In this document: one piece after another, positions 1 to 64,000 of the stretch
How the letters are laid out: every line of letters begins with the position of its first letter
How positions within the stretch are numbered: the stretch's first letter is position 1
NCBI GenBank assembly: GCA_025830695.1
Contig: GCA_025830695.1_4111.1
Length of the DNA stretch: 64,000 nucleotides
Reading direction: 5' to 3' (one strand)
Origin: a phage
The notes under the pieces: model-generated
Databases searched by the model: none
Seen by the model: the letters and a program-made list of their open reading frames with translations, nothing else
Told to the model about the DNA's origin: nothing
Position numbers and translations under genes: made by a program

Positions 1-1
1 G

Positions 2-475
2 TTTGCTGAAAACAATCTAATGGAAGGTAATGCTAAGATTATCCGTCTAATCTGTCGTGATGAAAACCTACACCTAGCAGCAACCCAAATGATTCTACGT
101 CTTCTGAAAAAAGAAGATCCAGATATGGTAAAAATAGCAGAAGAGTGTTATGATGAAGTACTGGAAATGTTTATGTCTGCTATCCGTCAAGAAGAAGCTT
201 GGGCAGACTTCCTCTTTAAAGATGGTTCAATCATTGGGCTGAATGCAGAAATCCTAAAACAATATGTTCGTTGGATTGGTTCTAAGCGTATGACTGCACT
301 AGGAATTAAATGTCCATATACCGTATCTAAGAGTAACCCACTACCTTGGACTGAGCATTGGGTTAGTGGTGGTTCAGTACAAGTTGCACCACAAGAAACT
401 GAAATAAGTTCTTATATCATTGGTGGTATTGTGAATGATATCCAAGTAGATACATTCACACCATTCAAACTATAA
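2..475 (+). CDS. nrdB: ribonucleotide reductase beta subunit (NrdB), C-terminal part; 5' end lies upstream of the window
   Basis: C-terminus NPLPWTEHW...VQVAPQETEISSYIIG matches the class Ia NrdB C-terminal tail; in-frame ORF runs to the window edge. Confidence 0.85.
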   Translation, partial: FAENNLMEGNAKIIRLICRDENLHLAATQMILRLLKKEDPDMVKIAEECYDEVLEMFMSAIRQEEAWADFLFKDGSIIGLNAEILKQYVRWIGSKRMTALGIKCPYTVSKSNPLPWTEHWVSGGSVQVAPQETEISSYIIGGIVNDIQVDTFTPFKL

Positions 476-650
476 ATTCTAACTAACAGGGATTCTATGA
501 ATCCCTTTTCTTATGGGTATAATATATGAAAGATATTTTTACAATAGATGCTAACGTTATATATGATTTTTATCTTACTGGTGGTGTAAAGGTAACGGGT
601 ACTGTGATTGATGTTTGTGATAATGGTATAATCTTAAGTGATGGCACTAG

Positions 651-3565
<2,915 letters not shown>

Positions 3566-3650
3566 TGTTAATCTCCAATCTTATTGTTATTTTTATAAAG
3601 TATTTACCCAATTTTACGTTTTACATAGTTTATATGGAGAAAGAAGTAAT

Positions 3651-4953
<1,303 letters not shown>

Positions 4954-4959
4954 CTTGAA

Positions 4960-6324
4960 ATGTATAAATCAGTCGAGGGAATGATGAGTAAAATTAAGCT
5001 TACGGATAAGCAACAAGAAATCTTTGATGATTTTATAGATCGTGTTTACAACTATGCAGGTAAAACAATTTCAGTTTTATCTGCACCAGCAGGAACTGGA
5101 AAAACATTCACTACTGCTGAGATTGTAAAAGCACTATGTAAAAATTATAATATTGCAGTAACTTCACCTACACATAAAGCCAATGCTGTTATTCGTAATA
5201 TGCTAATTAATAATGCTGGTCTTACTAAGGAAGATGCACAAGTCAGTACTATACACTCTTTTTTAGGATTAAAATTAGTATATGAAAAGAATCGTCAAGT
5301 ACTGAAGCATGATCCACAAAGTAAAGTTAGTAATACTAACGTTGACATTCTTATTGTTGATGAGTGTAGTATGATTTCAGATGAACTATTCCAGCACATA
5401 CAAGACCAATTGTGGCGTGTCCGTCGAGCAGTTTTATTCATTGGTGATCGTTGTCAATTGCCTCCAGTTGAGTCAGAAGGAACAATGGGCGAGACTAAAT
5501 TGTCTCCTACGTTTGATGTACCTGTTCAATATGAGTTAACTGAGGTTTTACGACAAGCATTAGATAATCCGATTCTGGCAGTTGCAACTGCTATTCGTGA
5601 GTGTATTGGAACTAGTAAAAATCCATTTGATATTATGCACCAAACATATGGTTTAAGCACTATTACACCTATTGATGATGAAGATTTGTTTTTGAATGTT
5701 TATCGTGAATTCATTATGGAAAACAAGGGGTCATCTAAAAAAATATTTGATTTCGTAAATGAAAATAAAATCTTAGCATATACTAACTATAGAGTTAATT
5801 TGGCTAATATCTACATTAGAAGTCAACTATTTGAAGTACCAGATGAATTTACTAAAGGTGAGCCAATTGTTTTTGAAAGCATAACTGAGAATAGTCCATA
5901 TGTAGTACAACAAATTATACAATGTCCTGAAGTAAAACGTGAAAGTTTCATGGGAATAGATTGTTGGCAATTCCGTTTACCTAATGGTAGTTATATTTTA
6001 GGTGTAGGACCAGAAACAAGAATTGCAATGGACGAAAAACTTGATAAACTTGTTAAGGATATTGAGAAAAAAGAAATAAATCCATTGACAAAGAAACCAT
6101 ATATGTGGCAGGATTACTATGTAATTAAGAACAAATTACATATCATCAATTATCCTTATGCAACCACTGTTCATAAATCACAAGGAAGTACTTTTGATAA
6201 CATTTGGTTTGATACTGATTTTATTGAACGTATTGGTACAAATGATACTAAGTGTAGAATTTTATACACTGCCATGACACGCCCACGCTATAGTGTTATG
6301 TTGAGGCAAAATGCACGATTCTAA
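4960..6324 (+). CDS. dda: Dda-like SF1 DNA helicase
   Basis: Walker A APAGTGKT, DECSM (Walker B) and C-terminal TVHKSQGSTF...TAMTR motifs. Confidence 0.85.
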   Translation: MYKSVEGMMSKIKLTDKQQEIFDDFIDRVYNYAGKTISVLSAPAGTGKTFTTAEIVKALCKNYNIAVTSPTHKANAVIRNMLINNAGLTKEDAQVSTIHSFLGLKLVYEKNRQVLKHDPQSKVSNTNVDILIVDECSMISDELFQHIQDQLWRVRRAVLFIGDRCQLPPVESEGTMGETKLSPTFDVPVQYELTEVLRQALDNPILAVATAIRECIGTSKNPFDIMHQTYGLSTITPIDDEDLFLNVYREFIMENKGSSKKIFDFVNENKILAYTNYRVNLANIYIRSQLFEVPDEFTKGEPIVFESITENSPYVVQQIIQCPEVKRESFMGIDCWQFRLPNGSYILGVGPETRIAMDEKLDKLVKDIEKKEINPLTKKPYMWQDYYVIKNKLHIINYPYATTVHKSQGSTFDNIWFDTDFIERIGTNDTKCRILYTAMTRPRYSVMLRQNARF

Positions 6325-6407
6325 AAGACTAAATGTTATACGTAAATATTTTTGATTTTTAATAATAAATAATCAAAAGTGTTTTGTATTATGGAGAAGA
6401 ATATACA

Positions 6408-6974
6408 ATGAACAATTTACTACAAGTATTTAAAATTGAAGTTGCAGGGACGAACCTAGATAATATCCCATATTATATGTATGGTGATTATGATTCATCT
6501 TCCCCAACAACCGCACCGACTGACCAGCAAACTATTGATAAGTCAATTGCACTTTTGCGTTACCTACAACTTTCTCGTTTGCTTTCAACTTATTCAGTAC
6601 CAGTTTATAGCAATGTTGAATTTGCTACACCAGGAACTGCAAAAACGATTCCAACTGGTGCAACAATCACCGTTGGATATATTAGTTATCAACCTTTTCT
6701 TAGTACTTTGAGTGTTGAAGAACAAGCAGCACTAACTACTGAAGATATGAAAACAGCAAAAGCTGCTGAGATTATCCAAACACTAATCAATGATTCATTG
6801 AAAGGTAATGGCACTAATGCACTAGAAAATGAAGAAATTACTGTACAAAAAACCATACAACGTATCAAGAATGCTCTTACTACGAGTACTGTTGATTTCA
6901 TTGAGTATGAGAACGTGTATCTTAATGTTCCTTCTGTTTCTGATGCATCTGTAGTATCTTACGTTAAATTATAA
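6408..6974 (+). CDS. hypothetical protein
   Basis: ORF in track (6384..6974); ATG 6408 has a GGAGAAG RBS. Confidence 0.5.
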   Translation: MNNLLQVFKIEVAGTNLDNIPYYMYGDYDSSSPTTAPTDQQTIDKSIALLRYLQLSRLLSTYSVPVYSNVEFATPGTAKTIPTGATITVGYISYQPFLSTLSVEEQAALTTEDMKTAKAAEIIQTLINDSLKGNGTNALENEEITVQKTIQRIKNALTTSTVDFIEYENVYLNVPSVSDASVVSYVKL

Positions 6975-6997
6975 TTTTATAACATGGAGTTCTTGAC

Positions 6998-7192
6998 ATG
7001 ACTGACAAAACATTTTATGATCGTATTATTGAAGACAAGGGAGTTTTTGATAAGGTAGTTTATGACCTAGAACTTATGATCAAAGACGCACCGAACCCCC
7101 GTGTGCGAACCCAAGCAGAATTTGCAAAAACTTATCTTGTTCAAGTTCAAGCAATCTGTGAAGCAATTAAAAAACACAATGATAGTGCTTGA
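6998..7192 (+). CDS. hypothetical protein
   Basis: 64-aa ORF. Confidence 0.4.
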   Translation: MTDKTFYDRIIEDKGVFDKVVYDLELMIKDAPNPRVRTQAEFAKTYLVQVQAICEAIKKHNDSA

Positions 7193-7217
7193 CAGAACTA
7201 ATGTTCTATCCTATAAT
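7189..7217 (+). promoter_or_regulatory. sigma-70-like promoter (TTGACA-17-TATAAT)
   Basis: perfect consensus hexamers with 17-nt spacer. Confidence 0.65.
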
Positions 7218-7261
7218 TACTATCGAACAAAACATTAAAATCATATTGGAGCTTTTATTAC

Positions 7262-8324
<1,063 letters not shown>

Positions 8325-8335
8325 AATATAGACTT

Positions 8336-10501
<2,166 letters not shown>

Positions 10502-10502
<1 letters not shown>

Positions 10503-11293
10503 TGCCAAGTAAGAGTAAAAGTCAGGCTAAATTCTTCGCAGCCGCCGCACACAATCCAGAATTTGCAAAGAAAGCTGGAATTTCACAAAGTGCTGCTAAA
10601 GAATGGAATGCCGCTGATGAAAAGGAAGGAAATCTTAAAAAAAGTTCTAAACTTCCTAATAAAGTAAAAGAAGCAAGTATGCGTAGTTTAGTCGATATTG
10701 TACAAGATGCAGAATTAGCTGATACAGACGACAGAACTTGTGATATAATGGATTCATGTGAAGACGACAAAGATAAGTTGGATGAAATGCCACAACGTTT
10801 CGATAGTTTTCAAGGTCAAGACCGAGACGAGTTTGTCGATAAAACTGCCGAAATGACAGGTAAGCACAACATGGTTAAGTTCGCAGAACATAAAGACTAT
10901 GATGTATATATGAACAAAAACGGTACTGGATTTATCGCTTACGATAAGTCTGGTAAACAGCTTGCTATAGTTAGTGGGCATTTATCCAATGATGCAGTAC
11001 TTGGTGTTCAAAACGTTTTTGAAATTGCCGCAACTGCTTCTAAAACTGGAACTAAAGGTATAATTTATAATATCTTTATGGATATGATATCACATGGTAT
11101 TAAAGTTCTGAGTGATAGTCTGCATACTGATGATGCGATTAAATTCTGGACCCGTTTAATTGGTTCCCATCAAGTTTATATTGTTGGTGGCGGTGAAGTA
11201 CTTGCAAAGGCGAGTCCAGATAAGGTTCATAAGTACTGGAGTGATGATGAATCAAGTCCAAGTGCCGAACTTCAACTTATGTTAGTAAAATAA
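10502..11293 (+). CDS. hypothetical protein
   Basis: 263-aa ORF; N-terminus MPSKSKSQAKFFAAAAH. Confidence 0.5.
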
Positions 11294-11296
11294 TAA

Positions 11297-11332
11297 TATA
11301 TCGGGACAAATCGTTCCGATATTTTTTTTTTT
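11297..11332 (+). terminator. rho-independent terminator
   Basis: TATCGGGAC/GTTCCGATA hairpin followed by T11. Confidence 0.7.
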
Positions 11333-11394
11333 GAGACAAACAAAACATTGGTGATACAATGTTTTATGACAAAGAGACATGATAAGGAATTCAA

Positions 11395-13359
11395 ATGGCT
11401 AAGAAAGAAAGTGCTGTTCTACAGGAACATGATGTTCAACGACTAAATGATTATCAACATGCTCGTTTGCGTACCGAGATGTATCTTGGTTCTCGTTCAG
11501 TGCATGAAAGTCAAGTACTGATTTTTGGCGAATCAGGTTATGAGGTTAAGAACGTAGAATGGGTTCCTGCAATTCTTACTGCTACACGTGAAATTATTGA
11601 TAACAGCTTAGATGAATTTAAAAAAGCTGGAACCAAAGAACCTGTTTTGAAAGTTGATTTCAATGAAGAAGAACTATCATTTGAAATTAGTGACAATGGA
11701 CGTGGTATTCCAATTGATTATGTTCCAGAGTATCAGAAAAACTTGTGTACTATGGTAATGACTGAAACAAAAACAGGCCGTAACTTTGACGATTCAAAAC
11801 GTGATGAAACGATTGGTCAGAATGGTTTAGGTGGTTCTGTTGCAATGATTGTCAGTTCTAAGGCAGAGTTAGAAATTCATCGCCAAGGTCGTCCGTATAA
11901 AACACAAAGTAGTAATGATGGTTATGATGGGTTTTATAAGTTCAATCAGAAGTTTGAGGAAGGAACTATTATGTTCCCTGAGCTTCATGTACACGAACCT
12001 ACTATTAGAAAGGTACAAACCGATAAAACTGGAACAACAATTCGTTTTACTTTGAGTAAAGAAGTTTTTCCAAACAGAAAACTACCAACCGAATTACTTT
12101 ATAGTATTCTTAAAGAAATGGCAGCAGCTAACCCAACTTATAAAATCTTTCTGAACGGGAAACGTATTGCTATTAAAGGAAACACTGAAAAAGCACTCTT
12201 CAATGCATCTAAATTAATGCAGTTGAATGTTAAAGATGATTCATTCAATTTTAACAGTACTTTTTATATTGTTCCTAATGCAGTAGCTGGCATGAACACG
12301 AATTTCCATATGCATGGGTTGGTTAACAATGCTCCTGCATTTGATGGTGGTACACATCTTGATACATTCAAGAAATTCTTCTCACTCGGTGTAGGAACTG
12401 CACTAGAGAAAGAATCTAAGAAACGTAGGATGAAACCTAATCGTTCTGATATTGAAGAAGGTTTGTTGATTTATAATGTCACAACTATGAAAGCACCTTC
12501 ATTCAACTCACAGATTAAATCTAAACTAACTAATGAAAACGTAATCCGTCCAATTCAACAAGCTATGAATACCGAATGGTTTGATGAATTAGTTAAGAAG
12601 AACAAAGAATGGGTTGATGAAATCTTCGAACGTTGTGCTGCCCGTACAAATAAGAAAGATGCAGAAGAAGATCGTCGCCTAGCAAAGAAACTTCTAAAAG
12701 GTAAAGTTGCAAAACTATTGGATAGTACTGGAACAGACCGTTCACAGTGTATTCTATTGATTGCAGAAGGTGACTCTGCAATTTCCAACATGGCTAGTGC
12801 TCGTATACCAAGTATTCATGGTATTCTACCATTGCGTGGGAAAATTATGAACGTCAGTGGTACTGAGAAAACCAAAGAATTAATGGATTCAATGGCTTTA
12901 CATGATATAATGGCTAGTATCAACTTAGTTCCAGGTGTTAAAGCAGAACGTTCTGAACTAAACTATGGCAAGCTTTACATCTGTGCTGATGAAGATGAAG
13001 ATGGGAAGAACATTGGTGCTCTAGTGTGTAACTTCTTATTTAAATTCTGGCCTGAATTGTTTCAAGACCCAGAAAATCCATTTGTGTATGTATTCAAAAC
13101 ACCATTTATCATTCTTGAGAAAGGTAAAGAATCAAAATACTACTATGGTCATAATGTGCATGAATATAACCCAGATGATTGGAAAGGCTGGAAAGCAACG
13201 CGTGCAAAAGGTTTAGGAACTTTAGAAAAAGCAAACTTCCGTGATGCATTCACTAATAGTGTTGCAGTAGCGATCACCGATGATGGCCGTCTTGGTGAAA
13301 CTCTTGATTTGATTTTCAACAAGAAACGTGCAGATGATCGTAAGAACTGGATGGAATAA
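11395..13359 (+). CDS. DNA topoisomerase II large subunit (gp39-like, GyrB-type ATPase + TOPRIM)
   Basis: GHKL ATPase N-terminus and TOPRIM motif LLIAEGDSA; 654 aa, consistent with a fused gp39/gp60. Confidence 0.85.
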   Translation: MAKKESAVLQEHDVQRLNDYQHARLRTEMYLGSRSVHESQVLIFGESGYEVKNVEWVPAILTATREIIDNSLDEFKKAGTKEPVLKVDFNEEELSFEISDNGRGIPIDYVPEYQKNLCTMVMTETKTGRNFDDSKRDETIGQNGLGGSVAMIVSSKAELEIHRQGRPYKTQSSNDGYDGFYKFNQKFEEGTIMFPELHVHEPTIRKVQTDKTGTTIRFTLSKEVFPNRKLPTELLYSILKEMAAANPTYKIFLNGKRIAIKGNTEKALFNASKLMQLNVKDDSFNFNSTFYIVPNAVAGMNTNFHMHGLVNNAPAFDGGTHLDTFKKFFSLGVGTALEKESKKRRMKPNRSDIEEGLLIYNVTTMKAPSFNSQIKSKLTNENVIRPIQQAMNTEWFDELVKKNKEWVDEIFERCAARTNKKDAEEDRRLAKKLLKGKVAKLLDSTGTDRSQCILLIAEGDSAISNMASARIPSIHGILPLRGKIMNVSGTEKTKELMDSMALHDIMASINLVPGVKAERSELNYGKLYICADEDEDGKNIGALVCNFLFKFWPELFQDPENPFVYVFKTPFIILEKGKESKYYYGHNVHEYNPDDWKGWKATRAKGLGTLEKANFRDAFTNSVAVAITDDGRLGETLDLIFNKKRADDRKNWME

Positions 13360-13370
13360 TATAGACTAAT

Positions 13371-13393
13371 GGGGAACATGGTGTTCCCCTTTT
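13371..13393 (+). terminator. rho-independent terminator
   Basis: GGGGAACA/TGTTCCCC hairpin + TTTT. Confidence 0.65.
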
Positions 13394-13409
13394 ACCAAGA
13401 GACAATGGA

Positions 13410-14822
13410 ATGGCTAAAAGTAAAAAAACAGAAAATCATAATATCGATAACCAAACACTAACTCTACTAGATTATAACAGTTCTGATTATGTGAATACAA
13501 CATCACTAGAATATTCGATGTATACACTAGACCGTGCTATTCCTGGAATTGATGGTCTAAAGAGTTCACAACGTAAAGCAATCTTCACATTATCTAAAAT
13601 TAGTGGGGAAATTAAAACAGTATCATGTGCTGGAAAAATGATTAGTGATGGTATCTATCTTCATGGGGACACGTCAGCATCGGGAACACTTCAAAATCTA
13701 GCATCTCCAGTAGCTAACAACTATCCTCTTATTGGAAAACGTGGTGGTTTTGGTACACAAGTAAACAGTACACCAGCATCTGCTCGTTACACTTATGTTA
13801 AAAAGAATAAGAGTACTGAGATGCTTGTTTTGCGTGATGCTGATATTATACCAATGAAAGAGAACTATGACGGGACAACATATGAACCTGTTCATTTCTT
13901 GCCTATTATTCCATTATCATTGTTTGGTAATGATAGTATGTCAGTTGGTTATAAGAGTACAATTCTACCACATAAAATTGAAGATATTATTGATAATTGC
14001 ATTCGTGCTATTGATAAAAAACCACTAAAAGAAATGACCCCATATTATGTTTCATGTGGTGCAAGTGATGTTGTGACTAAGCTTGATGAAAATAAGTATG
14101 AATTCTATGGTAAAGCTGAGGTTATTGATGCAAGCACTGTTAAAGTAACAGGCTTACCACCTAATTACAGTATTGAGAAATTCATCGAAAAACTAATCAA
14201 AATGAGTGATGATGGTGAGATTCGTGATTATGACAATGATAGTACTGATGTAATTGATATTACCATTAAACTTCCACGTGGAACGTCAGCTAAATGGACA
14301 GAGATGGATGTTATTGAGTATTTTGGCATTAACAAAAAAATGACTCAACATTTAACTGTTCTAGGTGAAAATGGCAAAGTGAAAGTTTACGATACTACGA
14401 TGGATTTGATTAAAGACTTCGTTGATTTCCGTTTCAAATATTACATCAAGCGTTATGAAAAGAAACTTGATGATTGTGCTGCTGAAGTTCGTTATAAAAT
14501 TCTAATTAAAGAATGTTTCGATAATGATATGATTGCTAAGGTAAAAGGATTTGCAAACCGTGCTGAAATGGTTGAATTCGTTAAATCGTTAAATACCGAA
14601 ATTGAAGCGACGGAAGAGAATATTCAAAGCATTGTAAACTTCCCTTCATATCGCTGGACGCAAGATAATTATCAATCAGTACTACAAGATATTCAAGATA
14701 ATCTTGATTTGATGGATAAGTACAATGAACTGTTATCTAATCATGACTTAATTTGGGACATTTATAAATCTGAACTAAAAGAACTAAGAAAGATTGACTT
14801 TACTCCTAAATCAGACAATTGA
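13410..14822 (+). CDS. DNA topoisomerase II medium subunit (gp52-like, GyrA-type)
   Basis: YSMYTLDRAIPGIDGLKSSQRK matches the GyrA/ParC N-terminal signature. Confidence 0.85.
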   Translation: MAKSKKTENHNIDNQTLTLLDYNSSDYVNTTSLEYSMYTLDRAIPGIDGLKSSQRKAIFTLSKISGEIKTVSCAGKMISDGIYLHGDTSASGTLQNLASPVANNYPLIGKRGGFGTQVNSTPASARYTYVKKNKSTEMLVLRDADIIPMKENYDGTTYEPVHFLPIIPLSLFGNDSMSVGYKSTILPHKIEDIIDNCIRAIDKKPLKEMTPYYVSCGASDVVTKLDENKYEFYGKAEVIDASTVKVTGLPPNYSIEKFIEKLIKMSDDGEIRDYDNDSTDVIDITIKLPRGTSAKWTEMDVIEYFGINKKMTQHLTVLGENGKVKVYDTTMDLIKDFVDFRFKYYIKRYEKKLDDCAAEVRYKILIKECFDNDMIAKVKGFANRAEMVEFVKSLNTEIEATEENIQSIVNFPSYRWTQDNYQSVLQDIQDNLDLMDKYNELLSNHDLIWDIYKSELKELRKIDFTPKSDN

Positions 14823-14832
14823 TATATTTAAT

Positions 14833-14861
14833 GGAAGACCTTATGGGTCTTCCTTGTCCTT
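14833..14861 (+). terminator. rho-independent terminator
   Basis: GGAAGACC-TTAT-GGGTCTTCC hairpin + T-rich. Confidence 0.6.
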
Positions 14862-14863
14862 TA

Positions 14864-14871
14864 TATAAATA
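14864..14871 (+). promoter_or_regulatory. T4-late-type promoter box TATAAATA
   Basis: exact TATAAATA octamer about 40 nt upstream of ATG 14910. Confidence 0.45.
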
Positions 14872-14909
14872 ATCTATAGATAATGGCAGCTTGGCTATGG
14901 AGAATTATA

Positions 14910-17303
14910 ATGACAACTTTTACCCCACGATGGGATATAAAAGCCGATGCTCGATATATACAAGAAGGACAAGACATTCTTGTGCGTTTGAGTATCAATA
15001 AAGAAAGCACAACGGATGATAGCTATGTATTAAATGAAGATGAATACTTAGAAATGATTCTTAACATACAATGCTTGGATAGTTCAGGTGCTGTATTTGA
15101 TCCAGAACCACATTATACTTTTTATGTTGGTAATGACGAAAATACTTTTGTTCCTATTTCAGATGGTACAACTGGTAATAAATTAGTAAATGGTAAGCAT
15201 AAGTGTAAAATCAGCAAAAATGAATTTAACTTATCTGCAAGTACTAATAGTGAAGATGTTTATTTTATAAAAATTCATTGTAAAAATGATGGAACCTATA
15301 ATAATACAGAAATTATAAATTTTTATTTACAAGCAGTAAATGTTATGTATTTTGGAAATATTTCACCAAGTGGTGTTCTAGGATTAACTGATACATCAAT
15401 AACATATGATAGTCAAGAAGTTTGGGTTACACCCGGAGTTGAGATTGGTGATGACAAAAAGCTTTATTGTATTGGTGATGTTGAGTATGGCTCCAACAGT
15501 ACATTGTTCGTTCAAGGATTTGGAAGAAGACGACCTTTCATTTTGGGTACTGACATGACTACTGATATTACACCTCGTGTCTTTTTTCCAGCATATCGTT
15601 TGATTGACATGGATATTTCTGAAGTTCCAGATAAACATATTACGAATGATTTCGCAGTATTCAAGCCAGCACAATCAACATGGCCTATTTCTGGTATAAA
15701 CAAAGAAGTAAAAGTTAATATTCAAAATAGAAATGGTAATTTAATTGACACTGGAATGGTGTTCAACCCAAATGGGCAATTATTGCAAACATTTTTATAT
15801 GACTCAGATGCTTGTGATGCATATTTTAAAGTTGAGATTGTTGATATATTAAGTACATACACCGAAGAAAGTGAAAGGTTTGCTATCAATCAACGATATA
15901 AAGCATATCAAATGTGGGTTTGTCCTGAAGACATAGATACTATATATTCTATTTCAGAAAAACCACTACCCAATCATTTATATCAATTAAAAGATAATGT
16001 TGTGTATCCATACGTAATTAGTGGTGAATACGATAATGGAACAATTAAGCCCGTTTATGATAGTAGTGATTGGATTGATTTAGGATATTATGACTCTACT
16101 CTTGGTGATAATATCATTGGTATGCAAAAAATGTTCAGGGTTTTGATAAACGCAGAAGAAGGTAATAATATAAACTTTATTACTGATAGTGATTTAGGAA
16201 CCATACATGTTGGTGAATATTTTGGAGACAGTATATATCCTAAAATTGAAACTGATAGCTCTAATCAAGTTTCGTATGTTTTAGATGGTGGTGATGACAT
16301 TAGAAAGTATGGGATAGATTTGACACCAGATGGATATCTTGTAGGAACTGCATATGCCAAAAGTATTGATTTTAGTGAAAATGATGATATTAAATTATCG
16401 TTTTATGTTAAAGCATTTAGTACTGAAGGTGGTGAAGCAAGAAAAATATTTAACCTTAAGATTGTAAGAGGATTCGGACAGAATTATTTGAGTGCACATG
16501 TATTACCTTCGGTTGCATTTGAGAGAGAATGGTTTAAATGTATAAGTACTTCATCATTCACTAATCAACTATTTTTCCGACAATCTGACAATAGATATGG
16601 TCTTCAGAAAATACCGAAGATGTTATTGAAAGAAAACTTCCTAAGTCAAACGTATCCATATACTAACCTTTCTGATATCAAGAAAGTATTGAGAAATAGT
16701 ATAATTAACCCAAATGGAACTACTATTCCAAATGGAAAATTTAAAATGGTAATGGGTAATTATAAAATAATATCAGCACTTGACAATCAAGGTAACTTAC
16801 AATATGATCTATTATATAGAGAGGTTTTACCTGAAGGTTCTTTAGTATCTGTATCCAAAAATCCACGTCAATATACTCAAATCGACAACGGTCAGCTTGG
16901 TGAATTATTTGGTTTACGACAAAATATTTTTCAGGCTATTGGTGAAGACACAACCAACTTAGTAAAAGACCCAACCGATTTACAAAATCGTGGTCTATAC
17001 GTTGATGCGATACCAAGTATCAGTGATGAAATGCTTGATACGGTTCCAAGATTTATGAATCACCCATACATTGAAGATGGTATACAGAAAAAATTCATGC
17101 CTATCATTCCAGTTGCATATTGTCAACCAGGCAAAGGTGAAGCATTTTTCAACACTTTACTTCAGAACAATGAACATGGTACAATGGTAGGTGTAGAGTT
17201 CGAAATCACATCGGTTGAATTCGGATACTTTTCGCATGAATCAGTGAATTATGTTTCAGATACATTTTTGATTACATTGCAAAACAATAACATAGGAGGT
17301 TAA
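14910..17303 (+). CDS. large hypothetical protein, possibly a late/virion protein
   Basis: ORF in track (14883..17303); ATG 14910 has a GGAG RBS; preceded by a late-type promoter. Confidence 0.55.
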   Translation: MTTFTPRWDIKADARYIQEGQDILVRLSINKESTTDDSYVLNEDEYLEMILNIQCLDSSGAVFDPEPHYTFYVGNDENTFVPISDGTTGNKLVNGKHKCKISKNEFNLSASTNSEDVYFIKIHCKNDGTYNNTEIINFYLQAVNVMYFGNISPSGVLGLTDTSITYDSQEVWVTPGVEIGDDKKLYCIGDVEYGSNSTLFVQGFGRRRPFILGTDMTTDITPRVFFPAYRLIDMDISEVPDKHITNDFAVFKPAQSTWPISGINKEVKVNIQNRNGNLIDTGMVFNPNGQLLQTFLYDSDACDAYFKVEIVDILSTYTEESERFAINQRYKAYQMWVCPEDIDTIYSISEKPLPNHLYQLKDNVVYPYVISGEYDNGTIKPVYDSSDWIDLGYYDSTLGDNIIGMQKMFRVLINAEEGNNINFITDSDLGTIHVGEYFGDSIYPKIETDSSNQVSYVLDGGDDIRKYGIDLTPDGYLVGTAYAKSIDFSENDDIKLSFYVKAFSTEGGEARKIFNLKIVRGFGQNYLSAHVLPSVAFEREWFKCISTSSFTNQLFFRQSDNRYGLQKIPKMLLKENFLSQTYPYTNLSDIKKVLRNSIINPNGTTIPNGKFKMVMGNYKIISALDNQGNLQYDLLYREVLPEGSLVSVSKNPRQYTQIDNGQLGELFGLRQNIFQAIGEDTTNLVKDPTDLQNRGLYVDAIPSISDEMLDTVPRFMNHPYIEDGIQKKFMPIIPVAYCQPGKGEAFFNTLLQNNEHGTMVGVEFEITSVEFGYFSHESVNYVSDTFLITLQNNNIGG

Positions 17304-17304
17304 T

Positions 17305-17616
17305 ATGTTTAATCCGTTTTTTGACCCGTCTGGAATGACGGAAAAAGAACTACAGTTAAAAATTAATGAACAGTCAATGCGTTTAACTTCTGCTCGTGCT
17401 GCTGGCCTAAGCGACATGATTATTGGTAATATGCAAACTGTCTTAAATCAATGTTATGCTGAACTAGAACTTCGCCAAGGACAAAAAGAAAAAACTGTTT
17501 ATGACGAAGAAGACCCATGTATCTTCGATATGGATTCATATCTAACTGACAACGAAGAGGCCCAGAAGAAGAAAAATGAAAGTACAAGGAAACAGATTTA
17601 TAAGTCCCAATGGTGA
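17305..17616 (+). CDS. hypothetical protein
   Basis: 103-aa ORF. Confidence 0.45.
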   Translation: MFNPFFDPSGMTEKELQLKINEQSMRLTSARAAGLSDMIIGNMQTVLNQCYAELELRQGQKEKTVYDEEDPCIFDMDSYLTDNEEAQKKKNESTRKQIYKSQW

Positions 17617-18094
17617 TGTGAAATGTAATCTTAACGCAGTTGTTTATGCAATCAATTGCGGTGCAGATATCCAGTACTTACAATTGCAGGAAATTGATGA
17701 ACCTGAAAGGTTGAAATTCAATGATAACTGTAAAAAATTTGGCTTAGAACAACGTATGCTGGATTATACAATTGAGCATGATAAAAATCATGAACTGTGG
17801 CGATATGATCCAGTATACGACAATATAAATCTGCGTGACTTTTTCTTACAAAAATGCACATCCGATGAAGCACGAAAACGTGTTGAGTATGAACTTGATT
17901 TATATGAATATTATAATATGACAAAGCTACTAAGATGTATGATATGGCTTGTTGATTATATGGAAGAAAATGAGATCTTTTGGGGTCTAGGTCGTGGAAG
18001 CTCTGTTGCATCATACTGTTTGTTTTTGATTGGACTACATATGGTAGATTCATTGAAGTACGAACTTGATGTTAACGAATTTTTGAAATGGTAG
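17576..18094 (+). CDS. DnaE (Pol III alpha)-like fragment protein
   Basis: C-terminal YELDLYEY...LLRCMIWLVDYM...GLGRGSSVASYCLFLIGLHMVDSLKYELDVNEFL parallels the DnaE segment ...FLIV.EFI.W....GPGRGSAAGSLVAY.LGITD.DPL.F.LLFERFL; the ORF stops before the catalytic aspartates. Confidence 0.5.
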   Translation: MKVQGNRFISPNGDVKCNLNAVVYAINCGADIQYLQLQEIDEPERLKFNDNCKKFGLEQRMLDYTIEHDKNHELWRYDPVYDNINLRDFFLQKCTSDEARKRVEYELDLYEYYNMTKLLRCMIWLVDYMEENEIFWGLGRGSSVASYCLFLIGLHMVDSLKYELDVNEFLKW

Positions 18095-18112
18095 AAAAAC
18101 ATGTGATATAAT
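18083..18112 (+). promoter_or_regulatory. sigma-70-like promoter (TTGAAA-18-TATAAT, TG-extended)
   Basis: TGTGATATAAT extended -10. Confidence 0.45.
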
Positions 18113-18157
18113 GTTTATTGTAGGCTTATATCACACATACAATAAAAGGATTTTGAT

Positions 18158-18502
18158 ATGTCTAAACATACAACTTATCGTGGTACAACAATTGACATGG
18201 ATATGCTCAAGTACCAAAATCAACATCAGGTAGCATTAGGTAATGCTAATTTAAACGCACGTGGTGATAAAATCGGTTCAGGTGGAACAATTATTAAAAC
18301 TCGTGAAGAGTTGATTCAAGAAAAAGAACGAGAAATGCAAATTCCTGATTATATCCCTGAACATCAACTTCATAGTACTGAACATGGTACGGATGAAGTA
18401 TGGGATGATGAGAGTTTTGAAGTTAAGCCCGAAGAACAAGAAGCTGAGGTTTCTGAAGAGAAGAAAGCACCACGTCGAGCTAGAACCAAAGATCAGGAGT
18501 AA
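18158..18502 (+). CDS. hypothetical acidic protein
   Basis: 114-aa ORF. Confidence 0.5.
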   Translation: MSKHTTYRGTTIDMDMLKYQNQHQVALGNANLNARGDKIGSGGTIIKTREELIQEKEREMQIPDYIPEHQLHSTEHGTDEVWDDESFEVKPEEQEAEVSEEKKAPRRARTKDQE

Positions 18503-18510
18503 TATATTAA

Positions 18511-18837
18511 ATGACTAATAAAGTAATGACTGCATGTAAAGGTAAAGTACTGGTAACTGAACTGGAACATGGTGAACGCAAAACAGCAGGTGGTATCGTT
18601 TTAACAAACGATGACGGTAAAATTAGAGGTATTCGTTCTCGCTGGGCAAAAGTTTATTCTGTAGGCGAAGACATTACTGATATTAAAGAAGGTCAATGGA
18701 TTTTAATTGATCATGGTCGATGGTCAAGAACTATTGAAGTTGATGGTATTGAATTAAACTTGGTTGATTATCCAGCCGCAGTTAGTTTAGTTTCAGATGA
18801 AGATCCACGAACTAAAATGCTAACCTTTGGTCGTTAA
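18511..18837 (+). CDS. co-chaperonin GroES-like (gp31 functional analogue)
   Basis: GKVLV...E.KTAGGIVLT core and overall length match Cpn10. Confidence 0.65.
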   Translation: MTNKVMTACKGKVLVTELEHGERKTAGGIVLTNDDGKIRGIRSRWAKVYSVGEDITDIKEGQWILIDHGRWSRTIEVDGIELNLVDYPAAVSLVSDEDPRTKMLTFGR

Positions 18838-18851
18838 TAAAATATAATTAA

Positions 18852-18878
18852 AGCTCGGATGAATATCTGGGCTTTTTA
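18852..18878 (+). terminator. rho-independent terminator (weak)
   Basis: imperfect hairpin + TTTTT. Confidence 0.4.
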
Positions 18879-18890
18879 TTTGGACAGATT

Positions 18891-19163
18891 TTGATGATAA
18901 CTGATGATGGAAAATTTAGTTTCAAGGATGTAACATTAGTATCTAAAAACGGAAGATTCATGTTTGAAGATAGAAAAAATACCAAATATGTATATGAAGT
19001 TTCACATGATATGTTTAAAGTTTTATTAGTTGCATCAGCCCAAGCTGAAAGTACTGGGATTAAAAATAAGGCAAATTCTTTTAATTTTTTATTAAATCAA
19101 TTGGAAATGACAGAAGAACTTTTCACGGCTTTATTATATAATTCAGCCGATTGGATTCTATAA
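18891..19163 (+). CDS. hypothetical protein
   Basis: 90-aa ORF. Confidence 0.45.
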   Translation: MMITDDGKFSFKDVTLVSKNGRFMFEDRKNTKYVYEVSHDMFKVLLVASAQAESTGIKNKANSFNFLLNQLEMTEELFTALLYNSADWIL

Positions 19164-19186
19164 CACGTACACATAAGGAAATACAA

Positions 19187-20140
19187 ATGACCACACTATG
19201 GACTGAAAAATATCGCCCACAATCAATGGAAGATTATGTATCAAAAAACGATGCACTACGCCAGAAAATGGAAGAATGGATTAAGACTGGTGACATTCCA
19301 CATATTGGGTTTTTTGGCCCAGCAGGAACTGGTAAAACATCTGCGATCAAAGTACTAATTAATGGACTAGTTCAAAATGGACACCTTGATCCAAGTGATG
19401 TGACCACGCTTAACATGTCCGATGAAGGCATTGATGCTGTTCGTGACAAAATCGATGCCGCAGCAAAGCTATCATGTTTTGGTAGATATCGTATTTTTGT
19501 TCTTGAAGAAATGGAGCAGATGAACCACAAAGCACAAGGTAGTTTGAAACGTGTAATGGAAGACTATCATGAAAATGCTCGCTTTATTTTAACAAGTAAC
19601 GAACCACATAAAATTCAAAAACCTATCATTTCTCGTGTTCAAGTTATTACAATCGAAAAGCATGATATGGAACAATTCATGACTCGAATTTATAATATTC
19701 TTCTAGCAGAAGGTGTTGATTTGAGTAGTGATGATAGTGTTGAACAAGTTCAAAAGTACATCAATGCTTCCTATCCTGATTTCCGTAAAACACTAAACGT
19801 ATTGCAAAGTTCAGTTGTTGATGGTAAGCTAGTAAAACTTGAAGATAGTATTGAAAATTCAGCAGGGTATCGTACTGCAATTGTTGAAGCATTAAAGGCA
19901 GGCAACATTCGCCAAATGCGTGAACAAATTGTACAAAATATCCCTGATGATGAGATGGATGCATTTTTCTCTTACTTGTACAGAAATGCTGAAATGTTCA
20001 GTACTGATGAAATCACACTGATGAAGATTAAAGTTAAAATTCGTGATGCAGTTGTTAAGCAAGCAACAGTATCAGACCGTGAAATGAATCTTAGTGCTTT
20101 ACTGTGTGAGATTGACCTAATTTGTTCGGGGAACATGTAA
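19187..20140 (+). CDS. sliding-clamp loader large subunit (gp44-like, RFC/AAA+)
   Basis: EKYRP...GPAGTGKTS Walker A, SRVQVITI, YPDFRKT; ORF in track (19151..20140), start moved to ATG 19187 with AAGGA RBS. Confidence 0.85.
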   Translation: MTTLWTEKYRPQSMEDYVSKNDALRQKMEEWIKTGDIPHIGFFGPAGTGKTSAIKVLINGLVQNGHLDPSDVTTLNMSDEGIDAVRDKIDAAAKLSCFGRYRIFVLEEMEQMNHKAQGSLKRVMEDYHENARFILTSNEPHKIQKPIISRVQVITIEKHDMEQFMTRIYNILLAEGVDLSSDDSVEQVQKYINASYPDFRKTLNVLQSSVVDGKLVKLEDSIENSAGYRTAIVEALKAGNIRQMREQIVQNIPDDEMDAFFSYLYRNAEMFSTDEITLMKIKVKIRDAVVKQATVSDREMNLSALLCEIDLICSGNM

Positions 20141-20766
20141 TGAAACCACGTTGTATAGTTTTTGATTGTGATGAAGTTCTATTGGACCATATGGGTATGC
20201 TTTCTGAGTTTGTAAAACAAACTTATAATATCACACCATCAACACCATACCCATTAGAATATGATTTATCAGACTGGTTGGGTGTTCCTCAACCTGAAGT
20301 TAAAAAGATTCTTGAACAGTTCAACCAACAATCATATTTGTTTGGGTTGTTAAAGCCAGTCGAACCAAATACAGTTGATATTGTACAAGAGCTACGTGAT
20401 CGTTTTCATAAAGAAAAATTCGTAGTACTCACAAAATGTGGTAAAAAAGGCTATGGTGAAGTTTTACGAAATGTAAATCTAATGCGTGAATTTGGTGAAA
20501 ACTGCTTTGATGAGATTATTATCATAGAAATGAATGAATCAAAGAAAGAAGCATTAGAGGATTTACAAACACGATATGATGTAAAACTAATGATTGATGA
20601 TTATATCAATAATATTGAAACTGCTATGGGTCTTGGTATTCCATCAGTTATGATGGGATGTTCTCATAATACTATGTATAAGAATCATAGTGGTTTTGAA
20701 TATATCGAAAACTGGACAGAACTTAGACTGAAAATTTATTCAGTACTAGGTAAATATTACAAATAA
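20140..20766 (+). CDS. HAD-superfamily hydrolase, possible 5'(3')-deoxyribonucleotidase
   Basis: N-terminal IVFDCDEVL (DxD motif) and C-terminal DD pair; TAATG overlap with the gp44 stop. Confidence 0.4.
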   Translation: MKPRCIVFDCDEVLLDHMGMLSEFVKQTYNITPSTPYPLEYDLSDWLGVPQPEVKKILEQFNQQSYLFGLLKPVEPNTVDIVQELRDRFHKEKFVVLTKCGKKGYGEVLRNVNLMREFGENCFDEIIIIEMNESKKEALEDLQTRYDVKLMIDDYINNIETAMGLGIPSVMMGCSHNTMYKNHSGFEYIENWTELRLKIYSVLGKYYK

Positions 20767-20778
20767 AACTTTTAAATT

Positions 20779-20802
20779 GGGGTTTGATTCAAACCCCTTT
20801 TG
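20779..20802 (+). terminator. rho-independent terminator
   Basis: GGGGTTTGA-TTC-AAACCCC + TTTT. Confidence 0.7.
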
Positions 20803-20862
20803 TTGTATTTTAAAAGTAGTAAATAGTATTATATGTGCTAGTTTTTAAGGATAATATAAAAT

Positions 20863-21426
20863 ATGGACGATTTAGATTATACAGATAATGCTATTCAGCA
20901 GTTGTATGATAACAGTGGTATGTTAGATATACTTCTTGCTGTAGAGAAATATTTCGATGATAATGATTTATATGCGTATAAAGGAATTATTGAGGGTGAG
21001 TTGGTAGAGGGGCCAATTGTAAGTAAGTATTGGTGTACTGTTACATTTAAATACTATCGTGAAAATTTTCCCGATCCTACCGCATTCTCTATTTTAGAGA
21101 AACATGGAACTAAAGTATATGTTAAAGCTGATTATGAAATAACTCCTATTAAAGAACCAAATCGTCAAGCTGACATGAAAAGTGTAGCGACACAATCTGG
21201 CTCTGTACGTATACCAAAAAATGAAAGAATCCCAGTACTATTGGTTAGAGTGCAGATTCCACGAAACTTGATTAATCCAGAAAGTTTTGATGAATATAAA
21301 CTAATGGCAGCAGAATTCAATAGTAATCCAATGAATTCTCCTGAGAATATTGAAGAACCTGTAACTGGTGATGATGTGGATTTGGATGTAGAAGTAACGG
21401 ATGAGACACAAGAAGGTGGAATGTAA
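20863..21426 (+). CDS. hypothetical protein
   Basis: 187-aa ORF. Confidence 0.5.
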   Translation: MDDLDYTDNAIQQLYDNSGMLDILLAVEKYFDDNDLYAYKGIIEGELVEGPIVSKYWCTVTFKYYRENFPDPTAFSILEKHGTKVYVKADYEITPIKEPNRQADMKSVATQSGSVRIPKNERIPVLLVRVQIPRNLINPESFDEYKLMAAEFNSNPMNSPENIEEPVTGDDVDLDVEVTDETQEGGM

Positions 21427-22106
21427 TGAAAAAGAAATTAAATGAACAAGGCTTACGTCCGCAAGTTCTCAAAGATTTGATTCATCCTATCATTAGTGTT
21501 GATGAATATACTCCTAAAATTGAAGATAGTAATATTGTTATTATGTTTCAGGTACTTAACAACTTTGATGCAGCATATGATTTATCTTCTTTTATTGAAA
21601 AATCACCTATTGACGTAGTTGATACTGAAGCAGCAGAAACACCAAATCTAGATGGTCGTTATCAAGTTTATGTAGAAATGGAACGAAATGCTGAATTCCC
21701 AGAAAAACTATTACGTTTAATTAAAACAATTGAAAATATTTGCCCAGACCCTGGTTGGAAAATCCAACTATATGGTGTTAATGATCCAATCGATGTTGAT
21801 TTTGAAGAAATACAGCAGAGAATTGATTTGGGTATTCCTAGTTCAATTAGTGAGTTTCTTGATTACGCTGGTGTTTCAGTAATCAAAGAAGGAAACATGT
21901 TGACATTAAAAACAGCATATGGTAAATTACATTACAGTACTGGAAGCGGTTTTGTTTCAGAAACATATGTGAAAAAGTTATTAAAGAATGATACACAATT
22001 AGACACTTCGCGTCTTAGTTCCATACTAGGGGAAAGCTATACAGTACTACGAAGTGGTGATCAATATGTAATTGGAAGAAACGGGAAATATTTGGTGTTG
22101 CGATGA
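21426..22106 (+). CDS. hypothetical protein
   Basis: 226-aa ORF, ATGA-coupled to the upstream ORF. Confidence 0.5.
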   Translation: MKKKLNEQGLRPQVLKDLIHPIISVDEYTPKIEDSNIVIMFQVLNNFDAAYDLSSFIEKSPIDVVDTEAAETPNLDGRYQVYVEMERNAEFPEKLLRLIKTIENICPDPGWKIQLYGVNDPIDVDFEEIQQRIDLGIPSSISEFLDYAGVSVIKEGNMLTLKTAYGKLHYSTGSGFVSETYVKKLLKNDTQLDTSRLSSILGESYTVLRSGDQYVIGRNGKYLVLR

Positions 22107-22921
22107 GAATTTTAAATATGCTTAAATCTCTTCACGAAACAACCAAATTACATCAGGATGAAAAGTATCGTCGCAGCCTTACTAAAGATTTAGCATGTCG
22201 TATGTATATGCGTAGATTTGAAATTTCAAGAATTGGTAAAGGCTGGGATGATGTAAATCGTGAAGACATTGATCCAGATGCAATTTTTAAAGCATACATG
22301 GCTAGAAAAGTTTTCATAAATGAAAAAACTTTTTATATTGATAGTGATAGAGAATTAGAAAATAAATTTACAAAAGGTTTATGGAAGATATGGTGTGTTG
22401 AAGTATTCGGTGAAGTATTACCTGAGCCACCTGTTCCAGAAACTTATAAAGATTTAAAAAGTATTTTTGATAATGAACATATACATTCAAATTTCTCATT
22501 ATATGATACTGTGTCAGAAGCTGTATTTTATGGTGAGTTACATGGTCATAACAAATACTTTGATAGTATGGTTAGTTTTGATTTGTTTTGTCACTTGCCT
22601 GGTGTATCAAGTTGGACATGTGACCAACACAGAGCAAGTAAGATTGATAAGCGAAAATTCTCGGCCCAAAGATTTATGCAAGTTGCTATGAGTATGTATA
22701 AACTTGATTATCTTGGTTGTCCAGAACCATATAAACATTTTTGGAAAGAAAGAGCACAAAAATGTTTAAACTATTGTATAATCCGTTTAATGGACACATA
22801 CATTCTTAAGTTTAGAAATGCAACTGTATACGACATGCCTGAACCACCAAAGAATGAAAAATATCCACCTGTCAAGACATTTGTATGGTACAAGGATAAA
22901 AGTAACAAAAGGATGCACTAA
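22103..22921 (+). CDS. hypothetical protein
   Basis: 272-aa ORF. Confidence 0.5.
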   Translation: MRILNMLKSLHETTKLHQDEKYRRSLTKDLACRMYMRRFEISRIGKGWDDVNREDIDPDAIFKAYMARKVFINEKTFYIDSDRELENKFTKGLWKIWCVEVFGEVLPEPPVPETYKDLKSIFDNEHIHSNFSLYDTVSEAVFYGELHGHNKYFDSMVSFDLFCHLPGVSSWTCDQHRASKIDKRKFSAQRFMQVAMSMYKLDYLGCPEPYKHFWKERAQKCLNYCIIRLMDTYILKFRNATVYDMPEPPKNEKYPPVKTFVWYKDKSNKRMH

Positions 22922-22937
22922 GGTGCGTCCTTTTTTC
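22911..22937 (+). terminator. rho-independent terminator
   Basis: GGATGCAC/GTGCGTCC hairpin + T6. Confidence 0.6.
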
Positions 22938-22947
22938 TTTTCAGGTG

Positions 22948-22976
22948 TTGACATGTGTAGTCGAAGTATGTACAAT
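22948..22976 (+). promoter_or_regulatory. sigma-70-like promoter (TTGACA-17-TACAAT)
   Basis: hexamers read directly. Confidence 0.6.
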
Positions 22977-23017
22977 ATCACCATAGCGTAAATTTTAATT
23001 GATTATGAGGTTTTATA

Positions 23018-24145
23018 ATGAAAGGTAAATATTTTTTCATTGAAAATGGCAAAGAAGTTGAGATTCAAGAATTTAACTATAATTATGTACTGAACTCTTT
23101 ATTGAAACAATATGACCGTTCATCAAACAAAAAATACATTTACAATGTAATTGTACGTCGCACCTATGACTCGCTGGGTAATCCGTTATTTGATGTAAAA
23201 ACTCTGTCATTAGATGAAATCTATTTTGATAATAAACGTCTGAAAGTTCTTGATTTAATGAAGGATAAAATTCATTTTAGTAATATTAGAATTGATCCTA
23301 ACATGCCAGTACCGCCATTAGAGCGTGAATATCGTGAATGGAAAGAAGGTCGTGCCAAACCACGTTTAGACTTGGTACAAACATCACCAGATGTACCTGC
23401 ACCTATTGTTCTTAAGAAAAAACCTATCAACCCAGACGATAGCAGAATTGATGACATTGAAAGATGGGTTGAATTCCCTAGTACTATTGAAAAGAATTCA
23501 GTAAAAGTACTAGACTGGTTTGTAAACTTACCAGTTTGTGCACAAGAAATTGGAACTAAGATTCAACAAATTTCAGAACGTCAATTGGATCTTAACTCAG
23601 CATTACAACAGCATAGTGATTATATTAGAATGCTTATGAATAACCTTACTGTTGCGTTGGAAACGTTGTTCCCATTGAAGCCGACCTTTACACAGAAATT
23701 GTTTGGTAAAACTGATATCAAAGTGCAACCATCAGATTTGCCAAAAGTGATGAAAGCACTAAATGAAGCAGTTAAGTATGACACTAATAAGTTTAGTGGT
23801 CTTAGTACGATGTTTTCAGAACTTAGAAACGAAGTTAATGAAATCAAAAATGAACTTGAATATGGTAAGTTGGGTTGTGAATACGCACTACGTTGTGTGG
23901 ATGATGCGTTTGAATATGAATTAACATTAGAACGTATTATGAAAATGGGAATCACCACCTCCATGACTGAAACGAGCATTATTGCAACAAGTAAGCAATA
24001 TCAAGTTGATATGAATCGTATGGTAGATATTCAAACTATTACTATTCCTTTGATTATCAATCGTTTACAATCACAGACAGGTAAAGCTGTGGATGAGAGT
24101 ACTGTAGAAATTATTCGTAATCTGGCATATGGTAACAAAGAGTAA
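23018..24145 (+). CDS. hypothetical protein
   Basis: 375-aa ORF. Confidence 0.5.
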   Translation: MKGKYFFIENGKEVEIQEFNYNYVLNSLLKQYDRSSNKKYIYNVIVRRTYDSLGNPLFDVKTLSLDEIYFDNKRLKVLDLMKDKIHFSNIRIDPNMPVPPLEREYREWKEGRAKPRLDLVQTSPDVPAPIVLKKKPINPDDSRIDDIERWVEFPSTIEKNSVKVLDWFVNLPVCAQEIGTKIQQISERQLDLNSALQQHSDYIRMLMNNLTVALETLFPLKPTFTQKLFGKTDIKVQPSDLPKVMKALNEAVKYDTNKFSGLSTMFSELRNEVNEIKNELEYGKLGCEYALRCVDDAFEYELTLERIMKMGITTSMTETSIIATSKQYQVDMNRMVDIQTITIPLIINRLQSQTGKAVDESTVEIIRNLAYGNKE

Positions 24146-24154
24146 AAAAAATAC

Positions 24155-24183
24155 TTGACTATCATACGTGCTGCCCGTATAAT
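24155..24183 (+). promoter_or_regulatory. sigma-70-like promoter (TTGACT-17-TATAAT)
   Basis: hexamers read directly. Confidence 0.6.
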
Positions 24184-24231
24184 GTTTATCACAGAGCAGC
24201 ACATCATATTAAATTAAACGAGGAATACTAA

Positions 24232-25368
24232 ATGTCCGAGAAAGAAATCAATCCTAAAAAAGCATCCACCGCAGCTAAATCAGCAAAACGCACTACTAAA
24301 ACTGCGTCTAAAGGTCATACAATTGATGCAAGTGATATTTTTAACCAAACTACAAAATCACTACCAGTACTGAAAGATGTTAAGGGAAATACTATGTCTC
24401 TAACAGTTCAAAACATCAATACTGTTGGTACAACTGCTGGTGCTGCTGTTGGGCGTTTGGCTGATGAAATTATGTCTAAAGTTAATGTAACGGATGACAA
24501 TACCGAGTTTGGTAAATCAATCACCACAATTCTTACGTTGACTCGTGCAGTTGATATTGATAGTCTTCAAGAAGATAAATCAATTGTTGGTCGTATTAAG
24601 AAATTCTTTGTTAATGCTCAACAGAAAGTAGGTGATCAGTACAAAAACAGTAAAGAGCAAATTGACGAAATTATGAAAACTCTTCAAACTGGTATTAATC
24701 GCCAGCACGGAGAATGTGAATGGCTTGATAAAGCATATAATGAAAACAAAGAATATTTGTTTGAATTACGTGATACATTAGTTGGTTTAGAAGAAGTAAC
24801 TAAAACACAAGATGCATTATTATTAGAAATGCAAGCAGACAAAAATGTAGACTCTTTTGCTATTCAAGAGCAAAAGATGATTTGTGAAGCACTTTCTAAA
24901 CAAGAAGATAAGATTCGTCGTCTTATCATGATGTGCGAGCTAAGTGGTCCACGTTTGATGAGTATGAAAAAAGTAAACTTGAACACTGTTTCTAAGTTTG
25001 AAGATTTAAAATCTGTTGTTATTCCAGCATGGAAGTCTCAATTGGCTGAACAGTTAATTTCCGAGCGTCAACGTAAGGATAATGAACTAGGCAATCTAAT
25101 TGATAATGAGACAAACCGTCTTTTGGAAACTAACTCTAAAATGGTTGCAGCAAATATGTTGGACGCAGCAAAGGCAAACAACCGTGGTATTGTGGATATT
25201 AAAACCTTGCGTAATGTACATAAAACGATGATTGACAGTATTGAAGCAGTTATTGAAGAAGAGAAAAAAGGTAAATTGGAACGTGAACGTGCTAAACAGG
25301 AAATTGCCCAACTTTCCTATGAACTGGAAGACACTCTTCGTGAAATTGCCGAAAAAGCTAACAAGTAA
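24232..25368 (+). CDS. hypothetical coiled-coil protein (possibly TelA-like; unverified)
   Basis: 378 aa, helix/coiled-coil-rich, GAGGA RBS; family assignment rests on size and character only. Confidence 0.5.
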   Translation: MSEKEINPKKASTAAKSAKRTTKTASKGHTIDASDIFNQTTKSLPVLKDVKGNTMSLTVQNINTVGTTAGAAVGRLADEIMSKVNVTDDNTEFGKSITTILTLTRAVDIDSLQEDKSIVGRIKKFFVNAQQKVGDQYKNSKEQIDEIMKTLQTGINRQHGECEWLDKAYNENKEYLFELRDTLVGLEEVTKTQDALLLEMQADKNVDSFAIQEQKMICEALSKQEDKIRRLIMMCELSGPRLMSMKKVNLNTVSKFEDLKSVVIPAWKSQLAEQLISERQRKDNELGNLIDNETNRLLETNSKMVAANMLDAAKANNRGIVDIKTLRNVHKTMIDSIEAVIEEEKKGKLERERAKQEIAQLSYELEDTLREIAEKANK

Positions 25369-25371
25369 TAG

Positions 25372-25400
25372 TTGACATATGAGTGCGTTTTTAATATAAT
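25372..25400 (+). promoter_or_regulatory. sigma-70-like promoter (TTGACA-17-TATAAT)
   Basis: hexamers read directly; overlaps the terminator hairpin. Confidence 0.55.
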
Positions 25401-25424
25401 CTTATTGAAAACGCACTCTTTTTA
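25381..25424 (+). terminator. rho-independent terminator
   Basis: GAGTGCGTTT ... AAACGCACTC stem + TTTTT. Confidence 0.55.
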
Positions 25425-25447
25425 ATGTACAGATAAGGAACTAACTT

Positions 25448-26137
25448 ATGAAACGTCGTCATATTAGTGTTGATATTGAAGCTCTTGGAACACCTGAACT
25501 TTCCGGTTATGATATTATTATCCCAAATTACGCAGCAGTAGTAGTTCCAAGTAAACCTGAAAATGACATTCGTCAGTTCTTATATATTAAATTACCATAC
25601 CAGGATCAAGTTGCTGCTGGTTTAAAATCAGACGCAGGTGCAATGGATTTTTGGATGAATACATGTCAGAAAGAATACCCTAATGCATATTCTGAAGTTG
25701 CCAGTACTATGAAACTCAAAGCACCTGAACTGTATGGACCGAATGGTCAATCACGACGATTTTTTGCATACAGTAGTATTGTTGATTTCTGGAAAGAATT
25801 ACGTTACAATGATTATGGTGAAGAAGTTCCTCATTCAGTCTGGGGCAACGGATGTAACTTCGATTGTAGTATTTTACAAGCAAACCATTTAAAACTAATG
25901 AACGCTGGTGAGTTGTGGAAGTATGATGCACCTGAAAATGCACGCACATTGAAACGTTTATTGAATGAAGAAGCTCGTATTGAAATGGATGAAATCGTTT
26001 CGGTACAGTTGGATAAATTTATCAGATATGCAAATACGTGTGGGATTAATGGGTTGGAGTTACATCACCCACTGTTTGATGCAGCACGTGAAGCAATCCA
26101 GATTTCATTCTGTCTAAACAAGCTTAAAATGGATTAA
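25448..26137 (+). CDS. dexA: DnaQ-like 3'-5' exonuclease (DexA-like)
   Basis: DEDDh motifs: VDIEALG (Exo I), GNGCNFDCSIL (Exo II), HHPLFDA (Exo III); 229 aa. Confidence 0.65.
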   Translation: MKRRHISVDIEALGTPELSGYDIIIPNYAAVVVPSKPENDIRQFLYIKLPYQDQVAAGLKSDAGAMDFWMNTCQKEYPNAYSEVASTMKLKAPELYGPNGQSRRFFAYSSIVDFWKELRYNDYGEEVPHSVWGNGCNFDCSILQANHLKLMNAGELWKYDAPENARTLKRLLNEEARIEMDEIVSVQLDKFIRYANTCGINGLELHHPLFDAAREAIQISFCLNKLKMD

Positions 26138-26140
26138 TAC

Positions 26141-27235
26141 ATGAATTTCATTATTCTGTTAATACCTGCTCTTATCGTTGTATTCGTTATGAAATACATG
26201 TACGATAAGCATATCAGTACTAAAGAACTATTGATTCATATTGGTTGTTGTCTGGTTGGTGCGGCTCTTGTTCTTGGTATTTCATACGCAATCAACTATA
26301 GCCAGCTTTATGATGTTGAGATTCTGAATGGTCAAGTAACTTCAAAATACAGCCACAAAGAATATTGCACACAATCTAGTTCATGTAAGCACTATACATG
26401 GCATGAGAAGTGCCATACGCGATATGATAGTAAAGGTAAATCACATCGTGAGTGTGAATCATATAAGGTTTTTGATTACTCATATGAAGTTGATTGGTAT
26501 GTGAAAAGTACAGTAGGTGAGTTTGAGATTGAACGTGTGAACCGTCAAGGTACAATGACACCACCACGTTGGCAGCAAGTTATGATTGGTGACTATGCCG
26601 CCGCAGAGAGTTCATATATCAACTATCTATTTGCTGATAAGAACTCATTGTTTAGTCCTGAAGAACTACACAACATGTATGATGAAAAGTATCTTAGTAC
26701 TATTCCAGAATACCCAAGTGTAGTTGATTATTACAAAACACATCACGTAATTAACACTACAAATTACAACGTTGATGGTTACGATGAATACCTTCGTAAT
26801 GAGCTAAAAACGATGGGTGCACGAAAGCAGGTAAACATCCAAGTACTAGTTTATGATTACAAAGATGTGGATTTTGTTGATGCTACCCTTGCATCGTGGC
26901 GTGGTGGTAAGAAGAATGATGTTATTATGTTCTTTGGTATTGACAATGATGGTAACGTTGTCAAATTTTACAGTACATCATTTGCACAAGGAATGAAGAA
27001 TGAAGAGTTACATGCAAAGATGCGTATTGATGCATTAAATGAAAAATTAACTCTTGACTTACTAGTTAAAGAAGTACATAATATTGACACACAGTTTGAG
27101 AGACTCTCTAATAAAGAGTTTGAGTACTTGTCAGTAAAAATGGAACCTAGAAAAGATGTTCTTATCGGTGCTTCCATTGTTTTGTTGATTCTGTCTATTT
27201 TCATTGGCCTTTATATGAGGGATAACGATTTATGA
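26141..27235 (+). CDS. membrane protein with Cys/His-rich ectodomain
   Basis: hydrophobic helices at both termini; C/H cluster CTQSSSCKHYTWHEKCH. Confidence 0.5.
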   Translation: MNFIILLIPALIVVFVMKYMYDKHISTKELLIHIGCCLVGAALVLGISYAINYSQLYDVEILNGQVTSKYSHKEYCTQSSSCKHYTWHEKCHTRYDSKGKSHRECESYKVFDYSYEVDWYVKSTVGEFEIERVNRQGTMTPPRWQQVMIGDYAAAESSYINYLFADKNSLFSPEELHNMYDEKYLSTIPEYPSVVDYYKTHHVINTTNYNVDGYDEYLRNELKTMGARKQVNIQVLVYDYKDVDFVDATLASWRGGKKNDVIMFFGIDNDGNVVKFYSTSFAQGMKNEELHAKMRIDALNEKLTLDLLVKEVHNIDTQFERLSNKEFEYLSVKMEPRKDVLIGASIVLLILSIFIGLYMRDNDL

Positions 27236-27786
27236 ATGGTAAACTCCTTGCGTTAATTGGTATTTTGGTAGTTATTGTACTAATGGTGTTTGGTTCTATT
27301 AGTATGTATGTTGGTGCACATGATCGTGCAGTTGAGTTTGAAGGAAACATTAAAAAGTACTATGATGCATCTGAAAGTCAACTTAGCAATTATACTCTTA
27401 CTATTCAAGATAAGGTTCAAGTAGCAGATAAGTACAAAAATGCGTTGAAAGAAACGATTGAGTCATACTTTAAAGGGCGTGAAGGTGTTGACCAGAAGTT
27501 TGTAATGTCACAGATTCAACAACAGGTTCCAAATCTTGATCCTAAAATTTATCAGGAATTGATGGTGACAATTGAAGCAGGACGTACAAAGTTCAACAAT
27601 CTTCAGAAAATGAAAATTGACCAGTGTACTGATTATGCTAAGTTCCGCAAAGGCTTCTGGAATTCCAAAATTCTTGATTCGAATACGTTTCCAAGTGAAA
27701 ATATTGAACACCTTTGTACAGTAGTATCTGATACACGTACCAAGAAAGCAATGGATACTGGTATTCAAGAATCAATTAAACTATAA
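27232..27786 (+). CDS. membrane-anchored protein, possibly LemA-like
   Basis: N-terminal TM then helical domain, about 184 aa; weak resemblance only. Confidence 0.45.
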   Translation: MNGKLLALIGILVVIVLMVFGSISMYVGAHDRAVEFEGNIKKYYDASESQLSNYTLTIQDKVQVADKYKNALKETIESYFKGREGVDQKFVMSQIQQQVPNLDPKIYQELMVTIEAGRTKFNNLQKMKIDQCTDYAKFRKGFWNSKILDSNTFPSENIEHLCTVVSDTRTKKAMDTGIQESIKL

Positions 27787-27795
27787 TTAAATGTT

Positions 27796-27820
27796 GGGAG
27801 TACTTTGTACTCCCCTTTTC
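27796..27820 (+). terminator. rho-independent terminator
   Basis: GGGAGTAC-TTT-GTACTCCC + CTTTT. Confidence 0.65.
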
Positions 27821-27833
27821 TATGGGGTGTACT

Positions 27834-28421
27834 ATGTTTTTAAAAAATACTTATGAATTAATTAAAATGCTTCAAAATATGAATTCCGGTGGCTTGTTTC
27901 CCTATTACTCTGAGGATGAAACTCATCGTTTAGTCCTTAAATTGGATGAAACTGGACGTATTATATCACTAAGAACAACAGTCCCCAGTGTAGAACCAGT
28001 AATTACCAAATCAACTCAAAATTCAGGAACTGCTGTTAAAACACCACAAACATACAACTCTAATTACCAACAACCACAAATGTACACGATTAGCACTCCA
28101 CCTATTAAACGAGTTGCTTGTATTGTGAATATAAAAGTATCTAAGGACTATCGCGACTTAATATCAGTTGAATGGTCAGAACTAACATCATCATTAGCAA
28201 CAAATGGATTTGTAGTAACAAATACAGGTCTAGCACAAAATGTGAAAGAAGGACAACAGATCATGAGTGCATTGTATCTTAGTAATGGTTGTGTTATCAT
28301 CAATGGTAAGTTGTATAGCGATGCCGACCCCACTGCATTCACTGAAGATTTGATTGGTGATAAAGAATACAGCATTCTAGAAATTATGAATTTGAAAAAG
28401 GTATATGAAAACCATGACTAG
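27834..28421 (+). CDS. hypothetical protein
   Basis: ORF in track (27822..28421); ATG 27834 clears the terminator. Confidence 0.45.
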   Translation: MFLKNTYELIKMLQNMNSGGLFPYYSEDETHRLVLKLDETGRIISLRTTVPSVEPVITKSTQNSGTAVKTPQTYNSNYQQPQMYTISTPPIKRVACIVNIKVSKDYRDLISVEWSELTSSLATNGFVVTNTGLAQNVKEGQQIMSALYLSNGCVIINGKLYSDADPTAFTEDLIGDKEYSILEIMNLKKVYENHD

Positions 28422-28986
28422 ATTTCATCAGGATGATTTGCCATTTATCCAAGAACTAGAAGAACTGGTGATAAGTATTATGGATGAAATTAGTACTTGG
28501 GATATAACAGTTTTTCGAAATGTATATGATAAAGTTGTGAATTTTAAAAATGTTAATATTGAAGTAAAACATAATAATTTTTACTTAACAAAACAATTCA
28601 TTCTAACTCGACCAGGATCAAAGCCAGTTAAACGTAATTTATCATTCGGACACCTGATTGGTGCAGAAAATGTACATGATGAATGGGTTGATTCAATCTA
28701 TTCGTATACAAAAGAACTTATTCCTGATATTGAGAAAAAATATTATCTTAGTATCACATTAGATGAACAAGGAAAACTAAATGCGTATTCCATAAATTCA
28801 TCAGCACACGTTCCATTACATTCAACGTCAATTGGTGATAAACAATTACTAATCGATTCATCAACATGGCACAATAGGGAAAGTTTCTCCGCTGAAACTT
28901 TTCAGTACTCGGTATCTGAACCAAAGTCTCCATTTGATTTTGTGTTTGTTAATAACATCCTTTTACGTTTTGGTGTAGGAGTCTAA
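28405..28986 (+). CDS. hypothetical protein
   Basis: 193-aa ORF. Confidence 0.5.
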   Translation: MKTMTRFHQDDLPFIQELEELVISIMDEISTWDITVFRNVYDKVVNFKNVNIEVKHNNFYLTKQFILTRPGSKPVKRNLSFGHLIGAENVHDEWVDSIYSYTKELIPDIEKKYYLSITLDEQGKLNAYSINSSAHVPLHSTSIGDKQLLIDSSTWHNRESFSAETFQYSVSEPKSPFDFVFVNNILLRFGVGV

Positions 28987-28988
28987 TT

Positions 28989-29342
28989 ATGCTAATTTAT
29001 TTGAGTGTTCTTGTTATTTCATTACTGGTATCATTAGCAGTACTGAAAGCTGTTGCCATCGGTCGTAGTAAAATTGACAGTACTGAAACGAGTTCCGTTC
29101 TAGATTTGATTATGGATCATCCTAAAGTCTGTGGTATTATTGTATTGTTTGTTATTCTGATTAATACGTATATTGTCAGGGATCATTTATATAATATGTA
29201 TGATTGTAGTGTTAGATCTATATCACAAGGTGTTGAAACTGACTATAGCTGGTACTATGAGAAATGTAGATTTAAAAATCAGCATGGTATTTGGGTTGAT
29301 TTTGACAAACTACGTGGAACTCCTTCAGGAGAAGAAGAATAA
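28989..29342 (+). CDS. membrane-anchored hypothetical protein
   Basis: 117-aa ORF with N-terminal TM. Confidence 0.5.
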   Translation: MLIYLSVLVISLLVSLAVLKAVAIGRSKIDSTETSSVLDLIMDHPKVCGIIVLFVILINTYIVRDHLYNMYDCSVRSISQGVETDYSWYYEKCRFKNQHGIWVDFDKLRGTPSGEEE

Positions 29343-29344
29343 TT

Positions 29345-29836
29345 ATGTTTGAGTTCCCAGAAGAGTCATTTGACTTTATTGACCCTACTGATGATGGATA
29401 CCGACACATTAACATTTATAGTAAAGCTAGAACTAAGTTAGGTAGAGATCTATCTAACTTTTCTTCACATAGCTTCACACTTGAGCCATATGGTTGGTTC
29501 CCTTCAGTTGAAACATTTTACTTTTGGTTTTTAACTGGGCAAAAACATGATGACCTTAGAAAAGTATCTGGTGCAGCAGCAAAAGCAGCCGCTAACAAAT
29601 ATATGCATGATCGAATTGAAATGACGGATGATTGTATTTCTATTATTCAAGATGCTATTTGTGCTAAGATAATTCAAAATCCAGAGTTAGCCGAAAGATT
29701 AAGAAAAAGCAAGTTACCTTTTTACCATTACTATGTATATGGTGGTAAAGTTGTAGATGTATCCGACGAACATGATTGGTTTGTTAAAACATTCGAATAT
29801 ATAAGAACGGTGTTAAAGGAAAACTATAATGGGTAA
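29345..29836 (+). CDS. hypothetical protein (possibly NADAR/YbiA-like; unverified)
   Basis: LSNF ... W.PSVETFYFW loosely resembles the DUF1768 signature. Confidence 0.45.
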   Translation: MFEFPEESFDFIDPTDDGYRHINIYSKARTKLGRDLSNFSSHSFTLEPYGWFPSVETFYFWFLTGQKHDDLRKVSGAAAKAAANKYMHDRIEMTDDCISIIQDAICAKIIQNPELAERLRKSKLPFYHYYVYGGKVVDVSDEHDWFVKTFEYIRTVLKENYNG

Positions 29837-30107
29837 ATGTTGGGTATGCTTCAAGGTGTTTGATGAAGAATATGAAATAATATTAGATGTATTGCCACAG
29901 CAGTACATGGTGTGTAATGAAAAATACAAATTGGACACCTACCCGACCCCCAAGTACATGGGAATATGTCCTTTGTGTGATGCAAATGGCGTGTCCAATA
30001 GTGAGATTTCATTCACTAACCAAGCCACAACTAACTGTGTATCTGGGTATATAAGAGAGAATCGAGAATATTTTATTAGGAGATTATATGAACGACAAAA
30101 TCTTTGA
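29829..30107 (+). CDS. small Cys-rich protein (putative zinc ribbon)
   Basis: CWVC ... CPLC pairs. Confidence 0.45.
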   Translation: MGKCWVCFKVFDEEYEIILDVLPQQYMVCNEKYKLDTYPTPKYMGICPLCDANGVSNSEISFTNQATTNCVSGYIRENREYFIRRLYERQNL

Positions 30108-30318
30108 TACATATGACATCGATACTTTACTAACACCATCTGATAACAGTACTGTTAAAATGGACATGTACTGGATTGTCGTTGATAAAAAAGTATTTAG
30201 ACATAAAATTACTAAAGTTTGGCAATGTAATAAAAACAAATCTATTGTTGAAGGATTGGCACAATGCATTCCTAATGCAGAGGTTTTATTTTTACCATAT
30301 GCATATACAAAGGAATAA
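30088..30318 (+). CDS. hypothetical protein
   Basis: 76-aa ORF. Confidence 0.4.
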   Translation: MNDKIFDTYDIDTLLTPSDNSTVKMDMYWIVVDKKVFRHKITKVWQCNKNKSIVEGLAQCIPNAEVLFLPYAYTKE

Positions 30319-30319
30319 A

Positions 30320-30481
30320 ATGAAAAAAACTTGGAAAATATTCACAATACCTGCTATAATGTTGTTATTGGCACTTTTCACACCGCAGAGTCATGTATTG
30401 TCTCTTAACATTGTGGAAATAATTCTTCTTGTAATTCACTGTGTCGTGTGTTATAATTATGTAAAAGGTGATAAAGAATGA
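30320..30481 (+). CDS. small membrane protein
   Basis: internal ATG of track ORF 30176..30481, with AAGGA RBS and hydrophobic core. Confidence 0.4.
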   Translation: MKKTWKIFTIPAIMLLLALFTPQSHVLSLNIVEIILLVIHCVVCYNYVKGDKE

Positions 30482-30900
30482 AGTTCTTTAAAATTCGAAT
30501 TGGTGTAAGTTCTGGTTTATCTCATTGGGTATTTTATGATTTACCTGATAGTTATACTATTGATGATGTAATTGATTTATATACCGAAGATCAACAATGG
30601 GTGTTAGATACCGAAACACATAGAATTGATTGTCAAGAGATTAGTGAAGAAGATTACAAACACGGAAAGCAAGCCATGAAGTATTTTGAAACAAATATCA
30701 AAATGCTGACTGAAAACGTATTTCCAGTAAAAGAATGGGCAATTTTACTTGCTAATCCTAAAAAACCTGTTAGAATTGGTTATCCAAATTTTCATATGGT
30801 GTATCGTATGAATGATAAGCGAGAGCTTAACTATCAATACGATTACGATTCATCTAAGTTTGGAGTTCTTAAACAATTTTTAAAGGCTTATCCAGTATGA
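30478..30900 (+). CDS. hypothetical protein
   Basis: 140-aa ORF. Confidence 0.5.
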   Translation: MKFFKIRIGVSSGLSHWVFYDLPDSYTIDDVIDLYTEDQQWVLDTETHRIDCQEISEEDYKHGKQAMKYFETNIKMLTENVFPVKEWAILLANPKKPVRIGYPNFHMVYRMNDKRELNYQYDYDSSKFGVLKQFLKAYPV

Positions 30901-31232
30901 GTGAAGATAGTAAAGAGTATATTTTACGTTGTTCTTGTGGCGATAAAATGGAGCATTGCGTTCACATTGCACAATTTGACTTGACAGAGGAATATGGAGA
31001 TGATAAACTTGGTCAATGTCTGATAAGTATGCGTTTAAATCCTTTTTTAAAATGGTATAACCGTGTATGGGTTGCAGTAAAGTATGTTTTTGGTGTAAAC
31101 GACTATCAATATGTAGAAGCAACAATTGATGTTGACATTCTAAAAGAAGTTGTGTTACAATTAGAAGATACTAGAACTGATGAGGTTAAAAAAGAACAAA
31201 GAGAAAAACGTACTGATGTGAAGGTTTTATGA
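30897..31232 (+). CDS. hypothetical protein
   Basis: 111-aa ORF. Confidence 0.45.
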   Translation: MSEDSKEYILRCSCGDKMEHCVHIAQFDLTEEYGDDKLGQCLISMRLNPFLKWYNRVWVAVKYVFGVNDYQYVEATIDVDILKEVVLQLEDTRTDEVKKEQREKRTDVKVL

Positions 31233-31423
31233 GTACTGAACTTTATGAAAAAAAGTACTGTACAAATTGCTCAACTGAGTATACAATACAAGGTATGTTG
31301 ATTTGTACAATATGTCAGTCAAAGAAATCAGCAACTTTCATCGTTGATGATAGATTTGGTGATTTGAAACAGTTTAAAGCAAACCGCAATCTTCGTATTT
31401 TTAGCAATCTAAATAAGGAATAA
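31229..31423 (+). CDS. small zinc-ribbon protein
   Basis: CTNC ... CTIC pairs. Confidence 0.45.
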   Translation: MSTELYEKKYCTNCSTEYTIQGMLICTICQSKKSATFIVDDRFGDLKQFKANRNLRIFSNLNKE

Positions 31424-31426
31424 TAT

Positions 31427-31855
31427 ATGAATATCGAACAAACTATCCGTGAACATTCTTTCTTCGCTCCAGAAACTGGTCGTGTTATTGAGAGCGTCAA
31501 AATCGAAGAACTAATGGTCAATGTTAAATACAAAGAACCAAATGATGAGATTAGCAGTACTTTTTGTGCTCTACGTGCACCATTCCGTAATGAAAAAGCT
31601 AAGAAACCAGCATATGTTCTTGCCATTGCACTGGGTTGTGTTGTAAAACTTGCAGTTGATGAAAATCTTCTGAATATTAAAGTTGCACCAAGCAATGACG
31701 ATGAAAACATTGATTTGAACTTTGATGGTTCTCTTGATGAAGATGTATTTTTCCAACAGTCACTTGTTTACGACTTCCGTACAGTGACACATTCTCACAT
31801 CAAGTTCATTAATGAAATGGTTGAGATTGTTGCTGAATACGAAGAATCTCTCTAA
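31427..31855 (+). CDS. EE-FFQ-S family small protein (paralogue 1)
   Basis: C-terminal DEDVFFQQSLVYD motif. Confidence 0.55.
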   Translation: MNIEQTIREHSFFAPETGRVIESVKIEELMVNVKYKEPNDEISSTFCALRAPFRNEKAKKPAYVLAIALGCVVKLAVDENLLNIKVAPSNDDENIDLNFDGSLDEDVFFQQSLVYDFRTVTHSHIKFINEMVEIVAEYEESL

Positions 31856-31865
31856 GTAAATACAA

Positions 31866-31889
31866 AAGCCTCCATTATGGAGGCTTTTA
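31866..31889 (+). terminator. rho-independent terminator
   Basis: AAGCCTCCA-TTA-TGGAGGCTT + TT. Confidence 0.65.
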
Positions 31890-31908
31890 TCACATAAGGA
31901 AATGAAAT

Positions 31909-32460
31909 ATGATAGACCAAATTAAAATCCTTACAAAGCAAATCACTGATTTTCTTTCTGATAAAGATGGATTTAATACAGAAGTAAAAATGCACGGTGT
32001 TAGTGTTGATGTAATTGCACCAAATGGTAATGTAACAAGTTACGACATGTATGAATTACTTCTTTATACTCTAGCAGTACGTAAACTAGGTAGTGATATT
32101 GAACTCAATATCAATACTGATGAAAGTGGGAATAAAATTTTTGCAATCAACACCAGTGCTAAATTCGATATCAGTACTGAAATTAAAAAAATAAATGAAA
32201 GTTTTATTGGCTTTAAGCATGAATCAATTCAAAGTGTTTTTATTGGAAAGCAAACTTCTAATAGTGAATGCCCATATTGTGTAATGACTTTATATAAAGA
32301 TGGAAACTGGATGCGTCAAGATTTAGTATTTGCTGAACTTCTGTATGCATTTACACATGAACTTAAAATCGAATTGGACGATAGTGTTTATTGCTTTAAG
32401 AAAATTCGAAATATAACTAAAGATATACAAACCCAACTTAAAGAATTAAATGATAAATAA
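31909..32460 (+). CDS. hypothetical protein
   Basis: 183-aa ORF. Confidence 0.5.
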   Translation: MIDQIKILTKQITDFLSDKDGFNTEVKMHGVSVDVIAPNGNVTSYDMYELLLYTLAVRKLGSDIELNINTDESGNKIFAINTSAKFDISTEIKKINESFIGFKHESIQSVFIGKQTSNSECPYCVMTLYKDGNWMRQDLVFAELLYAFTHELKIELDDSVYCFKKIRNITKDIQTQLKELNDK

Positions 32461-32576
32461 ATATACCAGAAATGGTTAACATATCATGTTACTTTCCTCC
32501 CTTACATAATAATGATGCGTTATTATATTTTCATTTTGTTCTTATTCCCCTTTTGGTACAAAATCATTTTAGTACT

Positions 32577-32599
32577 GCCCCGATCTTCGGGGCATTTTT
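32577..32599 (+). terminator. rho-independent terminator
   Basis: GCCCCGA-TCTTC-GGGGC + ATTTTT. Confidence 0.6.
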
Positions 32600-32620
32600 C
32601 TTATCTAAAATTGAGGATAT

Positions 32621-33016
32621 ATGAAGAACAATATTGGAACTTCAATAATTAAACCACTTTCTTATTACCTTGAAAAATTTAGAAGCACAAATGGTAATAA
32701 ATTTAATAATATATTTCAGTTCTCTCATAAAGAATATATTACAATTGATCATTTTTCAAAGAAACTAATGTATGTAAATGATAATAGTCATATTATTAAA
32801 TTATCATTCGATATTGAGTTAGATAAATTAACATTTACGGAATACATTAATCAAAAAACTTCTTTTTTATGTCAATACAATAGGAAAGTATATAGTAATA
32901 TTTCTATGTATCTAAATGATGAATATCACTTTCAACAATCTACAATAGAAGAAGTATTGTTCAGTACTGAAGAATTAAAAGAACTATATTACTGGTATAA
33001 TTATTTCACATCTTGA
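32621..33016 (+). CDS. EE-FFQ-S family small protein (paralogue 2)
   Basis: DEYHFQQSTIEE. Confidence 0.55.
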   Translation: MKNNIGTSIIKPLSYYLEKFRSTNGNKFNNIFQFSHKEYITIDHFSKKLMYVNDNSHIIKLSFDIELDKLTFTEYINQKTSFLCQYNRKVYSNISMYLNDEYHFQQSTIEEVLFSTEELKELYYWYNYFTS

Positions 33017-33071
33017 CATTATTGTGGGTTTATCCTACAATACATGATGATGCTGCATTGAGGATAAATTT

Positions 33072-33482
33072 ATGAGTTTAGATTTACACAATGAACTAAA
33101 ATATTTTTTAGATTTGGACATATCAGAATTGAACCACCACGTCAATCATATGACTAGTACTGTATGGTGGTCTAATGATCAAGACGACCCAATTATCCAA
33201 CTAAGTGATGAATCGTCAATTATGCGATTTTATAAGATTAATTATAAAAAGAACATCAAGATCACATATGTACCATACAAAAACATACTACTAGTCGAAA
33301 CACTTAATCCAAGTTCTTTATTAAAAATCACAGATTTAGATACATTACAAACAAGTGAATCTTTATTCCAACGTTCATTAGTTGATGATCTTGGTGGTAT
33401 TACTTTTGAAGATATATTACAATTGAAGAATATGTATAGTGAATTGTTGGAGATTAAAAACACTTTAGTAATGGGGAATTGA
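33072..33482 (+). CDS. EE-FFQ-S family small protein (paralogue 3)
   Basis: SESLFQRSLVDDLGGITFED. Confidence 0.55.
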   Translation: MSLDLHNELKYFLDLDISELNHHVNHMTSTVWWSNDQDDPIIQLSDESSIMRFYKINYKKNIKITYVPYKNILLVETLNPSSLLKITDLDTLQTSESLFQRSLVDDLGGITFEDILQLKNMYSELLEIKNTLVMGN

Positions 33483-33483
33483 T

Positions 33484-33888
33484 ATGGTAAGTTTACTAGA
33501 TATTGATAATACCAGTTTAGTGCTGGTGAAAAAAGGTTTAATTCCCAATTCTACAAAAATTGATTATGCTGTTATTGAAACAAATATTGGAAATATCTGG
33601 TACGACTCTGAAAGGGATATTGTGTTTAGCTGTGTAGACAGTGATCGATCTGAATGTTGTAGAGTCGGTCATGACGGACAATTTGTTTTTGAATTTCGTT
33701 ATTGGAAGGACGCAAAATTTCACCAAGAACTGGTTGCTTTGTCAAATGAACTATATACAGAAGAATCGTTCTTCATGGCTAGTACTATTAATGATTTTGG
33801 TTCAGTTACATTTGAGTACTATAAAAAGATATACGCACTATCCAGAGAAGTTATGAAAATTATCAGAACTGCTGAAGGTAAAGAATAA
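33484..33888 (+). CDS. EE-FFQ-S family small protein (paralogue 4)
   Basis: EESFFMASTINDFGSVTFE. Confidence 0.55.
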   Translation: MVSLLDIDNTSLVLVKKGLIPNSTKIDYAVIETNIGNIWYDSERDIVFSCVDSDRSECCRVGHDGQFVFEFRYWKDAKFHQELVALSNELYTEESFFMASTINDFGSVTFEYYKKIYALSREVMKIIRTAEGKE

Positions 33889-33889
33889 C

Positions 33890-34267
33890 ATGACTACTAT
33901 ATATGATATTTTGGGTGTTCTGAGTAGAAATATAGATGATGATTTTGTTATTGTTCAAGATACTAGAAATACATTTCAACTACCAATAGGTTCACCAGAT
34001 AGGTTAATTTTTAATAGATACTCAAATGAACTAACTTACATCCATGATGGGATTGCAATTGTATCAGTTTCTATAAACGACTATACAATACGATATGTAT
34101 ATGACTTCAACGATTATTGTACAAGAATCCACAGTATTGATATTTCCGAAGAGGAACTATTCCAATTGTCATTGATTGAGAAAAATGTAATAGGAATTAC
34201 AGAAATTGGTATTATTAAAAAAGCATTAAACTATACAAATATAAGAATTAATGGTGGGTGCAGATGA
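33890..34267 (+). CDS. EE-FFQ-S family small protein (paralogue 5)
   Basis: EEELFQLSLIEKNVIGITE. Confidence 0.55.
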   Translation: MTTIYDILGVLSRNIDDDFVIVQDTRNTFQLPIGSPDRLIFNRYSNELTYIHDGIAIVSVSINDYTIRYVYDFNDYCTRIHSIDISEEELFQLSLIEKNVIGITEIGIIKKALNYTNIRINGGCR

Positions 34268-34719
34268 ATGTTGACGAAATAAAAAATCATTTTGAAATTG
34301 CAATGTCATGTGAATTTGACACACAACGTGTTCATGACCCGAAAGAACATATACGCATTTGTTGTGAATTGTCAGATGATTGTAATATTTTTATTGGAAA
34401 AACCTATGACATGATCGATCTTTCATGTATAGATCCATTGGAAAGAAAAACAAAATATTTATATCTGTACAACACAACATCAGATACGATTGCAATACAA
34501 CTAATATCAACCACAACATCCCAAAGTTATTATAACATAACTGAGGTTAGTAGTTTAACGTTAACCGAAGAAGGATTCTTTCAACAATCGCTTATTCGTG
34601 AAATTGGTGTTAGTTATGATGAGTTAAATGTATTAGTAGATTGTTTCGAAAAATTGAGTACTTTTGTATTATCCCTTTTTAATATACAGTCGCAAAATCC
34701 AATGGTGGTGAAATGCTAA
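34258..34719 (+). CDS. EE-FFQ-S family small protein (paralogue 6)
   Basis: EEGFFQQSLIREIGVSYDE. Confidence 0.55.
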   Translation: MQMNVDEIKNHFEIAMSCEFDTQRVHDPKEHIRICCELSDDCNIFIGKTYDMIDLSCIDPLERKTKYLYLYNTTSDTIAIQLISTTTSQSYYNITEVSSLTLTEEGFFQQSLIREIGVSYDELNVLVDCFEKLSTFVLSLFNIQSQNPMVVKC

Positions 34720-35153
34720 ATCCAAGTAAATTTCTCCACTTACTTTCGATAACATCAATACCGGATCTTACCAGTGAAACTAATGAATATCGTGAAGCTG
34801 GGGTGGTGTCTATGGAACTCGATACATTTGACCACAAATGCTATGTGACATATGACCCACCGCGTTATGGTAAAGAACATTCTTCTTTTATTTTTGTATT
34901 CGTATACACTGTATATGATAATACAACACTTGATGATGTTTGTATTGACACTTACGAAATTTGTGATAATATCATAACTGATGACAACAATAACTCATTT
35001 GATATGTCACTATATAACACAGAAGAATCGTTGTTTCAACTTAGTACTGTTATTGATGCACCATCATTAGAAGATATAAAACAATTTCAAGAACATCTTG
35101 ACGCAGTTCGTGAGATGTTCTATAATCATTATCCAGAAGTAGAGTTCAATTAA
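34713..35153 (+). CDS. EE-FFQ-S family small protein (paralogue 7)
   Basis: EESLFQLSTVIDAPSLED. Confidence 0.55.
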   Translation: MLNPSKFLHLLSITSIPDLTSETNEYREAGVVSMELDTFDHKCYVTYDPPRYGKEHSSFIFVFVYTVYDNTTLDDVCIDTYEICDNIITDDNNNSFDMSLYNTEESLFQLSTVIDAPSLEDIKQFQEHLDAVREMFYNHYPEVEFN

Positions 35154-35167
35154 CTAAAGGTAATAAG

Positions 35168-35428
35168 ATGACTAAAGTAGTTCGTAAACGCCACATGATG
35201 AACATGGATGAATTTCGCACATTTGACAAATATCGTACTATGTTTCGTATGCTTTCACAGGGCCGTCCAATCGTCATTGTAACAGAGAATTACATGTCAC
35301 CTGAGATTATGTTTGGTAATTATGAAAAGGTCTTCATGTTGTACGTGAAGCGTGGATTACTTACAATCAAGACATTAGCTGAAGCAACTGATGAAGATAT
35401 GGATGGTGATAATACCTTTACCATGTGA
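35168..35428 (+). CDS. hypothetical protein
   Basis: 86-aa ORF. Confidence 0.45.
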   Translation: MTKVVRKRHMMNMDEFRTFDKYRTMFRMLSQGRPIVIVTENYMSPEIMFGNYEKVFMLYVKRGLLTIKTLAEATDEDMDGDNTFTM

Positions 35429-35467
35429 GGAAATATATGTCTGAAAAGCCAAAAGAACCATTAGATC

Positions 35468-35758
35468 GTGATGATGATTTTTATGACGAACGATATGGAG
35501 ATGATGATGAGTGAACATAGTGCTGTGCTTAAAAAGATTTTAAAGGAACTTGATGGTGAGTTTAATGTCACAGAAGAAGACTATCAGCATTGGAAGAAAG
35601 GTTTTGAACAACTAACCGAGTATGATAAAGTGTTCAATATGATTGGCGTAATTAGCCAGTACTTACTCGGTGGAGGACGTGCAAGTGCTTCAATTCTGGC
35701 ATCTGCAATCATCTGTACATCACGATGGTGTGATGAAAAAAGTTTGGAAGATTTCTAA
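35468..35758 (+). CDS. hypothetical protein (start uncertain)
   Basis: 96-aa ORF with several in-frame Met. Confidence 0.4.
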   Translation: MMMIFMTNDMEMMMSEHSAVLKKILKELDGEFNVTEEDYQHWKKGFEQLTEYDKVFNMIGVISQYLLGGGRASASILASAIICTSRWCDEKSLEDF

Positions 35759-35810
35759 ATAAGATGCTATAATATATTATAGTACCTTAACAATATAAAA
35801 AGGATTTTAT

Positions 35811-36671
35811 ATGAAACCTATCCGAGTACTTTCTCTTTTTAATGGAATGAGTGTGGGATATATGGCATTGCAAGATGCTGGTATCCCAGTTGAAAAATAT
35901 TATTCATCCGAAATTGATAAGTACGCAATAGCTGAATCTCAATCTAACTTTCCTGATATTATCCAATTGGGTGATGTAACTAAGTGGAGAGAATGGGATA
36001 TTGAGTGGGACAAAATAGATTTATTAATGGGTGGTTTCCCATGCCAAGCCTGGTCAGTTGCAGGTAAACAGGGTGGTTTAAATGATATACGTGGGCAGTT
36101 ATTTTTAGTAATGGTTGAAATTTTTGATCATATCAAAAGTCTCAATCCTAACTTGAAATTTCTGTTTGAAAATGTTAAAATGAAGGAAGATTTCAAAGAA
36201 TACATTAATAGTATTTTAGGAATCACGCCAGTACTGATAAACTCCCAGCATTATACGCCTCACTTCAGGCAGAGATATTACTGGTACAGTACTGATAAGC
36301 TTTTTATACCACCTGCATTATCCAATGCACCTAAACTTCAAGATATTATTGAAGATGGTTGGTACACTGACAGAACCGCTTCGTACTGTATAGATGCTAA
36401 CTATTTTAAAGGTGGTGATTGTAACCAGTACTTTAATAAATCCAGACGACAATTGGTGTTTCGTGACCCAGTGATCAGTCGTCAATATCTATTAGAGAAT
36501 GGCAAAAGAAATATTGACTATAGACACTTAAGTGTAGTAGAATGTTGTAAATTACAGGGTGTTCCTGAAGATTTCTTTAAAGTGTCTAGTAAGACACAAG
36601 CATACAAAATGCTTGGGAATGGATGGACTATGCCAGTTATATCACATTTACTAAGAGAGATATTCTTTTGA
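35811..36671 (+). CDS. DNA (cytosine-5)-methyltransferase
   Basis: motif I LFNGMSVG, motif IV GGFPCQAWS (catalytic Cys), motif VI ENV; 286 aa. Confidence 0.8.
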   Translation: MKPIRVLSLFNGMSVGYMALQDAGIPVEKYYSSEIDKYAIAESQSNFPDIIQLGDVTKWREWDIEWDKIDLLMGGFPCQAWSVAGKQGGLNDIRGQLFLVMVEIFDHIKSLNPNLKFLFENVKMKEDFKEYINSILGITPVLINSQHYTPHFRQRYYWYSTDKLFIPPALSNAPKLQDIIEDGWYTDRTASYCIDANYFKGGDCNQYFNKSRRQLVFRDPVISRQYLLENGKRNIDYRHLSVVECCKLQGVPEDFFKVSSKTQAYKMLGNGWTMPVISHLLREIFF

Positions 36672-37153
36672 ACATAAACAAATACCAAACTTATATAAAA
36701 CGTACAGAAAGTTTCAAACGGCTGGCTGTAAAATCTGAATTAGAATTTAATTTGTATTATCCTAATATTGGTGATGAGGTATTTTATTGCTCTCATTCAA
36801 AGAATGGAACTTTACTTAAATCGGGTAAAGGAACTATTGTTGATATGACCGCAAATTTCAGAGGTAAACTTAATGTAATGTACAAAGTACAAGATTCAAG
36901 TACTGAGTGTATTCATGAAGTGATGCATAACATACCTGCATATCCAAAAGATTTTGTTCAGCTAATATCTCGAAGGGAGAAACCTATGTTTTATTGTGGT
37001 TACGATAAATTAACCAAACAAATTATTCCTAATACTATGGGAAAATTTAAAAGTGATGTGAAATCTGAACTTGAAAAGAAATTTGGCACGTCATGGGAAA
37101 CTGAAAACGAGTTTATCGAAATTCGTTTAATTGAAATTACTATACTTGAATAA
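36623..37153 (+). CDS. hypothetical protein (start uncertain, possibly TTG 36668)
   Basis: ORF overlaps the methyltransferase 3' end. Confidence 0.4.
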   Translation: MDYASYITFTKRDILLNINKYQTYIKRTESFKRLAVKSELEFNLYYPNIGDEVFYCSHSKNGTLLKSGKGTIVDMTANFRGKLNVMYKVQDSSTECIHEVMHNIPAYPKDFVQLISRREKPMFYCGYDKLTKQIIPNTMGKFKSDVKSELEKKFGTSWETENEFIEIRLIEITILE

Positions 37154-37157
37154 TTAC

Positions 37158-37182
37158 AAATCCACGCATTGCGTGGATTTTT
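37158..37182 (+). terminator. rho-independent terminator
   Basis: ATCCACGC-ATT-GCGTGGAT + TTTTC. Confidence 0.65.
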
Positions 37183-37195
37183 CATAGGTGCATAT

Positions 37196-37711
37196 ATGCC
37201 AATTCCTTATGTTAAAATTATTAATAATATTCTCGATTCATGGGAAGATGTTATTACTGGTAAAAAGAAACCATCACCAGTACATGCTTTATCTGGGAAA
37301 CTTCAATTCAGAATGTCAAACCAAACTGAAACATTTAATAATCATGATATTTGCATTACATTAAAAACACCTGTTAGTATTGTAATTAAAAAAAATAAAG
37401 ATGATGAATTGACATTATCTATTGGTCGTGATAAAATCATTTTAAGTAATTTGTCTGAAGAAGAATTCTTTCAAAGAAGTACTATTATCGATATGAAAGA
37501 TTTCACATATGAATCATTGGTTGAACTCAATACACGTTTTAACGATATTCAGGAACGATTGCGACCAATTCTTCGTATCGAAGAAGAAGCCTGGATTGAA
37601 AGTATTAGGAAGATGCAAGAAATGTTGAAAGAAAATATTAACAATCTGGGTAAAGCTACAATGGAATTTGGTAAAACTTTTAAACTGAACTTTTCAAAGG
37701 ATCGTAAATGA
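37196..37711 (+). CDS. EE-FFQ-S family small protein (paralogue 8)
   Basis: SEEEFFQRSTIIDMKDFTYE; ORF in track (37169..37711), start moved to ATG 37196 past the terminator. Confidence 0.55.
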   Translation: MPIPYVKIINNILDSWEDVITGKKKPSPVHALSGKLQFRMSNQTETFNNHDICITLKTPVSIVIKKNKDDELTLSIGRDKIILSNLSEEEFFQRSTIIDMKDFTYESLVELNTRFNDIQERLRPILRIEEEAWIESIRKMQEMLKENINNLGKATMEFGKTFKLNFSKDRK

Positions 37712-38163
37712 AAATTGATAATTTGATTCATGTTTTAGGATCTTTACATAAAATATTATCACATCTACATGAGATAAAGAAACTGGGATTTAACATCTCA
37801 AATTCAATTGAAACTACATTTAAATATCAATCAATTACTGGTGATGGTTATTACATAATCGAATATACTTATGAAACCGATCCAGACTTCTATCCTCTTA
37901 CGTTGAGAATTTATCCAACAAATCCGAGAGGAATTCACGACATATCATCAATTTCACTTGATCCAGATGGTGAAACGAGTATTGAATACAATAATGATTC
38001 AAAACCAGAATTTTACATTGATGATATTAAAATGATGTTCAACGATGAATATGTTTTCCAACAAAGTACTGTGCATGATGTTGGAAGTACTAATGGACAA
38101 TTTTGGAATACATGTTATTATCATATGATTGAAATTTGTAAATTACTAAAAGGTGATGAATAA
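37708..38163 (+). CDS. EE-FFQ-S family small protein (paralogue 9)
   Basis: NDEYVFQQSTVHDVGST. Confidence 0.55.
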   Translation: MKIDNLIHVLGSLHKILSHLHEIKKLGFNISNSIETTFKYQSITGDGYYIIEYTYETDPDFYPLTLRIYPTNPRGIHDISSISLDPDGETSIEYNNDSKPEFYIDDIKMMFNDEYVFQQSTVHDVGSTNGQFWNTCYYHMIEICKLLKGDE

Positions 38164-38546
38164 TGAAATACTGCATTGAAGTACATTACACTACAGGGGA
38201 CACTGAAACTGAAGATTCAGTTACCAATACATTGGATGTTCAATGGGAATCAAAGGATGAGGCAGTTGTAGCATTACAGTCTTTGAAAGAGCATTGGGTA
38301 TTCTTTAAGAAACTCGATGATGCATATAGTAACGAACGTGCTACAATAATCGATGAAGCCAAACATAAAGAATGGTTTGATCCAATGTCATGTGAATTCT
38401 CTTTCTTTGTAAAAATTGGAGATGAAAAAATCCCAGTACGTACACCGTGGAACGGCTACTTTGAAACTCTTCATAATGCACGAGTTGTCGCTGTTGATAA
38501 TCCTGAACAAATCGATTTCGATTCATTGGACTGGAAAAAACTATGA
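38163..38546 (+). CDS. hypothetical protein
   Basis: 127-aa ORF. Confidence 0.5.
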   Translation: MKYCIEVHYTTGDTETEDSVTNTLDVQWESKDEAVVALQSLKEHWVFFKKLDDAYSNERATIIDEAKHKEWFDPMSCEFSFFVKIGDEKIPVRTPWNGYFETLHNARVVAVDNPEQIDFDSLDWKKL

Positions 38547-38986
38547 CAGTACTGCACCAATTGAAGAAGGTTAAGCATCCAGTTGTATATGAGGACTGGA
38601 AACGTCAGAAGCTGATGGGTGATTTTTATTTCCCAAAATCTAAAGTACTAGCAACGTCAAAAGCTATATACTTGAAATATAAGGATGAAGATTGTTTGTG
38701 TATTCAAATGGGATTCCATCCTAAAGTTGGTTTGTTTACAACAAATCAAACATTTTATAAATTTAGAATTCAAAAAGATACATTTAGTATTCATATCGAA
38801 AAACATGATGTACAAGATACAATTTATCGTGTGGAAAGTGAGCCTTTGAATCTTGTTGAGATCCCGTACAATAATTTAGAAGAAATGTACTTTCAGCAGT
38901 TGACAATACAAGAAGACTTTGGTATGATAGGACTTCAAGAGTTAGAGATGATTAAACAAATTCGTGATATCTACTTTAAGGAGTAA
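38543..38986 (+). CDS. EE-FFQ-S family small protein (paralogue 10, divergent)
   Basis: LEEMYFQQLTIQEDFGMIGLQE. Confidence 0.5.
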   Translation: MTVLHQLKKVKHPVVYEDWKRQKLMGDFYFPKSKVLATSKAIYLKYKDEDCLCIQMGFHPKVGLFTTNQTFYKFRIQKDTFSIHIEKHDVQDTIYRVESEPLNLVEIPYNNLEEMYFQQLTIQEDFGMIGLQELEMIKQIRDIYFKE

Positions 38987-39146
38987 CTATGCCAGTACGT
39001 AACAGTACTTCACGCTTTACGCTTCAACAGAAAGCAGATCTTTTGAATATGGCAAACAAAGATTCTAATTTTCACTATCTAGTGCTCGGTGGGTCAGTAG
39101 AAAAGATTGACCTACGTGAGTGTATGAAATAACAAAAGGGGCTAAA

Positions 39147-39317
39147 ATGAGTCTACGTGAATCATGGGAACAATTTAAAGAAGAGATTGGTTATCGTGGT
39201 GTTAAGATTGAACCAATCAATCGTACTGAAAGCATCAAAGCTAGTACTAATGGTACTACCTATGATCGTTATGATGAAAAGTATGGTTTACATTCTAAAC
39301 CAAAGGATACTGAGTAA
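39147..39317 (+). CDS. hypothetical small protein
   Basis: internal ATG of track ORF 39120..39317 with AAGGGG RBS. Confidence 0.4.
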   Translation: MSLRESWEQFKEEIGYRGVKIEPINRTESIKASTNGTTYDRYDEKYGLHSKPKDTE

Positions 39318-39456
39318 TGGTGTATACTAATATTTTTACTGGTATTATGCGTAAATTTATTAATGGTACTGGATACGTATCTAATGATAACGGTAGTACA
39401 TGGGTAAAAAATAATACGTCTGAATCTTTAGTAAAAAGTCTTCCGTATTATAAAGC

Positions 39457-39485
39457 TTGACACATGAAAATGGAGTATATATAAT
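39457..39485 (+). promoter_or_regulatory. sigma-70-like promoter (TTGACA-17-TATAAT)
   Basis: hexamers read directly. Confidence 0.6.
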
Positions 39486-39517
39486 ACTCCTATATTAATT
39501 AAACGAGGATATACGAA

Positions 39518-40090
39518 ATGGCTGGTGTTGATAAAATTTGTGAATTCAGTTCAGATTATGAAGGTTACGAGATGTACAAGTCCAAGCGTAATCACATTCA
39601 AGTACTGTCAAAGTACCGTAAAGAATTCAGAGGCCACAAAGCAACATTGTATGTTTTTGAGAATGGATATTCTGAAGTTTTTACAAGTGGTGGGTACAGT
39701 ACAGCTAACATGGCACATATCAACCCAAACCCAACTGAAGATGATTGGAATAGTGGTAACGCTTTTCGTATTTCAATTTTGAATAAAATGAATCGTTACG
39801 ACCGTTATTGTACATTCTTTGAAAATATTTCAGAATACAAGCAAGCATTAAAGAAATATAATCAACGCTTACTAATGAATTATGATTACATTCTTCATGT
39901 GCCAACTGTTCCAGGTCAGGTTAATGGTCTGTATACGAATAGTACACATGATTTAACTGCGGTGAAGCGTCGCCTCAAACGTATGTTGGGTTGTCGTAAT
40001 TTAACAATCAAGGTTGTGCGTAATGAATCAATGTATAACTTTTTAGATGTACTACACTACACATTGAAGGATAATAATGGAAACGATTAA
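39518..40090 (+). CDS. hypothetical protein
   Basis: 190-aa ORF with GAGGA RBS. Confidence 0.5.
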   Translation: MAGVDKICEFSSDYEGYEMYKSKRNHIQVLSKYRKEFRGHKATLYVFENGYSEVFTSGGYSTANMAHINPNPTEDDWNSGNAFRISILNKMNRYDRYCTFFENISEYKQALKKYNQRLLMNYDYILHVPTVPGQVNGLYTNSTHDLTAVKRRLKRMLGCRNLTIKVVRNESMYNFLDVLHYTLKDNNGND

Positions 40091-40274
40091 GTTTATGTTT
40101 GAGGTGTTTGTTGCATTCATCTTATGTGCTGTGTCTATTACTATTGCTTTAATCCCAGTAATCGTTTACCAAGTTAATGGTGGGACAGATCCAACAATTG
40201 ATATTTTACTTCGTTGTTTCGGGTTTTTTATATGGTTGGCGATGTTTATGTACTACATGCATCTTGAGGATTGA
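40077..40274 (+). CDS. small membrane protein
   Basis: 65-aa hydrophobic ORF. Confidence 0.45.
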   Translation: METIKFMFEVFVAFILCAVSITIALIPVIVYQVNGGTDPTIDILLRCFGFFIWLAMFMYYMHLED

Positions 40275-41107
40275 TTATGTCATTAGAAAAAATAATCATT
40301 TCTGAATTCCGAAAGTATATCATGGATTGTGATAGAGATGTACAGCGTAAGTTCAATGAGTACCTTGACAAATATCCGTATTTGATGTTTAATCCGTTTG
40401 AAACTGATGATGATTTATATCTTGGTTTTTACATAGGATTTACTCAACGAATTCTTCATAAAGATGAAATGAAACAATCTGAGATTTGGGTAGAAACTGA
40501 CTCATCCGAGTCTAATGTTTTTTATCTTTATACATATTATGCCGAAATTGTTAGAGATACGACACCTGATGGTTGTCTATTTGTACAATCTTCTGATATT
40601 GAAAGAATATATATCGAACCTGTATCTTTAGATATGGTTGCACAGCTTCCAACTATCCAACAGTTAGGTGCAGACGAATTAACTTATTCTGTATTTGAAT
40701 ATCTAGGTAGAGATGATTTGACTCAAGAAATTGATAAAATGGTTTCTAAATATACTTCATCACTTATTTCGAATGGTAAACTTAAATTAGAATTAATTTT
40801 TGAAGATACTAGTATTAATCCAGTAAGAGGGGTTACAATTGGAAAAGTTACCATACGTGTTGTTTACGATAATGAAGTACTAGGATATATTTCAAAACGT
40901 GGACATGATTTATGTATAATTAGTACATTCGTTATTTCTCGTAAAAAATGGAATGATTTAATGCAAAAAATCGTGGACGGCAGTAAAATTCGTGATATAA
41001 TATGTAATGACATGGTAATTATGAATCCTGATGTTGACTGTGATGTATATTTTCCAGTTCCTGGATTTACACGAGAAAACTTTAGTAAATTGAAGGATAC
41101 GAAATGA
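40271..41107 (+). CDS. hypothetical protein
   Basis: 278-aa ORF. Confidence 0.5.
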   Translation: MIMSLEKIIISEFRKYIMDCDRDVQRKFNEYLDKYPYLMFNPFETDDDLYLGFYIGFTQRILHKDEMKQSEIWVETDSSESNVFYLYTYYAEIVRDTTPDGCLFVQSSDIERIYIEPVSLDMVAQLPTIQQLGADELTYSVFEYLGRDDLTQEIDKMVSKYTSSLISNGKLKLELIFEDTSINPVRGVTIGKVTIRVVYDNEVLGYISKRGHDLCIISTFVISRKKWNDLMQKIVDGSKIRDIICNDMVIMNPDVDCDVYFPVPGFTRENFSKLKDTK

Positions 41108-41394
41108 AAATTTTAGAAGTCTTGCTAGAAAAAGATGCATCTGGTACTCTTTATGTTGGTAATGAGTTCAGTCCAGATCCAATTGATATGTTACAGAGAA
41201 TCCAAACACTGACTCAAAACATCTCGGTTAAAAAACCGTTTCAGAAAGAATTGGAAATCTTTTGTGATAAAGATATTGAACAGCATGATAATGTGATTTC
41301 AGATATTAAAAGTCTATTGACAAAAAATGGTTATGTAGAGTATAATCCTCCTATCGTAATCGTTATTCCAGACTTCATGAAAGGAACAATCTAA
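41104..41394 (+). CDS. hypothetical protein Confidence 0.45.
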   Translation: MKILEVLLEKDASGTLYVGNEFSPDPIDMLQRIQTLTQNISVKKPFQKELEIFCDKDIEQHDNVISDIKSLLTKNGYVEYNPPIVIVIPDFMKGTI

Positions 41395-41663
41395 TGACTA
41401 AAGACGAAATGAAATCTCGCTTAAGCGAACTGAAGAAAGAACGTAAACTAGTACGTTTAGACTGGGATATCCTTAACAGGAAAGATGAGCAATCATATGC
41501 TAACTGGAGTTCTGATAAAGTACGAAATGACCGTTCTAAAGAAGATGCAAAGCAATTCATGGCATTATCGAAGCGACTATCATCTTTGAACAGTGAAATT
41601 ACTGGCCTTCAGAAAGAGATCATTTCCATTCTTAAAGCGGAGATTGAATCACTCTATGAATAA
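41394..41663 (+). CDS. hypothetical protein Confidence 0.45.
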   Translation: MTKDEMKSRLSELKKERKLVRLDWDILNRKDEQSYANWSSDKVRNDRSKEDAKQFMALSKRLSSLNSEITGLQKEIISILKAEIESLYE

Positions 41664-41952
41664 ACATGAAGTAATTCATTTTGATGATAAGATCTATATT
41701 CCAAATATTGATAGTACTGAAACATATTACCTAATCAATAAGATTATGGCTGAAACAAATACGTGTTGTCGTCAACAGCCAGGAAAATATGAGTTCAGTC
41801 AGACTATTGGTTATTACCGATATGATATGTTAGAATCATTTACAATTGATAAGTCTAAAGTTATTGACATTCTTGTACAGAATGGATATAATGAACAACG
41901 TGTAAATGATACAGATTTACCAGTTTCAAAAATTGTTCTTTCTAATAATTAA
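41656..41952 (+). CDS. hypothetical protein
   Basis: internal ATG of track ORF 41593..41952. Confidence 0.4.
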   Translation: MNKHEVIHFDDKIYIPNIDSTETYYLINKIMAETNTCCRQQPGKYEFSQTIGYYRYDMLESFTIDKSKVIDILVQNGYNEQRVNDTDLPVSKIVLSNN

Positions 41953-41955
41953 AAA

Positions 41956-41984
41956 TTGGACAAGAACAGATATTGTGATATAAT
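41956..41984 (+). promoter_or_regulatory. sigma-70-like promoter (TTGGAC-17-TATAAT) Confidence 0.45.
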
Positions 41985-42067
41985 GTTTGTTATCGGCAGA
42001 TATTAAAATGCAAACCATTCCTCAATGATGAGGGTTTTTCATAAAAAAGAAATAAAAGGGTATTAAA

Positions 42068-42277
42068 ATGGCTAAAGAAACTAACGCACAAGTACTAGAT
42101 ATCACCGACTTCGACCGCACTGTGAACTACATTCAATTCCAGATTCATCAAGCAGAAGAAGCTCTAGCAGTATTCCACGGTACTGGTGCAAGGCCAATCC
42201 GTTTTGCTCACTTGATTGCATGGAAGAAAAGTCTTCAAGAAGAACTATCTGAACTGCGTAAAGCAAATCGTAAGTAA
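42068..42277 (+). CDS. hypothetical protein Confidence 0.45.
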   Translation: MAKETNAQVLDITDFDRTVNYIQFQIHQAEEALAVFHGTGARPIRFAHLIAWKKSLQEELSELRKANRK

Positions 42278-42287
42278 TTTATCTTAC

Positions 42288-42315
42288 CGCCTCATCATTT
42301 TTGATGGGGCATTTT
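42288..42315 (+). terminator. rho-independent terminator (imperfect stem) Confidence 0.4.
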
Positions 42316-42342
42316 AATCATATAAAGTAAGAGGATTTATAA

Positions 42343-42849
42343 ATGAGTGTTGAATATTGGTTTTTATTTGTGTGTATTGGTACACTTGCATTAATCACCA
42401 TTGGATTGATTTTCAATACCATGATTAGTGGAAGTAAGTACTTTAAGACATTCCAACTTTTAATGTCTGCTATGCCATATAGTGCTGATGCCGAAAAAAC
42501 AATTTCTCTAATTTTAGATAAGTTCGATGCAAATCTTTTGGTGGCTAAAATTTCAGCATGTGATACAAATATTTCATTCTACTCGGTAGACACGGATCTA
42601 GATGGAATTGATACACAATACTCAAATCCAGTAGTTGCTGAAATTTTCATTGGTTCAAAATATTATGCATATGGATATGTAAGAAAATATTATTCAGAAG
42701 CAAAAGCTGAGTTGACGAAGAAGCGACCATCAATAAAAACTTTAAAACGCATCATTGCGTTGGAAAAATCACTTCGTGGTCAAACAAGCGTTAATGAGCC
42801 ACCATCAGTGATTAAATCCAAAAAAAGTAATGTTGTGGAGTTGGAGTAA
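42343..42849 (+). CDS. membrane-anchored hypothetical protein
   Basis: N-terminal TM helix. Confidence 0.5.
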   Translation: MSVEYWFLFVCIGTLALITIGLIFNTMISGSKYFKTFQLLMSAMPYSADAEKTISLILDKFDANLLVAKISACDTNISFYSVDTDLDGIDTQYSNPVVAEIFIGSKYYAYGYVRKYYSEAKAELTKKRPSIKTLKRIIALEKSLRGQTSVNEPPSVIKSKKSNVVELE

Positions 42850-43139
42850 TGGAACCAGAAAAATCAAGAAAAATTCTTATTGATGTCCAAACTAAATTAC
42901 TAGATATTATGGAAATCATCAATGAGTTACCACAGGGTTATCAGTACAAAGTTCGTGAAATGTTATCTTGTGCCGAAACCGTTGTTTCTATGTACGATGA
43001 TATTCAACATGGTATTATCCCTGATATTCTCAAAGATGACGTAAATATTAACACTGAGGTAAAAGAAACTAAATTAGAATCAGAAACAGTATCTAATAAA
43101 AAAGTTCTAGACCTTAGTGGTATAAAAATTAATATCTAA
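42849..43139 (+). CDS. hypothetical protein Confidence 0.45.
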   Translation: MEPEKSRKILIDVQTKLLDIMEIINELPQGYQYKVREMLSCAETVVSMYDDIQHGIIPDILKDDVNINTEVKETKLESETVSNKKVLDLSGIKINI

Positions 43140-43161
43140 AAAACATCCAATAGGAGAAGTA

Positions 43162-43311
43162 ATGAGTAATCAAAAAATCGACTTAGTAGTAAAACTTCAA
43201 GAGATTCAAGCACTAGCTAAAGACCTTGATAACACACGTGCATCAGTAGTTGATTCACTATGTGCAACAATCCTGACTGTTTTTACAGATTACGAAAAGA
43301 AATCTGATTAA
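43162..43311 (+). CDS. small hypothetical protein (49 aa)
   Basis: not in track (below size cut-off); ATG with AGGAGAAG RBS, followed by a terminator. Confidence 0.4.
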   Translation: MSNQKIDLVVKLQEIQALAKDLDNTRASVVDSLCATILTVFTDYEKKSD

Positions 43312-43325
43312 ACGTTACTTTGTAA

Positions 43326-43352
43326 ATACCCAGTCAAGTACTGGGTATTTTT
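43326..43352 (+). terminator. rho-independent terminator
   Basis: ATACCCAGT-CAAGT-ACTGGGTAT + T7. Confidence 0.7.
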
Positions 43353-43365
43353 TTAAGGAAATAAA

Positions 43366-43758
43366 ATGACTGAATCAGAACTACACGAAATGATAGATTT
43401 CATTTATGAAATGGTACAAGATAAAAATAACATCAATACAATTGCATCAGGCCCAAGACAAATTGGTAACCAAATAACATATTCTTTGTCCTTATGGTTA
43501 CACCCGTGCATTAAGGTTGATTGTTTGTATTTCCGTCCTGATATTGATGCTTATTATTTTGTCAATCATGATGCATTAATGAAACCACATAATCGTCCAG
43601 TTGATGATACCTTTGTGACACACCCATTTTACCTGGCTGATTCCGAAGAAGATGAGTTTCAAAAGAACACAACGTTAAGCCCAGGTGAAATTTGCATCCC
43701 TTACGTACTTAAAGATAAAATGAATCACATCACAGAAGTTATGAAAACATGCTGGTAG
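43366..43758 (+). CDS. EE-FFQ-S family small protein (paralogue 11, divergent)
   Basis: SEEDEFQKNTTL. Confidence 0.45.
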   Translation: MTESELHEMIDFIYEMVQDKNNINTIASGPRQIGNQITYSLSLWLHPCIKVDCLYFRPDIDAYYFVNHDALMKPHNRPVDDTFVTHPFYLADSEEDEFQKNTTLSPGEICIPYVLKDKMNHITEVMKTCW

Positions 43759-43806
43759 ATGCAATGAAACTCTGATATAATACAAATAATGATAATAGGA
43801 GGATAT

Positions 43807-44025
43807 ATGAAATTTATTGATTTTGATATTTCTAAGGCCAAAGAATTATTTGTAAGAAATGAAGTTTATGATATCATGTTACATAACGGCACTGTACAAG
43901 AAGATGTTGTGTTGTTTTCGTTTGATGGTGAAAATCTCGAAACTATATATAAATTCAGCAACTTAGATGGTGACTTTTGGGAAACCAGTGCTGTTAAAAT
44001 GTATAGAATTAAAAAGGAGCATTAA
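43807..44025 (+). CDS. hypothetical protein
   Basis: internal ATG of track ORF 43789..44025 with AGGAGG RBS. Confidence 0.45.
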   Translation: MKFIDFDISKAKELFVRNEVYDIMLHNGTVQEDVVLFSFDGENLETIYKFSNLDGDFWETSAVKMYRIKKEH

Positions 44026-44026
44026 C

Positions 44027-44515
44027 ATGCCAATTCGTGGTGTACCAGAACCATTAATGGAAGTTATTAAGCATGTTCGCATTGGAGATCGAGAAGTTAA
44101 TCTTCGCCGTAATAACATTTATTACTTTAAAACTTCAGAAATGAGTTCTGTACAGATTGTCATTGGTACATCTATTAAGATTACTCGTGTACTTGATGGT
44201 AGTACTGACTTCGTTGAATATAATGTACTTACTAATAAAGTAACGCATATATATAAATGGAGTGGGTATAAAACTATTAAGTATGAATTTGACTTAGCTA
44301 GAACTGAAGAAGAACGATTTATGCTGAGTACTATCAATCCAGCAAACTATCCCGATCTTGATGCATTTTTGCTAATTTTAAAATTGTATAATGAAGCAAA
44401 TCAGAAAGCTAAAGAGTATGATAGAATCATGTATGAACGCCGAAAAGAACGTGCACAAAAAAGTTATGATCTGTATGATAGCCCATACGTGAAATATAGT
44501 AAGGGGTCGAAATGA
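44027..44515 (+). CDS. EE-FFQ-S family small protein (paralogue 12, divergent)
   Basis: TEEERFMLSTINP; internal ATG of track ORF 43967..44515 with AGGAG RBS. Confidence 0.45.
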   Translation: MPIRGVPEPLMEVIKHVRIGDREVNLRRNNIYYFKTSEMSSVQIVIGTSIKITRVLDGSTDFVEYNVLTNKVTHIYKWSGYKTIKYEFDLARTEEERFMLSTINPANYPDLDAFLLILKLYNEANQKAKEYDRIMYERRKERAQKSYDLYDSPYVKYSKGSK

Positions 44516-44916
44516 ATAAAGAAGTTCAAATTATCATAACTCCACCTATACAAAGTCTGGATGTATCCATTAGTGATTTTTTGGAAAAATACTATGAATG
44601 GTTTAATGAAGATTCAGTAATTTATAACCATTCATTACCAGATGGTTTCGTGGAGCTTATCGAATTAAATTCAAAATCACTATACTTCTGTGTTGAATAC
44701 AATGATTATATGACAGATGAAGCTTATCGCTTTCGTTGTACATTGTATCCGAATTATTTTTCAATAGGTTATAAAGATTACCAGTACTGTACCACTAACT
44801 ATAGTGTTGAGGAAGAATTTCAGTACAATTTACTTTATCCTGATTTAGATTATACGATTGCAGTACTGTTGACTAAAATCATGGATTTTTATAAAGATAA
44901 ATATAATGCAGCCTAA
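44512..44916 (+). CDS. EE-FFQ-S family small protein (paralogue 13, divergent)
   Basis: VEEEFQYNLLYPDLD. Confidence 0.4.
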   Translation: MNKEVQIIITPPIQSLDVSISDFLEKYYEWFNEDSVIYNHSLPDGFVELIELNSKSLYFCVEYNDYMTDEAYRFRCTLYPNYFSIGYKDYQYCTTNYSVEEEFQYNLLYPDLDYTIAVLLTKIMDFYKDKYNAA

Positions 44917-45091
44917 GACATTTGATGAGTGGTTTAATCTACACTATAATATAAATGCAGCAGATATATACTATTTTAAGCTTGAATTGTATATATCATT
45001 GCGTAACCCAATTGAGTACTATAACAACATTATCAATTGTGATGATTTTGGTACATATTTTAGTATAGCCGTTATGGATATTAAGAGATGA
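44906..45091 (+). CDS. hypothetical protein Confidence 0.4.
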   Translation: MQPKTFDEWFNLHYNINAADIYYFKLELYISLRNPIEYYNNIINCDDFGTYFSIAVMDIKR

Positions 45092-45267
45092 CACATGAAG
45101 AATGGATGGCAATGATGAAAAAACGTTATGACCAGTTTGGAAATGGATTTATTGATGGTCATTTCGATATTTTACGAGACAAATATAAGTTCGAATCATA
45201 TGTACTAGATGAGAATGGAAATCGTTGGTTCATCTATGAGCTTGCGGTTAGAGACAAAAAAATATAA
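45088..45267 (+). CDS. MTHEEW-family small protein (copy A)
   Basis: not in track; MTHEEWMAMMKKRYDQFGNG...; ATGA overlap with upstream stop. Confidence 0.45.
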   Translation: MTHEEWMAMMKKRYDQFGNGFIDGHFDILRDKYKFESYVLDENGNRWFIYELAVRDKKI

Positions 45268-45279
45268 TAACCTTTTCCA

Positions 45280-45345
45280 TTGTCCATTGCAATGCTTTCT
45301 TTACAGAAGAATAAATGAAACACTTAATTGAACTGGATACATAAA
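45280..45345 (+). pseudogene. decayed 3' remnant of a 45648..45863-like gene
   Basis: about 60 nt closely similar to the 3' end of ORF 45648..45863, with an in-frame stop. Confidence 0.45.
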
Positions 45346-45522
45346 ATGACACATGAAGAATGGATAGAGTCACTAAAATATAAACATGATCATTTTGGAT
45401 TTGGTATACGCCAAGGCCATTATGATGTTTTGAACGATAAAAAAACGTTCGAATCATTGGTTTTGGACGAAGATTCCAACCACTGGTTCATCTACGAGCT
45501 TGCTATTAGAGATAAAAAATAG
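45346..45522 (+). CDS. MTHEEW-family small protein (copy B)
   Basis: internal ATG of track ORF 45328..45522. Confidence 0.5.
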   Translation: MTHEEWIESLKYKHDHFGFGIRQGHYDVLNDKKTFESLVLDEDSNHWFIYELAIRDKK

Positions 45523-45527
45523 TAAGA

Positions 45528-45863
<336 letters not shown>

Positions 45864-45864
45864 A

Positions 45865-46047
45865 ATGACACACGAAGAATGGATGTCCAAACAGCATAAA
45901 GAACATGACTGCTTTGGGAATGGCATTCGTCAGGTACATTATGATATATTAAGAGATGAAAATCTTTTCAGGTCATATGTTTTGGATACCAGAAAACCCT
46001 GGTTTATATGCGAACTGGCATTTAGAAAGTCAAATAATCAAAACTAA
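45865..46047 (+). CDS. MTHEEW-family small protein (copy C)
   Basis: internal ATG of track ORF 45847..46047. Confidence 0.5.
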   Translation: MTHEEWMSKQHKEHDCFGNGIRQVHYDILRDENLFRSYVLDTRKPWFICELAFRKSNNQN

Positions 46048-46063
46048 ACAAGGAATACAAAAA

Positions 46064-46282
46064 ATGGAAACAACTTTATTTGAAGTTATTCAATCATTAA
46101 AACCTGAAGATGAGGTTCAAGTACTACTACATGGTTATCGTGTAAAAGGTACTGTGGTTTTAGTCAATGATACAACATTGGTTATTACAGAAACAAACCC
46201 ATATGATAGTAATCAACTTGCCAATATCCATATCGATATCACTGGAATTATTGGTGTCGGTGTATCTAAAACACTTGCATAA
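46064..46282 (+). CDS. hypothetical protein
   Basis: internal ATG of track ORF 45956..46282 with AAGGAAT RBS. Confidence 0.45.
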   Translation: METTLFEVIQSLKPEDEVQVLLHGYRVKGTVVLVNDTTLVITETNPYDSNQLANIHIDITGIIGVGVSKTLA

Positions 46283-46335
46283 ATCATTAATTCATTATAT
46301 AATGATTATCACTGGTTCTAGATGAGGATAATATT

Positions 46336-46608
46336 ATGCATTTTGAAAAATTCAACGTAAATCGTAACACACGCATTGAAGTTCTTTATGAAACTCAAGA
46401 CACCATTAGTATTCGTACAAGTAGTGGGGATGTATATCATGACTGTACGATTGGCTGGGAACAGGGAAGGACGCGTAGTGCAGTATTTGATAATTATCGC
46501 TTTTATCAAGGAGACACTACGATTTGGCCTGAATACGTAGAAGATATTGCGTTTGAAGATGAACATAAAGATGAATTTATCAAATTTAATCCTCAAACTG
46601 AATCATAA
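46336..46608 (+). CDS. hypothetical protein Confidence 0.45.
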   Translation: MHFEKFNVNRNTRIEVLYETQDTISIRTSSGDVYHDCTIGWEQGRTRSAVFDNYRFYQGDTTIWPEYVEDIAFEDEHKDEFIKFNPQTES

Positions 46609-46612
46609 ATAA

Positions 46613-46742
<130 letters not shown>

Positions 46743-46745
46743 AAT

Positions 46746-46846
<101 letters not shown>

Positions 46847-46848
46847 CA

Positions 46849-47009
<161 letters not shown>

Positions 47010-47013
<4 letters not shown>

Positions 47014-47170
47014 CACATGAAGAATGGATGAATGACATTAATTTTAGATATTCGGGTATCGGTAAATGGCTAAAGTATCATTGGGAATTCATTTCAGAGC
47101 CACATCTGTATGATAAACTTATCAACGATCCAGCATATGAAATGTACTTAATTGAACTACTGGTACGATT

Positions 47171-47174
<4 letters not shown>
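47010..47174 (+). CDS. MTHEEW-family small protein (copy E)
   Basis: near-identical to copy D over the first third; ATGA-coupled. Confidence 0.45.
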
Positions 47175-47336
<162 letters not shown>

Positions 47337-47344
47337 AAAAAAAG

Positions 47345-47758
<414 letters not shown>

Positions 47759-47815
47759 CTAAATAATTCAGTACTGAGGATATTAATATGTTTAAAGATG
47801 AACGTCCAGATTTGT

Positions 47816-47853
<38 letters not shown>

Positions 47854-47857
47854 GAAT

Positions 47858-48201
47858 TCCACAATCAGACGTATATGGTGTAAGTTACGTCGATGCAATC
47901 CAGAACAAGATCTCTGGTACTCTAGGAAGTGGTGAATGTTAACCTAGACGGGTTTGATAATTGGACGATAGGCAATTATTACTTGACTAGCAGGTTTAAA
48001 CTAGAGGTGACTATCCTTCACCAAACTGGAAAACCGGATGGACTTTTATTTAAAAGGGTAAGGCGTGGAAATATGTTTACAGAAGTTGCTTTTAGTAGCC
48101 TGTACGCCCCACGTCAAGGTAGCCGAAAGGCAAGTTAAGACGGGTGGTTATAAAGCTGAATTAACAGCGGCGTTTAAAAGCGTCACCATCCATTTTTTTT
48201 T
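47858..48201 (+). ncRNA. candidate structured non-coding RNA
   Basis: ORF-poor, GC-richer stretch between a promoter and a hairpin + T-run; long-range complementarity (GGTGAA...TTCACC), GAAA tetraloop CCGAAAGG. Confidence 0.35.
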
Positions 48202-48217
48202 AATTAAAGTTGGTGAT

Positions 48218-49027
<810 letters not shown>

Positions 49028-49051
49028 ACGAAATTACAATAGGAAATTAAA

Positions 49052-49237
49052 ATGCAACTTTTAATTCTTTCAATATTGTATATTATTATAATGGTTCCGA
49101 TATCAATACGTTTAATTACACTTGAACGATTTTTATCGAAACATGGAAATAGATCTATGATCTTAGTACCAATCGGGCTTATATTGTTTGGTATTTTTGC
49201 ATTTATAATGGGAATTAACGCTACATTCATTTCATAG
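49052..49237 (+). CDS. small membrane protein
   Basis: 61-aa two-helix hydrophobic ORF. Confidence 0.45.
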   Translation: MQLLILSILYIIIMVPISIRLITLERFLSKHGNRSMILVPIGLILFGIFAFIMGINATFIS

Positions 49238-49246
49238 GAAACAAAT

Positions 49247-49504
<258 letters not shown>

Positions 49505-49512
49505 GAATTTAA

Positions 49513-49914
49513 ATGAAAAAGAATGACTTGATCAAAATGCTTCAAGAAATTGACGGCAATCCAGAGATTGTTATTTGGAATGGATACGTCGATGATTATA
49601 TGAACATCGAAAAAGGCTTGACTAAAATCACTCTAGTCAAAGAAACCGAACAGTTTCTTCAGGGTGCATTAGAGCACGAATGGTGTGAACGTAACAATAC
49701 ATTCGACATTCCAGAAGACCAACGAACCAAGATTGCAGAACGTGCTAAAGAACTGCATAAGAAACGTGAATACGATTTCCAGAACCCATATGTCACTGAA
49801 GACGAATTCAATCGCTGGTACGGTAAAAAGAAATTGATAAAGTATGTCCTTTCACCTAAACTACGTGGTAAGACTTCACTTGGTGTATTCAACGCCGCAG
49901 ACTTAAACTACTAA
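49513..49914 (+). CDS. hypothetical protein Confidence 0.5.
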   Translation: MKKNDLIKMLQEIDGNPEIVIWNGYVDDYMNIEKGLTKITLVKETEQFLQGALEHEWCERNNTFDIPEDQRTKIAERAKELHKKREYDFQNPYVTEDEFNRWYGKKKLIKYVLSPKLRGKTSLGVFNAADLNY

Positions 49915-49926
49915 GAGAGTATTTAA

Positions 49927-50694
<768 letters not shown>

Positions 50695-50696
50695 TA

Positions 50697-50753
<57 letters not shown>

Positions 50754-50838
50754 AGTAAGAGTAAAAATGAAAGTAAGTAAAAAAACTACCAAGCAGCTTG
50801 AAGAACTTTGTAGTGCTGCACCTATGCCGACTCTTGGC

Positions 50839-50939
<101 letters not shown>

Positions 50940-50951
50940 TATCTTACTTCT

Positions 50952-51041
<90 letters not shown>

Positions 51042-51047
51042 TACACT

Positions 51048-51473
51048 ATGAAATACAACATTGTTAAAATGGTGAACTATATATTAAAAAACAACGCATG
51101 GTCACTGCATGATGTACAATTAGAAGATATTGGTGAAGTTAGAGTATTTTGCTATGATCCAGATTTGAATCAAACCACAGATTTGAGTAAATGTTTTAAT
51201 ATTTTTCTTGGTTATGAATTCAATAATCATTTTTATTCATTTGATGTGTATTTTGAAAAAGTTATATTCAGAAGTTATGAATGTGATAATGAAGATTATG
51301 ATTATGATGATGAATCAATTGAATTGAATGTTAACGATATTGATACTGAAGAAAAATTCTTCCAGTACTGCCTCCTTAACGACACATTAGGATTAACATT
51401 TGAGGACATTAAAGCTATACTTAAAGTTCAAAAGTTGATTCCAGAAGAGGTTCTAAATCCATTAAATGACTAG
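51048..51473 (+). CDS. EE-FFQ-S family small protein (paralogue 16)
   Basis: TEEKFFQYCLLNDTLGLTFED. Confidence 0.55.
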   Translation: MKYNIVKMVNYILKNNAWSLHDVQLEDIGEVRVFCYDPDLNQTTDLSKCFNIFLGYEFNNHFYSFDVYFEKVIFRSYECDNEDYDYDDESIELNVNDIDTEEKFFQYCLLNDTLGLTFEDIKAILKVQKLIPEEVLNPLND

Positions 51474-51831
51474 TCTAATAGTACGTATAATGCAAGATGT
51501 TTGTAATAACCTTTATACAGGCAATTTTGACGATCCGAACATAAAAATATTATGTTATGATGGTTTTACAATGGTACATCCATCCTATTCAAATAATATC
51601 TACGTAGCATATACAGGTGAAAATCTATTATATCAATTTGATATATATAGTACAATGACAAAGATAATTTTGGATGCCTCTAAACCAGCAATCTTTATTG
51701 CTTCTCATGATTACCATTACACTGAAGAATCACTATTTCAGTACTCAATGATTAATGACATTGGTGGGTTGACATTGGATGAGGTTAATGCTATACTAGC
51801 TGTCTCACGTTTGGTTAAAACCCACAATTAG
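51466..51831 (+). CDS. EE-FFQ-S family small protein (paralogue 17)
   Basis: TEESLFQYSMINDIGGLTLDE. Confidence 0.55.
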   Translation: MTSLIVRIMQDVCNNLYTGNFDDPNIKILCYDGFTMVHPSYSNNIYVAYTGENLLYQFDIYSTMTKIILDASKPAIFIASHDYHYTEESLFQYSMINDIGGLTLDEVNAILAVSRLVKTHN

Positions 51832-51840
51832 GAGATTCAT

Positions 51841-52032
51841 ATGTTCTGGAATTTATTATGCTTGTTTGGTCGTACATTGGTTCTTGCTATTATTCATACA
51901 CCTGGTATTCGTAATTATGTTTCTTATGAATTTAAGAAAAATTATCACAACAATACTGAAGTTCGTACAACTAAGATGTGCAAAGACTTCAAGGTAGATG
52001 TTCCACCATTCAAGAAGTACGAGGATGAATAA
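51841..52032 (+). CDS. small hypothetical protein with hydrophobic N-terminus Confidence 0.45.
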   Translation: MFWNLLCLFGRTLVLAIIHTPGIRNYVSYEFKKNYHNNTEVRTTKMCKDFKVDVPPFKKYEDE

Positions 52033-52316
52033 TGGAATTCATTGTTGCACCTGATGAACTTAAAACATTCACGTTCAGAGATAATAACAATTATCCTTAT
52101 ACAAATCATTCATTGAATTCATTACATGTTATTGCAATCATTGCATCTGAATACAGGGATAATCCATGTATTGATTTTAAAACCACTGATGGCGAATATA
52201 CATGGGTGATCCCAAAAGATAAATATAGTTATCAAGGGGCAGTAGAAATTCGTGACTCGATTCTAAAACAAATCGAAGATGGAAATACTCATCCTAAACT
52301 AAACACTCAGTACTGA
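52032..52316 (+). CDS. hypothetical protein Confidence 0.5.
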   Translation: MEFIVAPDELKTFTFRDNNNYPYTNHSLNSLHVIAIIASEYRDNPCIDFKTTDGEYTWVIPKDKYSYQGAVEIRDSILKQIEDGNTHPKLNTQY

Positions 52317-52329
52317 AATCGTTTAACCC

Positions 52330-52385
52330 GATAGCTTCTAGTCAGTACTGATTCCTCCTTATGTATAGAAGCTATCACTTTTTTA
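52330..52385 (+). terminator. rho-independent terminator (long-loop hairpin)
   Basis: GATAGCTTCTA ... TAGAAGCTATC 11-bp stem + T-run. Confidence 0.45.
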
Positions 52386-52504
52386 CGTATAATGATATTA
52401 CCCTCAAATTCATTATATTCGTTACCCTCTAACAGTATCTTTTTATTCCTCTTGGATGCTGTAATTTAGAAGTTGACTTTTTAACTTCTACTGTGTTATA
52501 CTTA

Positions 52505-52533
52505 AGGCTGATTCGATGAATCGGCCTTTTTTC
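52505..52533 (+). terminator. rho-independent terminator
   Basis: GGCTGATTC-GAT-GAATCGGCC + T6. Confidence 0.6.
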
Positions 52534-52541
52534 TTATATAG

Positions 52542-52970
52542 GTGAATGCAATGAGTTATTTGTTTACTTTAATTGATAAGTATGTTGACATTGTATACCG
52601 TCAAGTTTGTAGTGATACGTTTGAAACAAAAAACCCAATTAGAGATGGCATTTTTGATGTTGTCGTTGGATCATTTTTGAATGGATACACCGAGACATTA
52701 TACAACAGTAATAATATTTTTATTTCAGTTCAATCCAGACATACATCAGACTATGCTGTTAGCATTGATATTTGGGAAAATAATATAGAAATAGATATAA
52801 CGGAACATACTAACATTCATGTTGATGATACATTTAATCAATTAACTGAAGAAATGTACTTGCAGTTGAATTTTGTACATGATCTTACAAATATCAGTTA
52901 TGATACATTAAGGAAAATATGTTTTCTTAGTGGGGCGATCCGTAGTAATATGAGTAAGGATGGGAAGTGA
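52542..52970 (+). CDS. EE-FFQ-S family small protein (paralogue 18, divergent)
   Basis: TEEMYLQLNFVHDLTNISYD. Confidence 0.45.
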   Translation: MNAMSYLFTLIDKYVDIVYRQVCSDTFETKNPIRDGIFDVVVGSFLNGYTETLYNSNNIFISVQSRHTSDYAVSIDIWENNIEIDITEHTNIHVDDTFNQLTEEMYLQLNFVHDLTNISYDTLRKICFLSGAIRSNMSKDGK

Positions 52971-52971
52971 A

Positions 52972-53388
52972 ATGTTAAAAATTCCACCTAAGTCGTTAAC
53001 ACATCTTATTGAATGTGGTGTAATATTTTCCGAAGGTGATACCTCATCATACACATTGGTCGATGAACCTTATAATTTTTCATACCAATCTTATAAAAAT
53101 AATTCTAAAATTTCTTGTAGAGATGCTGAAAACATATTAATAGATGTTTCGTTACATAATGTTCCGAAATTTTACATTGATATCTTTGGTGATTCTTTGA
53201 CAATTCGAACATATGATTATTTTATTAATAACGACCTCTTGAGTCTTCCAATTGAACATGATACTATAGATTCAGAGATGTTCTTTCAACTATCAACAGT
53301 TTACGATTTACAGGGTTTAACTGTTGAGCAGTTGAATGGAATATTTGAGATTTCACGAAACATACGAAGCAGGAATAAAAATGTCTAA
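52972..53388 (+). CDS. EE-FFQ-S family small protein (paralogue 19)
   Basis: DSEMFFQLSTVYDLQGLTVE; internal ATG of track ORF 52960..53388. Confidence 0.55.
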   Translation: MLKIPPKSLTHLIECGVIFSEGDTSSYTLVDEPYNFSYQSYKNNSKISCRDAENILIDVSLHNVPKFYIDIFGDSLTIRTYDYFINNDLLSLPIEHDTIDSEMFFQLSTVYDLQGLTVEQLNGIFEISRNIRSRNKNV

Positions 53389-53797
53389 TATTTTAAATGA
53401 AAAAACAGTTGATGTTGTTATTGGTGTTCTTAACACCGCAACTTCATTTCAGAAGAAACACAGTACTGTATACTTCGGTGACGATTGTTGGCTGAACTAT
53501 ACATCTGATAATTCGTTTATAATTCGTGTTGAGAAGGGTGATATTGGATTAACGATACATGCTTCCCACACTAAAACTGATAAGAAAATCACTGTTATTG
53601 CAAACAAGCCAAGTGTCTCAGATTTCTGGGATAGAATTGATGATTGCGACCATTTCATGTCAACATTCTATAAAACAGAAGAAGAACATTTCATGGATAG
53701 TACGGTCAAAGAATTAGCTATTCCATTTAAACTTATGAAAGCAGTAAGAGATTTTATTTTAAAATACAAAAAAATAGGAGTTACTAATGCAATTTAA
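53381..53797 (+). CDS. EE-FFQ-S family small protein (paralogue 20, divergent)
   Basis: TEEEHFMDSTVKE; internal ATG of track ORF 53336..53797 with AGGAAT RBS. Confidence 0.45.
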   Translation: MSNILNEKTVDVVIGVLNTATSFQKKHSTVYFGDDCWLNYTSDNSFIIRVEKGDIGLTIHASHTKTDKKITVIANKPSVSDFWDRIDDCDHFMSTFYKTEEEHFMDSTVKELAIPFKLMKAVRDFILKYKKIGVTNAI

Positions 53798-54233
53798 TGG
53801 TAAAGTTTCCAAAGTAGGTTTGGTTTTTGAAAACTGTGAATTTGTTGATATTGATGTAAAGAATGTTTTATGGATGCATATTGCTGATGAGAAGACTCTT
53901 TGTAGCCGTTTTTCAAACGGACTGACAATTAGTACTGTTATCGGTGAGTTCGGTATTGCATTACGCAGCAATACACCATCGGATTTCATGGACAACTCTA
54001 CACTGTTAGACCGTTTAAAAATGCGTGACGTTACACATGTTTATCTATATGATACTAACGGTGTTGAACAGCGTTATGTAGTTGAATGGGCTAATTATAA
54101 CCTTAGTGATCAATATTCAGTAAACCAGCGTGTTCAACTCACCCCTGGTGGTAATATTGTGTTTGTTAGTTCAACTGGTAAATTAATCAGTGTAGATGAT
54201 AAAAACATTGACCTATTCACCGCATATAACTAA
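53787..54233 (+). CDS. hypothetical protein Confidence 0.5.
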   Translation: MQFNGKVSKVGLVFENCEFVDIDVKNVLWMHIADEKTLCSRFSNGLTISTVIGEFGIALRSNTPSDFMDNSTLLDRLKMRDVTHVYLYDTNGVEQRYVVEWANYNLSDQYSVNQRVQLTPGGNIVFVSSTGKLISVDDKNIDLFTAYN

Positions 54234-54244
54234 TACGAGCTTCC

Positions 54245-54664
54245 ATGAAAACAATCCAAATTCATTTCAAAGACACTTGGACAGAAGTAAGTACTGGTAA
54301 TATTCAGGATATTTTATATAGTACTGAAACTATTCATGTTTATGATGAAGAGACTGCTTCCGAGCAGTTAAAAGTTTTGCATCGTAGTGTTGGTGTGCAC
54401 ACTGAATATGGCATTAAACATACTCGTGAATTACTTAATACTAATCACATTGAAACCCGTAAAGCAAACTTATCAAAAGAAGAAATGTTCGATTTCATCC
54501 TGAACCATAAAGTTCATATTGAGCCTGATGGGTCTATATGGGAGAACACTGCTGGACAAAAAGTGCTGAAAAAATATCATGTTTCAATTGATAATGTAAA
54601 AATGTCAGGGTATGATTTGGAAGATGCAATTAATGAATATGTATCTAGGCAGAGGGCAAATTGA
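54245..54664 (+). CDS. hypothetical protein Confidence 0.5.
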   Translation: MKTIQIHFKDTWTEVSTGNIQDILYSTETIHVYDEETASEQLKVLHRSVGVHTEYGIKHTRELLNTNHIETRKANLSKEEMFDFILNHKVHIEPDGSIWENTAGQKVLKKYHVSIDNVKMSGYDLEDAINEYVSRQRAN

Positions 54665-55035
54665 TGAGCTTGATAACATTTACAATTATTTGTTGCATTA
54701 CTATTGTACTTTGTCGCCTGATTCATGTATACTCATATCATAAAGCGTTGCGAATCGAACAAGAGATTTACAACGAAAACCGAGAACCAGAACCAGTCAA
54801 GAAGCCACCATCACCTTATGGGTTGAAACGTGAGATGCATTCTCAAAGTAAAAAGTGGGGTTATGCAATTACTAAAAATGGCTACATCTATACTGCAAGT
54901 AATGGTTATTTTCAAATTCACCACGAATTAGAAGTGGCAGTTCAAATTTTGTGGGAGATGGAGGACATTGGTGGTTATGAGCGTACTAAGTTTGAATTCA
55001 TATCAAATGATCCAGGAACTTCACGAGAAACATGA
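54661..55035 (+). CDS. membrane-anchored hypothetical protein
   Basis: N-terminal TM. Confidence 0.5.
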   Translation: MMSLITFTIICCITIVLCRLIHVYSYHKALRIEQEIYNENREPEPVKKPPSPYGLKREMHSQSKKWGYAITKNGYIYTASNGYFQIHHELEVAVQILWEMEDIGGYERTKFEFISNDPGTSRET

Positions 55036-55180
55036 TATAATTGTTGATGTGGAGAAGAAGGAAGTCGTTATGAAAAAGCAAGCATATAGAATTTTAGAAG
55101 ACTTCCATCTAAAAGCATTTATAATGAAGTTCTGTACAGATGAACATCTTACCGGACGAGTAATACGTAAGGAGTTGTAA

Positions 55181-55522
55181 ATGAACTTAAGTTCAACAAT
55201 TCAGTACTTGAGCAGTAACTTCGAGAAAATTATTTCTCGCGGTGGGATGATTGTACACCCAGAAACAGAGGAAATGTACATCATTGGATTTGATAAAAAT
55301 TCTTATGATCAAGTACTTGTAATTTCCAAGTTAGAAAGTTATAATGAAGTTGTTCAGTTTTGCTGTACCGAATTTGGTATCTATATTAAAGACGCTGAAA
55401 CTAATACAATTTCGCATTATTTTTACCACACACTGATGGGTACTAAAGACTTCGGCTTGAAGTTCGATGATTTAGTACAATGTCACTATATGTTTAAAAC
55501 CTTCCCAGCTAGTGGGCATTAA
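55181..55522 (+). CDS. hypothetical protein Confidence 0.5.
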   Translation: MNLSSTIQYLSSNFEKIISRGGMIVHPETEEMYIIGFDKNSYDQVLVISKLESYNEVVQFCCTEFGIYIKDAETNTISHYFYHTLMGTKDFGLKFDDLVQCHYMFKTFPASGH

Positions 55523-55535
55523 GGAGTATATCAAT

Positions 55536-56324
55536 ATGAGCAACATTTTCTTCAAAACTATTTCTTTCAAAAAAGCATCTTACTCCTACGCCTACGTTGA
55601 TGGTAAAGTGCTTAATATTGTACTGGATGGTGTTGACGTACCAGTTGAATTTAAAACACATGAAGAAGCAGTTGAAGGTGCTAAAGAATTGAATTCAATT
55701 CTTAATGGTGAAGTAAGTCAAAAACAACATGTAAAATCTGATTTAGATGTACTTTTGGAAAAAATCAAAACTGGTGAAGTATTAGAAATTTTAGACAACT
55801 GTAATGAAAAACTTCGTAATGTAGTTAATAATGTTCGTGACCAGATTCAAGAAAAAGCACTAGAGCAAGCATTCAAACATGTATCCAAGAATGCTGAATC
55901 TCGTATTGACGGTATGGTTAAAAATCTTGATGATGTACTATCTCATCTCTTTACTAAAGAATACGAACAAGAAGTTGAAGAAGAACCAGTAAAAGAAACT
56001 AAAAAAGAAAAACGTAGCTTTGGCTCAGGTGATGATGTGTTTGGTTTTACGAATGTCCGAACAAGTGCAGATGAACCAAAAGAAATTAGTGAGATGCTCA
56101 TTGGTGACATGACAACTAAGCAGCTTCGTAATGAAATTGACAAGTTTGTAACTAGTTGTATCAAATCAGAACGTGCACAAAGTATGTTTAAAAGCATTAG
56201 TGAGAACTTTGGTCCAGAAGCAACTGAGCAGGCACTAACTGCATTTAAAGAATTGATTTATAATGTAGCCATTAGCAATCCAGATAAAACACTTGAAGAA
56301 GTTCTACGTGACAATTTCAAATAA
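55536..56324 (+). CDS. hypothetical acidic protein
   Basis: internal ATG of track ORF 55512..56324 with AAGGAG RBS. Confidence 0.5.
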   Translation: MSNIFFKTISFKKASYSYAYVDGKVLNIVLDGVDVPVEFKTHEEAVEGAKELNSILNGEVSQKQHVKSDLDVLLEKIKTGEVLEILDNCNEKLRNVVNNVRDQIQEKALEQAFKHVSKNAESRIDGMVKNLDDVLSHLFTKEYEQEVEEEPVKETKKEKRSFGSGDDVFGFTNVRTSADEPKEISEMLIGDMTTKQLRNEIDKFVTSCIKSERAQSMFKSISENFGPEATEQALTAFKELIYNVAISNPDKTLEEVLRDNFK

Positions 56325-56338
56325 TTAGATAAAATTAA

Positions 56339-56367
56339 AGCCACTACAATGTAGTGGCTTTTTTTAT
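56339..56367. terminator. bidirectional rho-independent terminator
   Basis: GCCACTACA-ATG-TAGTGGC flanked by A/T runs, between convergent genes. Confidence 0.7.
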
Positions 56368-57521
56368 TATGCGTTGTAACCAACTATTACGACTGAGCAG
56401 TCAAGCGGTTCTACTACTTTAAGAATTACATTATCATCTTCATCCACTTGTATTTCACTATGAACTACATGATTGTCTGAAGAATATAATTGAACTTGTG
56501 GTAGTGCTTTACCATGTTCAGTTACTGGAACTGAGATAGAGTACATAGAGTCTTCACCGAGAACCCACTCACTTAAAGTATATTCTTTATGGAAAGGAGT
56601 AGTATGCAGTGTTTTTCCGATTATACTCAAAGAAACAGGTAAATTGTCAGTTTGATACACAGTAATATTACCTTCTGCGTCTACAGAAAGATCTACACCA
56701 ACTTGATATAAGTCACCACTGTATGCTTGAAGTGCTAAGTACTGTCCACGATCATGAACATCAAATGGAACAACCGCAGAAAATACACCTTCCGAAACAG
56801 GTTCAAATTGGGATAGAAGAACTGATGTAACAAAATCAATATCCTCACCACTTTCAAGAACATCAAATTCCACCACTTTAGTGTTATAATATGGAGAAGT
56901 GAGTGTAGCAGTACCTTTTCCTGATTGTGTGATAACATCAACTGGAATTGTAAATGCATCATTAACAAATTGGGTAGTAAAGTATTCTGTTCCGTCTGGT
57001 AATACGATTGTTATTACCATACCGTTAGTATCAATTTCTGAACCAGTATTGAATAATTTACCACTAATTGAGTCATTACCAACAAATACTGGTGAAATGA
57101 GAATATTATCTATATCACGATCTATAATACCACATTCAGGTGTATACATATGATACAAGGTTTGTGAACTACCTAAAATTGTTCTATGTAGCATGAATTT
57201 ATATACAAATCCAGTATCAGTTTCTTGTGGCTCTTCAGAATATCCACGAACAAAGAAACAATTTTTATTAATTTCACTTAATAGTTGGTCATTAGTTTTA
57301 TTGTAATTTAATAGATAACCTTTATTATCTTTAGTTGTTATTTGTACTTTACGATATATTATATTAGTTCTTGGATCAACTAAATCATATAATCTATGGC
57401 TTCTTTGGCGATAGATTCTAATATTTTTTAGTCTAGTTCCATCATTGAGGATTGCACCATCAACAACATAACCACATTCACCAAACTTATAGCGTCCAGC
57501 CGCAGCAATTGACCTTGACAT
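56367..57521 (-). CDS. hypothetical protein (the only sizeable minus-strand gene in this stretch; possibly structural)
   Basis: 384-aa ORF; ATG with GGAGGG RBS on the minus strand. Confidence 0.6.
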   Translation of the reverse strand: MSRSIAAAGRYKFGECGYVVDGAILNDGTRLKNIRIYRQRSHRLYDLVDPRTNIIYRKVQITTKDNKGYLLNYNKTNDQLLSEINKNCFFVRGYSEEPQETDTGFVYKFMLHRTILGSSQTLYHMYTPECGIIDRDIDNILISPVFVGNDSISGKLFNTGSEIDTNGMVITIVLPDGTEYFTTQFVNDAFTIPVDVITQSGKGTATLTSPYYNTKVVEFDVLESGEDIDFVTSVLLSQFEPVSEGVFSAVVPFDVHDRGQYLALQAYSGDLYQVGVDLSVDAEGNITVYQTDNLPVSLSIIGKTLHTTPFHKEYTLSEWVLGEDSMYSISVPVTEHGKALPQVQLYSSDNHVVHSEIQVDEDDNVILKVVEPLDCSVVIVGYNA

Positions 57522-57581
57522 TTATCCCTCCATTGGTATAATTATTATAACGTATTTATTATGCATATCCAAAAAATGAGC

Positions 57582-57610
57582 TTGACTGGTGTATGATTTG
57601 GTGTTATCAT
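57582..57610 (+). promoter_or_regulatory. sigma-70-like promoter (TTGACT-17-TATCAT) Confidence 0.4.
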
Positions 57611-57637
57611 GTAGTGAATGAATAATGAGGTGTTTTT

Positions 57638-58222
57638 ATGAATGTTATTGATAATAGATTAGTACTGAAAAATGGAAAAATGACTGTTAAGTTATATAAA
57701 GATGAAGCTGATTCTTTTATGGCAAAAGCGATTGAAAAATCAGAACGATATAAACTTTTGGCTCCAGCAAGTAAATCGCCATATGGTTTTAATCATGCAC
57801 ATAGTCATTTTGTTGGTATGGTGTGTGAGCACGCATCTTTAGTACTTTTTAATGAAATTGAAAACAATACTGGTATTAAACTTAATATCGATCCAGCATT
57901 CCAAAATGAAGCACGTGACGGTGAATGTGATATTAAGGTAAACAACCTTCGTATTGAAGTAAAAGGTATCAAGTATAAATCATGGACTGACTTTGGACCA
58001 TGTGTTAGTACTCGACAGTTAAAAAATATCCAGAAAAAAGCTGACGTAATACTATGGGTATTGTATAATGAGAAAAAACAAGAGTTCACGTTTGAGGGAT
58101 TCAACTATGTAAAAGATATTAGTTCTATCCCAGTTATCCTCACTGGTGTACCAGGGCGACCAATGATTGAAAATCACCCAGTACTCGGTATTATGAAACC
58201 ACTACAGGAGTTACCATTGTGA
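57638..58222 (+). CDS. hypothetical protein with possible PD-(D/E)xK nuclease motif
   Basis: DGECD-x8-EVK pattern. Confidence 0.5.
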   Translation: MNVIDNRLVLKNGKMTVKLYKDEADSFMAKAIEKSERYKLLAPASKSPYGFNHAHSHFVGMVCEHASLVLFNEIENNTGIKLNIDPAFQNEARDGECDIKVNNLRIEVKGIKYKSWTDFGPCVSTRQLKNIQKKADVILWVLYNEKKQEFTFEGFNYVKDISSIPVILTGVPGRPMIENHPVLGIMKPLQELPL

Positions 58223-58446
58223 TTACTGCAACTGTATATCAAGATATCAATGAAGAATTTCATTCTAAAATTGCGTTCTTATCATTTCCTGTACTCCCAG
58301 CAGTTGGGTCAACGTTGAATCTTACCATTTGTGGTTTTGAGAAATATTATAAAGTACTAGATATTGAGTACTGTGCTGATGTATATTCATGTAATAGTGA
58401 AATTGCAATTCCAGTATCAATCGATATTATTGTAAAAGAGGTTTGA
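58219..58446 (+). CDS. hypothetical protein Confidence 0.45.
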   Translation: MITATVYQDINEEFHSKIAFLSFPVLPAVGSTLNLTICGFEKYYKVLDIEYCADVYSCNSEIAIPVSIDIIVKEV

Positions 58447-58448
58447 TT

Positions 58449-58904
58449 ATGTTTAAGAATTTTATGGTTATCGTAGCAGTACTGTTTGGTACATCATGTT
58501 TCATTTCCCCAGTACACGCAGAAGAACAACGTCAAACTATTAAAACTATTGGGACTGGTAAAACTCCCCCTAAACGTACTGCTGAAGAATACATGCCTGA
58601 AATGCGTGAACGTTATCGTCAGACATACAGGGAAAAACATGCTAATGATAAACCCATCAAGAAGCATAAATGGGAAGTTGTTAAATCTCCTTCATTTTGT
58701 GCTGGATATGCTAAAGTAAAGATTGAGCAGCACAAAAACCAGTACTATAAAGATATGTATTCCTTCTATGACTCCAGAATTTCTGACACAGATATGATGG
58801 CAGGGAAGGTTGATAAAGAAGAATTTCTACAAGGCTATGATATGATGGACGATGACAAAATCATGGAATGCGTTGAAGTGTATGAAAAATACAGAGGCTT
58901 CTGA
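58449..58904 (+). CDS. secreted/periplasmic hypothetical protein
   Basis: N-terminal signal-peptide-like segment MFKNFMVIVAVLFGTSCFISPVHA. Confidence 0.5.
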   Translation: MFKNFMVIVAVLFGTSCFISPVHAEEQRQTIKTIGTGKTPPKRTAEEYMPEMRERYRQTYREKHANDKPIKKHKWEVVKSPSFCAGYAKVKIEQHKNQYYKDMYSFYDSRISDTDMMAGKVDKEEFLQGYDMMDDDKIMECVEVYEKYRGF

Positions 58905-59380
58905 TGTTAACAATAGTGTTGTTGGTAAGTCCATTTGTGTATTTTGTGCTGTATAATATTTTTAGTAATGCTAATCATTTTAAATATGCACAAACAATTG
59001 CAAAGCATGAAGGTTTTTGGAATTTTTTCCCAGCATTACTATGCTCATATCTATACCATGAACGCTATTTCATTTTTCCTGAATATAAAAATTATGGTTA
59101 TGATTCTAAAGTAAATGGTATAATTGAGTACTGTATAAGAAATTATCTTAATAATAATGATAACGTCCAAGTAAGAATAGGAAATGGTAATATATCAAGA
59201 ATAGTTTTCATACCTGATATACAAGATCCAATATACTTATATCCATATGATTATAGTATTAGTGTAGGTTGTTCGATACATGGTAGTAAATCTATGTACG
59301 ATTACTTTATCTTACCACCAACACAAATTAGATTAATAGAAAAATATTTGAGGGAAAAGTTTGACAACAAAGATTCTTAG
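58904..59380 (+). CDS. membrane-anchored hypothetical protein Confidence 0.5.
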   Translation: MLTIVLLVSPFVYFVLYNIFSNANHFKYAQTIAKHEGFWNFFPALLCSYLYHERYFIFPEYKNYGYDSKVNGIIEYCIRNYLNNNDNVQVRIGNGNISRIVFIPDIQDPIYLYPYDYSISVGCSIHGSKSMYDYFILPPTQIRLIEKYLREKFDNKDS

Positions 59381-59421
59381 TATTATAATTAACACACCAA
59401 GTAACCCAAGGGGGGTGGAAA

Positions 59422-59880
59422 ATGGATGTATTAGCTACAAATTTCAAACGTAATGTTGAAGAGCGTGAAGGTTATTTTAGTATTAGTGAAGTTGTCGATG
59501 ACAATTTTAAACAATACATTTTTAATAGTGCAATTAAATTAAAATGCACAAAAGATTCACCTGATCGTAGCTTTACTAAATGGATTGCGTATTGGGAAGA
59601 TTCACCAGTTGCAATTGAAATGACTGTGATTACAACAGTACTTGAAACTGGTTACATCAAAGCCATTATAGTTGATAAGAAAGTCCGTACTCTTGATGAA
59701 ATTAATCCATATCCAGCCCGAAATTCTAAAGTTTTTGGTGTGTTGGTTGATGGTAAATTTATGATAGAAAAAGATGCAAAGGAATATGTAATTAATAAAC
59801 TTCAAACTACATCAGAAAAAAAGGAAGTAGTGGACCAAAACTCTGTTGATGCAATCAAAAAAGCATGGGGACTAAAGTAA
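59422..59880 (+). CDS. hypothetical protein Confidence 0.5.
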   Translation: MDVLATNFKRNVEEREGYFSISEVVDDNFKQYIFNSAIKLKCTKDSPDRSFTKWIAYWEDSPVAIEMTVITTVLETGYIKAIIVDKKVRTLDEINPYPARNSKVFGVLVDGKFMIEKDAKEYVINKLQTTSEKKEVVDQNSVDAIKKAWGLK

Positions 59881-59881
59881 T

Positions 59882-60304
59882 ATGTTCACACTAAGTAATG
59901 CAAAATATCTTTTTCTTATTAGTATTATTGGTTGGGTTATGGCTCCAGTGCTAAATGCACTGGGGTTTTCCGATGAACATAAACTTTTAAATGTTTCAGG
60001 TTTAATTCAGGGTATTTCATGGTATACATTAATTACATTTTCAGTGTGCATCAATACATTTGCCCGTGATTATCGACGTTTGTTATATCTGAAAGTATTT
60101 GGAACTACACGATATAGTTTTGTTTACACTTTCATTTTAGTACCGTGTATGTTATATGCATTTGTATTTGATTACTATACATATCTATGGGTATGTGGAA
60201 CTATGTTTGTTATGTTGGAATACATCAGAACTGTTCAAAACTCATATGCCGATGAGTTTCATGATCTAGAAGTTAAACGAAAATTAACGGAGCTAAACAA
60301 ATGA
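59882..60304 (+). CDS. multi-pass membrane protein Confidence 0.5.
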   Translation: MFTLSNAKYLFLISIIGWVMAPVLNALGFSDEHKLLNVSGLIQGISWYTLITFSVCINTFARDYRRLLYLKVFGTTRYSFVYTFILVPCMLYAFVFDYYTYLWVCGTMFVMLEYIRTVQNSYADEFHDLEVKRKLTELNK

Positions 60305-60726
60305 GAGGCTATAATAAGATTTGTATTTTTGTATTTTTAGTTTGTGCATTCAATTCGTTTGGTTACTACTGTACAGAAAATAATATTTCATATGGTTTAA
60401 ATCCTTTGTGGTTTACAATTTCCAATGTAGCACAAATTGGTATTGCTCTTATGTCTGCACTTATGTTCTGTCCAATTGTCACTATGGATACTGATCATGA
60501 AAGGCTTGGATTTCTCCGTGATACTGGAGACGAACCTTACAGTAGATTGATTGTGTTGTATCCATTTATTGTTATTTTAGGTACTAACATCCAACTTGGG
60601 TCATTATCTAATAGTGTTACATCAGCAGCTATTGCTATATTTGCATTCACATTTTTTATGGTACACAAATCAGTACTTAATTGGTATATCACAAAAATGG
60701 CAGAAGAAGGTACTAAAAATACTTGA
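60301..60726 (+). CDS. multi-pass membrane protein Confidence 0.5.
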   Translation: MRGYNKICIFVFLVCAFNSFGYYCTENNISYGLNPLWFTISNVAQIGIALMSALMFCPIVTMDTDHERLGFLRDTGDEPYSRLIVLYPFIVILGTNIQLGSLSNSVTSAAIAIFAFTFFMVHKSVLNWYITKMAEEGTKNT

Positions 60727-60751
60727 CATAATTTAGTATGTTATATATAAT
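60723..60751 (+). promoter_or_regulatory. sigma-70-like promoter (TTGACA-17-TATAAT) Confidence 0.6.
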
Positions 60752-60785
60752 TATTTTGTTAAAAACAAATTAGAGTAAGGAACTT

Positions 60786-61037
60786 ATGAACATCGATAAG
60801 GTCAAAGAACTTAGTGCTGCACTAATTAAGAATGAAGAAGTTTGTGAAGAACTTCGCAGTACTATCAAAGTTGAGTACGCACGACTCCAAGGTATGCTTC
60901 AAGAATCAGAATGGGTAGTAACTAAATCTATCGAAGCAATCTATAAGGATATCGAATCCCTTTTCAACAAGAAAAGTAAGATTGAATCTGATTCATATAA
61001 CAAACGTAAAGAGTTATCTACTGCACTTGGTATCTAA
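60786..61037 (+). CDS. hypothetical protein Confidence 0.5.
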   Translation: MNIDKVKELSAALIKNEEVCEELRSTIKVEYARLQGMLQESEWVVTKSIEAIYKDIESLFNKKSKIESDSYNKRKELSTALGI

Positions 61038-61043
61038 AAGTAT

Positions 61044-61072
61044 TTGACATAACAAATAATATGGAGTACAAT
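61044..61072 (+). promoter_or_regulatory. sigma-70-like promoter (TTGACA-17-TACAAT) Confidence 0.55.
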
Positions 61073-61111
61073 GTGCTCCTAATTTAATTATCAGCTAGAA
61101 AGGAAAACATT

Positions 61112-61372
61112 ATGAAATCTATTCTCGTTGCAGTTAACTTGGTTGCTTCCCCATCTTTCAACTTCAAACAAGTTGTTGCTGATAATCTGAAGAAGATCTG
61201 TCCAAACGCTGAATTAACTTTCTGTGTGTTTGATTCAGAAAAAGTAACTAAAGTTGATCTAAACTATCTTTTGAACGAAGTAAAAAGCGTTTCTGGTGAA
61301 AGTAACTTAAAAGTTCTTCATGATATTGCTGATGATTATGATGATACACTTGTAATTTCGGAGAAATTCTAA
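61112..61372 (+). CDS. hypothetical protein Confidence 0.5.
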   Translation: MKSILVAVNLVASPSFNFKQVVADNLKKICPNAELTFCVFDSEKVTKVDLNYLLNEVKSVSGESNLKVLHDIADDYDDTLVISEKF

Positions 61373-61377
61373 ATAAA

Positions 61378-61797
61378 ATGTTTAGATTTCTTCAGTACTT
61401 AATCATTAAGTTCTTTGGTTATCATACGATTGAAGGAAAAGCTACACTTGCACATAAAATCTTTGTAGCATTATGTACGGGTGATTATGACGTATTGAAT
61501 AAGTACTGTAAATCGCAAGCATGTATTGATATAATGGCACTTCGTATCTATGAGTGCCAGTTCAATAGATATAATTTTTACCAGTACAGATTTGATAAAG
61601 AAGAATTTGATAGCATCAAAATGCTAAAGAATTTATGTAACAATAAAAAGAATATGCATATATCAGAATTTGTTGCTTTGTATTTTTATTTAAAAAGTTC
61701 ATTGTATATGAACACGATGCAAAGATTCGATACTAGAATTAATGTATTCACCGATAAAGAATTTTATATATACGATAAATTCTTAGATAAGGTTTAA
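61378..61797 (+). CDS. hypothetical protein Confidence 0.5.
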   Translation: MFRFLQYLIIKFFGYHTIEGKATLAHKIFVALCTGDYDVLNKYCKSQACIDIMALRIYECQFNRYNFYQYRFDKEEFDSIKMLKNLCNNKKNMHISEFVALYFYLKSSLYMNTMQRFDTRINVFTDKEFYIYDKFLDKV

Positions 61798-61798
61798 T

Positions 61799-62296
61799 AT
61801 GACAACTGTTTATATTGATAAACGATTAAATTTATTGATTACCGATTCTAGAGTTACGTCAACTATACCACGAAACTTATTTGGTTTTTTCCCACTAAGA
61901 CCAAAATATCAATATGGAGTTGTTAATCAAAAAACTTTATATGTACATGACCGTTTATTCAGTGCTAGTGGGGTAGTAAGTGAAATTGATAAAGTACTGG
62001 ATTGGTTAATTAATAAAGTACCAGTTATACCTGACAGAAAGTTAAGTTGCCATTGTGTGCTTCTTTCTAAAGATTATGTTATTCATATGATTTTAACTAA
62101 AGGAAAGTTTATTAAAAAACTTGAATATCTACATGAAGACTACACTTTCTTTATGGGAAGTGGTGGAGAATACATGCTAGATGCTGCTATTCATGAAGAA
62201 CATACAACTTTATATGATAAAGTGTTTAGTACTTTCATGGATGTGCACAACCATGATTGCTTCACAGATGATAATATTAATGTATATCGATTTTGA
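61799..62296 (+). CDS. hypothetical protein Confidence 0.5.
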   Translation: MTTVYIDKRLNLLITDSRVTSTIPRNLFGFFPLRPKYQYGVVNQKTLYVHDRLFSASGVVSEIDKVLDWLINKVPVIPDRKLSCHCVLLSKDYVIHMILTKGKFIKKLEYLHEDYTFFMGSGGEYMLDAAIHEEHTTLYDKVFSTFMDVHNHDCFTDDNINVYRF

Positions 62297-62317
62297 TTTC
62301 GTCATTAGGAGATGTAA

Positions 62318-63283
62318 GTGAAAAAGCTTGATTTAAATACAATTGCCGAAGAAGTTCTGGATGAATGTTTTGCTAATGAAGAAGTCAACACACTAGAAGC
62401 CTTAGATTTCGTTGAAGATAAAGATGATAATGAAGGTAAAGTACAAAGCAGTTTCAAATATAATATTACACTTAAGCGACCACCAAATGTTTCCAATGAA
62501 GATCTAATTCGTGATATTCAAGCTGGTATCAATGTAAAGAAAAACACTGAACTGTTAGTTCGTTACAATTATGGACTGATTATTGATGTAGCAAGTAAAT
62601 GTACTTGTTATATCCCATTTGAAGATAAGATTTCATATGGTGTTGAGGGGTTCATGAGAGCACTAAAAACCTTTGATCTTAATAAGAATGTTAAGTTCAT
62701 TACCTATGCTTCTTCTAGTATTTACATGACAGTCTATAACGAAAGTTCTGACGCTAACTATATGGTACACTTCCCACGTTATATGAGTGTTCATAAGATC
62801 AAAGTAAAAAGATTCTGCCAGGAATATATGCGTAAACATGGTGTTCGCCCAACACCTGAAATAATCTCAGAGGGTACTGGGATTGAGATTCAGCATGTTA
62901 ATAATTGTTTATTATTTCAAAGCGAATACACTTCACTGGATGCACCATTAGACGGTGTTACAGATGGTACATTAGGTGACATTATTCATTCACCTGCTTC
63001 TGATTTTAACCTCAATGTTGATAGTATCCGTGCACCTTTACGTTATGCTATCAATGAACTAACTAACGAATTGAGTACTAAAGAACGTGAGATTATCCAG
63101 CGTGTTCATGGTCTAGGTGAATATGAACCTGAAACGCTTCGTGAGATTGCTGATAATGGTTTTGTTGATGATAATGGAAAATATGTTAAATCCCGTTCAT
63201 CAATACACCGAAAGTACAGTGAAGCTATGCAAAAGCTTAAGAAGTTAGTACTTGCAAAAGGGTACGAATACGAAGATTTCTAA
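62318..63283 (+). CDS. sigma-70-family RNA polymerase sigma factor
   Basis: region 2 (VEGFMRALKTFD...KFITYASSSIY) and region 4 HTH (LSTKEREIIQRVHGLGEYEPETLREIA...HRKYSEAMQKLKK); GTG start 6 nt after an AGGAG RBS. Confidence 0.75.
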   Translation: MKKLDLNTIAEEVLDECFANEEVNTLEALDFVEDKDDNEGKVQSSFKYNITLKRPPNVSNEDLIRDIQAGINVKKNTELLVRYNYGLIIDVASKCTCYIPFEDKISYGVEGFMRALKTFDLNKNVKFITYASSSIYMTVYNESSDANYMVHFPRYMSVHKIKVKRFCQEYMRKHGVRPTPEIISEGTGIEIQHVNNCLLFQSEYTSLDAPLDGVTDGTLGDIIHSPASDFNLNVDSIRAPLRYAINELTNELSTKEREIIQRVHGLGEYEPETLREIADNGFVDDNGKYVKSRSSIHRKYSEAMQKLKKLVLAKGYEYEDF

Positions 63284-63290
63284 AGAACAA

Positions 63291-63317
63291 GGGTTGGCTT
63301 ATGCCAACCTTTTTTTA
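63291..63317 (+). terminator. rho-independent terminator
   Basis: GGGTTGGC-TTAT-GCCAACC + T7. Confidence 0.7.
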
Positions 63318-63319
63318 TG

Positions 63320-63933
63320 GGATGAAGTAAAAGTTTGTGATATAATTATCTTGTACAATTCTGTTGGCATGATATTCATGTACCTGATCCACTCGAAAAC
63401 GTAGAGGGCAGTTGAGCAGTCCGACAGTGCGAACAGCAAAAGAAACCCGTTAGATGTGGGCATAGTTTGAACCCCTCACGGCAATGCGGCTGTATAAAGA
63501 ACCACGTTAGGATAGCTGGTGGTTCCTTGATAGACATATAAGGATAACACCTTACGAATTATCTAAGGGAGAGTTATCGAATTTTGTACAGGAAAGTTGC
63601 GTCCAAAATTTGAGTACTCACATTAAGTATTTGATTGCATAGATACTTAATGAAGATACACTATGTTTAAAAGTGTAGACCGTCATATGAAACTGAAGTA
63701 GAGAGAAACAGGATGACCCGCTTTCGCACTCGTTATGAGTAATCTTCAATGCAATAGCTCTGATACCATCAGCGTCAAATTTCCCTCCTTGTGGGGGGAA
63801 GAAAAATCCCTTCCTCAAATCCCGTCAATATTAAAAGTCCTTGACAGTTATTAATCATTCGCGTAGAATACGTAGTATTAGAAGCGAACAGACATCTCGA
63901 AGAGATGGATGATTAACCATTAAGGAATATCCA
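63320..63933 (+). ncRNA. long ORF-free, GC-richer region; candidate structured RNA or long leader
   Basis: about 600 nt with no plus-strand ORF of 60 aa or more, in an otherwise tightly packed genome; visibly higher GC; TG-extended -10 at its 5' end; internal hairpins. Confidence 0.35.
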
Positions 63934-64000
63934 ATGAATTCAGTAATCTTTTTAGTAATAGCTTTTTCTGTTAATTCCGGTGTACAAATAACCCCAATGA
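63934..64000 (+). CDS. hypothetical membrane protein, 5' part (continues beyond the window)
   Basis: ATG with AAGGAAT RBS; hydrophobic N-terminus. Confidence 0.4.
   Translation, partial: MNSVIFLVIAFSVNSGVQITPM

What the first reader, a model, noticed from the sequence alone, without database searches (positions are those of the whole stretch)
14864..17303. Late-type TATAAATA promoter ahead of an 806-aa ORF inside an early-gene neighbourhood
The only exact TATAAATA octamer I found on the plus strand lies just after the terminator of the topoisomerase gene and before a large ORF. If it is a functional late promoter, this large protein is expressed late and may be a virion or morphogenesis protein inserted among replication genes.
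Basis: partly seen in the sequence, partly recalled or inferred. Interest (0 to 1): 0.45.

Follow-up and report, generated by a model that had tools for sequence, protein, structure and literature searches.

The report
Late promoter before virion protein gene
Both this type of signal and the protein's presence in phage particles were already reported for this phage group, so the finding is correct but ordinary.

Summary
The window comes from an Asteriusvirus-type jumbo coliphage, 99.9% identical to PBECO4, phAPEC6 and G17. The octamer TATAAATA (14864-14871, +) is real. It follows the terminator hairpin of the topoisomerase II medium-subunit gene and lies 38 nt before the true start codon (ATG 14910; 797 aa, not 806).

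One copy is not above chance. The evidence for function is elsewhere:
- TAAATA is the only invariant block in this intergenic region across 11 genomes whose proteins are only 40-54% identical.
- In 200 kb of phAPEC6, 9 of 12 TATAAATA copies are intergenic, and all 9 lie 16-56 nt upstream of a co-directional gene, including the major head and scaffold genes.
- ATAAATA upstream is 9-fold enriched for mass-spectrometry-confirmed virion genes (p=8e-7).
- The motif is strongly depleted inside genes.
- The phage group encodes a gp55-like late sigma factor.

The identical protein (phAPEC6 gp158c) was found in virions by MS, as were its RaK2 and GAP32 orthologues.

Late timing has not been measured. 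The protein models as tandem beta-sandwich domains plus a domain with a 2H-phosphoesterase-like fold. This is a known kind of feature and of low interest.

The parts
11332..11360 (+). Middle-type promoter-like site (TGAGAC-N14-TGATACAAT) upstream of the topoisomerase II large-subunit gene. It is the likely source of any read-through transcription into the locus.
   Evidence: Read from the sequence. It resembles the 'TGAAACG...TGnTATAAT' class predicted upstream of DNA-synthesis genes in phage CBB, including the CBB topoisomerase gene (Porf_324).
13410..14822 (+). Topoisomerase II medium-subunit gene (upstream neighbour).
   Evidence: ORF. Annotated in SHEFM2K, G17 and phAPEC6.
14833..14853 (+). 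Intrinsic-terminator-like hairpin (GGAAGACC-TTA-TGGGTCTTCC) followed by a T-rich tail at 14854-14863.
   Evidence: Terminator scan. RNA fold. Annotated by ARNold as a terminator, -14.0 kcal/mol, in the G17 record. A hairpin with a different sequence occupies the same position in all 10 relatives.
14864..14871 (+). TATAAATA, a T4-type late-promoter-like -10 element. The conserved core is TAAATA (14866-14871). The transcription start is inferred at about 14877-14878.
   Evidence: Pattern search. TAAATA is the only invariant block in the 11-genome intergenic alignment. The same motif and spacing occur upstream of head, scaffold, sheath and baseplate genes in phAPEC6. The site ranks 7th of 127,954 window positions with a matrix built from 24 other virion-gene sites. 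The start-site position is inferred from T4 biology and was not tested.
14899..14902 (+). Shine-Dalgarno sequence GGAG, 7 nt before the ATG at 14910.
   Evidence: Read from the sequence. GGAG is present at the same place in 10 of the 11 genomes; RaK2 has GGGAG further upstream.
14910..17303 (+). Gene for a 797-aa (90.3 kDa, pI 4.6) virion-associated protein, equal to phAPEC6 gp158c, RaK2 ORF160, GAP32_321, CBB_326 and 121Q gp54. The model shows tandem beta-sandwich domains followed by an alpha/beta region (about residues 520-797).
   Evidence: Full-length match to PHROG 13911. 100% identical to phAPEC6 gp158c, which was detected in virions by MS. Mass matches the published value. AlphaFold2 model pLDDT 84. 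Fold searches.
17305..18094 (+). Two downstream genes with no terminator-like site before them, so probably co-transcribed: a 103-aa ORF (17305-17616, PHROG 15348) and a PolIII-alpha-like fragment (17576-18094).
   Evidence: ORFs. Annotation. PHROG match. The scan found no terminator-like site between 14854 and 18760. Co-transcription is inferred.
6364..6371 (+). Sister site AATAAATA, 36 nt before the gene at 6408-6974 (phAPEC6 gp167c, MS-confirmed virion protein).
8359..8366 (+). Sister site GATAAATA, 29 nt before the gene at 8396-8941. That gene is followed by two MS-confirmed virion protein genes (8931-10502 = gp162c; 10502-11293 = gp161c).
20818..20825 (+). Sister site AGTAAATA (the same G variant as RaK2), 37 nt before 20863-21426 and 21426-22106 (gp150c and gp149c, both MS-confirmed virion proteins).
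57553..57559 (-). Sister site ATAAATA on the minus strand, 31 nt before the divergent gene 57521..56367 (phAPEC6 gp077, MS-confirmed virion protein).

Best explanation
The window is part of an Asteriusvirus-type (RaK2-like) jumbo myovirus of E. coli.

TATAAATA at 14864-14871 is one of several dozen T4-type late promoters in this genome. It is a lone -10-like element with no -35 box. It is probably read by host RNA polymerase carrying the phage's gp55-family late sigma factor.

The intrinsic terminator immediately upstream (14833-14853) ends the middle-phase topoisomerase transcript. Most expression of the next gene would then start about 6 nt after the octamer, late in infection. This would give a leader of about 32 nt with a GGAG ribosome-binding site and the ATG at 14910.

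The product is a 797-aa acidic protein that is built into, or packaged with, the virion.

Shown: the position of the motif, its cross-genus conservation, its genome-wide association with virion genes, its avoidance inside genes, the presence of the sigma gene in a near-identical phage, and (from published MS) virion association of the identical protein.

Inferred: that the site is active, that it is gp55-dependent, that it fires late, the exact start site, and where the protein sits in the particle.
For: Identity of the phage: 99.9% DNA identity to PBECO4, SHEFM2K, G17 and phAPEC6.

Conservation: in 11 genomes with 40-100% protein identity, the intergenic region always reads hairpin, T-run, (N)TAAATA, a 22-35 nt leader, GGAG, ATG. 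TAAATA is the only invariant block. It is preceded by A in 10 of 11 genomes and by G in RaK2.

Genome-wide placement in phAPEC6 (200 kb):
- TATAAATA occurs 12 times. Nine copies are intergenic, although only 14.6% of bases are intergenic.
- All nine lie 16-56 nt upstream of a co-directional start codon: gp158, major head gp225, scaffold gp226, gp238, gp323, endonuclease VII gp234, gp214, gp232 and gp242.
- ATAAATA at -75 to -25 occurs before 16 of 48 MS-virion genes against 10 of 192 others (odds ratio 9.1, p=8e-7).
- TAAATA occurs before 25 of 48 against 25 of 192 (p=4e-8).

Avoidance inside genes (observed vs codon-shuffle expectation):
- ATAAATA sense 10 vs 35; antisense 2 vs 68.
- TAAATA antisense 24 vs 161.

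In the window, all four intergenic ATAAATA sites with 29-38 nt spacing precede MS-confirmed virion genes or operons.

A gp55-family sigma factor is present: phAPEC6 gp237c matches PHROG 234 'late sigma transcription factor' (E=8e-18).

Published precedent: an ATAAATA late promoter was predicted upstream of structural genes in CBB and GAP32 (PMC5259590).

Virion status: gp158c had 9 unique peptides and 17.1% coverage (PMC7247149). Orthologues were MS-positive in RaK2 and GAP32.

No sigma-70-like or middle-type promoter fits between the terminator and the ATG.
Against: - There is no transcript or 5'-end data for any member of the group, and my searches found none.
- In T4, late transcription also needs gp33 and the gp45 sliding clamp. 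The CBB paper reports no gp33 or gp45 homologue, and the RaK2 paper lists gp45 and gp62 as the exceptions among the replisome proteins it discusses. The mechanism may therefore differ from T4.
- The sigma gene lies outside the window and was checked only in a near-identical relative.
- The full octamer is not conserved. Positions 1-2 vary (TA, CA, AA, AG).
- The CBB authors' MEME list of 35 sites omits the orthologous site.
- TAAATA also occurs inside sigma-70-like early promoters such as TTGACTAAATA...TATAAT, so the hexamer alone is not diagnostic.
- The terminator tail is imperfect (TTGTCCTTTAT), so read-through from the upstream middle-type promoter may also express the gene earlier.
- Virion MS also picked up replication proteins (topoisomerase subunit, SSB, RecA-like, thymidylate synthase), so MS detection is not fully specific.
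- The orthologue was not detected in CBB virions.
Confidence: 0.78

Rival explanations
1. The gene is expressed with the topoisomerase genes as a middle-phase read-through transcript from the promoter-like site at 11332-11360. The two hairpins (13371-13389 and 14833-14853) act only as attenuators, and the TATAAATA is incidental.
For: - A middle-type site lies upstream of topoII-large (class described in CBB).
- No promoter-like site is visible in the roughly 50 nt between the two topoisomerase genes even though a hairpin sits there, so some read-through must occur at that hairpin.
- The T-tail after 14853 is interrupted.
- The gene order is fixed across genera.
Against: - This does not explain why TAAATA is the only invariant block of the intergenic region in 11 genomes.
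- It does not explain why the same motif at the same spacing precedes head, scaffold, sheath and baseplate genes.
- It does not explain why the motif is purged from coding DNA.
- Read-through may add to late-promoter activity but is unlikely to replace it.
Confidence: 0.1
2. The octamer is the -10 box of an ordinary host sigma-70 promoter (TATAAT-like), and the gene is early.
For: - TATAAA and TAAATA each differ from TATAAT by one or two bases.
- The consensus scan finds many sigma-70-like sites in this AT-rich DNA.
Against: - No acceptable -35 hexamer lies 16-18 nt upstream, and the scan lists no site that uses this -10.
- The real sigma-70-like promoters of this genome have clear TTGACT -35 boxes and TATAAT -10 boxes.
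- The genes carrying the motif are overwhelmingly virion genes.
Confidence: 0.04
3. The octamer is a chance AT-rich string in an AT-rich spacer (33% G+C) or simply part of the terminator's U-tract region.
For: - One + strand copy is fewer than expected by chance.
- Intergenic DNA here is very AT-rich.
Against: - Cross-genus invariance.
- 9 of 12 copies are placed upstream of genes.
- Fisher tests.
- Three- to thirty-fold depletion in genes.
- In GAP32, CBB, BF and Yen9-04 the motif lies 15-20 nt beyond the T-run, so it is separable from the terminator.
Confidence: 0.03

Closest known systems
Bacteriophage T4 late promoters (TATAAATA, read by E. coli RNA polymerase with gp55, gp33 and the gp45 sliding clamp)
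   Same: - The same octamer, acting as a lone -10-type element with no -35 box.
- It lies a few tens of nt before virion and morphogenesis genes.
- A gp55-family sigma factor is encoded.
- The motif is avoided inside genes.
   Different: - Only the TAAATA core (mostly ATAAATA) is conserved here.
- The sigma factor is 279 aa, with an N-terminal extension of about 120 aa ahead of the gp55-like part.
- The CBB paper reports no gp33 or gp45 homologue, and the RaK2 paper lists gp45 and gp62 as exceptions among the replisome proteins.
- Activity has not been tested.
Predicted late promoter 'Promoter 3' (ATAAATA) of RaK2-like phages CBB and GAP32 (Buttimer et al. 2017, PMC5259590; that paper cites Abbasifar et al. 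2014 for GAP32)
   Same: - The same phage group, the same motif, and the same association with structural genes.
- The same three-class promoter scheme: RpoD-like early, TGAAACG..TATAAT middle, ATAAATA late. All three classes are recognisable in this window.
   Different: - That work covered the genus Mimasvirus and listed 35 sites, without the orthologue of this one, although CATAAATA is present there.
- Here the site is in an Asteriusvirus.
- Here it is supported by cross-genus footprinting, enrichment against an MS proteome and depletion statistics.
PHROG 13911 virion structural protein family: phAPEC6 gp158c, PBECO4, 121Q gp54, RaK2 ORF160, GAP32_321, CBB_326, BF gp324
   Same: - Full-length HMM match.
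- 100% identical to gp158c.
- The same position between the topoII-medium gene and a small ORF plus PolIII-alpha-like gene.
- MS-detected in phAPEC6, RaK2 and GAP32 virions.
   Different: Nothing material. It is the same protein. Its place in the virion and its function are unknown in every member.
2H phosphoesterase superfamily (LigT/ThpR, Usb1, CPDase, AKAP7 central domain, viral Acb1 and ns2 phosphodiesterases). Fold-level resemblance of one domain only.
   Different: - The canonical pair of H-x-T/S-x motifs is absent. The putative first-motif strand is an invariant L-L-K-E-N, and the second is E-H-x-(S/A/T) with H in 45 of 49 sequences.
- There is no sequence-profile similarity.
- The comparison rests on a predicted model.

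Membership tests
T4-type (gp55-dependent) late promoter | TATAAATA-like -10 element with no -35 element | tested here: met
   Exact octamer at 14864-14871. The scan lists no -35/-10 pair that uses it.
T4-type (gp55-dependent) late promoter | The motif class lies upstream of late (virion and morphogenesis) genes across the genome | tested here: met
   phAPEC6, 200 kb: 9 of 12 octamers lie 16-56 nt before co-directional genes, including the major head and scaffold genes. ATAAATA: odds ratio 9.1, p=8e-7 against the MS virion proteome.
T4-type (gp55-dependent) late promoter | The phage encodes a gp55-family late sigma factor | tested here: met
   phAPEC6 gp237c matches PHROG 234 'late sigma transcription factor' (E=8e-18) and PHROG 12791. 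The gene lies outside the window, so it was checked in the 99.9%-identical relative only. No Pfam or PDB sequence hit.
T4-type (gp55-dependent) late promoter | Activation by co-activator gp33 and the DNA-loaded sliding clamp gp45 (coupling to replication) | not tested
   Not searched here. The CBB paper reports no gp33 or gp45 homologue, and the RaK2 paper lists gp45 and gp62 as exceptions among the replisome proteins.
T4-type (gp55-dependent) late promoter | Transcription starts a few nt downstream of the octamer, late in infection | not testable with these tools
   Needs 5'-end mapping over an infection time course. My literature searches found none for this group.
PHROG 13911 / RaK2 ORF160-like virion structural protein | Full-length sequence similarity to the family | tested here: met
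   HMM match over residues 1-796 to profile positions 1-788 of 789, 1467.7 bits. 71 homologues at 40-89% identity.
PHROG 13911 / RaK2 ORF160-like virion structural protein | Conserved position after the topoisomerase II medium-subunit gene | tested here: met
   Same position in 10 relatives from Asteriusvirus, Alcyoneusvirus, Mimasvirus, Eneladusvirus and unclassified phages.
PHROG 13911 / RaK2 ORF160-like virion structural protein | Physical presence in purified virions | not testable with these tools
   Taken from the literature. The identical phAPEC6 gp158c was detected by ESI-MS/MS. RaK2 and GAP32 orthologues were MS-positive and the CBB orthologue was not.
2H phosphoesterase superfamily (one domain, probably C-terminal) | 2H fold | tested here: met
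   [not shown]
2H phosphoesterase superfamily (one domain, probably C-terminal) | Two catalytic H-x-T/S-x motifs | tested here: not met
   Only one partial candidate exists: H756-x-S/A/T, with H in 45 of 49 sequences. H530 is conserved in 15 of 49. The strand expected to carry motif 1 is an invariant LLKEN. The mapping of motifs to strands is inferred, because no residue-level structural alignment was available.
2H phosphoesterase superfamily (one domain, probably C-terminal) | Sequence-profile similarity to a 2H family | tested here: not met
   - No Pfam 2H family at E<=1.
- No PDB hit with the family profile.

The most novel reading that the evidence does not exclude
Probability: 0.08. Interest if true: 0.6.

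Novelty: new member of a known kind. Interest (0 to 1): 0.2.

Why it matters
The direct importance is small. The result confirms that in Asteriusvirus jumbo phages a short T4-like late signal, with core TAAATA and usually ATAAATA, marks virion-protein genes even where they lie among replication genes. This gives annotators a cheap way to flag likely late or virion genes among the roughly 80% of genes with no assigned function, and to define transcription units of the form terminator then late promoter.

It also points to two open questions that are not specific to this site:
- How late transcription works in a phage group with a gp55-like sigma factor but no recognisable gp33 or sliding clamp.
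- What a conserved 90-kDa virion protein with a 2H-like domain does.

Tried and rejected
- **Over-representation of the octamer in the window.** Rejected. The octamer is depleted (3 vs 12.8; ATAAATA 14 vs 43.7). Depletion inside genes turned out to be informative instead.
- **The 806-aa reading.** Rejected in favour of the start at 14910.
- **A sigma-70 or middle-type promoter between the terminator and the ATG.** None found.
- **Sequence-family assignment of the protein.**
  - Pfam gave only a sub-threshold DUF6656 hit (E=0.0085).
  - NCBIfam and PADLOC gave nothing.
  - The PDB profile search gave nothing.
- **Sequence-level link to 2H enzymes.** None.
- **Pfam and PDB sequence match for the gp55-like sigma factor.** None. 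Only PHROG profiles detect it.
- **Literature search for a transcriptome or high-resolution virion structure of a RaK2-like phage that would time the gene or place the protein.** None found.
  - phiKp24 is a different phage group.
  - The PA5oct paper does not mention late promoters or a TATAAATA motif.
- **Weight matrix beyond the TAAATA core.** Flanking positions carry little information, apart from an A six nt downstream in 19 of 24 sites. This site has T there.
Full report
**What the window is.** The region 13400-17700 is 99.8-99.9% identical to about 19 jumbo coliphages of roughly 350 kb (PBECO4, SHEFM2K, G17, phAPEC6, slurp01 and others). Those with an ICTV assignment in the records fetched are classified as Asteriusvirus. 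The group belongs to the RaK2-like phages.

**The observation.** TATAAATA is at 14864-14871 on the + strand and is the only + strand copy. Two more copies lie on the - strand. The octamer is not over-represented: 3 copies against 12.8 +/- 4.1 expected. The heptamer ATAAATA occurs 14 times against 43.7 +/- 6.5 expected. By count alone, one copy means nothing.

The site lies 10 nt after a terminator-like hairpin (14833-14853, 9-bp stem, T-rich tail). In the G17 record this hairpin is annotated as a -14.0 kcal/mol ARNold terminator. It follows the stop codon of the topoisomerase II medium-subunit gene (13410-14822).

**The true start codon.** The 806-aa ORF (14883-17303) is the mechanical ORF. 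The real start is ATG 14910:
- GGAG lies at 14899-14902.
- Every annotated relative starts there.
- The upstream ATG is absent in JNE01.
- The 797-aa product has a calculated mass of 90.30 kDa, the figure published for phAPEC6 gp158c.

**Is the octamer functional? Four independent lines of evidence.**

(i) Phylogenetic footprint. I fetched the orthologous locus from ten relatives: fEgEco12, JNE01, RaK2, Hallingskeid, Munch, XaC1, GAP32, CBB, BF and fHe-Yen9-04. Their orthologous proteins are 40-80% identical to this one.
- In every genome the intergenic region reads hairpin, T-run, (N)TAAATA, a 22-35 nt leader, GGAG, ATG.
- In the alignment TAAATA is the only invariant block. It is preceded by A in 10 of 11 genomes and by G in RaK2.
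- The hairpins differ in sequence but keep their pairing.
- In GAP32, CBB, BF and Yen9-04 the motif lies 15-20 nt beyond the T-run, so it is not part of the terminator.

(ii) Genome-wide placement. I used 200 kb of phAPEC6 (record positions 50001-250000), whose upstream sequence at this gene is identical to the window.
- TATAAATA occurs 12 times. Nine copies are intergenic, although only 14.6% of bases are intergenic.
- All nine lie 16-56 nt upstream of a co-directional start codon. The genes are gp158c (this gene), major head protein gp225c, scaffold gp226c, virion proteins gp238 and gp323c, endonuclease VII-like gp234, gp214c, gp232 and gp242.
- NTAAATA at the same spacing precedes the tail sheath, baseplate wedge, neck, prohead protease, tail-fibre and many other virion genes.

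(iii) Association with the experimental virion proteome (Table 1 of PMC7247149).
- ATAAATA at -75 to -25 is found before 16 of 48 MS-detected genes against 10 of 192 others (odds ratio 9.1, p=8e-7).
- TAAATA is found before 25 of 48 against 25 of 192 (p=4e-8).
- Several 'non-MS' genes with the motif are the first genes of operons that contain MS-detected genes (gp163c, gp247) or are plausible late genes (endonuclease VII; gp242, which lies just upstream of the gp25-like gp243).

(iv) Avoidance inside genes (observed vs codon-shuffle expectation).
- ATAAATA, sense strand: 10 vs 35.
- ATAAATA, antisense strand: 2 vs 68.
- TAAATA, antisense strand: 24 vs 161.

This is the pattern expected for a short sequence that can by itself direct transcription.

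A weight matrix built from 24 other virion-gene sites ranks the site at 14866 seventh of 127,954 positions in the window. Almost all of the information in that matrix is in the core.

**The transcription machinery.** phAPEC6 gp237c (279 aa, annotated 'sigma factor for late transcription') matches PHROG 234 'late sigma transcription factor' at E=8e-18 over residues 125-262. It has no Pfam or PDB sequence match. This gene lies outside the window.

The paper on the related phage CBB predicted three promoter classes with MEME:
- RpoD-like early promoters.
- TGAAACG...TATAAT promoters, mostly upstream of DNA-synthesis genes.
- ATAAATA upstream of structural genes. The authors compared this class to the T4 late promoter and said it is also predicted in GAP32.

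The same paper noted a gp55-like sigma factor but no gp33 or gp45 homologue (PMC5259590). All three classes can be recognised in this window:
- Sigma-70-like TTGACT...TATAAT sites near 47.3-47.9 kb.
- Middle-type sites at 699-727, 11332-11360 (before topoII-large) and 18084-18112.
- The late-type sites listed below.

No sigma-70-like or middle-type site fits between the terminator and the ATG at 14910.

**The protein.** It matches PHROG 13911 'virion structural protein' end to end. It matches no Pfam, NCBIfam or PADLOC family.

It is 100% identical to phAPEC6 gp158c. That protein was detected in purified virions with 9 unique peptides and 17.1% coverage. The CBB paper's comparison table records the orthologues GAP32_321 and RaK2 ORF160 as MS-positive and CBB_326 as not detected.

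The gene's position after topoII-large and topoII-medium, followed by a small ORF, a PolIII-alpha-like gene, a hypothetical gene, a GroES-like gene, another hypothetical gene and the clamp loader, is conserved across most of the group. XaC1 has unannotated genes after the first hypothetical, and fEgEco12 and JNE01 do not annotate the small ORF. The gene is therefore an old resident of the locus, not an insertion.

Virion genes are scattered throughout these genomes (legend of Fig. 2 in PMC7247149). In this window the other intergenic late-type sites are:
- 6364-6371, before gp167c.
- 8359-8366, before the gp163c-gp162c-gp161c operon.
- 20818-20825, before gp150c and gp149c.
- 57553-57559 on the minus strand, before gp077.

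All of these precede MS-confirmed virion genes.

**Predicted structure.** An AlphaFold2 model built from a 49-sequence alignment has mean pLDDT 84.2 and pTM 0.48, as expected for a multidomain chain.
- Foldseek against the PDB returns strings of beta-sandwich domains: cadherins, S-layer proteins and bacterial adhesins. Whole-chain TM-scores are low, so this is a domain-level resemblance.
- Foldseek against predicted viral structures returns the orthologues, then 'Ig' proteins of uncultured phages and tail or fibre proteins.

From the secondary structure I place the 2H-like domain at about residues 520-797. The defining pair of HxT/S motifs is not conserved:
- H530 is present in only 15 of 49 sequences.
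- The strand expected to carry motif 1 is an invariant LLKEN (residues 572-576).
- Only E755-H756-x-(S/A/T) resembles a motif.
- No sequence-level similarity to 2H families is detectable.

I therefore treat this as a fold resemblance, probably non-catalytic, and do not file the protein as a 2H enzyme. Its location in the particle is unknown.

**Most likely mechanism.** The topoisomerase genes are probably transcribed from the middle-type site at 11332-11360. The hairpins at 13371-13389 and 14833-14853 attenuate or stop that transcript. Late in infection, host RNA polymerase carrying the gp55-like sigma factor would start about 6 nt after TATAAATA. By analogy with T4, from my own knowledge, that start is near 14877. 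The resulting mRNA would have a leader of about 32 nt and encode the 797-aa virion protein. It probably continues through 17305-18094, and possibly on to the GroES-like gene, because the scan finds no terminator-like site before about 18760.

Activity, timing, sigma dependence and start site are all inferred. Some read-through expression at earlier times cannot be excluded.

**Verdict.**
- The protein is 797 aa, not 806.
- The gene is not an insertion.
- The neighbourhood is a replication (middle-type) region rather than early.
- The octamer's significance comes from context and not from its count.

Both elements belong to known kinds. The late-promoter class was already predicted in sister genera, and the protein is already annotated and MS-verified as a virion protein. 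The specific site is not annotated in the records I examined and is missing from the CBB list, so it is at most a new member of a known class. Interest is low.

Noticed in passing
window, throughout; exact TCAGTACTGA at e.g. 19998, 32171, 32961, 47768, 47838, 50386, 50507, 52307, 52342: The palindrome CAGTACTG is strongly over-represented.
- TCAGTACTG with up to 1 mismatch: 115 matches vs 13 +/- 4 expected.
- Exact CAGTACTG: 25 vs about 3.
- AGTACT: 133 vs about 50.
- TCAGTACTGA: 9 vs about 0.4.

It occurs both inside ORFs and between genes. Its function is unknown; it could be an operator, a methylation site or a nuclease-related site.
   Followed up: partly
window 47345-47375, 47754-47790, 47824-47860 (+): Three near-identical sigma-70-like promoters (cTTGACTAAATAgTTCAGTACTGaTATAAT). 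The spacer of each contains both a TAAATA and the CAGTACTG palindrome. They show that TAAATA alone is not diagnostic of a late promoter. They correspond to the sites upstream of phAPEC6 gp092c and gp093c.
   Followed up: partly
window 699-727, 11332-11360, 18084-18112 (+): Middle-type promoter-like sites (TGRRAY-N14-TGnTAYAAT) of the class predicted in CBB and GAP32. They lie upstream of a gene at about 755, the topoisomerase II large-subunit gene and the gene at 18158.
   Followed up: partly
window 45527, 46605, 50880 (+): ATAAATA lies 16, 40 and 71 nt upstream of tRNA-Gly (45550), tRNA-Ser (46652) and tRNA-Thr (50958). These are three of the six tRNA genes in the window (45550-51031). Some tRNAs may therefore be made late. 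The site at 46605 is also followed by a TGATATAAT extended -10 sequence.
   Followed up: no
[not shown]
   Followed up: partly
window 13410-14822: In the published proteome, the topoisomerase II medium subunit (phAPEC6 gp159c) was itself detected in virions, with 2 peptides and 8.1% coverage. SSB, a RecA-like protein and thymidylate synthase were also detected. These are either packaged replication proteins or carry-over contamination.
   Followed up: no
window 18511-18837; phAPEC6 131653-131952 (L015 31653-31952, minus): The phage carries two GroES-like genes. One lies downstream in the same terminator-free stretch as the 797-aa gene. The other (gp213c) lies behind gp214c, which has an exact TATAAATA 56 nt upstream.
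   Followed up: no
L006 2501-5530 (Serratia phage BF gp324); also the Erwinia pEa_SNUABM phages: Eneladusvirus orthologues from Serratia and Erwinia phages are about 1009 aa. Their tblastn matches split into two pieces, which points to an insertion of about 220 aa relative to the 797-aa form. Yersinia phage fHe-Yen9-04 lacks it.
   Followed up: no
L016 5118-5957 (minus), phAPEC6 gp237c: The gp55-like late sigma factor is 279 aa. Only residues 125-262 match the T4-type family profile, so there is an N-terminal extension of about 120 aa with no known relatives. Published work on sister phages reports no gp33 or gp45 homologue.
   Followed up: partly

What the first reader, a model, noticed from the sequence alone, without database searches (positions are those of the whole stretch)
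24232..27786. Candidate membrane-stress module: coiled-coil protein plus two membrane proteins
A 378-aa helix-rich protein (size and character reminiscent of TelA-like proteins) is followed, after the DexA-like exonuclease, by a 364-aa membrane protein with a Cys/His-rich ectodomain and a 184-aa N-terminally anchored protein with a LemA-like layout. I could not confirm either family from sequence alone; if correct, this would be an envelope-directed accessory module.
Basis: inference. Interest (0 to 1): 0.45.

Follow-up and report, generated by a model that had tools for sequence, protein, structure and literature searches.

The report
Phage TelA plus TPM–LemA membrane pair
This stretch of a giant E. 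coli phage encodes a TelA protein and a two-gene membrane cassette (a TPM-fold protein and a distant LemA relative) that copies a common bacterial gene pair of unknown function and recurs in about 480 large phages, so the finding is real and partly already annotated.

Summary
The window is an Asteriusvirus jumbo coliphage, 99.9% identical to vB_EcoM_E9.1 and 99.8% to PBECO4. All four ORFs exist exactly as described.

- **378-aa protein:** a bona fide TelA (Pfam PF05816, 129 bits, full length).
- **184-aa protein:** has no direct Pfam LemA hit. Its family profile matches LemA strongly (hhalign 98.2%, E 4e-14; PDB 2ETD E 2e-7).

In 5 of 5 bacterial loci examined, LemA is directly followed by a TPM gene. 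The phage cassette is therefore a divergent copy of that pair in reversed order. It is adjacent in all eight phage contexts inspected and occurs in about 483–486 phage records, including ICP1, CBA120, Vi01, RAY and Aeh1.

TelA has its own promoter and terminator. It is linked to the pair only in Rak2-like jumbo phages.

Consensus σ70 promoters suggest early expression. The likely role is an early inner-membrane complex supporting envelope integrity; this is inferred, not shown.

TelA and "LEMA" labels already exist in GenBank. The TPM assignment and the conserved pairing appear unreported.

The parts
24155..24183 (+). sigma-70-type promoter-like site (TTGACT-17-TATAAT, 11/12) upstream of the TelA gene
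   Evidence: It is one of 21 near-consensus sites in the window, all on the + strand, against 2.2 expected by chance.
24232..25368 (+). TelA-family protein gene (378 aa). The protein is soluble, and its basic N-terminal ~59 aa lie outside the Pfam match.
   Evidence: PF05816 E 2.2e-37, 129.3 bits, aa 60-370 against profile 14-331/332; phrog_5890 'tellurite resistance' E 4.9e-136; no TM segment; annotated 'TelA-like protein' in 121Q, G17, slurp01 and Sharanji.
25381..25418 (+). terminator-like hairpin (16-bp stem followed by a T run) after the TelA gene
   Evidence: independently annotated as a terminator in the G17 record.
25372..25400 (+). perfect sigma-70 consensus promoter (TTGACA-17-TATAAT) for the exonuclease / TPM-like / LemA-like operon; it overlaps the terminator hairpin
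25448..26137 (+). 3'-5' exonuclease gene (229 aa), first gene of the operon; linked to the membrane pair only in Rak2-like phages
   Evidence: PF16473 Rv2179c-like E 1.1e-8, 35.5 bits against 27; phrog_255 exonuclease E 2.6e-33.
26141..27235 (+). 364-aa inner-membrane protein gene. Architecture: TM hairpin, Cys-rich beta domain, TPM-fold domain, C-terminal TM.
26144..26302 (+). N-terminal transmembrane helical hairpin of the 364-aa protein (aa 2-20 and 27-54)
   Evidence: hydropathy; helices in the AF2 model.
26309..26620 (+). Cys-rich beta-strand ectodomain (aa 57-160; Cys76, Cys82, Cys91, Cys105) with no significant structural match
   Evidence: strands E57-75, 85-95, 101-111, 115-123, 126-130 and 152-160; Cys conservation 64-98%; no Foldseek hit at E<=1e-3.
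26747..27094 (+). TPM-fold alpha/beta domain (about aa 203-318) with the invariant motif W253-x-G-G-K-K-N259-D260
27152..27223 (+). C-terminal transmembrane helix of the 364-aa protein (aa 338-361)
27232..27786 (+). 184-aa divergent LemA-family protein gene: N-terminal TM anchor (aa 5-23) followed by a helical domain. Its start overlaps the stop of the previous gene by 4 bp.
   Evidence: hhalign against bacterial LemA 98.2%, E 4.2e-14; PDB 2ETD E 2e-7 with the family profile; AF2 model all-helical, pLDDT 75; 803 cluster representatives; 483 phage records; annotated 'LEMA protein' in 121Q.
27796..27814 (+). terminator-like hairpin closing the operon
   Evidence: a terminator is annotated at the same place in G17.

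Best explanation
The region holds two separate early transcription units of an Asteriusvirus jumbo phage. Unit 1 encodes a soluble TelA-family protein. Unit 2 encodes a 3'-5' exonuclease followed by a translationally coupled pair. The first member is an inner-membrane protein whose ectodomain consists of a Cys-rich beta domain and a TPM-fold domain. The second is a membrane-anchored, highly divergent LemA-family protein. The pair is the phage counterpart of the widespread bacterial LemA-TPM gene pair, with the gene order reversed and an extra domain, and it is inherited as a unit across about 480 large virulent phages. Proposed mechanism (inferred): host RNA polymerase transcribes both units early from consensus sigma-70 promoters. 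The two membrane proteins insert into the cytoplasmic membrane with the TPM/beta domain and the LemA helical bundle on the periplasmic side, and they associate there. Like cellular TPM proteins, they would then act as a chaperone-like or stabilising factor for membrane protein complexes and membrane integrity during the long infection cycle. Shown here: gene structure, family and fold assignments, conserved adjacency, the bacterial parallel, and promoter and terminator motifs. Inferred: topology, physical interaction, timing of expression, and the physiological role.
Confidence: 0.6

Rival explanations
1. One three-component TelA / TPM-like / LemA-like envelope module: the three proteins work together as a single complex or pathway.
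For: The order TelA, exonuclease, 364-aa gene, 184-aa gene is retained across Rak2-like jumbo phages at only 46-52% amino-acid identity (K64-1, GAP32, SE_PL, fHe-Yen9-03, pEa_SNUABM_19; coordinates). All three families have envelope or membrane associations.
Against: TelA has its own promoter and a terminator hairpin, and an unrelated exonuclease gene intervenes. TelA occurs in 258 phage records, including Phapecoctavirus-type coliphages (~145-155 kb) and Lactobacillus and Caulobacter phages, while the pair occurs in 483-486 others, including Ackermannviridae, ICP1, Aeh1 and Erwinia jumbo phages. The rows listed show overlap only in the Rak2-like group. No TelA lies near the pair in seven distant contexts. 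No TelA was seen next to LemA-TPM in five bacterial loci.
Confidence: 0.12
2. The 184-aa protein is a virion structural protein, as PHROG and RefSeq label it, and the pair has a role in particle assembly.
For: phrog_1383 is labelled 'virion structural protein'. The same label appears on CBA120 orf254, RAY gp46, Vi01 and LIMEstone1 in RefSeq, and 'putative structural protein' appears in some original records (moki, AR2819, Desertfox).
Against: It has an N-terminal transmembrane anchor and LemA homology. It lies behind a consensus early-type promoter within a replication and nucleotide-metabolism region. In phAPEC6, whose virion MS identified 62 proteins, the portion of the table that was read lists gp149c and gp150c and runs from gp078c straight to gp149c, so gp143c-gp148c are absent from it. 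No primary MS evidence for the label was found; in the RAY MS table, gp45/gp46 did not appear in the excerpts read. Membrane proteins are common contaminants of phage preparations (general knowledge).
Confidence: 0.08
3. Superinfection exclusion or inter-phage competition: the early inner-membrane pair blocks DNA entry or the periplasmic steps of secondary phages, like T4 Imm and Sp.
For: The genes have early-type promoters. They encode inner-membrane proteins with predicted periplasmic domains. The genes are phage-borne accessory genes.
Against: Exclusion genes are typically lineage-specific and fast-evolving (general knowledge). This pair is instead conserved as a unit across very distant phage groups and hosts (Vibrio, Acinetobacter, Sinorhizobium, Aeromonas, enterobacteria), and it has a chromosomal bacterial counterpart in non-phage contexts. 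It matches no PADLOC defence model.
Confidence: 0.12
4. Periplasmic enzyme: the TPM-fold domain is an active phosphatase or nucleotidase acting on a periplasmic substrate, and the LemA-like protein is only an anchor or regulator.
For: Some TPM proteins (AtTLP18.3, BA41) are reported to have phosphatase or ATPase/ADPase activity, as cited in PMC11237479. The motif G-K-K-N-D is invariant and the Cys/His-rich domain is conserved.
Against: The enzymatic role of TPM domains is contested in the same source. There is no significant sequence match to catalytic TPM members. The GKKND motif replaces the canonical N-G-V-L motif rather than conserving it.
Confidence: 0.12
5. Lysis apparatus: the 184-aa protein is an i-spanin-like or antiholin-like protein, and the 364-aa protein is a holin or lysis regulator.
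For: The predicted type II membrane topology with a helical periplasmic domain of about 160 aa resembles i-spanins. The adjacent gene encodes a membrane protein.
Confidence: 0.04

Closest known systems
Bacterial LemA-TPM gene pair, e.g. the Thermotoga LemA matching the sequence of the PDB 2ETD chain and the 238-aa PF04536 protein encoded immediately downstream
   Same: The two protein families are encoded by adjacent, often overlapping genes (5/5 bacterial loci). LemA is about 185-195 aa with one N-terminal TM segment and a helical domain, the same size and layout as the phage protein. The TPM partner is bracketed by an N-terminal hydrophobic segment and a C-terminal TM segment. Both LemA groups show the same charge bias, predicting an N-in topology.
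   Different: The gene order is reversed: TPM-like first, then LemA-like. The phage TPM-like protein has an N-terminal two-helix TM hairpin and an extra ~100-aa Cys-rich beta domain, and it lacks the Gly-rich C-terminal tail. Sequence similarity is below Pfam thresholds for both window proteins. LemA signature motifs are not conserved.
Escherichia phage 121Q gp66-gp69 and the orthologues in PBECO4, G17, phAPEC6 and slurp01 (Asteriusvirus)
   Same: These are the same genes at 99.2-99.9% nucleotide identity. gp66 is already annotated 'TelA-like protein' and gp69 'LEMA protein; bromodomain-like fold'.
   Different: gp68, the 364-aa protein, is annotated only as hypothetical in every record seen. 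gp67 is called 'metallopeptidase' in 121Q, although it matches an exonuclease family.
TelA / KlaB toxic-anion-resistance proteins (PF05816; RK2 KlaB, Listeria TelA, B. subtilis YceH/YaaN)
   Same: Full-length profile match. The protein is soluble with no TM segment and is about 380 aa.
   Different: It is encoded by a lytic phage behind its own early-type promoter. It has a basic ~59-aa N-terminal extension outside the profile. No telB/klaC, xpaC, terC or terD gene is annotated nearby, whereas a phage TelA in Phapecoctavirus lies about 2 kb from a TerC-like gene. The bacterial partners named here are from general knowledge.
B. subtilis YdjH-type TPM proteins in pspA (ydjFGHL) operons
   Same: A membrane-associated TPM-domain protein is genomically coupled to a helical membrane-stress protein. 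A chaperone-like role in assembling membrane complexes has been proposed (PMC11237479).
   Different: The partner there is PspA (ESCRT-III-like), not LemA, and no PspA homologue was seen in the phage region.

Membership tests
TelA (Pfam PF05816) | Profile match above the curated gathering score, covering most of the model | tested here: met
   E 2.2e-37, 129.3 bits against a cut-off of 30; aa 60-370 against profile 14-331/332; phrog_5890 E 4.9e-136.
TelA (Pfam PF05816) | Soluble protein of about 350-400 aa without transmembrane segments | tested here: met
   378 aa with no 19-aa window of Kyte-Doolittle hydropathy >=1.6.
TelA (Pfam PF05816) | Genomic linkage to telB/klaC, xpaC or ter genes (typical, not obligatory) | tested here: not met
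   None is annotated within the 50 kb around the gene in E9.1 or in the 15.6-kb stretch retrieved around the gene in 121Q.
TelA (Pfam PF05816) | Confers resistance to tellurite or envelope-active compounds | not testable with these tools
   Needs MIC assays with the cloned gene.
LemA (Pfam PF04011) | Direct profile match of the protein above the gathering score | tested here: not met
   No PF04011 hit at E<=1 for the window protein. A LemA HMM built here gives only 13.9 bits.
LemA (Pfam PF04011) | Homology detectable at the family-profile level | tested here: met
   hhalign of A2 (131 phage sequences) against A4 (41 LemA sequences): 98.2%, E 4.2e-14, 155 columns. The A2 profile against PDB gives 2ETD LemA at E 2e-7 and the next hit at E 0.18. 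29/131 members hit PF04011, best E 2.9e-6.
LemA (Pfam PF04011) | Architecture: single N-terminal TM helix and a ~150-aa helical bundle, total about 180-200 aa | tested here: met
   TM segment at aa 5-23. The AF2 model has long helices H3-62, 66-80, 88-98 and 104-143. Family members are 175-200 aa.
LemA (Pfam PF04011) | Conserved LemA sequence signatures (QLQRRxDLIPNLV; ENRIxxARxDYNxxVxxYN) | tested here: not met
   These positions are invariant in 41 LemA sequences. In the aligned phage profile the first motif is absent, and only scattered positions of the second (R, Y, FP-like end) are retained.
LemA (Pfam PF04011) | Three-dimensional similarity to the solved LemA structure (2ETD) | tested here: inconclusive
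LemA (Pfam PF04011) | Adjacent gene encodes a TPM-domain membrane protein | tested here: met
   Bacteria: 5/5 loci. Window: the upstream overlapping gene has a TPM fold.
TPM domain (Pfam PF04536) | Sequence-profile match | tested here: not met
   No hit for the window protein. 7/58 homologues hit weakly, best E 0.013. hhalign against five LemA-linked TPM proteins gives 1.4% and E 0.037.
TPM domain (Pfam PF04536) | TPM alpha/beta fold | tested here: met
TPM domain (Pfam PF04536) | Extracytoplasmic domain held between membrane segments | tested here: inconclusive
   TM segments flank the domain. The charge bias favours a cytoplasmic loop and tail but is weak, +0.8 and +1.3. Conserved Cys residues are consistent with a periplasmic location.
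TPM domain (Pfam PF04536) | Phosphatase/nucleotidase activity or metal binding | not testable with these tools
   Needs purified protein.
Rv2179c-like / DEDD 3'-5' exonuclease (PF16473) | Profile match above the gathering score | tested here: met
   E 1.1e-8, 35.5 bits against 27; phrog_255 exonuclease E 2.6e-33.

The most novel reading that the evidence does not exclude
The TPM-fold / LemA-like pair is an ancient, vertically maintained inner-membrane complex of large virulent phages of Gram-negative bacteria. It occurs in about 480 genomes, including the model phages ICP1, Vi01/CBA120, RAY and Aeh1. It derives from the ubiquitous but functionally uncharacterised bacterial LemA-TPM pair and carries a phage-specific Cys-rich beta domain. 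It would be installed early to chaperone or protect membrane complexes and the proton-motive force of the infected cell. If so, phage genetics would give the first tractable handle on what LemA-TPM systems do.
Probability: 0.3. Interest if true: 0.6.

Novelty: new member of a known kind. Interest (0 to 1): 0.38.

Why it matters
LemA and TPM proteins are very common in bacteria, and the five bacterial loci inspected here all encode them as an adjacent pair. Their function is essentially unknown. This analysis shows that a divergent copy of the pair is among the more widely conserved accessory cassettes of large lytic phages, present in about 1% of all phage records searched, including genetically tractable models such as ICP1 and CBA120. 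That gives a concrete two-gene target for knock-out and interaction studies. It also replaces an uninformative 'hypothetical protein' label and a probably misleading 'virion structural protein' label. For this window itself the result is modest: the TelA and LemA labels were already in GenBank, and the three genes do not form one demonstrable module.

Tried and rejected
- **Direct library scans.** Pfam, NCBIfam and PADLOC scans of the 364-aa and 184-aa proteins gave no meaningful family.
- **PDB search with the close-relative profile A1.** It did not find LemA. Only the broad 131-sequence profile did.
- **afdb50 fold library.** It was unavailable.
- **Sequence-profile tests of the TPM assignment.** They failed. 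hhalign gave 8% against one Thermotoga TPM protein and 1.4% against five LemA-linked TPM proteins. The TPM call is therefore flagged as based on fold and gene context only.
- **Foldseek against PDB.** It gave no hit at E<=1e-3 and nothing for the Cys-rich beta domain.
- **Upstream 375-aa protein as a TelA paralogue.** BLASTP showed no similarity (best E 1.3) and it has no Pfam hit. Rejected.
- **Independent TelA linkage in Lak megaphages.** TelA and the 364-aa homologue are both absent within 20 kb on either side of the Lak-B8 LemA-like gene, under genetic codes 11 and 15.
- **Literature.** Targeted queries on phage LemA, TelA or TPM function, on the LemA-TPM pairing, and on ICP1, RAY and phAPEC6 homologues found no experimental data. 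My remembered PMC id for the Anantharaman et al. Ter-system paper was not held.
- **Spanin, holin and virion-protein readings.** Considered and rated unlikely; see the rival explanations.


Full report
**What the window is.** Region 24232-27786 is 99.9% identical over its full length to Escherichia phage vB_EcoM_E9.1 and 99.2-99.9% identical to 22 further records, including PBECO4, G17, slurp01, phAPEC6 and 121Q. These are Asteriusvirus jumbo myoviruses of about 350 kb. The window is AT-rich (about 33% GC) and almost entirely coded on the + strand. It lies in a replication and nucleotide-metabolism region containing RNR, DHFR, RNase H, Dda helicase, topoisomerase II and the clamp loader.

**Check of the observation.**
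- The 378-aa and 229-aa proteins have no hydrophobic segment.
- The 364-aa protein has three (aa 3-21, 30-48, 340-358).
- The 184-aa protein has one (aa 5-23).
- The ectodomain of the 364-aa protein contains Cys76, Cys82, Cys91 and Cys105, and the protein has 12 His in all. Cys76, Cys82 and Cys91 are conserved in 88-98% of 58 homologues.

All four proteins have strong PHROG matches and distant homologues in many phages, so they are real genes.

**TelA.** The 378-aa protein matches Pfam TelA (PF05816) at E 2.2e-37 and 129 bits against a cut-off of 30, over positions 14-331 of the 332-position model. It also matches phrog_5890 'tellurite resistance'. No solved structure is related by sequence. 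The first ~59 residues are a Lys-rich extension outside the profile. Several GenBank records already call it 'TelA-like protein'.

**The 184-aa protein is a remote LemA relative.**
- Alone it gives no LemA hit in Pfam at E<=1.
- A word-indexed search found only close relatives, and a profile of those did not reach LemA in the PDB.
- An exhaustive HMMER search found 803 cluster representatives at E<=0.001; nearly all of the 150 best listed are 175-200 aa.
- A 131-sequence alignment of these gave LemA from Thermotoga (PDB 2ETD) as the top PDB hit at E 2e-7, with the next hit at E 0.18.
- 29 of the 131 members hit PF04011, the most frequent family by far.
- I collected authentic LemA proteins with the 2ETD sequence and aligned 41 of them. 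The profile-profile comparison gave 98.2% probability and E 4.2e-14 over 155 columns, running from the TM helix to the end of the LemA domain.
- The LemA signature RR-DLIPNLV is not kept.

The protein is therefore a divergent, phage-specific branch of the LemA family rather than a typical member. 121Q gp69 is already annotated 'LEMA protein; bromodomain-like fold'.

**The 364-aa protein carries a TPM fold.** It had no annotation in any record seen, and no Pfam, NCBIfam or PADLOC match. Ninety-seven homologues reach down to 23% identity.

An AF2 model built on 58 of them is confident (pLDDT 92.5, pTM 0.82). It shows:
- two N-terminal TM helices;
- a beta-rich domain (aa 57-160);
- an alpha/beta domain (about aa 203-318);
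- a short helix;
- a C-terminal TM helix.

At the sequence level the support is weak. TPM is the most frequent Pfam family among homologues, but only 7 of 58 hit it (best E 0.013). hhalign against LemA-linked bacterial TPM proteins is not significant (8% and 1.4%). It does align the invariant phage motif W-x-G-G-K-K-N-D with the canonical TPM W-G-I-G-x-x-x-x-N-N-G-V-L. The TPM assignment thus rests on a high-confidence predicted fold and on gene context.

**Gene context settles what the unit is.** In eight contexts outside Asteriusvirus, the 364-aa homologue is immediately followed by a 182-192-aa gene. The contexts are:
- five metagenomic phage contigs, one of them 499 kb and one T4-like with gp32 and gp33;
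- Vibrio phage ICP1;
- Kuttervirus CBA120;
- the nucleus-forming Erwinia phage RAY.

Six of these partners were tested. All match an HMM built only from close relatives of the window protein, at E 1e-24 to 1e-47, and intergenic gaps are -1 to 52 bp (-4 bp in the window itself).

In the phage database the two proteins occur in 486 and 483 records. Their genus counts are almost identical (Salmonella 166/166, Escherichia 63/63, Klebsiella 55/54, Erwinia 29/29). Wherever both are listed, their coordinates are adjacent.

Neither TelA nor the exonuclease is next to the pair in any context outside the Rak2-like phages. The one exception to the pairing is Lak megaphage, where the LemA-like gene stands alone.

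**The bacterial parallel.** Five authentic LemA genes were examined, from Thermotoga (the protein matching the 2ETD chain), Niallia, Thermincola, Caloramator and Sporosarcina. Each is followed at a gap of 0-12 bp by a 238-266-aa protein with a strong PF04536 TPM domain, at E 1e-41 to 1e-47 for the three scanned directly. These TPM partners have an N-terminal hydrophobic segment, the TPM domain, a TM segment and a Gly-rich tail.

The phage cassette is therefore the same LemA-TPM pair with three differences: the gene order is reversed, a TM hairpin and a Cys-rich beta domain are added, and the Gly-rich tail is missing. I found no paper describing this pairing in phages, or the TPM nature of the phage protein.

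**Transcription units.** Near-consensus sigma-70 promoters (TTGACA-N17-TATAAT, at most one mismatch) occur 21 times in the window, all on the + strand. Chance expectation is 2.2, with a maximum of 7 in 100 shuffles.
- One (11/12) lies 49 bp upstream of the TelA start codon.
- A perfect one lies 48 bp upstream of the exonuclease start codon.
- Another precedes the upstream 375-aa gene.

Terminator-like hairpins follow TelA (25381-25418) and the 184-aa gene (27796-27814). Both are also annotated in G17.

So TelA is monocistronic, and the exonuclease, TPM-like and LemA-like genes form an operon. Both are probably read early by host RNA polymerase; this is an inference from the motifs.

**Relation of TelA to the pair.** TelA is found in 258 phage records: Rak2-like jumbo phages, Phapecoctavirus-type coliphages (~145-155 kb), and Lactobacillus, Listeria, Caulobacter and Prevotella phages. 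In the rows listed, this set overlaps the pair's distribution only in the Rak2-like group. There the order TelA, exonuclease, TPM-like, LemA-like is conserved at 46-52% protein identity. This is compatible with a loose functional association in that lineage. It does not support one obligatory module. In a Phapecoctavirus, TelA lies near a TerC-like membrane protein instead.

**Likely mechanism.**
- Charge bias predicts that the N-terminus of both phage and bacterial LemA proteins is cytoplasmic and the helical domain external. Net charge is +2.3 and -0.6 for the phage family and +2.8 and -1.6 for bacterial LemA.
- The conserved Cys residues, the TPM precedent and a weak charge bias place the ectodomain of the 364-aa protein in the periplasm too.
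- Translational coupling and strict co-inheritance suggest that the two proteins form a complex.
- TPM proteins are described as auxiliary or assembly factors of membrane complexes (PSII repair, respiratory complexes). They are also described as conserved partners of PspA, with a proposed chaperone-like role in membrane-stress systems; a phosphatase role is a competing hypothesis (PMC11237479).

I therefore favour an early-installed inner-membrane complex that stabilises or services membrane complexes and envelope integrity of the infected cell. TelA would be an independent, cytoplasm-side contributor.

The identity claims are well supported. I give the complex-formation claim about 0.6 and the specific physiological role about 0.3.

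**Rivals.** The 'virion structural protein' label comes from PHROG and RefSeq. It conflicts with the TM anchor, the LemA homology and the early-type promoter. It also conflicts with the phAPEC6 virion proteome: the portion of the MS table that was read runs from gp078c straight to gp149c, so it lists the neighbouring gp149c and gp150c but none of gp143c-gp148c. Superinfection exclusion, a periplasmic enzyme and a lysis function are possible but less consistent with the data; details are in the rivals section.

**Verdict.** The family guesses are right, directly for TelA and only at profile-profile level for LemA. The 'module' is really a TelA gene and a separate, widely conserved TPM-LemA cassette. 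The TelA and LemA labels are already in public annotation. The TPM-fold assignment, the bacterial parallel and the breadth of the phage cassette appear new, but they extend known families. Interest is moderate.

Noticed in passing
window, whole (e.g. 7189-7217, 39457-39485, 41864-41892, 59361-59389, 60723-60751): There are 21 matches to TTGACA-N17-TATAAT with at most one mismatch, all on the + strand, against 2.2 expected by chance (maximum 7 in 100 shuffles). This jumbo-phage region appears densely populated with host-type (early) promoters.
   Followed up: partly
window 25372-25418: The perfect sigma-70 promoter of the exonuclease operon (25372-25400) overlaps the 16-bp-stem terminator hairpin that follows TelA (25381-25418). 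The -10 element lies inside the hairpin loop and descending arm. This could couple termination of one unit to initiation of the next.
   Followed up: no
window 23018-24145: A 375-aa protein is encoded just upstream of TelA, with its own promoter-like site (22948-22976) and a preceding hairpin (22907-22934). It matches phrog_13312 (unknown function), has no Pfam hit, and shows no BLASTP similarity to TelA (best E 1.3).
   Followed up: partly
window 25448-26137 (= 121Q gp67): The gene is annotated 'metallopeptidase' in 121Q, UB and phAPEC6, 'putative peptidase' in PBECO4, and 'DNA polymerase III subunit epsilon' in Turkey3. Here it matches only an Rv2179c-like 3'-5' exoribonuclease domain and the PHROG exonuclease family. 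The peptidase label looks like an annotation error that has propagated.
   Followed up: partly
window 27084-27112 (also 27054-27082): Promoter-like sites (TTGACA-17-TCTAAT and TTGACT-17-CATAAT) lie inside the 3' end of the 364-aa gene, about 120-150 bp upstream of the LemA-like start. They might allow separate expression of the LemA-like protein.
   Followed up: no
alignment A3 (homologues of window 26141-27235), C-termini: Many distant homologues end in Arg-rich tails with an aromatic last residue (…HRRW, …SRRW, …YRRF, …KRRY); 19 of 58 have an aromatic C-terminal residue. This is reminiscent of the …ASRGW / …GRSW ends of bacterial LemA-linked TPM proteins. The window protein ends in …MRDNDL instead.
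   Followed up: partly
L018 2501-5573 (Thermincola contig): The bacterial LemA-TPM pair is followed directly by an NfeD-family membrane protease-like gene and a FloA (flotillin-like) gene. This context again points to membrane organisation.
   Followed up: no
L021 19941-20480 (Prevotella megaphage Lak-B8): A LemA-like gene (179 aa; HMM E 5e-42) stands alone downstream of a ClpX-like gene. No homologue of the 364-aa protein or of TelA was found within 20 kb on either side under genetic code 11 or 15.
   Followed up: yes
L015 209-4508 (Escherichia phage ukendt, Phapecoctavirus): In this phage group the TelA homologue lies about 2.2 kb from a gene annotated as a TerC-like integral membrane protein. 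This is a different membrane partner from the one in the window.
   Followed up: no
window 28989-29342: A 117-aa ORF has two strongly hydrophobic segments (aa 1-19 and about 40-63). It is a further small membrane protein just downstream of the cassette, of unknown function.
   Followed up: no
window about 45900-49200 (from the collinear E9.1 annotation, L016): A cluster of tRNA genes (Gly, Ser, Ser, Met, Asn) is interspersed with small ORFs. It was not verified directly in the window.
   Followed up: no

Follow-up and report, generated by a model that had tools for sequence, protein, structure and literature searches.

A lineage-specific multigene family of small proteins with a shared C-terminal hairpin in RaK2-like jumbo phages

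Large eukaryotic DNA viruses have multigene families, among them MGF360/505 of ASFV and the "accordion" families of poxviruses, while F-box and SOCS/BC-box proteins form box-type adaptor families. In Bacillus phage G, a zinc-ribbon family of about 35 copies represents a jumbo-phage lineage-specific expansion (Iyer et al. 2021, PMC7824862). The family described here resembles the phage G zinc-ribbons in that one small domain has been amplified to dozens of copies, mostly in tandem and with function uncharacterised, but it is built on another domain of no recognised fold and reaches about 60 copies. With the ASFV and poxvirus families it shares tandem arrays, birth-and-death evolution (old orthologs together with recent duplicates), faster evolution than its neighbours, losses in one lineage, and a presumed role in host interaction; unlike them, it belongs to a bacterial virus, its proteins are unrelated, and any host-range or immune-evasion role is putative. 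The likeness to F-box and SOCS/BC-box proteins, a short invariant helical element beside a hypervariable target-binding part in a huge paralogous family, is a functional analogy only, with no sequence or structural relation, and the box here appears integral to one small domain. The MAM33/p32/gC1qBP fold is also among the closest known systems. Helices I-II of the colicin DNase immunity protein Im9 (YTEAEFLQLVTTI...SEEELVKLV) have a similar helix-start pattern and hairpin spacing, but a relationship is not supported: Im9 is only the fifth of six weak PDB sequence matches (E = 1.2, not significant), it is all-helical without a sheet, and of 88 phage family members compared with Pfam, none matched the Im9 family.

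The window, a 64,000-nucleotide stretch of DNA, belongs to an Asteriusvirus jumbo coliphage of the 121Q/PBECO4 type. A sequence-only reading had reported about 20 paralogous genes in it. They are true paralogues, and the observation was understated: the 20 genes belong to an undescribed family that numbers about 60 in a 350-kb genome, and are roughly a third of it.

Membership, layout and spread of the family

The 20 ORFs all lie on the + strand at the coordinates first given and in the same five clusters (31.4-35.2, 37.2-39.0, 43.4-44.9, 47.4-48.6 and 51.0-53.8 kb); six tRNA genes are interleaved (Table 1). Translational coupling, also proposed from the sequence, is borne out by stops and starts that overlap or abut at eight junctions (33482/33484, 33888/33890, 34264-34267, 34713-34719, 37708-37711, 44512-44515, 51466-51473 and 53381-53388). 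PHROG alignments, together with the annotation of G17, led to refined start codons at 34264, 37196, 44027, 48218, 52551, 52972 and 53381.

The C-terminal block truly marks a family. A strict pattern, [ED][ED]..F[QM].[SN][TLM][IVL], occurs 12 times in the 344 ORFs of the window, against 0.004 expected from 1000 shuffles, and iterative searches started from single members recovered 17-19 members with no false matches. We also built an HMM solely from Klebsiella-phage homologues. At a threshold of E<1e-3, with noise beginning at 0.11, it detects 17 of the 20 ORFs; the exceptions are 32621-33016, 43366-43758 and, already in the noise, 44512-44916, which reaches threshold level with a different HMM derived from E. 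coli phages. From these profile searches, 18 members are therefore solid, one is weak, and one is assigned mainly by its motif.

Table 1. Family members and transcription signals in the window. E-values refer to the Klebsiella-only HMM.
Feature	Coordinates	Strand	Length (aa)	Motif	E-value	Remarks
Member	31427..31855	+	142	LDEDVFFQQSLVYD	1.6e-10	Clear ortholog in Klebsiella phage, 47.6% identity; phrog_23322, unknown function
Member	32621..33016	+	131	LNDEYHFQQSTIEE	6e-3	Found in 4/4 local jackhmmer runs, 5.4e-10 to 8.4e-20; phrog_33313, unknown function
Member	33072..33482	+	136	QTSESLFQRSLVDD	5.6e-10	Near-consensus promoter immediately upstream
Member	33484..33888	+	134	YTEESFFMASTIND	8.4e-10	RaK2/K64-1 homologue, 30% identity (tblastn)
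Member	33890..34267	+	125	ISEEELFQLSLIEK	1.5e-7	
Member	34264..34719	+	151	LTEEGFFQQSLIRE	6.4e-11	Start moved from 34258; PHROG alignment begins at residue 3
Member	34713..35153	+	146	NTEESLFQLSTVID	9e-9	Most acidic member, net charge -21
Member	37196..37711	+	171	LSEEEFFQRSTIID	6.7e-11	AlphaFold model 2; long additional C-terminal helix; start moved from 37169
Member	37708..38163	+	151	FNDEYVFQQSTVHD	7.1e-8	
Member	38543..38986	+	147	NNLEEMYFQQLTIQED	1.2e-5	
Doubtful member	43366..43758	+	130	DSEEDEFQKNTT	0.04	Mainly motif; jackhmmer returns own ortholog only
Member	44027..44515	+	162	RTEEERFMLSTINP	7.9e-14	Basic, with C-terminal extension; start moved from 43967; reciprocal best hit in Klebsiella phage
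Weak member	44512..44916	+	134	YSVEEEFQYNLLYPD	0.26 (noise)	E. coli-phage HMM 1e-3
Member	47405..47758	+	117	KTEEEYFQMSTVQE	4e-7	Promoter 47346-47373
Probable member	48218..48595	+	125	ADEEDEFQKRTVYE	8.7e-4	Start moved from 48065; ortholog aligns over 128 aa with P0109, a canonical-motif relative
Member	51048..51473	+	141	DTEEKFFQYCLLND	2.4e-9	BLAST match over full length to 51466-51831, 5e-11
Member	51466..51831	+	121	YTEESLFQYSMIND		Modelled reference protein
Member	52551..52970	+	139	LTEEMYLQLNFVHD	5.3e-4	jackhmmer 2.5e-36
Member	52972..53388	+	138	IDSEMFFQLSTVYD	8.2e-8	
Member	53381..53797	+	138	KTEEEHFMDSTVKE	7.6e-4	PHROG alignment begins at residue 16 of long ORF
σ70-like promoter TTGACA-17-TACAAT	33013..33041	+				31 nt before gene 33072
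σ70-like promoter TTGACT-16-TATAAT	47346..47373	+				Before gene 47405; first copy of a cassette present three times
σ70-like promoter TTGACT-17-TATAAT (with TG)	47825..47853	+				Upstream of gene 48218; same cassette as 47346..47373
Perfect σ70 consensus TTGACA-16-TATAAT	50638..50665	+				Upstream of tRNA-Thr and the 51048-53797 cluster
σ70-like promoter TTGACT-18-TATACT	52473..52502	+				Before gene 52551
13-bp palindromic terminator-like hairpin	31862..31890	.				Directly after gene 31427-31855; G17 has a terminator annotated directly after its copy of this gene, at the syntenic position
Intrinsic-terminator-like hairpin with T-run	32576..32594	+				Before gene 32621; same feature annotated in G17
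Terminator-like hairpin with T-run	52504..52528	+				Between 52473 promoter and gene 52551

In a complete, near-identical genome we count about 60 members, every one with the motif, which together take up 27.9 kb or 7.9% of the sequence. With an HMM whose training set was confined to coliphage sequences, about 40 members were found in the genome of a RaK2-like Klebsiella phage, and a syntenic metagenomic relative has 14-15 inside 20 kb; the family was found in both the E. coli and the Klebsiella phages scanned. When 1.84 billion proteins were searched exhaustively, 140 family clusters emerged at 50% identity, all of 62-249 aa, all unnamed, and nearly all with TEExxFQxST. Contigs behind four of these clusters were examined, and all four are phage-like. 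Pectobacterium phage CBB and a Yersinia phage have proteins that match structurally, though more weakly. The picture is of a multigene family specific to the lineage of RaK2-like jumbo phages; a genome has about 60 copies, which encode small proteins of about 115-180 aa.

The motif was not recognised as any named family at first sight, and this has held up. Searches of Pfam, NCBIfam, PADLOC and PDB sequences gave no match, and in PHROGs the window's 20 members are scattered across 19 families, all of "unknown function". No description of the family was found in the literature, and the RaK2 paper does not name it or set out its limits. We found no sequence or structural similarity to characterised effectors, anti-defence proteins or adaptors.

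Conservation, predicted fold and selection

The consensus of the two-helix hairpin, h-[ST]-E-E-x-[YFL]-F-Q-x-S-[TL]-[VIL]-x-D ... [LI]-[TS]-x-E-[ED]-[LI], is almost invariant, with conservation of 0.98 for F, 0.91 for Q, 0.85 and 0.82 for the two E residues, and 0.80 for S; in 9% of members M stands in place of Q. Codons at the invariant residues vary nonetheless (F is TTT 28 times and TTC 21 times, Q is CAG 26 times and CAA 21 times, and S is encoded by both AGY and TCN), and because synonymous codons are free at these positions, the conservation must lie in the protein rather than in a DNA repeat.

The region before the hairpin had been called highly divergent, and it is. When N-terminal parts only were compared profile to profile between ten subfamilies, homology was detectable (>50% probability) in one of 45 pairs, so that homology of the N-terminal bodies, as judged by sequence, cannot be demonstrated. 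The accompanying picture of a conserved module on variable domains did not fare as well. AlphaFold models of two members from different subfamilies (pLDDT 89 and 76) share not just the hairpin but one layout throughout, an N-terminal helix, a 4–5-stranded antiparallel β-meander, the motif helix, and a C-terminal helix. The model of 51466..51831 (pLDDT 89.4, pTM 0.82) has helix 4-15, five strands, motif helix 87-96, and helix 104-114; in the second, the sheet is only moderately confident (pLDDT 61-67). Because the two models agree in layout, the number of residues before the motif is tightly distributed (median 98, IQR 87-105), and β-propensity is found in that stretch in 90% of members, the family protein looks like one compact predicted domain, not a portable module on unrelated domains. 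A structural neighbour search with the predicted models found none. Most members are acidic and soluble (family median pI 4.8, net charge -9), about 15% are basic, and 58 of 60 have no transmembrane segment.

The family is under purifying selection, with ω = 0.23 compared to 0.12 for 50 neighbouring genes. In phage TH47, all 19 orthologs tested are kept in synteny, the twentieth (52960-53388) being outside the scoring. Reciprocal best hits across phage genera exist for 24 of 60 members, and recent tandem duplicates are also present. Some members are dispensable: a Salmonella-propagated relative has small deletions within family genes.

Transcription signals and virion status

The strong promoters noticed before these genes are well founded: 24 near-consensus σ70 sites lie on the coding strand and none on the other, with 0.85 expected, while a T4-late-like TATAAATA occurs once only in the 64 kb. 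Near-consensus σ70 promoters and intrinsic terminators bound the arrays, and judging from this promoter consensus, transcription early in infection by the host RNA polymerase is most likely.

Of about 60 positional equivalents in the sister phage phAPEC6, 54 were mapped, and none of the 54 occurs in the virion proteome. Mapped members lie within gp120c-134c (equivalent to 31.4-38.2 kb of the window) and gp407c-466c; the remaining window members lie lower on the same phAPEC6 strand, where their positions fall between gp079 and gp119. In the published virion proteome no protein is listed from the intervals gp079-gp148 and gp348-gp548 (PMC7247149). The 54 mapped members are thus not virion proteins.

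Competing explanations and a possible role for the shared hairpin

That the ORFs might be no genes at all, only frames opened by chance across a dispersed DNA repeat, has practically no standing as an explanation; nothing beyond the repetitiveness itself favours it, and it is already refuted by the synonymous codon variation, the value of ω, the orthologs across phage genera, and a plausible Shine-Dalgarno-like purine-rich stretch 5' of most of the 20 ATG starts. It is very improbable that the motif is a processing or packaging signal, E-x-x-[YF]-x-Q serving as a TEV/3C-like site for cleavage or for capsid incorporation in the manner of inner-body proteins. The TEV consensus has E at P6, Y/F/L at P3, and Q at P1, and the motif agrees with it at these positions. 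An inner body is present in phAPEC6 (PMC7247149). However, the motif sits within a confidently predicted helix, its conservation extends four to six residues beyond Q, P1' is variable, and no mapped member is found in the virion. In the phAPEC6 proteome table, the prohead core scaffold and protease is the sole head protease, and T4-type prohead proteases cleave after Glu. An E-E...Q...S...D pocket for a metal, a nucleotide signal (as a sponge) or a substrate is improbable as well. Acidic and polar residues are indeed packed into a conserved 12-residue stretch, and small oligomeric sponges are known among phage counter-defence proteins, but no fold or sequence similarity to enzymes or sponges was found, Q-to-M and E-to-D substitutions are tolerated, and it would be hard to see why a genome should have sixty divergent copies of a single activity.

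Two further explanations, each rather unlikely, concern the hairpin more directly. In one, a portable module of about 35 residues is attached to unrelated N-terminal domains and has docking to a common partner or targeting machinery as its sole job. The unalignable N-terminal parts, and conservation restricted to the hairpin with its polar E, E, Q, S and D, point this way; against it stand the single topology of both models, the tight spacing and β-propensity before the motif, and the failure of a hairpin-only profile search to find anything outside the family, the hairpin never occurring on a larger or differently built protein among the 140 exhaustive matches. In the other, the motif is a folding nucleus (N-cap, hydrophobic staple and buried helix) and nothing more; the proteins would have no interaction in common and would have drifted to unrelated or redundant roles, for instance as acidic decoys or DNA mimics. 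In h-[ST]-E-E-x-[aromatic]-F one sees the classical combination of an N-cap with a hydrophobic staple. On a helical wheel, the three variable motif positions, x3, x7 and x11, form one stripe with conserved positions around the rest of the helix, so that most of the motif may be buried and its role purely structural. The Q-to-M replacements fit packing better than specific recognition, and the family is acidic. Yet five near-invariant polar residues, in proteins otherwise without detectable similarity, exceed what is usual for structural motifs, and the basic members speak against a general DNA-mimic role.

The explanation that we favour, at about an even chance, is a diversified repertoire of intracellular binding proteins that serve host takeover or counter-defence and share the hairpin as a scaffold or docking element; a diversified effector set with a common partner, the candidate role first suggested, is plausible. 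Gene-family expansion is accepted as counter-defence in large DNA viruses (PMC13359090). On this favoured explanation, the coupled arrays with their σ70 promoters and terminators would allow early transcription by the host RNA polymerase. The fast-evolving variable body of about 100 residues would give each paralogue a separate target, while the invariant hairpin would close that body as a common scaffold and probably also mediate a single interaction in all members, through which they would either self-associate or dock to the same partner from host or phage. The proteins would then work within the infected cell as host-takeover or counter-defence effectors.

Members of the FQ-hairpin family and their distribution

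The window is 99.9% identical to Escherichia phage SHEFM2K across 7.6 kb and 97-99.7% identical to phAPEC6, SP27, PBECO4 and 121Q, which belong to the jumbo myovirus genus Asteriusvirus and have genomes of 348-373 kb. Its G+C content is about 33%, and the + strand carries nearly all genes. The sequence-only reading had described about 20 small paralogous proteins with a common C-terminal motif, and the ORF list of the window contains them as claimed: 20 ORFs on the + strand (31427-53797), in five clusters, with gene ends that overlap or abut in a layout of translational coupling and with six tRNA genes interleaved. In all 20, [ST]-E-E-x-x-F-Q-x-S-[TL]-[IV] lies about 40 residues short of the C-terminus. 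The window's 344 ORFs contain 12 matches to a strict form of the motif, where shuffles predict 0.004, and iterative profile searches begun from four different single members arrived at the same 17-19 ORFs, with zero false matches on both strands.

The cleanest membership test is a hidden Markov model built from Klebsiella phage sequences only, whose homologues are at best 25-59% identical to the window members. It recognizes 17 of them at E<1e-3, 32621-33016 at 6e-3 and 43366-43758 at 0.04; unrelated ORFs score from 0.11 upward, and 44512-44916 lies among these at 0.26. The last scores 1e-3 with a second model whose training set excluded its ortholog, and the search with 43366-43758 recovers its own ortholog alone. 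Based on these scores, we count 18 solid members, one weak member and one that is motif-based. Synonymous codons are mixed at the invariant positions (TTT and TTC for Phe, CAA and CAG for Gln, AGY and TCN for Ser); the motif is therefore conserved at the protein level, and its origin as a DNA repeat or through gene conversion is ruled out. Among 51 members from the near-identical complete genome OR844650.1, CAG encodes the invariant Gln in 55% (23% genome-wide) and AGT the invariant Ser in 62% (against 33%), a bias that may reflect codon context or shared ancestry.

The count of 20 holds for the window, and the whole family is three times larger. A search of OR844650.1, an unannotated genome, iterated from the single protein 51466-51831, found 60 members at E<1e-3. 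The coding strand carries every one of them, and the signature is visible in every alignment row. Together they span 27.9 kb, or 7.9% of the genome. Nineteen at 28.3-49.0 kb are equivalent to the window set, two at 9.0 and 14.6 kb lie just past the right end of the window, a nearly unbroken array at 265.6-294.9 kb has about 38, and the remainder are scattered at 198.8-200.2, 212.7, 252.5 and 324.7 kb. A model trained only on coliphage sequences detected about 40 members in the RaK2-like Klebsiella phage OU509535.1, in the same two large arrays. In a metagenomic relative (L011), 14-15 members occur within 20 kb, in synteny with genes for a C5-methyltransferase and a PTH2 hydrolase, and the tandem array around another distant member is similar. 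Scanned exhaustively with HMMER, 1.84 billion representative proteins gave 140 clusters at E<=1e-3, 62-249 aa throughout and nearly all with TEE[EY]FQxST; tblastn with the model consensus recovers a single paralogue per genome. In a profile search of 5.8 billion proteins with the hairpin alone, 6 candidates passed the word filter. A fold search of BFVD matched uncharacterised proteins only, the top matches including phages UB, PBECO4, CBB and fHe-Yen9-04, with RaK2 a weak match (E 0.11) amid unrelated phages. Many paralogues share one genome, mostly in tandem, and every source found was either a RaK2-like phage or a metagenomic contig of phage-like character.

The family evolves by birth and death. 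Cross-genus reciprocal best hits in the Klebsiella phage were found for 24 of the 60 members (for example 31427-31855, at 47.6% identity), and a sub-array with EEYYFQ[NQ]S consists of recent duplicates, 35-58% identical. The genes are real and under constraint: orthologs in phage TH47 are syntenic in all 19 cases tested (52960-53388 lay outside the test), with a median amino-acid identity of 80% and ω of 0.23, compared with 86% and 0.12 for 50 neighbouring genes. Salmonella phage SD-6_S16, a 319-kb relative, has many short deletions, several of them within or across family genes (see the table); four family genes have internal deletions, and some deletions are in frame and would join adjacent paralogues. 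These could be genuine gene decay or assembly artefacts, and going by them some family members could be expendable.

Architecture and comparison with known families

The family profile is nearly flat outside one block, which reads [ST] (conservation 0.73), E (0.85), E (0.82), x, [YLF], F (0.98), Q (0.91, with M at 0.09), x, S (0.80), [TL] (0.92), [VIL] (0.95), x, D (0.58). Five positions past it comes the second segment of the hairpin, [LI]-[TS]-x-E-[ED]-[LI]-x-x-[IL]. An AlphaFold2 monomer model of 51466-51831 (pLDDT 89.4, pTM 0.82) has a helix at residues 4-15, five β-strands within residues 26-79, the motif helix at 87-96 and a further helix at 104-114. The model of 37196-37711, from another cluster, has its elements in the identical order, with a long helix added at the C-terminus, and pLDDT 75.8 overall and 61-67 in the sheet.

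The sequence-only reading took the block to be a module attached to variable N-terminal regions. The divergence of the body, the variable stretch of about 100 residues preceding the hairpin, was borne out. Jackhmmer searches with the hairpin removed returned only the query's own subfamily (2-17 matches, zero decoys), and among ten subfamily profiles compared by hhalign one of 45 pairs exceeded 50% probability, similar to reversed controls; homology of the bodies is therefore not demonstrable by sequence. Attachment to unrelated domains is the less likely alternative, given that the two models agree. Independently predicted BFVD models with 16-30% identity superpose over their full length (TM 0.60-0.76), the pre-motif length is narrowly distributed (median 98, interquartile range 87-105, 253 members), and the 60 residues preceding the motif have net β-propensity in 90% of members versus 58% of controls. 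On these grounds the family probably represents a single fast-evolving domain. No member contains an extra recognisable domain; the longer ones (up to 249 aa) have unannotated extensions only, and a 297-aa Klebsiella phage match (E 1.2e-3), considered as a fusion, is actually a C5-methyltransferase and a false positive.

The proteins are mostly acidic and without hydrophobic segments (median pI 4.8, net charge -9, versus -3.5 in other small ORFs). Two, 37196-37711 and 44027-44515, are basic (pI 8.6 and 9.4 as the first-called ORFs 37169-37711 and 43967-44515) and have C-terminal extensions of 40-60 residues. In the former a single long helix, possibly a coiled coil, is predicted for the extension (residues 105-168).

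Searches for known relatives agreed with the sequence-only reading, which had matched the motif to no named family. With ten members searched against Pfam at E<=1 and 88 at E<=0.01, no Pfam family was matched by more than one member and all matches fell below cut-off. NCBIfam and PADLOC gave zero matches, and the best E-values were 0.37 in a profile search of all PDB sequences and 0.13 in a Foldseek search of PDB, so that none of these libraries places the block in a well-characterised family. The 20 window members fall into 19 PHROGs, all of 'unknown function', none with a functional category, and with weak mutual cross-matches. An Im9-like colicin/pyocin immunity helix, at E = 1.2 in the PDB sequence search, was not significant, and Im9 has an all-helical four-helix fold, whereas the family models contain a β-meander. 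The predicted fold has no detectable structural relatives. No description of the family was found in the literature on 121Q/PBECO4, phAPEC6, Sharanji, fEgEco12, RaK2 and CBB, in jumbo-phage reviews or in a Tn-seq preprint, nor did these sources hold a transcriptome for this phage group. The RaK2 paper states that about 10% of gene products are paralogues and says nothing further, the CBB paper lists 22 paralogous ORFs, and Iyer et al. (PMC7824862) describe a zinc-ribbon expansion of about 35 copies in phage G, with the hairpin family absent. None of the family and structure libraries searched contains the family, and the literature available here does not describe it. In public records all 20 window genes are 'hypothetical protein'; one family member in phAPEC6, gp447c (25809-26294 of record L021), is labelled 'amidohydrolase 3', which is probably a mis-annotation.

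Genomic setting and expression

Near-consensus σ70 sites, TTGAC[AT]-N16-18-TAnnnT, occur 24 times on the coding strand of the window and zero times on the other, where shuffling predicts 0.85, and several lie 30-80 nt upstream of family clusters. The T4-late-like TATAAATA occurs once in 64 kb. Intrinsic-terminator-like hairpins stand at operon boundaries. This combination suggests that host RNA polymerase expresses the genes in the early or middle phase. Of the earlier claim of strong early-type promoters, the promoters themselves stand, and the early timing is read from promoter sequence.

Several other features of the region are collected in the table. A promoter cassette at 47.3-47.9 kb is of local occurrence and was discarded as a genome-wide promoter class; its copies flank a 460-nt stretch without a convincing gene (gap 47759-48217), in which Rfam and tRNA searches gave zero matches, and the corresponding gap in the G17 record is 77 nt. 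At another site a good σ70-like promoter is directly followed by a strong terminator-like hairpin and T-run, perhaps a leader attenuator or a case of terminator and promoter overlapping. Five of the six window tRNAs were found by both ARAGORN and Rfam. The G17 record has an extra tRNA-Arg(tct) beside tRNA-Ser(tga), and no tool detects tRNA-Arg(tct) in the window. Among the tRNA genes is a second set of small paralogues (54-66 aa), unrelated to the hairpin family, with pairwise BLAST E-values of 1e-5 to 3e-26; M[NY]WIHKMTHEEW is the N-terminus of two of them, and 45847-46047 was included after visual inspection of the ORF list. A C5 DNA-cytosine methyltransferase gene is embedded between family clusters, a position kept in both the metagenomic relative and the Klebsiella phage, and in the former the PTH2 peptidyl-tRNA hydrolase gene also lies inside the family array.

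Features of the window and of related genomes (window coordinates unless stated)
Feature	Coordinates	Strand	Remarks
σ70-like sites upstream of family clusters	33013, 47346, 50638, 52473		
T4-late-type site TATAAATA	14864	+	19 nt upstream of 2.4-kb gene 14883-17303
Promoter cassette CTTGACTAAATA[GA]TTCAGTACTG, three copies	47346-47373, 47755-47784, 47825-47853	+	within 500 bp
Promoter with terminator-like hairpin	52473-52528		hairpin ends 23 nt upstream of gene 52551
C5 DNA-cytosine methyltransferase	35811-36671	+	
C5-methyltransferase, metagenomic relative L011	11500-12324		L011 coordinates
C5-methyltransferase, Klebsiella phage OU509535.1	322953-323846		OU509535.1 coordinates
tRNA-Gly(tcc)	45550-45622		predicted by ARAGORN; not among matches at Rfam gathering score
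Second paralogue set	45088-45267, 45328-45522, 45847-46047, 46849-47013, 47010-47174, 47171-47335	+	pairwise BLAST
Deletions in SD-6_S16 relative to the window	33417-33518, 33965-34002, 37462-37770, 38639-38869, 43784-44022, 49462-50361		

Possible roles of the family

We conclude that the FQ-hairpin proteins are a lineage-specific viral multigene family of small intracellular proteins. By position, 31.4-38.2 kb of the window corresponds to phAPEC6 gp120c-134c and the large array to gp407c-466c; the other window members have lower gp numbers on the same strand. The virion proteome of phAPEC6 (ESI-MS/MS, 62 proteins; PMC7247149) is empty at gp079-gp148 and gp348-gp548, and 54 of the approximately 60 members fall in these ranges, the six or so scattered members lying outside the mapping. 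A place in the virion or inner body, or among ejected proteins, is ruled out by the proteome for the 54 mapped members. The motif resembles a TEV/3C-type protease site, for which the test pattern was E-x-x-Y-x-Q with G or S as the next residue, within a segment that is flexible and accessible: P6, P3 and P1 match, yet P1' is variable and S is found at P2'. TEV-like cleavage was rejected because the motif lies inside a predicted helix (block pLDDT 90-91 in 51466-51831), conservation extends beyond the Gln, and the proteins are outside virions. The proteases in the annotations examined (G17 and the phAPEC6 virion table) are a metallopeptidase and a prohead core scaffold and protease. Virion-targeting, cleavage-site, enzyme and non-gene readings are all unlikely.

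The invariant hairpin may have a structural or a functional role. Much of its conservation may be structural, since the only variable positions, x3, x7 and x11, all share one helix face; its start, hydrophobic-[ST]-E-E-x-aromatic-F, is also a textbook N-cap with hydrophobic staple. Five near-invariant polar residues, retained though all other sequence similarity is lost, suggest a shared interaction as well. With points for both a structural and a functional role, the proposal of the sequence-only reading that the block addresses a common partner survives as a rival or a component, albeit an improbable one. Its fullest form would be a phage-encoded combinatorial adaptor system, in which the invariant E-E...F-Q...S...D hairpin would dock all of the approximately 60 paralogues onto one hub (for example a phage factor, or a protease, chaperone or polymerase of the host) while each hypervariable β-body would recruit or neutralise a different host protein or defence system. 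Such a system would be the bacterial-virus counterpart of F-box and SOCS-box families as well as of the multigene families with which giant eukaryotic viruses evade immunity, and its fold would be one not seen before; we consider it doubtful. The role we favour, with roughly even odds of being right, is that the FQ-hairpin proteins would form a diversified set of binding proteins, used to take over the host or to counter its defences. The grounds on which we propose this mechanism are anatomy, selection, genomic setting and analogy, with a parallel in the families that have expanded in large eukaryotic DNA viruses (PMC13359090).

The family is of a known kind, the viral multigene family, and what is new is that it is built on a fold without detectable relatives. 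In a 350-kb phage, about 11% of all genes and about 8% of the sequence encode this one uncharacterised domain, which is also conserved among the RaK2-like jumbo phages that infect several enterobacterial hosts. The hairpin model or motif provides a simple handle for annotating hundreds of 'hypothetical proteins', and the family offers a concrete, testable case of the contribution of gene-family expansion to genome gigantism in phages. If its members are counter-defence or host-takeover effectors, they would be among the largest such phage repertoires known and would yield many novel inhibitors of bacterial proteins.

What the first reader, a model, noticed from the sequence alone, without database searches (positions are those of the whole stretch)
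35811..36671. Orphan C5-cytosine DNA methyltransferase
Clear m5C methyltransferase motifs, with no adjacent restriction endonuclease candidate. An orphan methyltransferase in a phage is most simply explained as self-protection against host restriction.
Basis: partly seen in the sequence, partly recalled or inferred. Interest (0 to 1): 0.5.

Follow-up and report, generated by a model that had tools for sequence, protein, structure and literature searches.

The report
Known orphan phage cytosine DNA methyltransferase
This is an intact, strongly conserved gene for an enzyme that methylates cytosines in DNA, sitting without a partner restriction enzyme in a giant E. coli phage; public records and papers already annotate it this way, so it is ordinary, and the main open question is which DNA sequence it marks.

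Summary
The ORF at 35811-36671 (+, 286 aa) is a complete C5-cytosine DNA methyltransferase (Pfam PF00145 E 7.5e-38). All catalytic motifs are present and invariant across 55 homologs. The window is an Asteriusvirus jumbo coliphage, 99.9% identical to SHEFM2K. GenBank records for PBECO4, 121Q and phAPEC6 already call this gene a DNA (cytosine) methyltransferase, and papers already propose protective methylation.

"Orphan" holds. No restriction-enzyme, TET, glycosyltransferase or CmoA family was found in 41 neighbouring ORFs. No type II restriction-enzyme model hit any of 236 large ORFs of a related genome. The downstream neighbour is not conserved among orthologs. The gene is under strong purifying selection (dN/dS 0.04-0.08).

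Self-protection is plausible but unproven. The phage clearly also relies on site avoidance: GCGC is absent from whole genomes of this clade.

The parts
35811..36671 (+). C5-cytosine DNA methyltransferase CDS (286 aa, stop codon included)
   Evidence: ORF. PF00145 E 7.5e-38, TIGR00675, PHROG 116. AF2 model pLDDT 93.4. dN/dS 0.04-0.08 against orthologs.
35744..35773 (+). sigma-70-like promoter candidate with extended -10 (TTGGAA-18 nt-TGcTATAAT) in the 52-nt gap upstream of the gene
   Evidence: Consensus scan, 10 of 12 matches with TG; sequence read. Consensus match only: the number of such sites in the region is no higher than in shuffles.
35799..35803 (+). Shine-Dalgarno-like AAGGA, 7 nt before the ATG
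   Evidence: Read directly.
35829..35858 (+). Motif I, SAM-binding loop (aa 7-16, LSLFNGMSVG)
   Evidence: L7, S8, L9, F10 and G12 are invariant in alignment A1. Aligns to DNMT3 'LSLFDGIATG'.
36033..36050 (+). Motif IV (aa 75-80, GFPCQA) with catalytic Cys78 (codon 36042-36044). This is the intein insertion point in some relatives.
   Evidence: G75, P77 and C78 are invariant. The intein in phage A4 is inserted between P77 and C78.
36168..36176 (+). Motif VI, E120-N121-V122
   Evidence: Invariant in A1.
36264..36284 (+). Motif VIII (aa 152-158, FRQRYYW)
   Evidence: R153, R155 and W158 are invariant in A1.
36288..36518 (+). Minimal target-recognition domain (aa 160-236). It has a conserved part, D187-R188...C193-x-D-A-N-Y-x-K-G-G...K210-x-R-R-Q, and lacks the 40-60 aa variable insert present in longer family members.
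   Evidence: Alignment A1. No sequence match to any solved structure. hhalign to M.HhaI shows that the TL-loop region is missing. The fold aligns over the whole chain with DNMT3.
36522..36560 (+). Motif IX (aa 238-250, RHLSVVECCKLQG)
   Evidence: R238, L240 and E244 are invariant.
36606..36641 (+). Motif X (aa 266-277, KMLGNGWTMPVI), with Asn270 retained
   Evidence: G269, N270 and G271 are invariant. Asn rather than Arg at this position argues for SAM rather than carboxy-SAM as cofactor (PMC12783734).
36623..37153 (+). Downstream ORF (176 aa) overlapping the methyltransferase 3' end by 49 nt. It is an ORFan and is listed here only as the tested and rejected candidate partner.
   Evidence: No Pfam hit. 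PHROG 28599, unknown function. Only 4 close homologs among 5.8 billion proteins. Not conserved next to the orthologs in RaK2, EJP2 or Turkey5.

Best explanation
The gene encodes an active, solitary, SAM-dependent DNA cytosine-C5 methyltransferase. Shown by sequence and structure: the full catalytic apparatus is present. Cys78 would attack C6 of a flipped-out cytosine, Glu120 would protonate N3, Arg153/Arg155 would hold the base, and the motif I, II and X residues would bind SAM. The fold is that of the DNMT3 catalytic domain, with a minimal target-recognition domain. Inferred: it is probably transcribed from its own host-type promoter in a block of small, early-looking genes. It would methylate replicating phage DNA at a short motif of 2-4 bp. 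CpG is the leading candidate, but at well under even odds. Packaged genomes would then enter the next host already protected from methylation-sensitive type II restriction enzymes whose short sites are too frequent to purge. In this view it complements the clade's main strategy of eliminating restriction sites.
For: Family, motif and structure evidence. Purifying selection: dN/dS is 0.04-0.08 even where dS is saturated, and there are orthologs in Asteriusvirus, Alcyoneusvirus (RaK2) and Mimasvirus. In some relatives an intein sits exactly at the catalytic Cys, a typical position in a functionally constrained site. Orphan status: no REase, TET, GT or CmoA family in 41 ORFs within about 9 kb either side; none among the 25 families displayed (of 42 hit) for 102 window ORFs; no REase_II model hit in 236 ORFs of at least 130 aa of a 98%-identical genome; the downstream neighbour is not conserved; a homolog on an unrelated phage contig is also solitary. 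Promoter and RBS. Protective role and CpG lead: the RaK2 paper PMC3622015 reports RaK2 DNA cut only by methylation-insensitive enzymes and bisulfite evidence of m5CpG. RaK2 ORF194 is the syntenic ortholog, 63.6% identical. Short CpG-containing sites remain abundant in the genome (ACGT 1125, TCGA 579, CGCG 127, CCGG 118), so there is something left to protect. CpG is depleted with TpG/CpA excess (rho 0.75 and 1.25), which is compatible with m5CpG deamination.
Against: No methylation data exist for this phage, and the RaK2 data are 'not shown'. RaK2's enzyme has PCT instead of PCQ and an 8-aa insert in the catalytic loop, so its specificity may differ. The TRD has no sequence match to any enzyme of known specificity. 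DNMT3-like viral enzymes need not target CpG: small phage C5 methyltransferases tested so far mostly prefer GpC (PMC8256090, PMC12783734). CpG-containing 6-mer palindromes (XhoI, SalI, BsiWI, PvuI, BspEI sites) and GCGC are still eliminated, which would be unnecessary if all CpG were methylated. The relative Sharanji (99.7% identical enzyme) was isolated on E. coli K-12 MG1655. By established knowledge that strain carries McrBC, McrA and Mrr, which restrict m5CpG and RmC DNA. Two relatives carry disrupting deletions. The promoter is only a consensus match.
Confidence: 0.6

Rival explanations
1. The enzyme is an active DNA m5C methyltransferase, but its main role is not anti-restriction. It could mark phage DNA for replication, packaging or gene-timing control, or act mainly on host DNA during takeover.
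For: The clade already removes most GC-rich restriction sites, which lowers the need for methylation. The gene is disrupted in two viable Salmonella-grown isolates, as expected for an accessory function. Clade-wide DNA-level signals of unknown meaning exist: no GCGC, and a 16-fold excess of CAGTACTG.
Against: Nothing links the enzyme to those signals. Homologs in unrelated phages occur in genomes with normal GCGC and no AGTACT excess. The RaK2 report points to methylated virion DNA that resists methylation-sensitive enzymes, which is the classical protective pattern.
Confidence: 0.2
2. The methyl group, or a carboxymethyl group, is only the first step of a cytosine hypermodification pathway, as in phage C5-MT + TET + glycosyltransferase systems or the CmoA-CmoX-CmoY system.
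Against: No TET/JBP, glycosyltransferase, CmoA or ligase family was found in 41 neighbouring ORFs or among the 25 families displayed for the window's ORFs. Motif X keeps Asn270, whereas CmoX needs Arg at that position (invariant N270). The RaK2 and CBB papers found no hydroxymethylase or glucosyltransferase genes.
Confidence: 0.03
3. It is a DNMT2-like tRNA cytosine-C5 methyltransferase serving the phage's own tRNA set.
Against: DNMT3 and bacterial DNA methyltransferases match better by sequence and fold. [quoted passage not shown] The window encodes no tRNA-Asp, the classical DNMT2 substrate.
Confidence: 0.03
4. It is an inactive or decaying remnant of a former restriction-modification system.
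For: Two relatives have internal deletions and one record shows a fragmented gene (CMSTMSU).
Against: All catalytic residues are intact. dN/dS is 0.04-0.08 across genera. Thirteen records carry a 100% identical protein.
Confidence: 0.03

Closest known systems
Orthologous methyltransferases of Rak2-like jumbo phages (PBECO4, 121Q gp91, phAPEC6, Sharanji 'HaeIII methylase', RaK2 ORF194, GAP32, CBB)
   Same: Same gene at the same syntenic position: 100-99.7% identical in Asteriusvirus, 74-78% in GAP32, CBB and XbC2, and 63.6% in RaK2. Already annotated as a DNA (cytosine) methyltransferase and discussed as protective methylation (PMC7247149, PMC3622015, PMC5259590, PMC11895373).
   Different: Nothing material for the Asteriusvirus copies. 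RaK2's copy has PCT and an 8-aa catalytic-loop insert. Some relatives carry an intein at Cys78.
Eukaryotic DNMT3A/3B/3C catalytic domain
   Different: No PWWP or ADD regulatory domains. PCQ rather than PCN in motif IV. The TRD is not alignable by sequence, so the CpG-reading residues cannot be mapped. The margin over M.HhaI at sequence level is small (126 against 114 bits). It is a solitary phage enzyme.
Bacterial type II m5C methyltransferases M.HhaI and M.HaeIII
   Same: Same motif order and chemistry. The catalytic loop is very similar to M.HhaI's (PCQAWSVAGKQGGLNDIRGQLF against PCQAFSISGKQKGFEDSRGTLF; sequence comparison).
   Different: It lacks the second recognition (TL) loop region of the HhaI-type TRD and has no cognate endonuclease. 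The 'HaeIII', 'HpaII' and 'DNMT2' labels in some records are automatic names with no TRD support.
Phage short-motif C5 methyltransferases (TET-associated GpC enzymes, CmoX, chlorella-virus M.CviPI and M.CviAIV)
   Same: Small solitary viral C5-MTase-fold enzymes, thought to modify very short motifs to blunt restriction (PMC8256090, PMC12783734, PMC3227630).

Membership tests
C5-cytosine DNA methyltransferase (PF00145 / TIGR00675 dcm superfamily) | Profile match above the curated cut-off | tested here: met
   PF00145 131 bits against 22; TIGR00675 119 bits against 100.65.
C5-cytosine DNA methyltransferase (PF00145 / TIGR00675 dcm superfamily) | Catalytic motifs I, IV (P-C), VI (E-N-V), VIII (R-x-R), IX and X (G-N) in the non-permuted order, with a TRD between VIII and IX | tested here: met
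   F10/G12, P77-C78, E120-N121-V122, R153/R155, R238/L240/E244 and G269-N270-G271, all invariant in 55 homologs.
C5-cytosine DNA methyltransferase (PF00145 / TIGR00675 dcm superfamily) | Two-domain C5-MTase fold | tested here: met
C5-cytosine DNA methyltransferase (PF00145 / TIGR00675 dcm superfamily) | m5C actually deposited on DNA | not testable with these tools
   Needs bisulfite, EM-seq or LC-MS. The only report is for the RaK2 ortholog, data not shown.
Type II restriction-modification system | Cognate restriction endonuclease gene adjacent to the methyltransferase | tested here: not met
   No nuclease family in 41 neighbouring ORFs at E<0.05. The downstream ORF is an ORFan, not conserved among orthologs. 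No REase_II model hit genome-wide in a relative. Caveat: restriction enzymes are often undetectable by profiles.
DNMT3 family (eukaryotic de novo methyltransferases) | Catalytic-domain fold with minimal TRD | tested here: met
DNMT3 family (eukaryotic de novo methyltransferases) | N-terminal PWWP and ADD chromatin-reading domains; PCN in motif IV | tested here: not met
   The protein is 286 aa and consists of the catalytic domain only. Motif IV is PCQ.
DNMT3 family (eukaryotic de novo methyltransferases) | CpG-reading TRD-loop residues and CpG specificity | tested here: inconclusive
   Sequence alignments break across the TRD, and model coordinates could not be superposed on a DNA complex with these tools.
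CmoX DNA cytosine C5-carboxymethyltransferase | Arg replacing the motif X Asn (HhaI N304 position) and a neighbouring CmoA gene | tested here: not met
   N270 is invariant. No CmoA-like family nearby. Criterion taken from PMC12783734.
TET-coupled 5mC hypermodification cluster | TET/JBP dioxygenase and tailoring-enzyme genes next to the C5-MTase | tested here: not met
   None in 41 neighbouring ORFs. None among the 25 families displayed of 42 for 102 window ORFs, so 17 weaker families were not displayed.
DNMT2 / tRNA m5C38 methyltransferase | CFT motif adjacent to motif IX | tested here: not met
   There is no CFT tripeptide in the sequence. Criterion taken from PMC3227630.

The most novel reading that the evidence does not exclude
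The enzyme is a genuine virus-borne DNMT3-type dinucleotide (CpG) methyltransferase that heavily methylates the phage genome. If so, the phage must also carry an unrecognised countermeasure against E. coli's methyl-directed McrBC, McrA and Mrr systems. The clade-wide, actively maintained absence of GCGC would then be functionally tied to this methylation, either because GmCGC is a site that cannot be tolerated when methylated, or through a phage nuclease that discriminates host from phage DNA. Nothing here excludes this reading, and nothing here links the two observations.
Probability: 0.1. Interest if true: 0.6.

Novelty: already known. Interest (0 to 1): 0.2.

Why it matters
For the finding as given, very little is new. 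The gene is annotated in dozens of public records, and its presumed protective role has been stated in print for phAPEC6, RaK2, CBB and Sharanji. Three things remain open and are cheap to resolve: the recognition sequence, whether a DNMT3-like minimal enzyme from a phage reads CpG, and how a cytosine-methylated coliphage copes with McrBC. A small, solitary dinucleotide methyltransferase of known specificity would also be a useful reagent. The side observations made while checking it may be more informative about this clade's biology than the methyltransferase itself. These are the total absence of GCGC across three genera, host-specific purging of 6-bp palindromes, and a 16-fold excess of CAGTACTG.

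Tried and rejected
1. Assigning specificity from the TRD. The TRD alone (aa 155-245) has no significant match in the PDB. Profile-to-PDB and hhalign alignments break across the TRD. The 'HaeIII', 'HpaII' and 'DNMT2' names in records are unsupported. No assignment was possible.

2. Inferring the target from k-mer statistics. Among 25 GC-rich 6-mer palindromes, the presence of CpG is not associated with escape from elimination (8 of 19 eliminated sites contain CpG, against 4 of 6 retained). GGCC, CGCG, ACGT and TCGA are near expectation, but that is not diagnostic.

3. The downstream overlapping ORF as a hidden restriction enzyme. It has no family match, only four near-identical homologs, and is not conserved beside the orthologs. 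I rejected it as a conserved partner. No structure prediction was run because the alignment is too shallow.

4. The CmoX, TET and DNMT2 readings were rejected (see rival explanations).

5. A GCGC (HhaI-like) specificity that would explain the missing GCGC. The HhaI-type recognition loops are absent, and unrelated phages with homologous enzymes keep GCGC. It is not supported.

6. Literature searches for methylome data on Asteriusvirus, for 'DNMT3-like' phage enzymes and for the CAGTACTG motif found nothing specific.

7. One weak PADLOC 'mREase_IV' hit (E 8.5e-7) was seen among 144 ORFs of a relative's genome, outside the window region. I could not identify which ORF it was, and I did not pursue it.

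Full report
**1. What is at the coordinates**

An ATG-initiated ORF runs from 35811 to 36671 on the + strand, 286 codons plus the stop. It matches the following family models:
- Pfam PF00145, C-5 cytosine-specific DNA methylase: E 7.5e-38, 131 bits against a cut-off of 22.
- NCBIfam TIGR00675 dcm, above its cut-off.
- PHROG 116, 'DNA methyltransferase': E 5.3e-60 over the full length.
- PADLOC MTase_II: E 1.3e-38.

The sequence carries every canonical motif in the canonical order:
- Motif I: L7-S-L-F10-N-G12-M-S-V-G16.
- Motif II: E34.
- Motif IV: G75-F-P77-C78-Q79.
- Motif VI: E120-N121-V122.
- Motif VIII: R153-Q-R155.
- Motif IX: R238-x-L240...E244.
- Motif X: G269-N270-G271.

All of these residues are invariant in an alignment of 55 homologs with 51-86% identity to the query.

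**2. Where the window comes from, and whether this is new**

The surrounding 7 kb is 99.9% identical to Escherichia phage SHEFM2K. It is 97-99.7% identical to phAPEC6, SP27, PBECO4, 121Q, G17, Sharanji and others. These are jumbo myoviruses of about 350 kb in the genus Asteriusvirus.

The protein is 100% identical in at least 13 records. Those records already annotate it as 'DNA methyltransferase', 'DNA-cytosine-methyltransferase' or, by automatic naming, 'HaeIII methylase'.

Several papers mention the enzyme:
- The phAPEC6 paper says that an N6-adenine and a C5-cytosine methyltransferase 'suggest protective DNA methylation' (PMC7247149).
- The Sharanji paper says the same (PMC11895373).
- The CBB paper lists the ortholog (PMC5259590).

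**3. Is it functional?**

Nei-Gojobori comparison with four orthologs gives dN/dS between 0.04 and 0.08, even where synonymous sites are saturated. The orthologs were EC.P1, Turkey5, EJP2 and RaK2, at 95.5%, 89.5%, 76% and 64% amino-acid identity.

AlphaFold2 with the 55-sequence alignment gives a confident model, with mean pLDDT 93.4 and pTM 0.90.

In phage A4 the gene is interrupted by a 346-aa intein. TH47, JNE01, ph0011 and UE-S1 show the same alignment break at residue 78 and probably carry it too, but only A4 was checked. The intein has Hint and LAGLIDADG domains and begins 'CFPAGT...'. It ends '...VVHN', directly before the catalytic Cys78. That is the classic position for an intein, inside an indispensable motif.

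Against essentiality, two Salmonella-grown relatives carry internal deletions in an otherwise identical gene:
- SD-1_S14 has a 179-bp deletion that removes motif IV.
- SD-6_S16 has a 64-bp deletion just after motif IV that frameshifts the rest of the gene.

If those assemblies are correct, the gene is dispensable in that host.

**4. Is it an orphan?**

The evidence supports orphan status:
- Eight immediate neighbours have no meaningful Pfam match, and nine have only 'unknown function' PHROGs.
- A scan of all 41 ORFs between 27.2 and 45.1 kb at E<0.05 found no nuclease, TET/JBP, glycosyltransferase or CmoA family.
- Of the 42 families hit by 102 window ORFs, the 25 displayed are replication and nucleotide-metabolism functions.
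- PADLOC restriction-enzyme models were run on 236 ORFs of at least 130 aa from the 98%-identical genome OR844650. There was no type II restriction-enzyme hit. There was one weak type IV-like hit that I could not assign to an ORF.
- The downstream ORF (36623-37153) overlaps the methyltransferase by 49 nt. It has only four near-identical homologs among 5.8 billion proteins.
- Different genes replace that ORF next to the orthologs in RaK2, EJP2 and Turkey5.
- A 54%-identical homolog on an unrelated P22-like phage contig is also solitary.

The caveat is that restriction enzymes often escape profile searches.

**5. What kind of C5 methyltransferase is it?**

The best solved relatives are the catalytic domains of mammalian DNMT3C, 3A and 3B, not bacterial enzymes.
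- By sequence, the E-value is 3e-23 with alignment over residues 2-282.
- By family profile, DNMT3B scores 126 bits, M.HhaI 114 bits and M.HaeIII 101 bits.
- By Foldseek, the top 50 PDB hits are all DNMT3, with TM 0.80.

The reason is mainly architectural. Like DNMT3, this enzyme has a very small target-recognition domain of about 77 residues between motifs VIII and IX. The family alignment shows two parts:
- A conserved part: D187-R188, C193-x-D-A-N-Y-x-K-G-G, K210-x-R-R-Q.
- A variable insert of 40-60 aa, in longer members only. hhalign places this insert on the M.HhaI recognition (TL) loops. The protein here lacks it.

The enzyme is not a DNMT3 family member. It has no PWWP or ADD domains, and motif IV is PCQ rather than PCN. 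The resemblance is also not unknown. KEGG-based virome studies label phage genes 'DNMT3A' (PMC11309003). Jurkowski and Jeltsch noted a chlorella-virus enzyme that clusters with Dnmt3 (PMC3227630).

**6. Target sequence**

The target cannot be assigned here. The TRD on its own has no match in the PDB, so no enzyme of known specificity shares it.

The only experimental lead is the RaK2 paper (PMC3622015). It states, as data not shown, that RaK2 DNA is cut only by enzymes insensitive to Dam, Dcm, CpG and EcoKI methylation, and that bisulfite sequencing revealed m5CpG. RaK2 ORF194 is the syntenic ortholog at 63.6% identity. However, it has PCT and an 8-residue insert in the catalytic loop.

Points compatible with CpG:
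- The DNMT3-like fold.
- CpG depletion with TpG/CpA excess (rho 0.75 and 1.25). This pattern is common in AT-rich genomes, so it carries little weight.

Points against CpG:
- Other small phage C5 methyltransferases that have been tested prefer GpC (PMC8256090, PMC12783734).
- CpG-containing palindromes are purged as thoroughly as others.
- A 99.7%-identical enzyme sits in Sharanji, which was isolated on K-12 MG1655. By established knowledge that strain has McrBC, McrA and Mrr, which attack m5CpG and RmC DNA.

I put CpG at roughly one in three. Other 2-4 bp motifs, including GpC-type or Dcm-like ones, share the rest.

**7. Rival chemistries**

- *Carboxymethyl transfer (CmoX).* This needs Arg at the motif X Asn position and a CmoA partner (PMC12783734). 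Here N270 is invariant and no CmoA is nearby. Rejected.
- *TET-linked hypermodification.* No TET or tailoring genes are nearby, and the RaK2 and CBB papers found none genome-wide. Rejected as far as it could be tested.
- *DNMT2-like tRNA methylation.* The diagnostic CFT motif is absent, and DNMT3 and DNA enzymes match better. Unlikely.

**8. Expression**

The 52-nt gap upstream of the gene contains three elements:
- A promoter-like TTGGAA-18 nt-TGcTATAAT, i.e. an extended -10 element.
- An AAGGA Shine-Dalgarno sequence.
- The ATG, 7 nt after the AAGGA.

The gene lies in a long run of small + strand ORFs, several of which are preceded by near-consensus sigma-70 sites. This looks like a host-polymerase (early) region. 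It is only a consensus-level inference, because the total number of such sites is no higher than in shuffles.

**9. Context that bears on 'self-protection'**

The clade plainly uses site avoidance as well as methylation.

*Loss of GCGC:*

| Sequence examined | GCGC observed | GCGC expected |
|---|---|---|
| Window (64 kb) | 0 | 17 |
| Genome of a 98%-identical relative (352 kb) | 0 | 161 |
| RaK2-like Klebsiella phage (348 kb) | 0 | 129 |
| Mimasvirus XbC2 (30 kb) | 0 | 30 |
| 299 ORFs, against synonymous-codon shuffles | 0 | 135 ± 9 |

Unrelated phages with homologous methyltransferases do contain GCGC.

*Loss of 6-mer palindromes.* In the E. coli phage, 17 GC-rich 6-mer palindromes with at least 5 copies expected have no copies at all. 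Examples are the PstI site (54 expected), the NcoI site (38), the BamHI site (32) and the KpnI site (32). The Klebsiella phage has a partly different purged set. The 6-mer avoidance is therefore host-specific, whereas the loss of GCGC is clade-wide and actively maintained.

Methylation would then cover short sites that remain frequent, for example ACGT, TCGA, CGCG, CCGG and GGCC. That is a reasonable division of labour, but it is inference.

**10. Verdict**

The finding is real, and it is correctly identified as a solitary m5C DNA methyltransferase. It is already known. The protective interpretation is plausible and matches the literature, but it is unproven. It is also complicated by type IV restriction and by apparently viable deletion variants. 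This check adds three things:
- The DNMT3-like minimal architecture, with quantified structural support.
- The exclusion of the CmoX, TET and DNMT2 readings.
- Genome-level support for orphan status.

The side observations are recorded separately below.

Noticed in passing
window 1-64000 (whole window); also L002-L009 (OR844650), L016-L022 (OU509535), L026 (XbC2): The tetranucleotide GCGC is completely absent: 0 in the window (17 expected), 0 in a 352-kb relative (161 expected), 0 in a 348-kb RaK2-like Klebsiella phage (129 expected) and 0 in 30 kb of Mimasvirus XbC2 (30 expected). Synonymous-codon shuffles of 299 ORFs give 135 ± 9. The loss is clade-wide across three genera and several hosts, so it is actively maintained. 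The agent is unknown; it could be a widespread host nuclease or a phage-encoded GCGC nuclease..
   Followed up: partly
window-wide; quantified on L002-L009 and L016-L022: There is wholesale elimination of GC-rich 6-bp palindromes. In the E. coli phage, 17 such sites with at least 5 copies expected have no copies, including CTGCAG, CCATGG, GGATCC, GGTACC, GCATGC and TCCGGA; CAGCTG has 1. The Klebsiella relative keeps several of these but lacks CTTAAG and TCGCGA. This is host-specific restriction-site avoidance. GATC is also at half of expectation..
   Followed up: partly
window, 25 copies, e.g. 29038, 29078, 36229, 36287 (the last two inside the methyltransferase gene), 44782, 44861, 52308, 52343: The palindromic octamer CAGTACTG (core AGTACT/GTAC) is massively over-represented. 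There are 204 and 246 copies in the two whole genomes and 15 copies in 30 kb of XbC2. Within ORFs there are 114 copies against 7 ± 2.7 in synonymous shuffles (z = 40); AGTACT has 555 copies against 144 ± 11. The sites are mostly inside genes, not locked to a reading frame, and often occur in pairs 35-80 bp apart. The function is unknown. The motif is absent from unrelated phages that carry a homologous methyltransferase..
   Followed up: partly
window 32621-35153 and 37169-38986 (+), plus 31427-31855 and about 53281: The methyltransferase sits inside a tandem array of paralogous small genes (125-180 aa). They share a C-terminal motif EE-x-(F/L)-F-Q-(Q/R/L)-S-x-(I/V), and all belong to PHROGs of unknown function. 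The same motif appears in further ORFs elsewhere in the relative's genome, especially at 250-300 kb..
   Followed up: partly
L010:1732-3630 (phage A4); the same break at residue 78 is seen in TH47, JNE01, ph0011 and UE-S1: In some Asteriusvirus relatives the methyltransferase gene carries a 346-aa intein with Hint and LAGLIDADG homing-endonuclease domains. It is inserted exactly between P77 and the catalytic C78 (…GGFP|CFPAGT…VVHN|CQAWS…). The window copy has no intein. Only A4 was translated and scanned..
   Followed up: yes
L023 (Salmonella phage SD-1_S14) and L024 (SD-6_S16): Two Salmonella-propagated relatives have different internal deletions in an otherwise identical methyltransferase gene. 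A 179-bp deletion removes motif IV, and a 64-bp deletion just after motif IV causes a frameshift. Their genomes are 20-40 kb shorter overall, with many fragmented ORFs. This is either real gene loss or an assembly artefact..
   Followed up: partly
window 36623-37153 (+): A 176-aa ORFan overlaps the last 49 nt of the methyltransferase gene, across its motif X, in another frame. It has only four close homologs in 5.8 billion proteins and is absent beside more distant orthologs. Its true start codon and whether it is expressed are unknown..
   Followed up: partly
window 1-64000: CpG is depleted (odds ratio 0.75) with a matching TpG/CpA excess (1.25). This is compatible with deamination of m5CpG but also common in AT-rich genomes. 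It was not compared with phages that lack a methyltransferase..
   Followed up: no
window 45550-51031 (+): There is a cluster of six tRNA genes (Gly-TCC, Ser-TGA, Ser-GCT, Met-CAT, Asn-GTT, Thr-TGT) interspersed with very small ORFs. This is ordinary for this phage group..
   Followed up: no
window (member ORFs not identified) and L002-L006: Several window ORFs hit PADLOC defence-candidate models (PDC-M16A, PDC-S68, RecD-like, GajB-like helicase). In the relative's genome, one ORF weakly hits a type IV methyl-directed restriction-enzyme model (E 8.5e-7), and others hit Cas4, DarG and dCTPase models. It was not resolved which ORFs these are..
   Followed up: no
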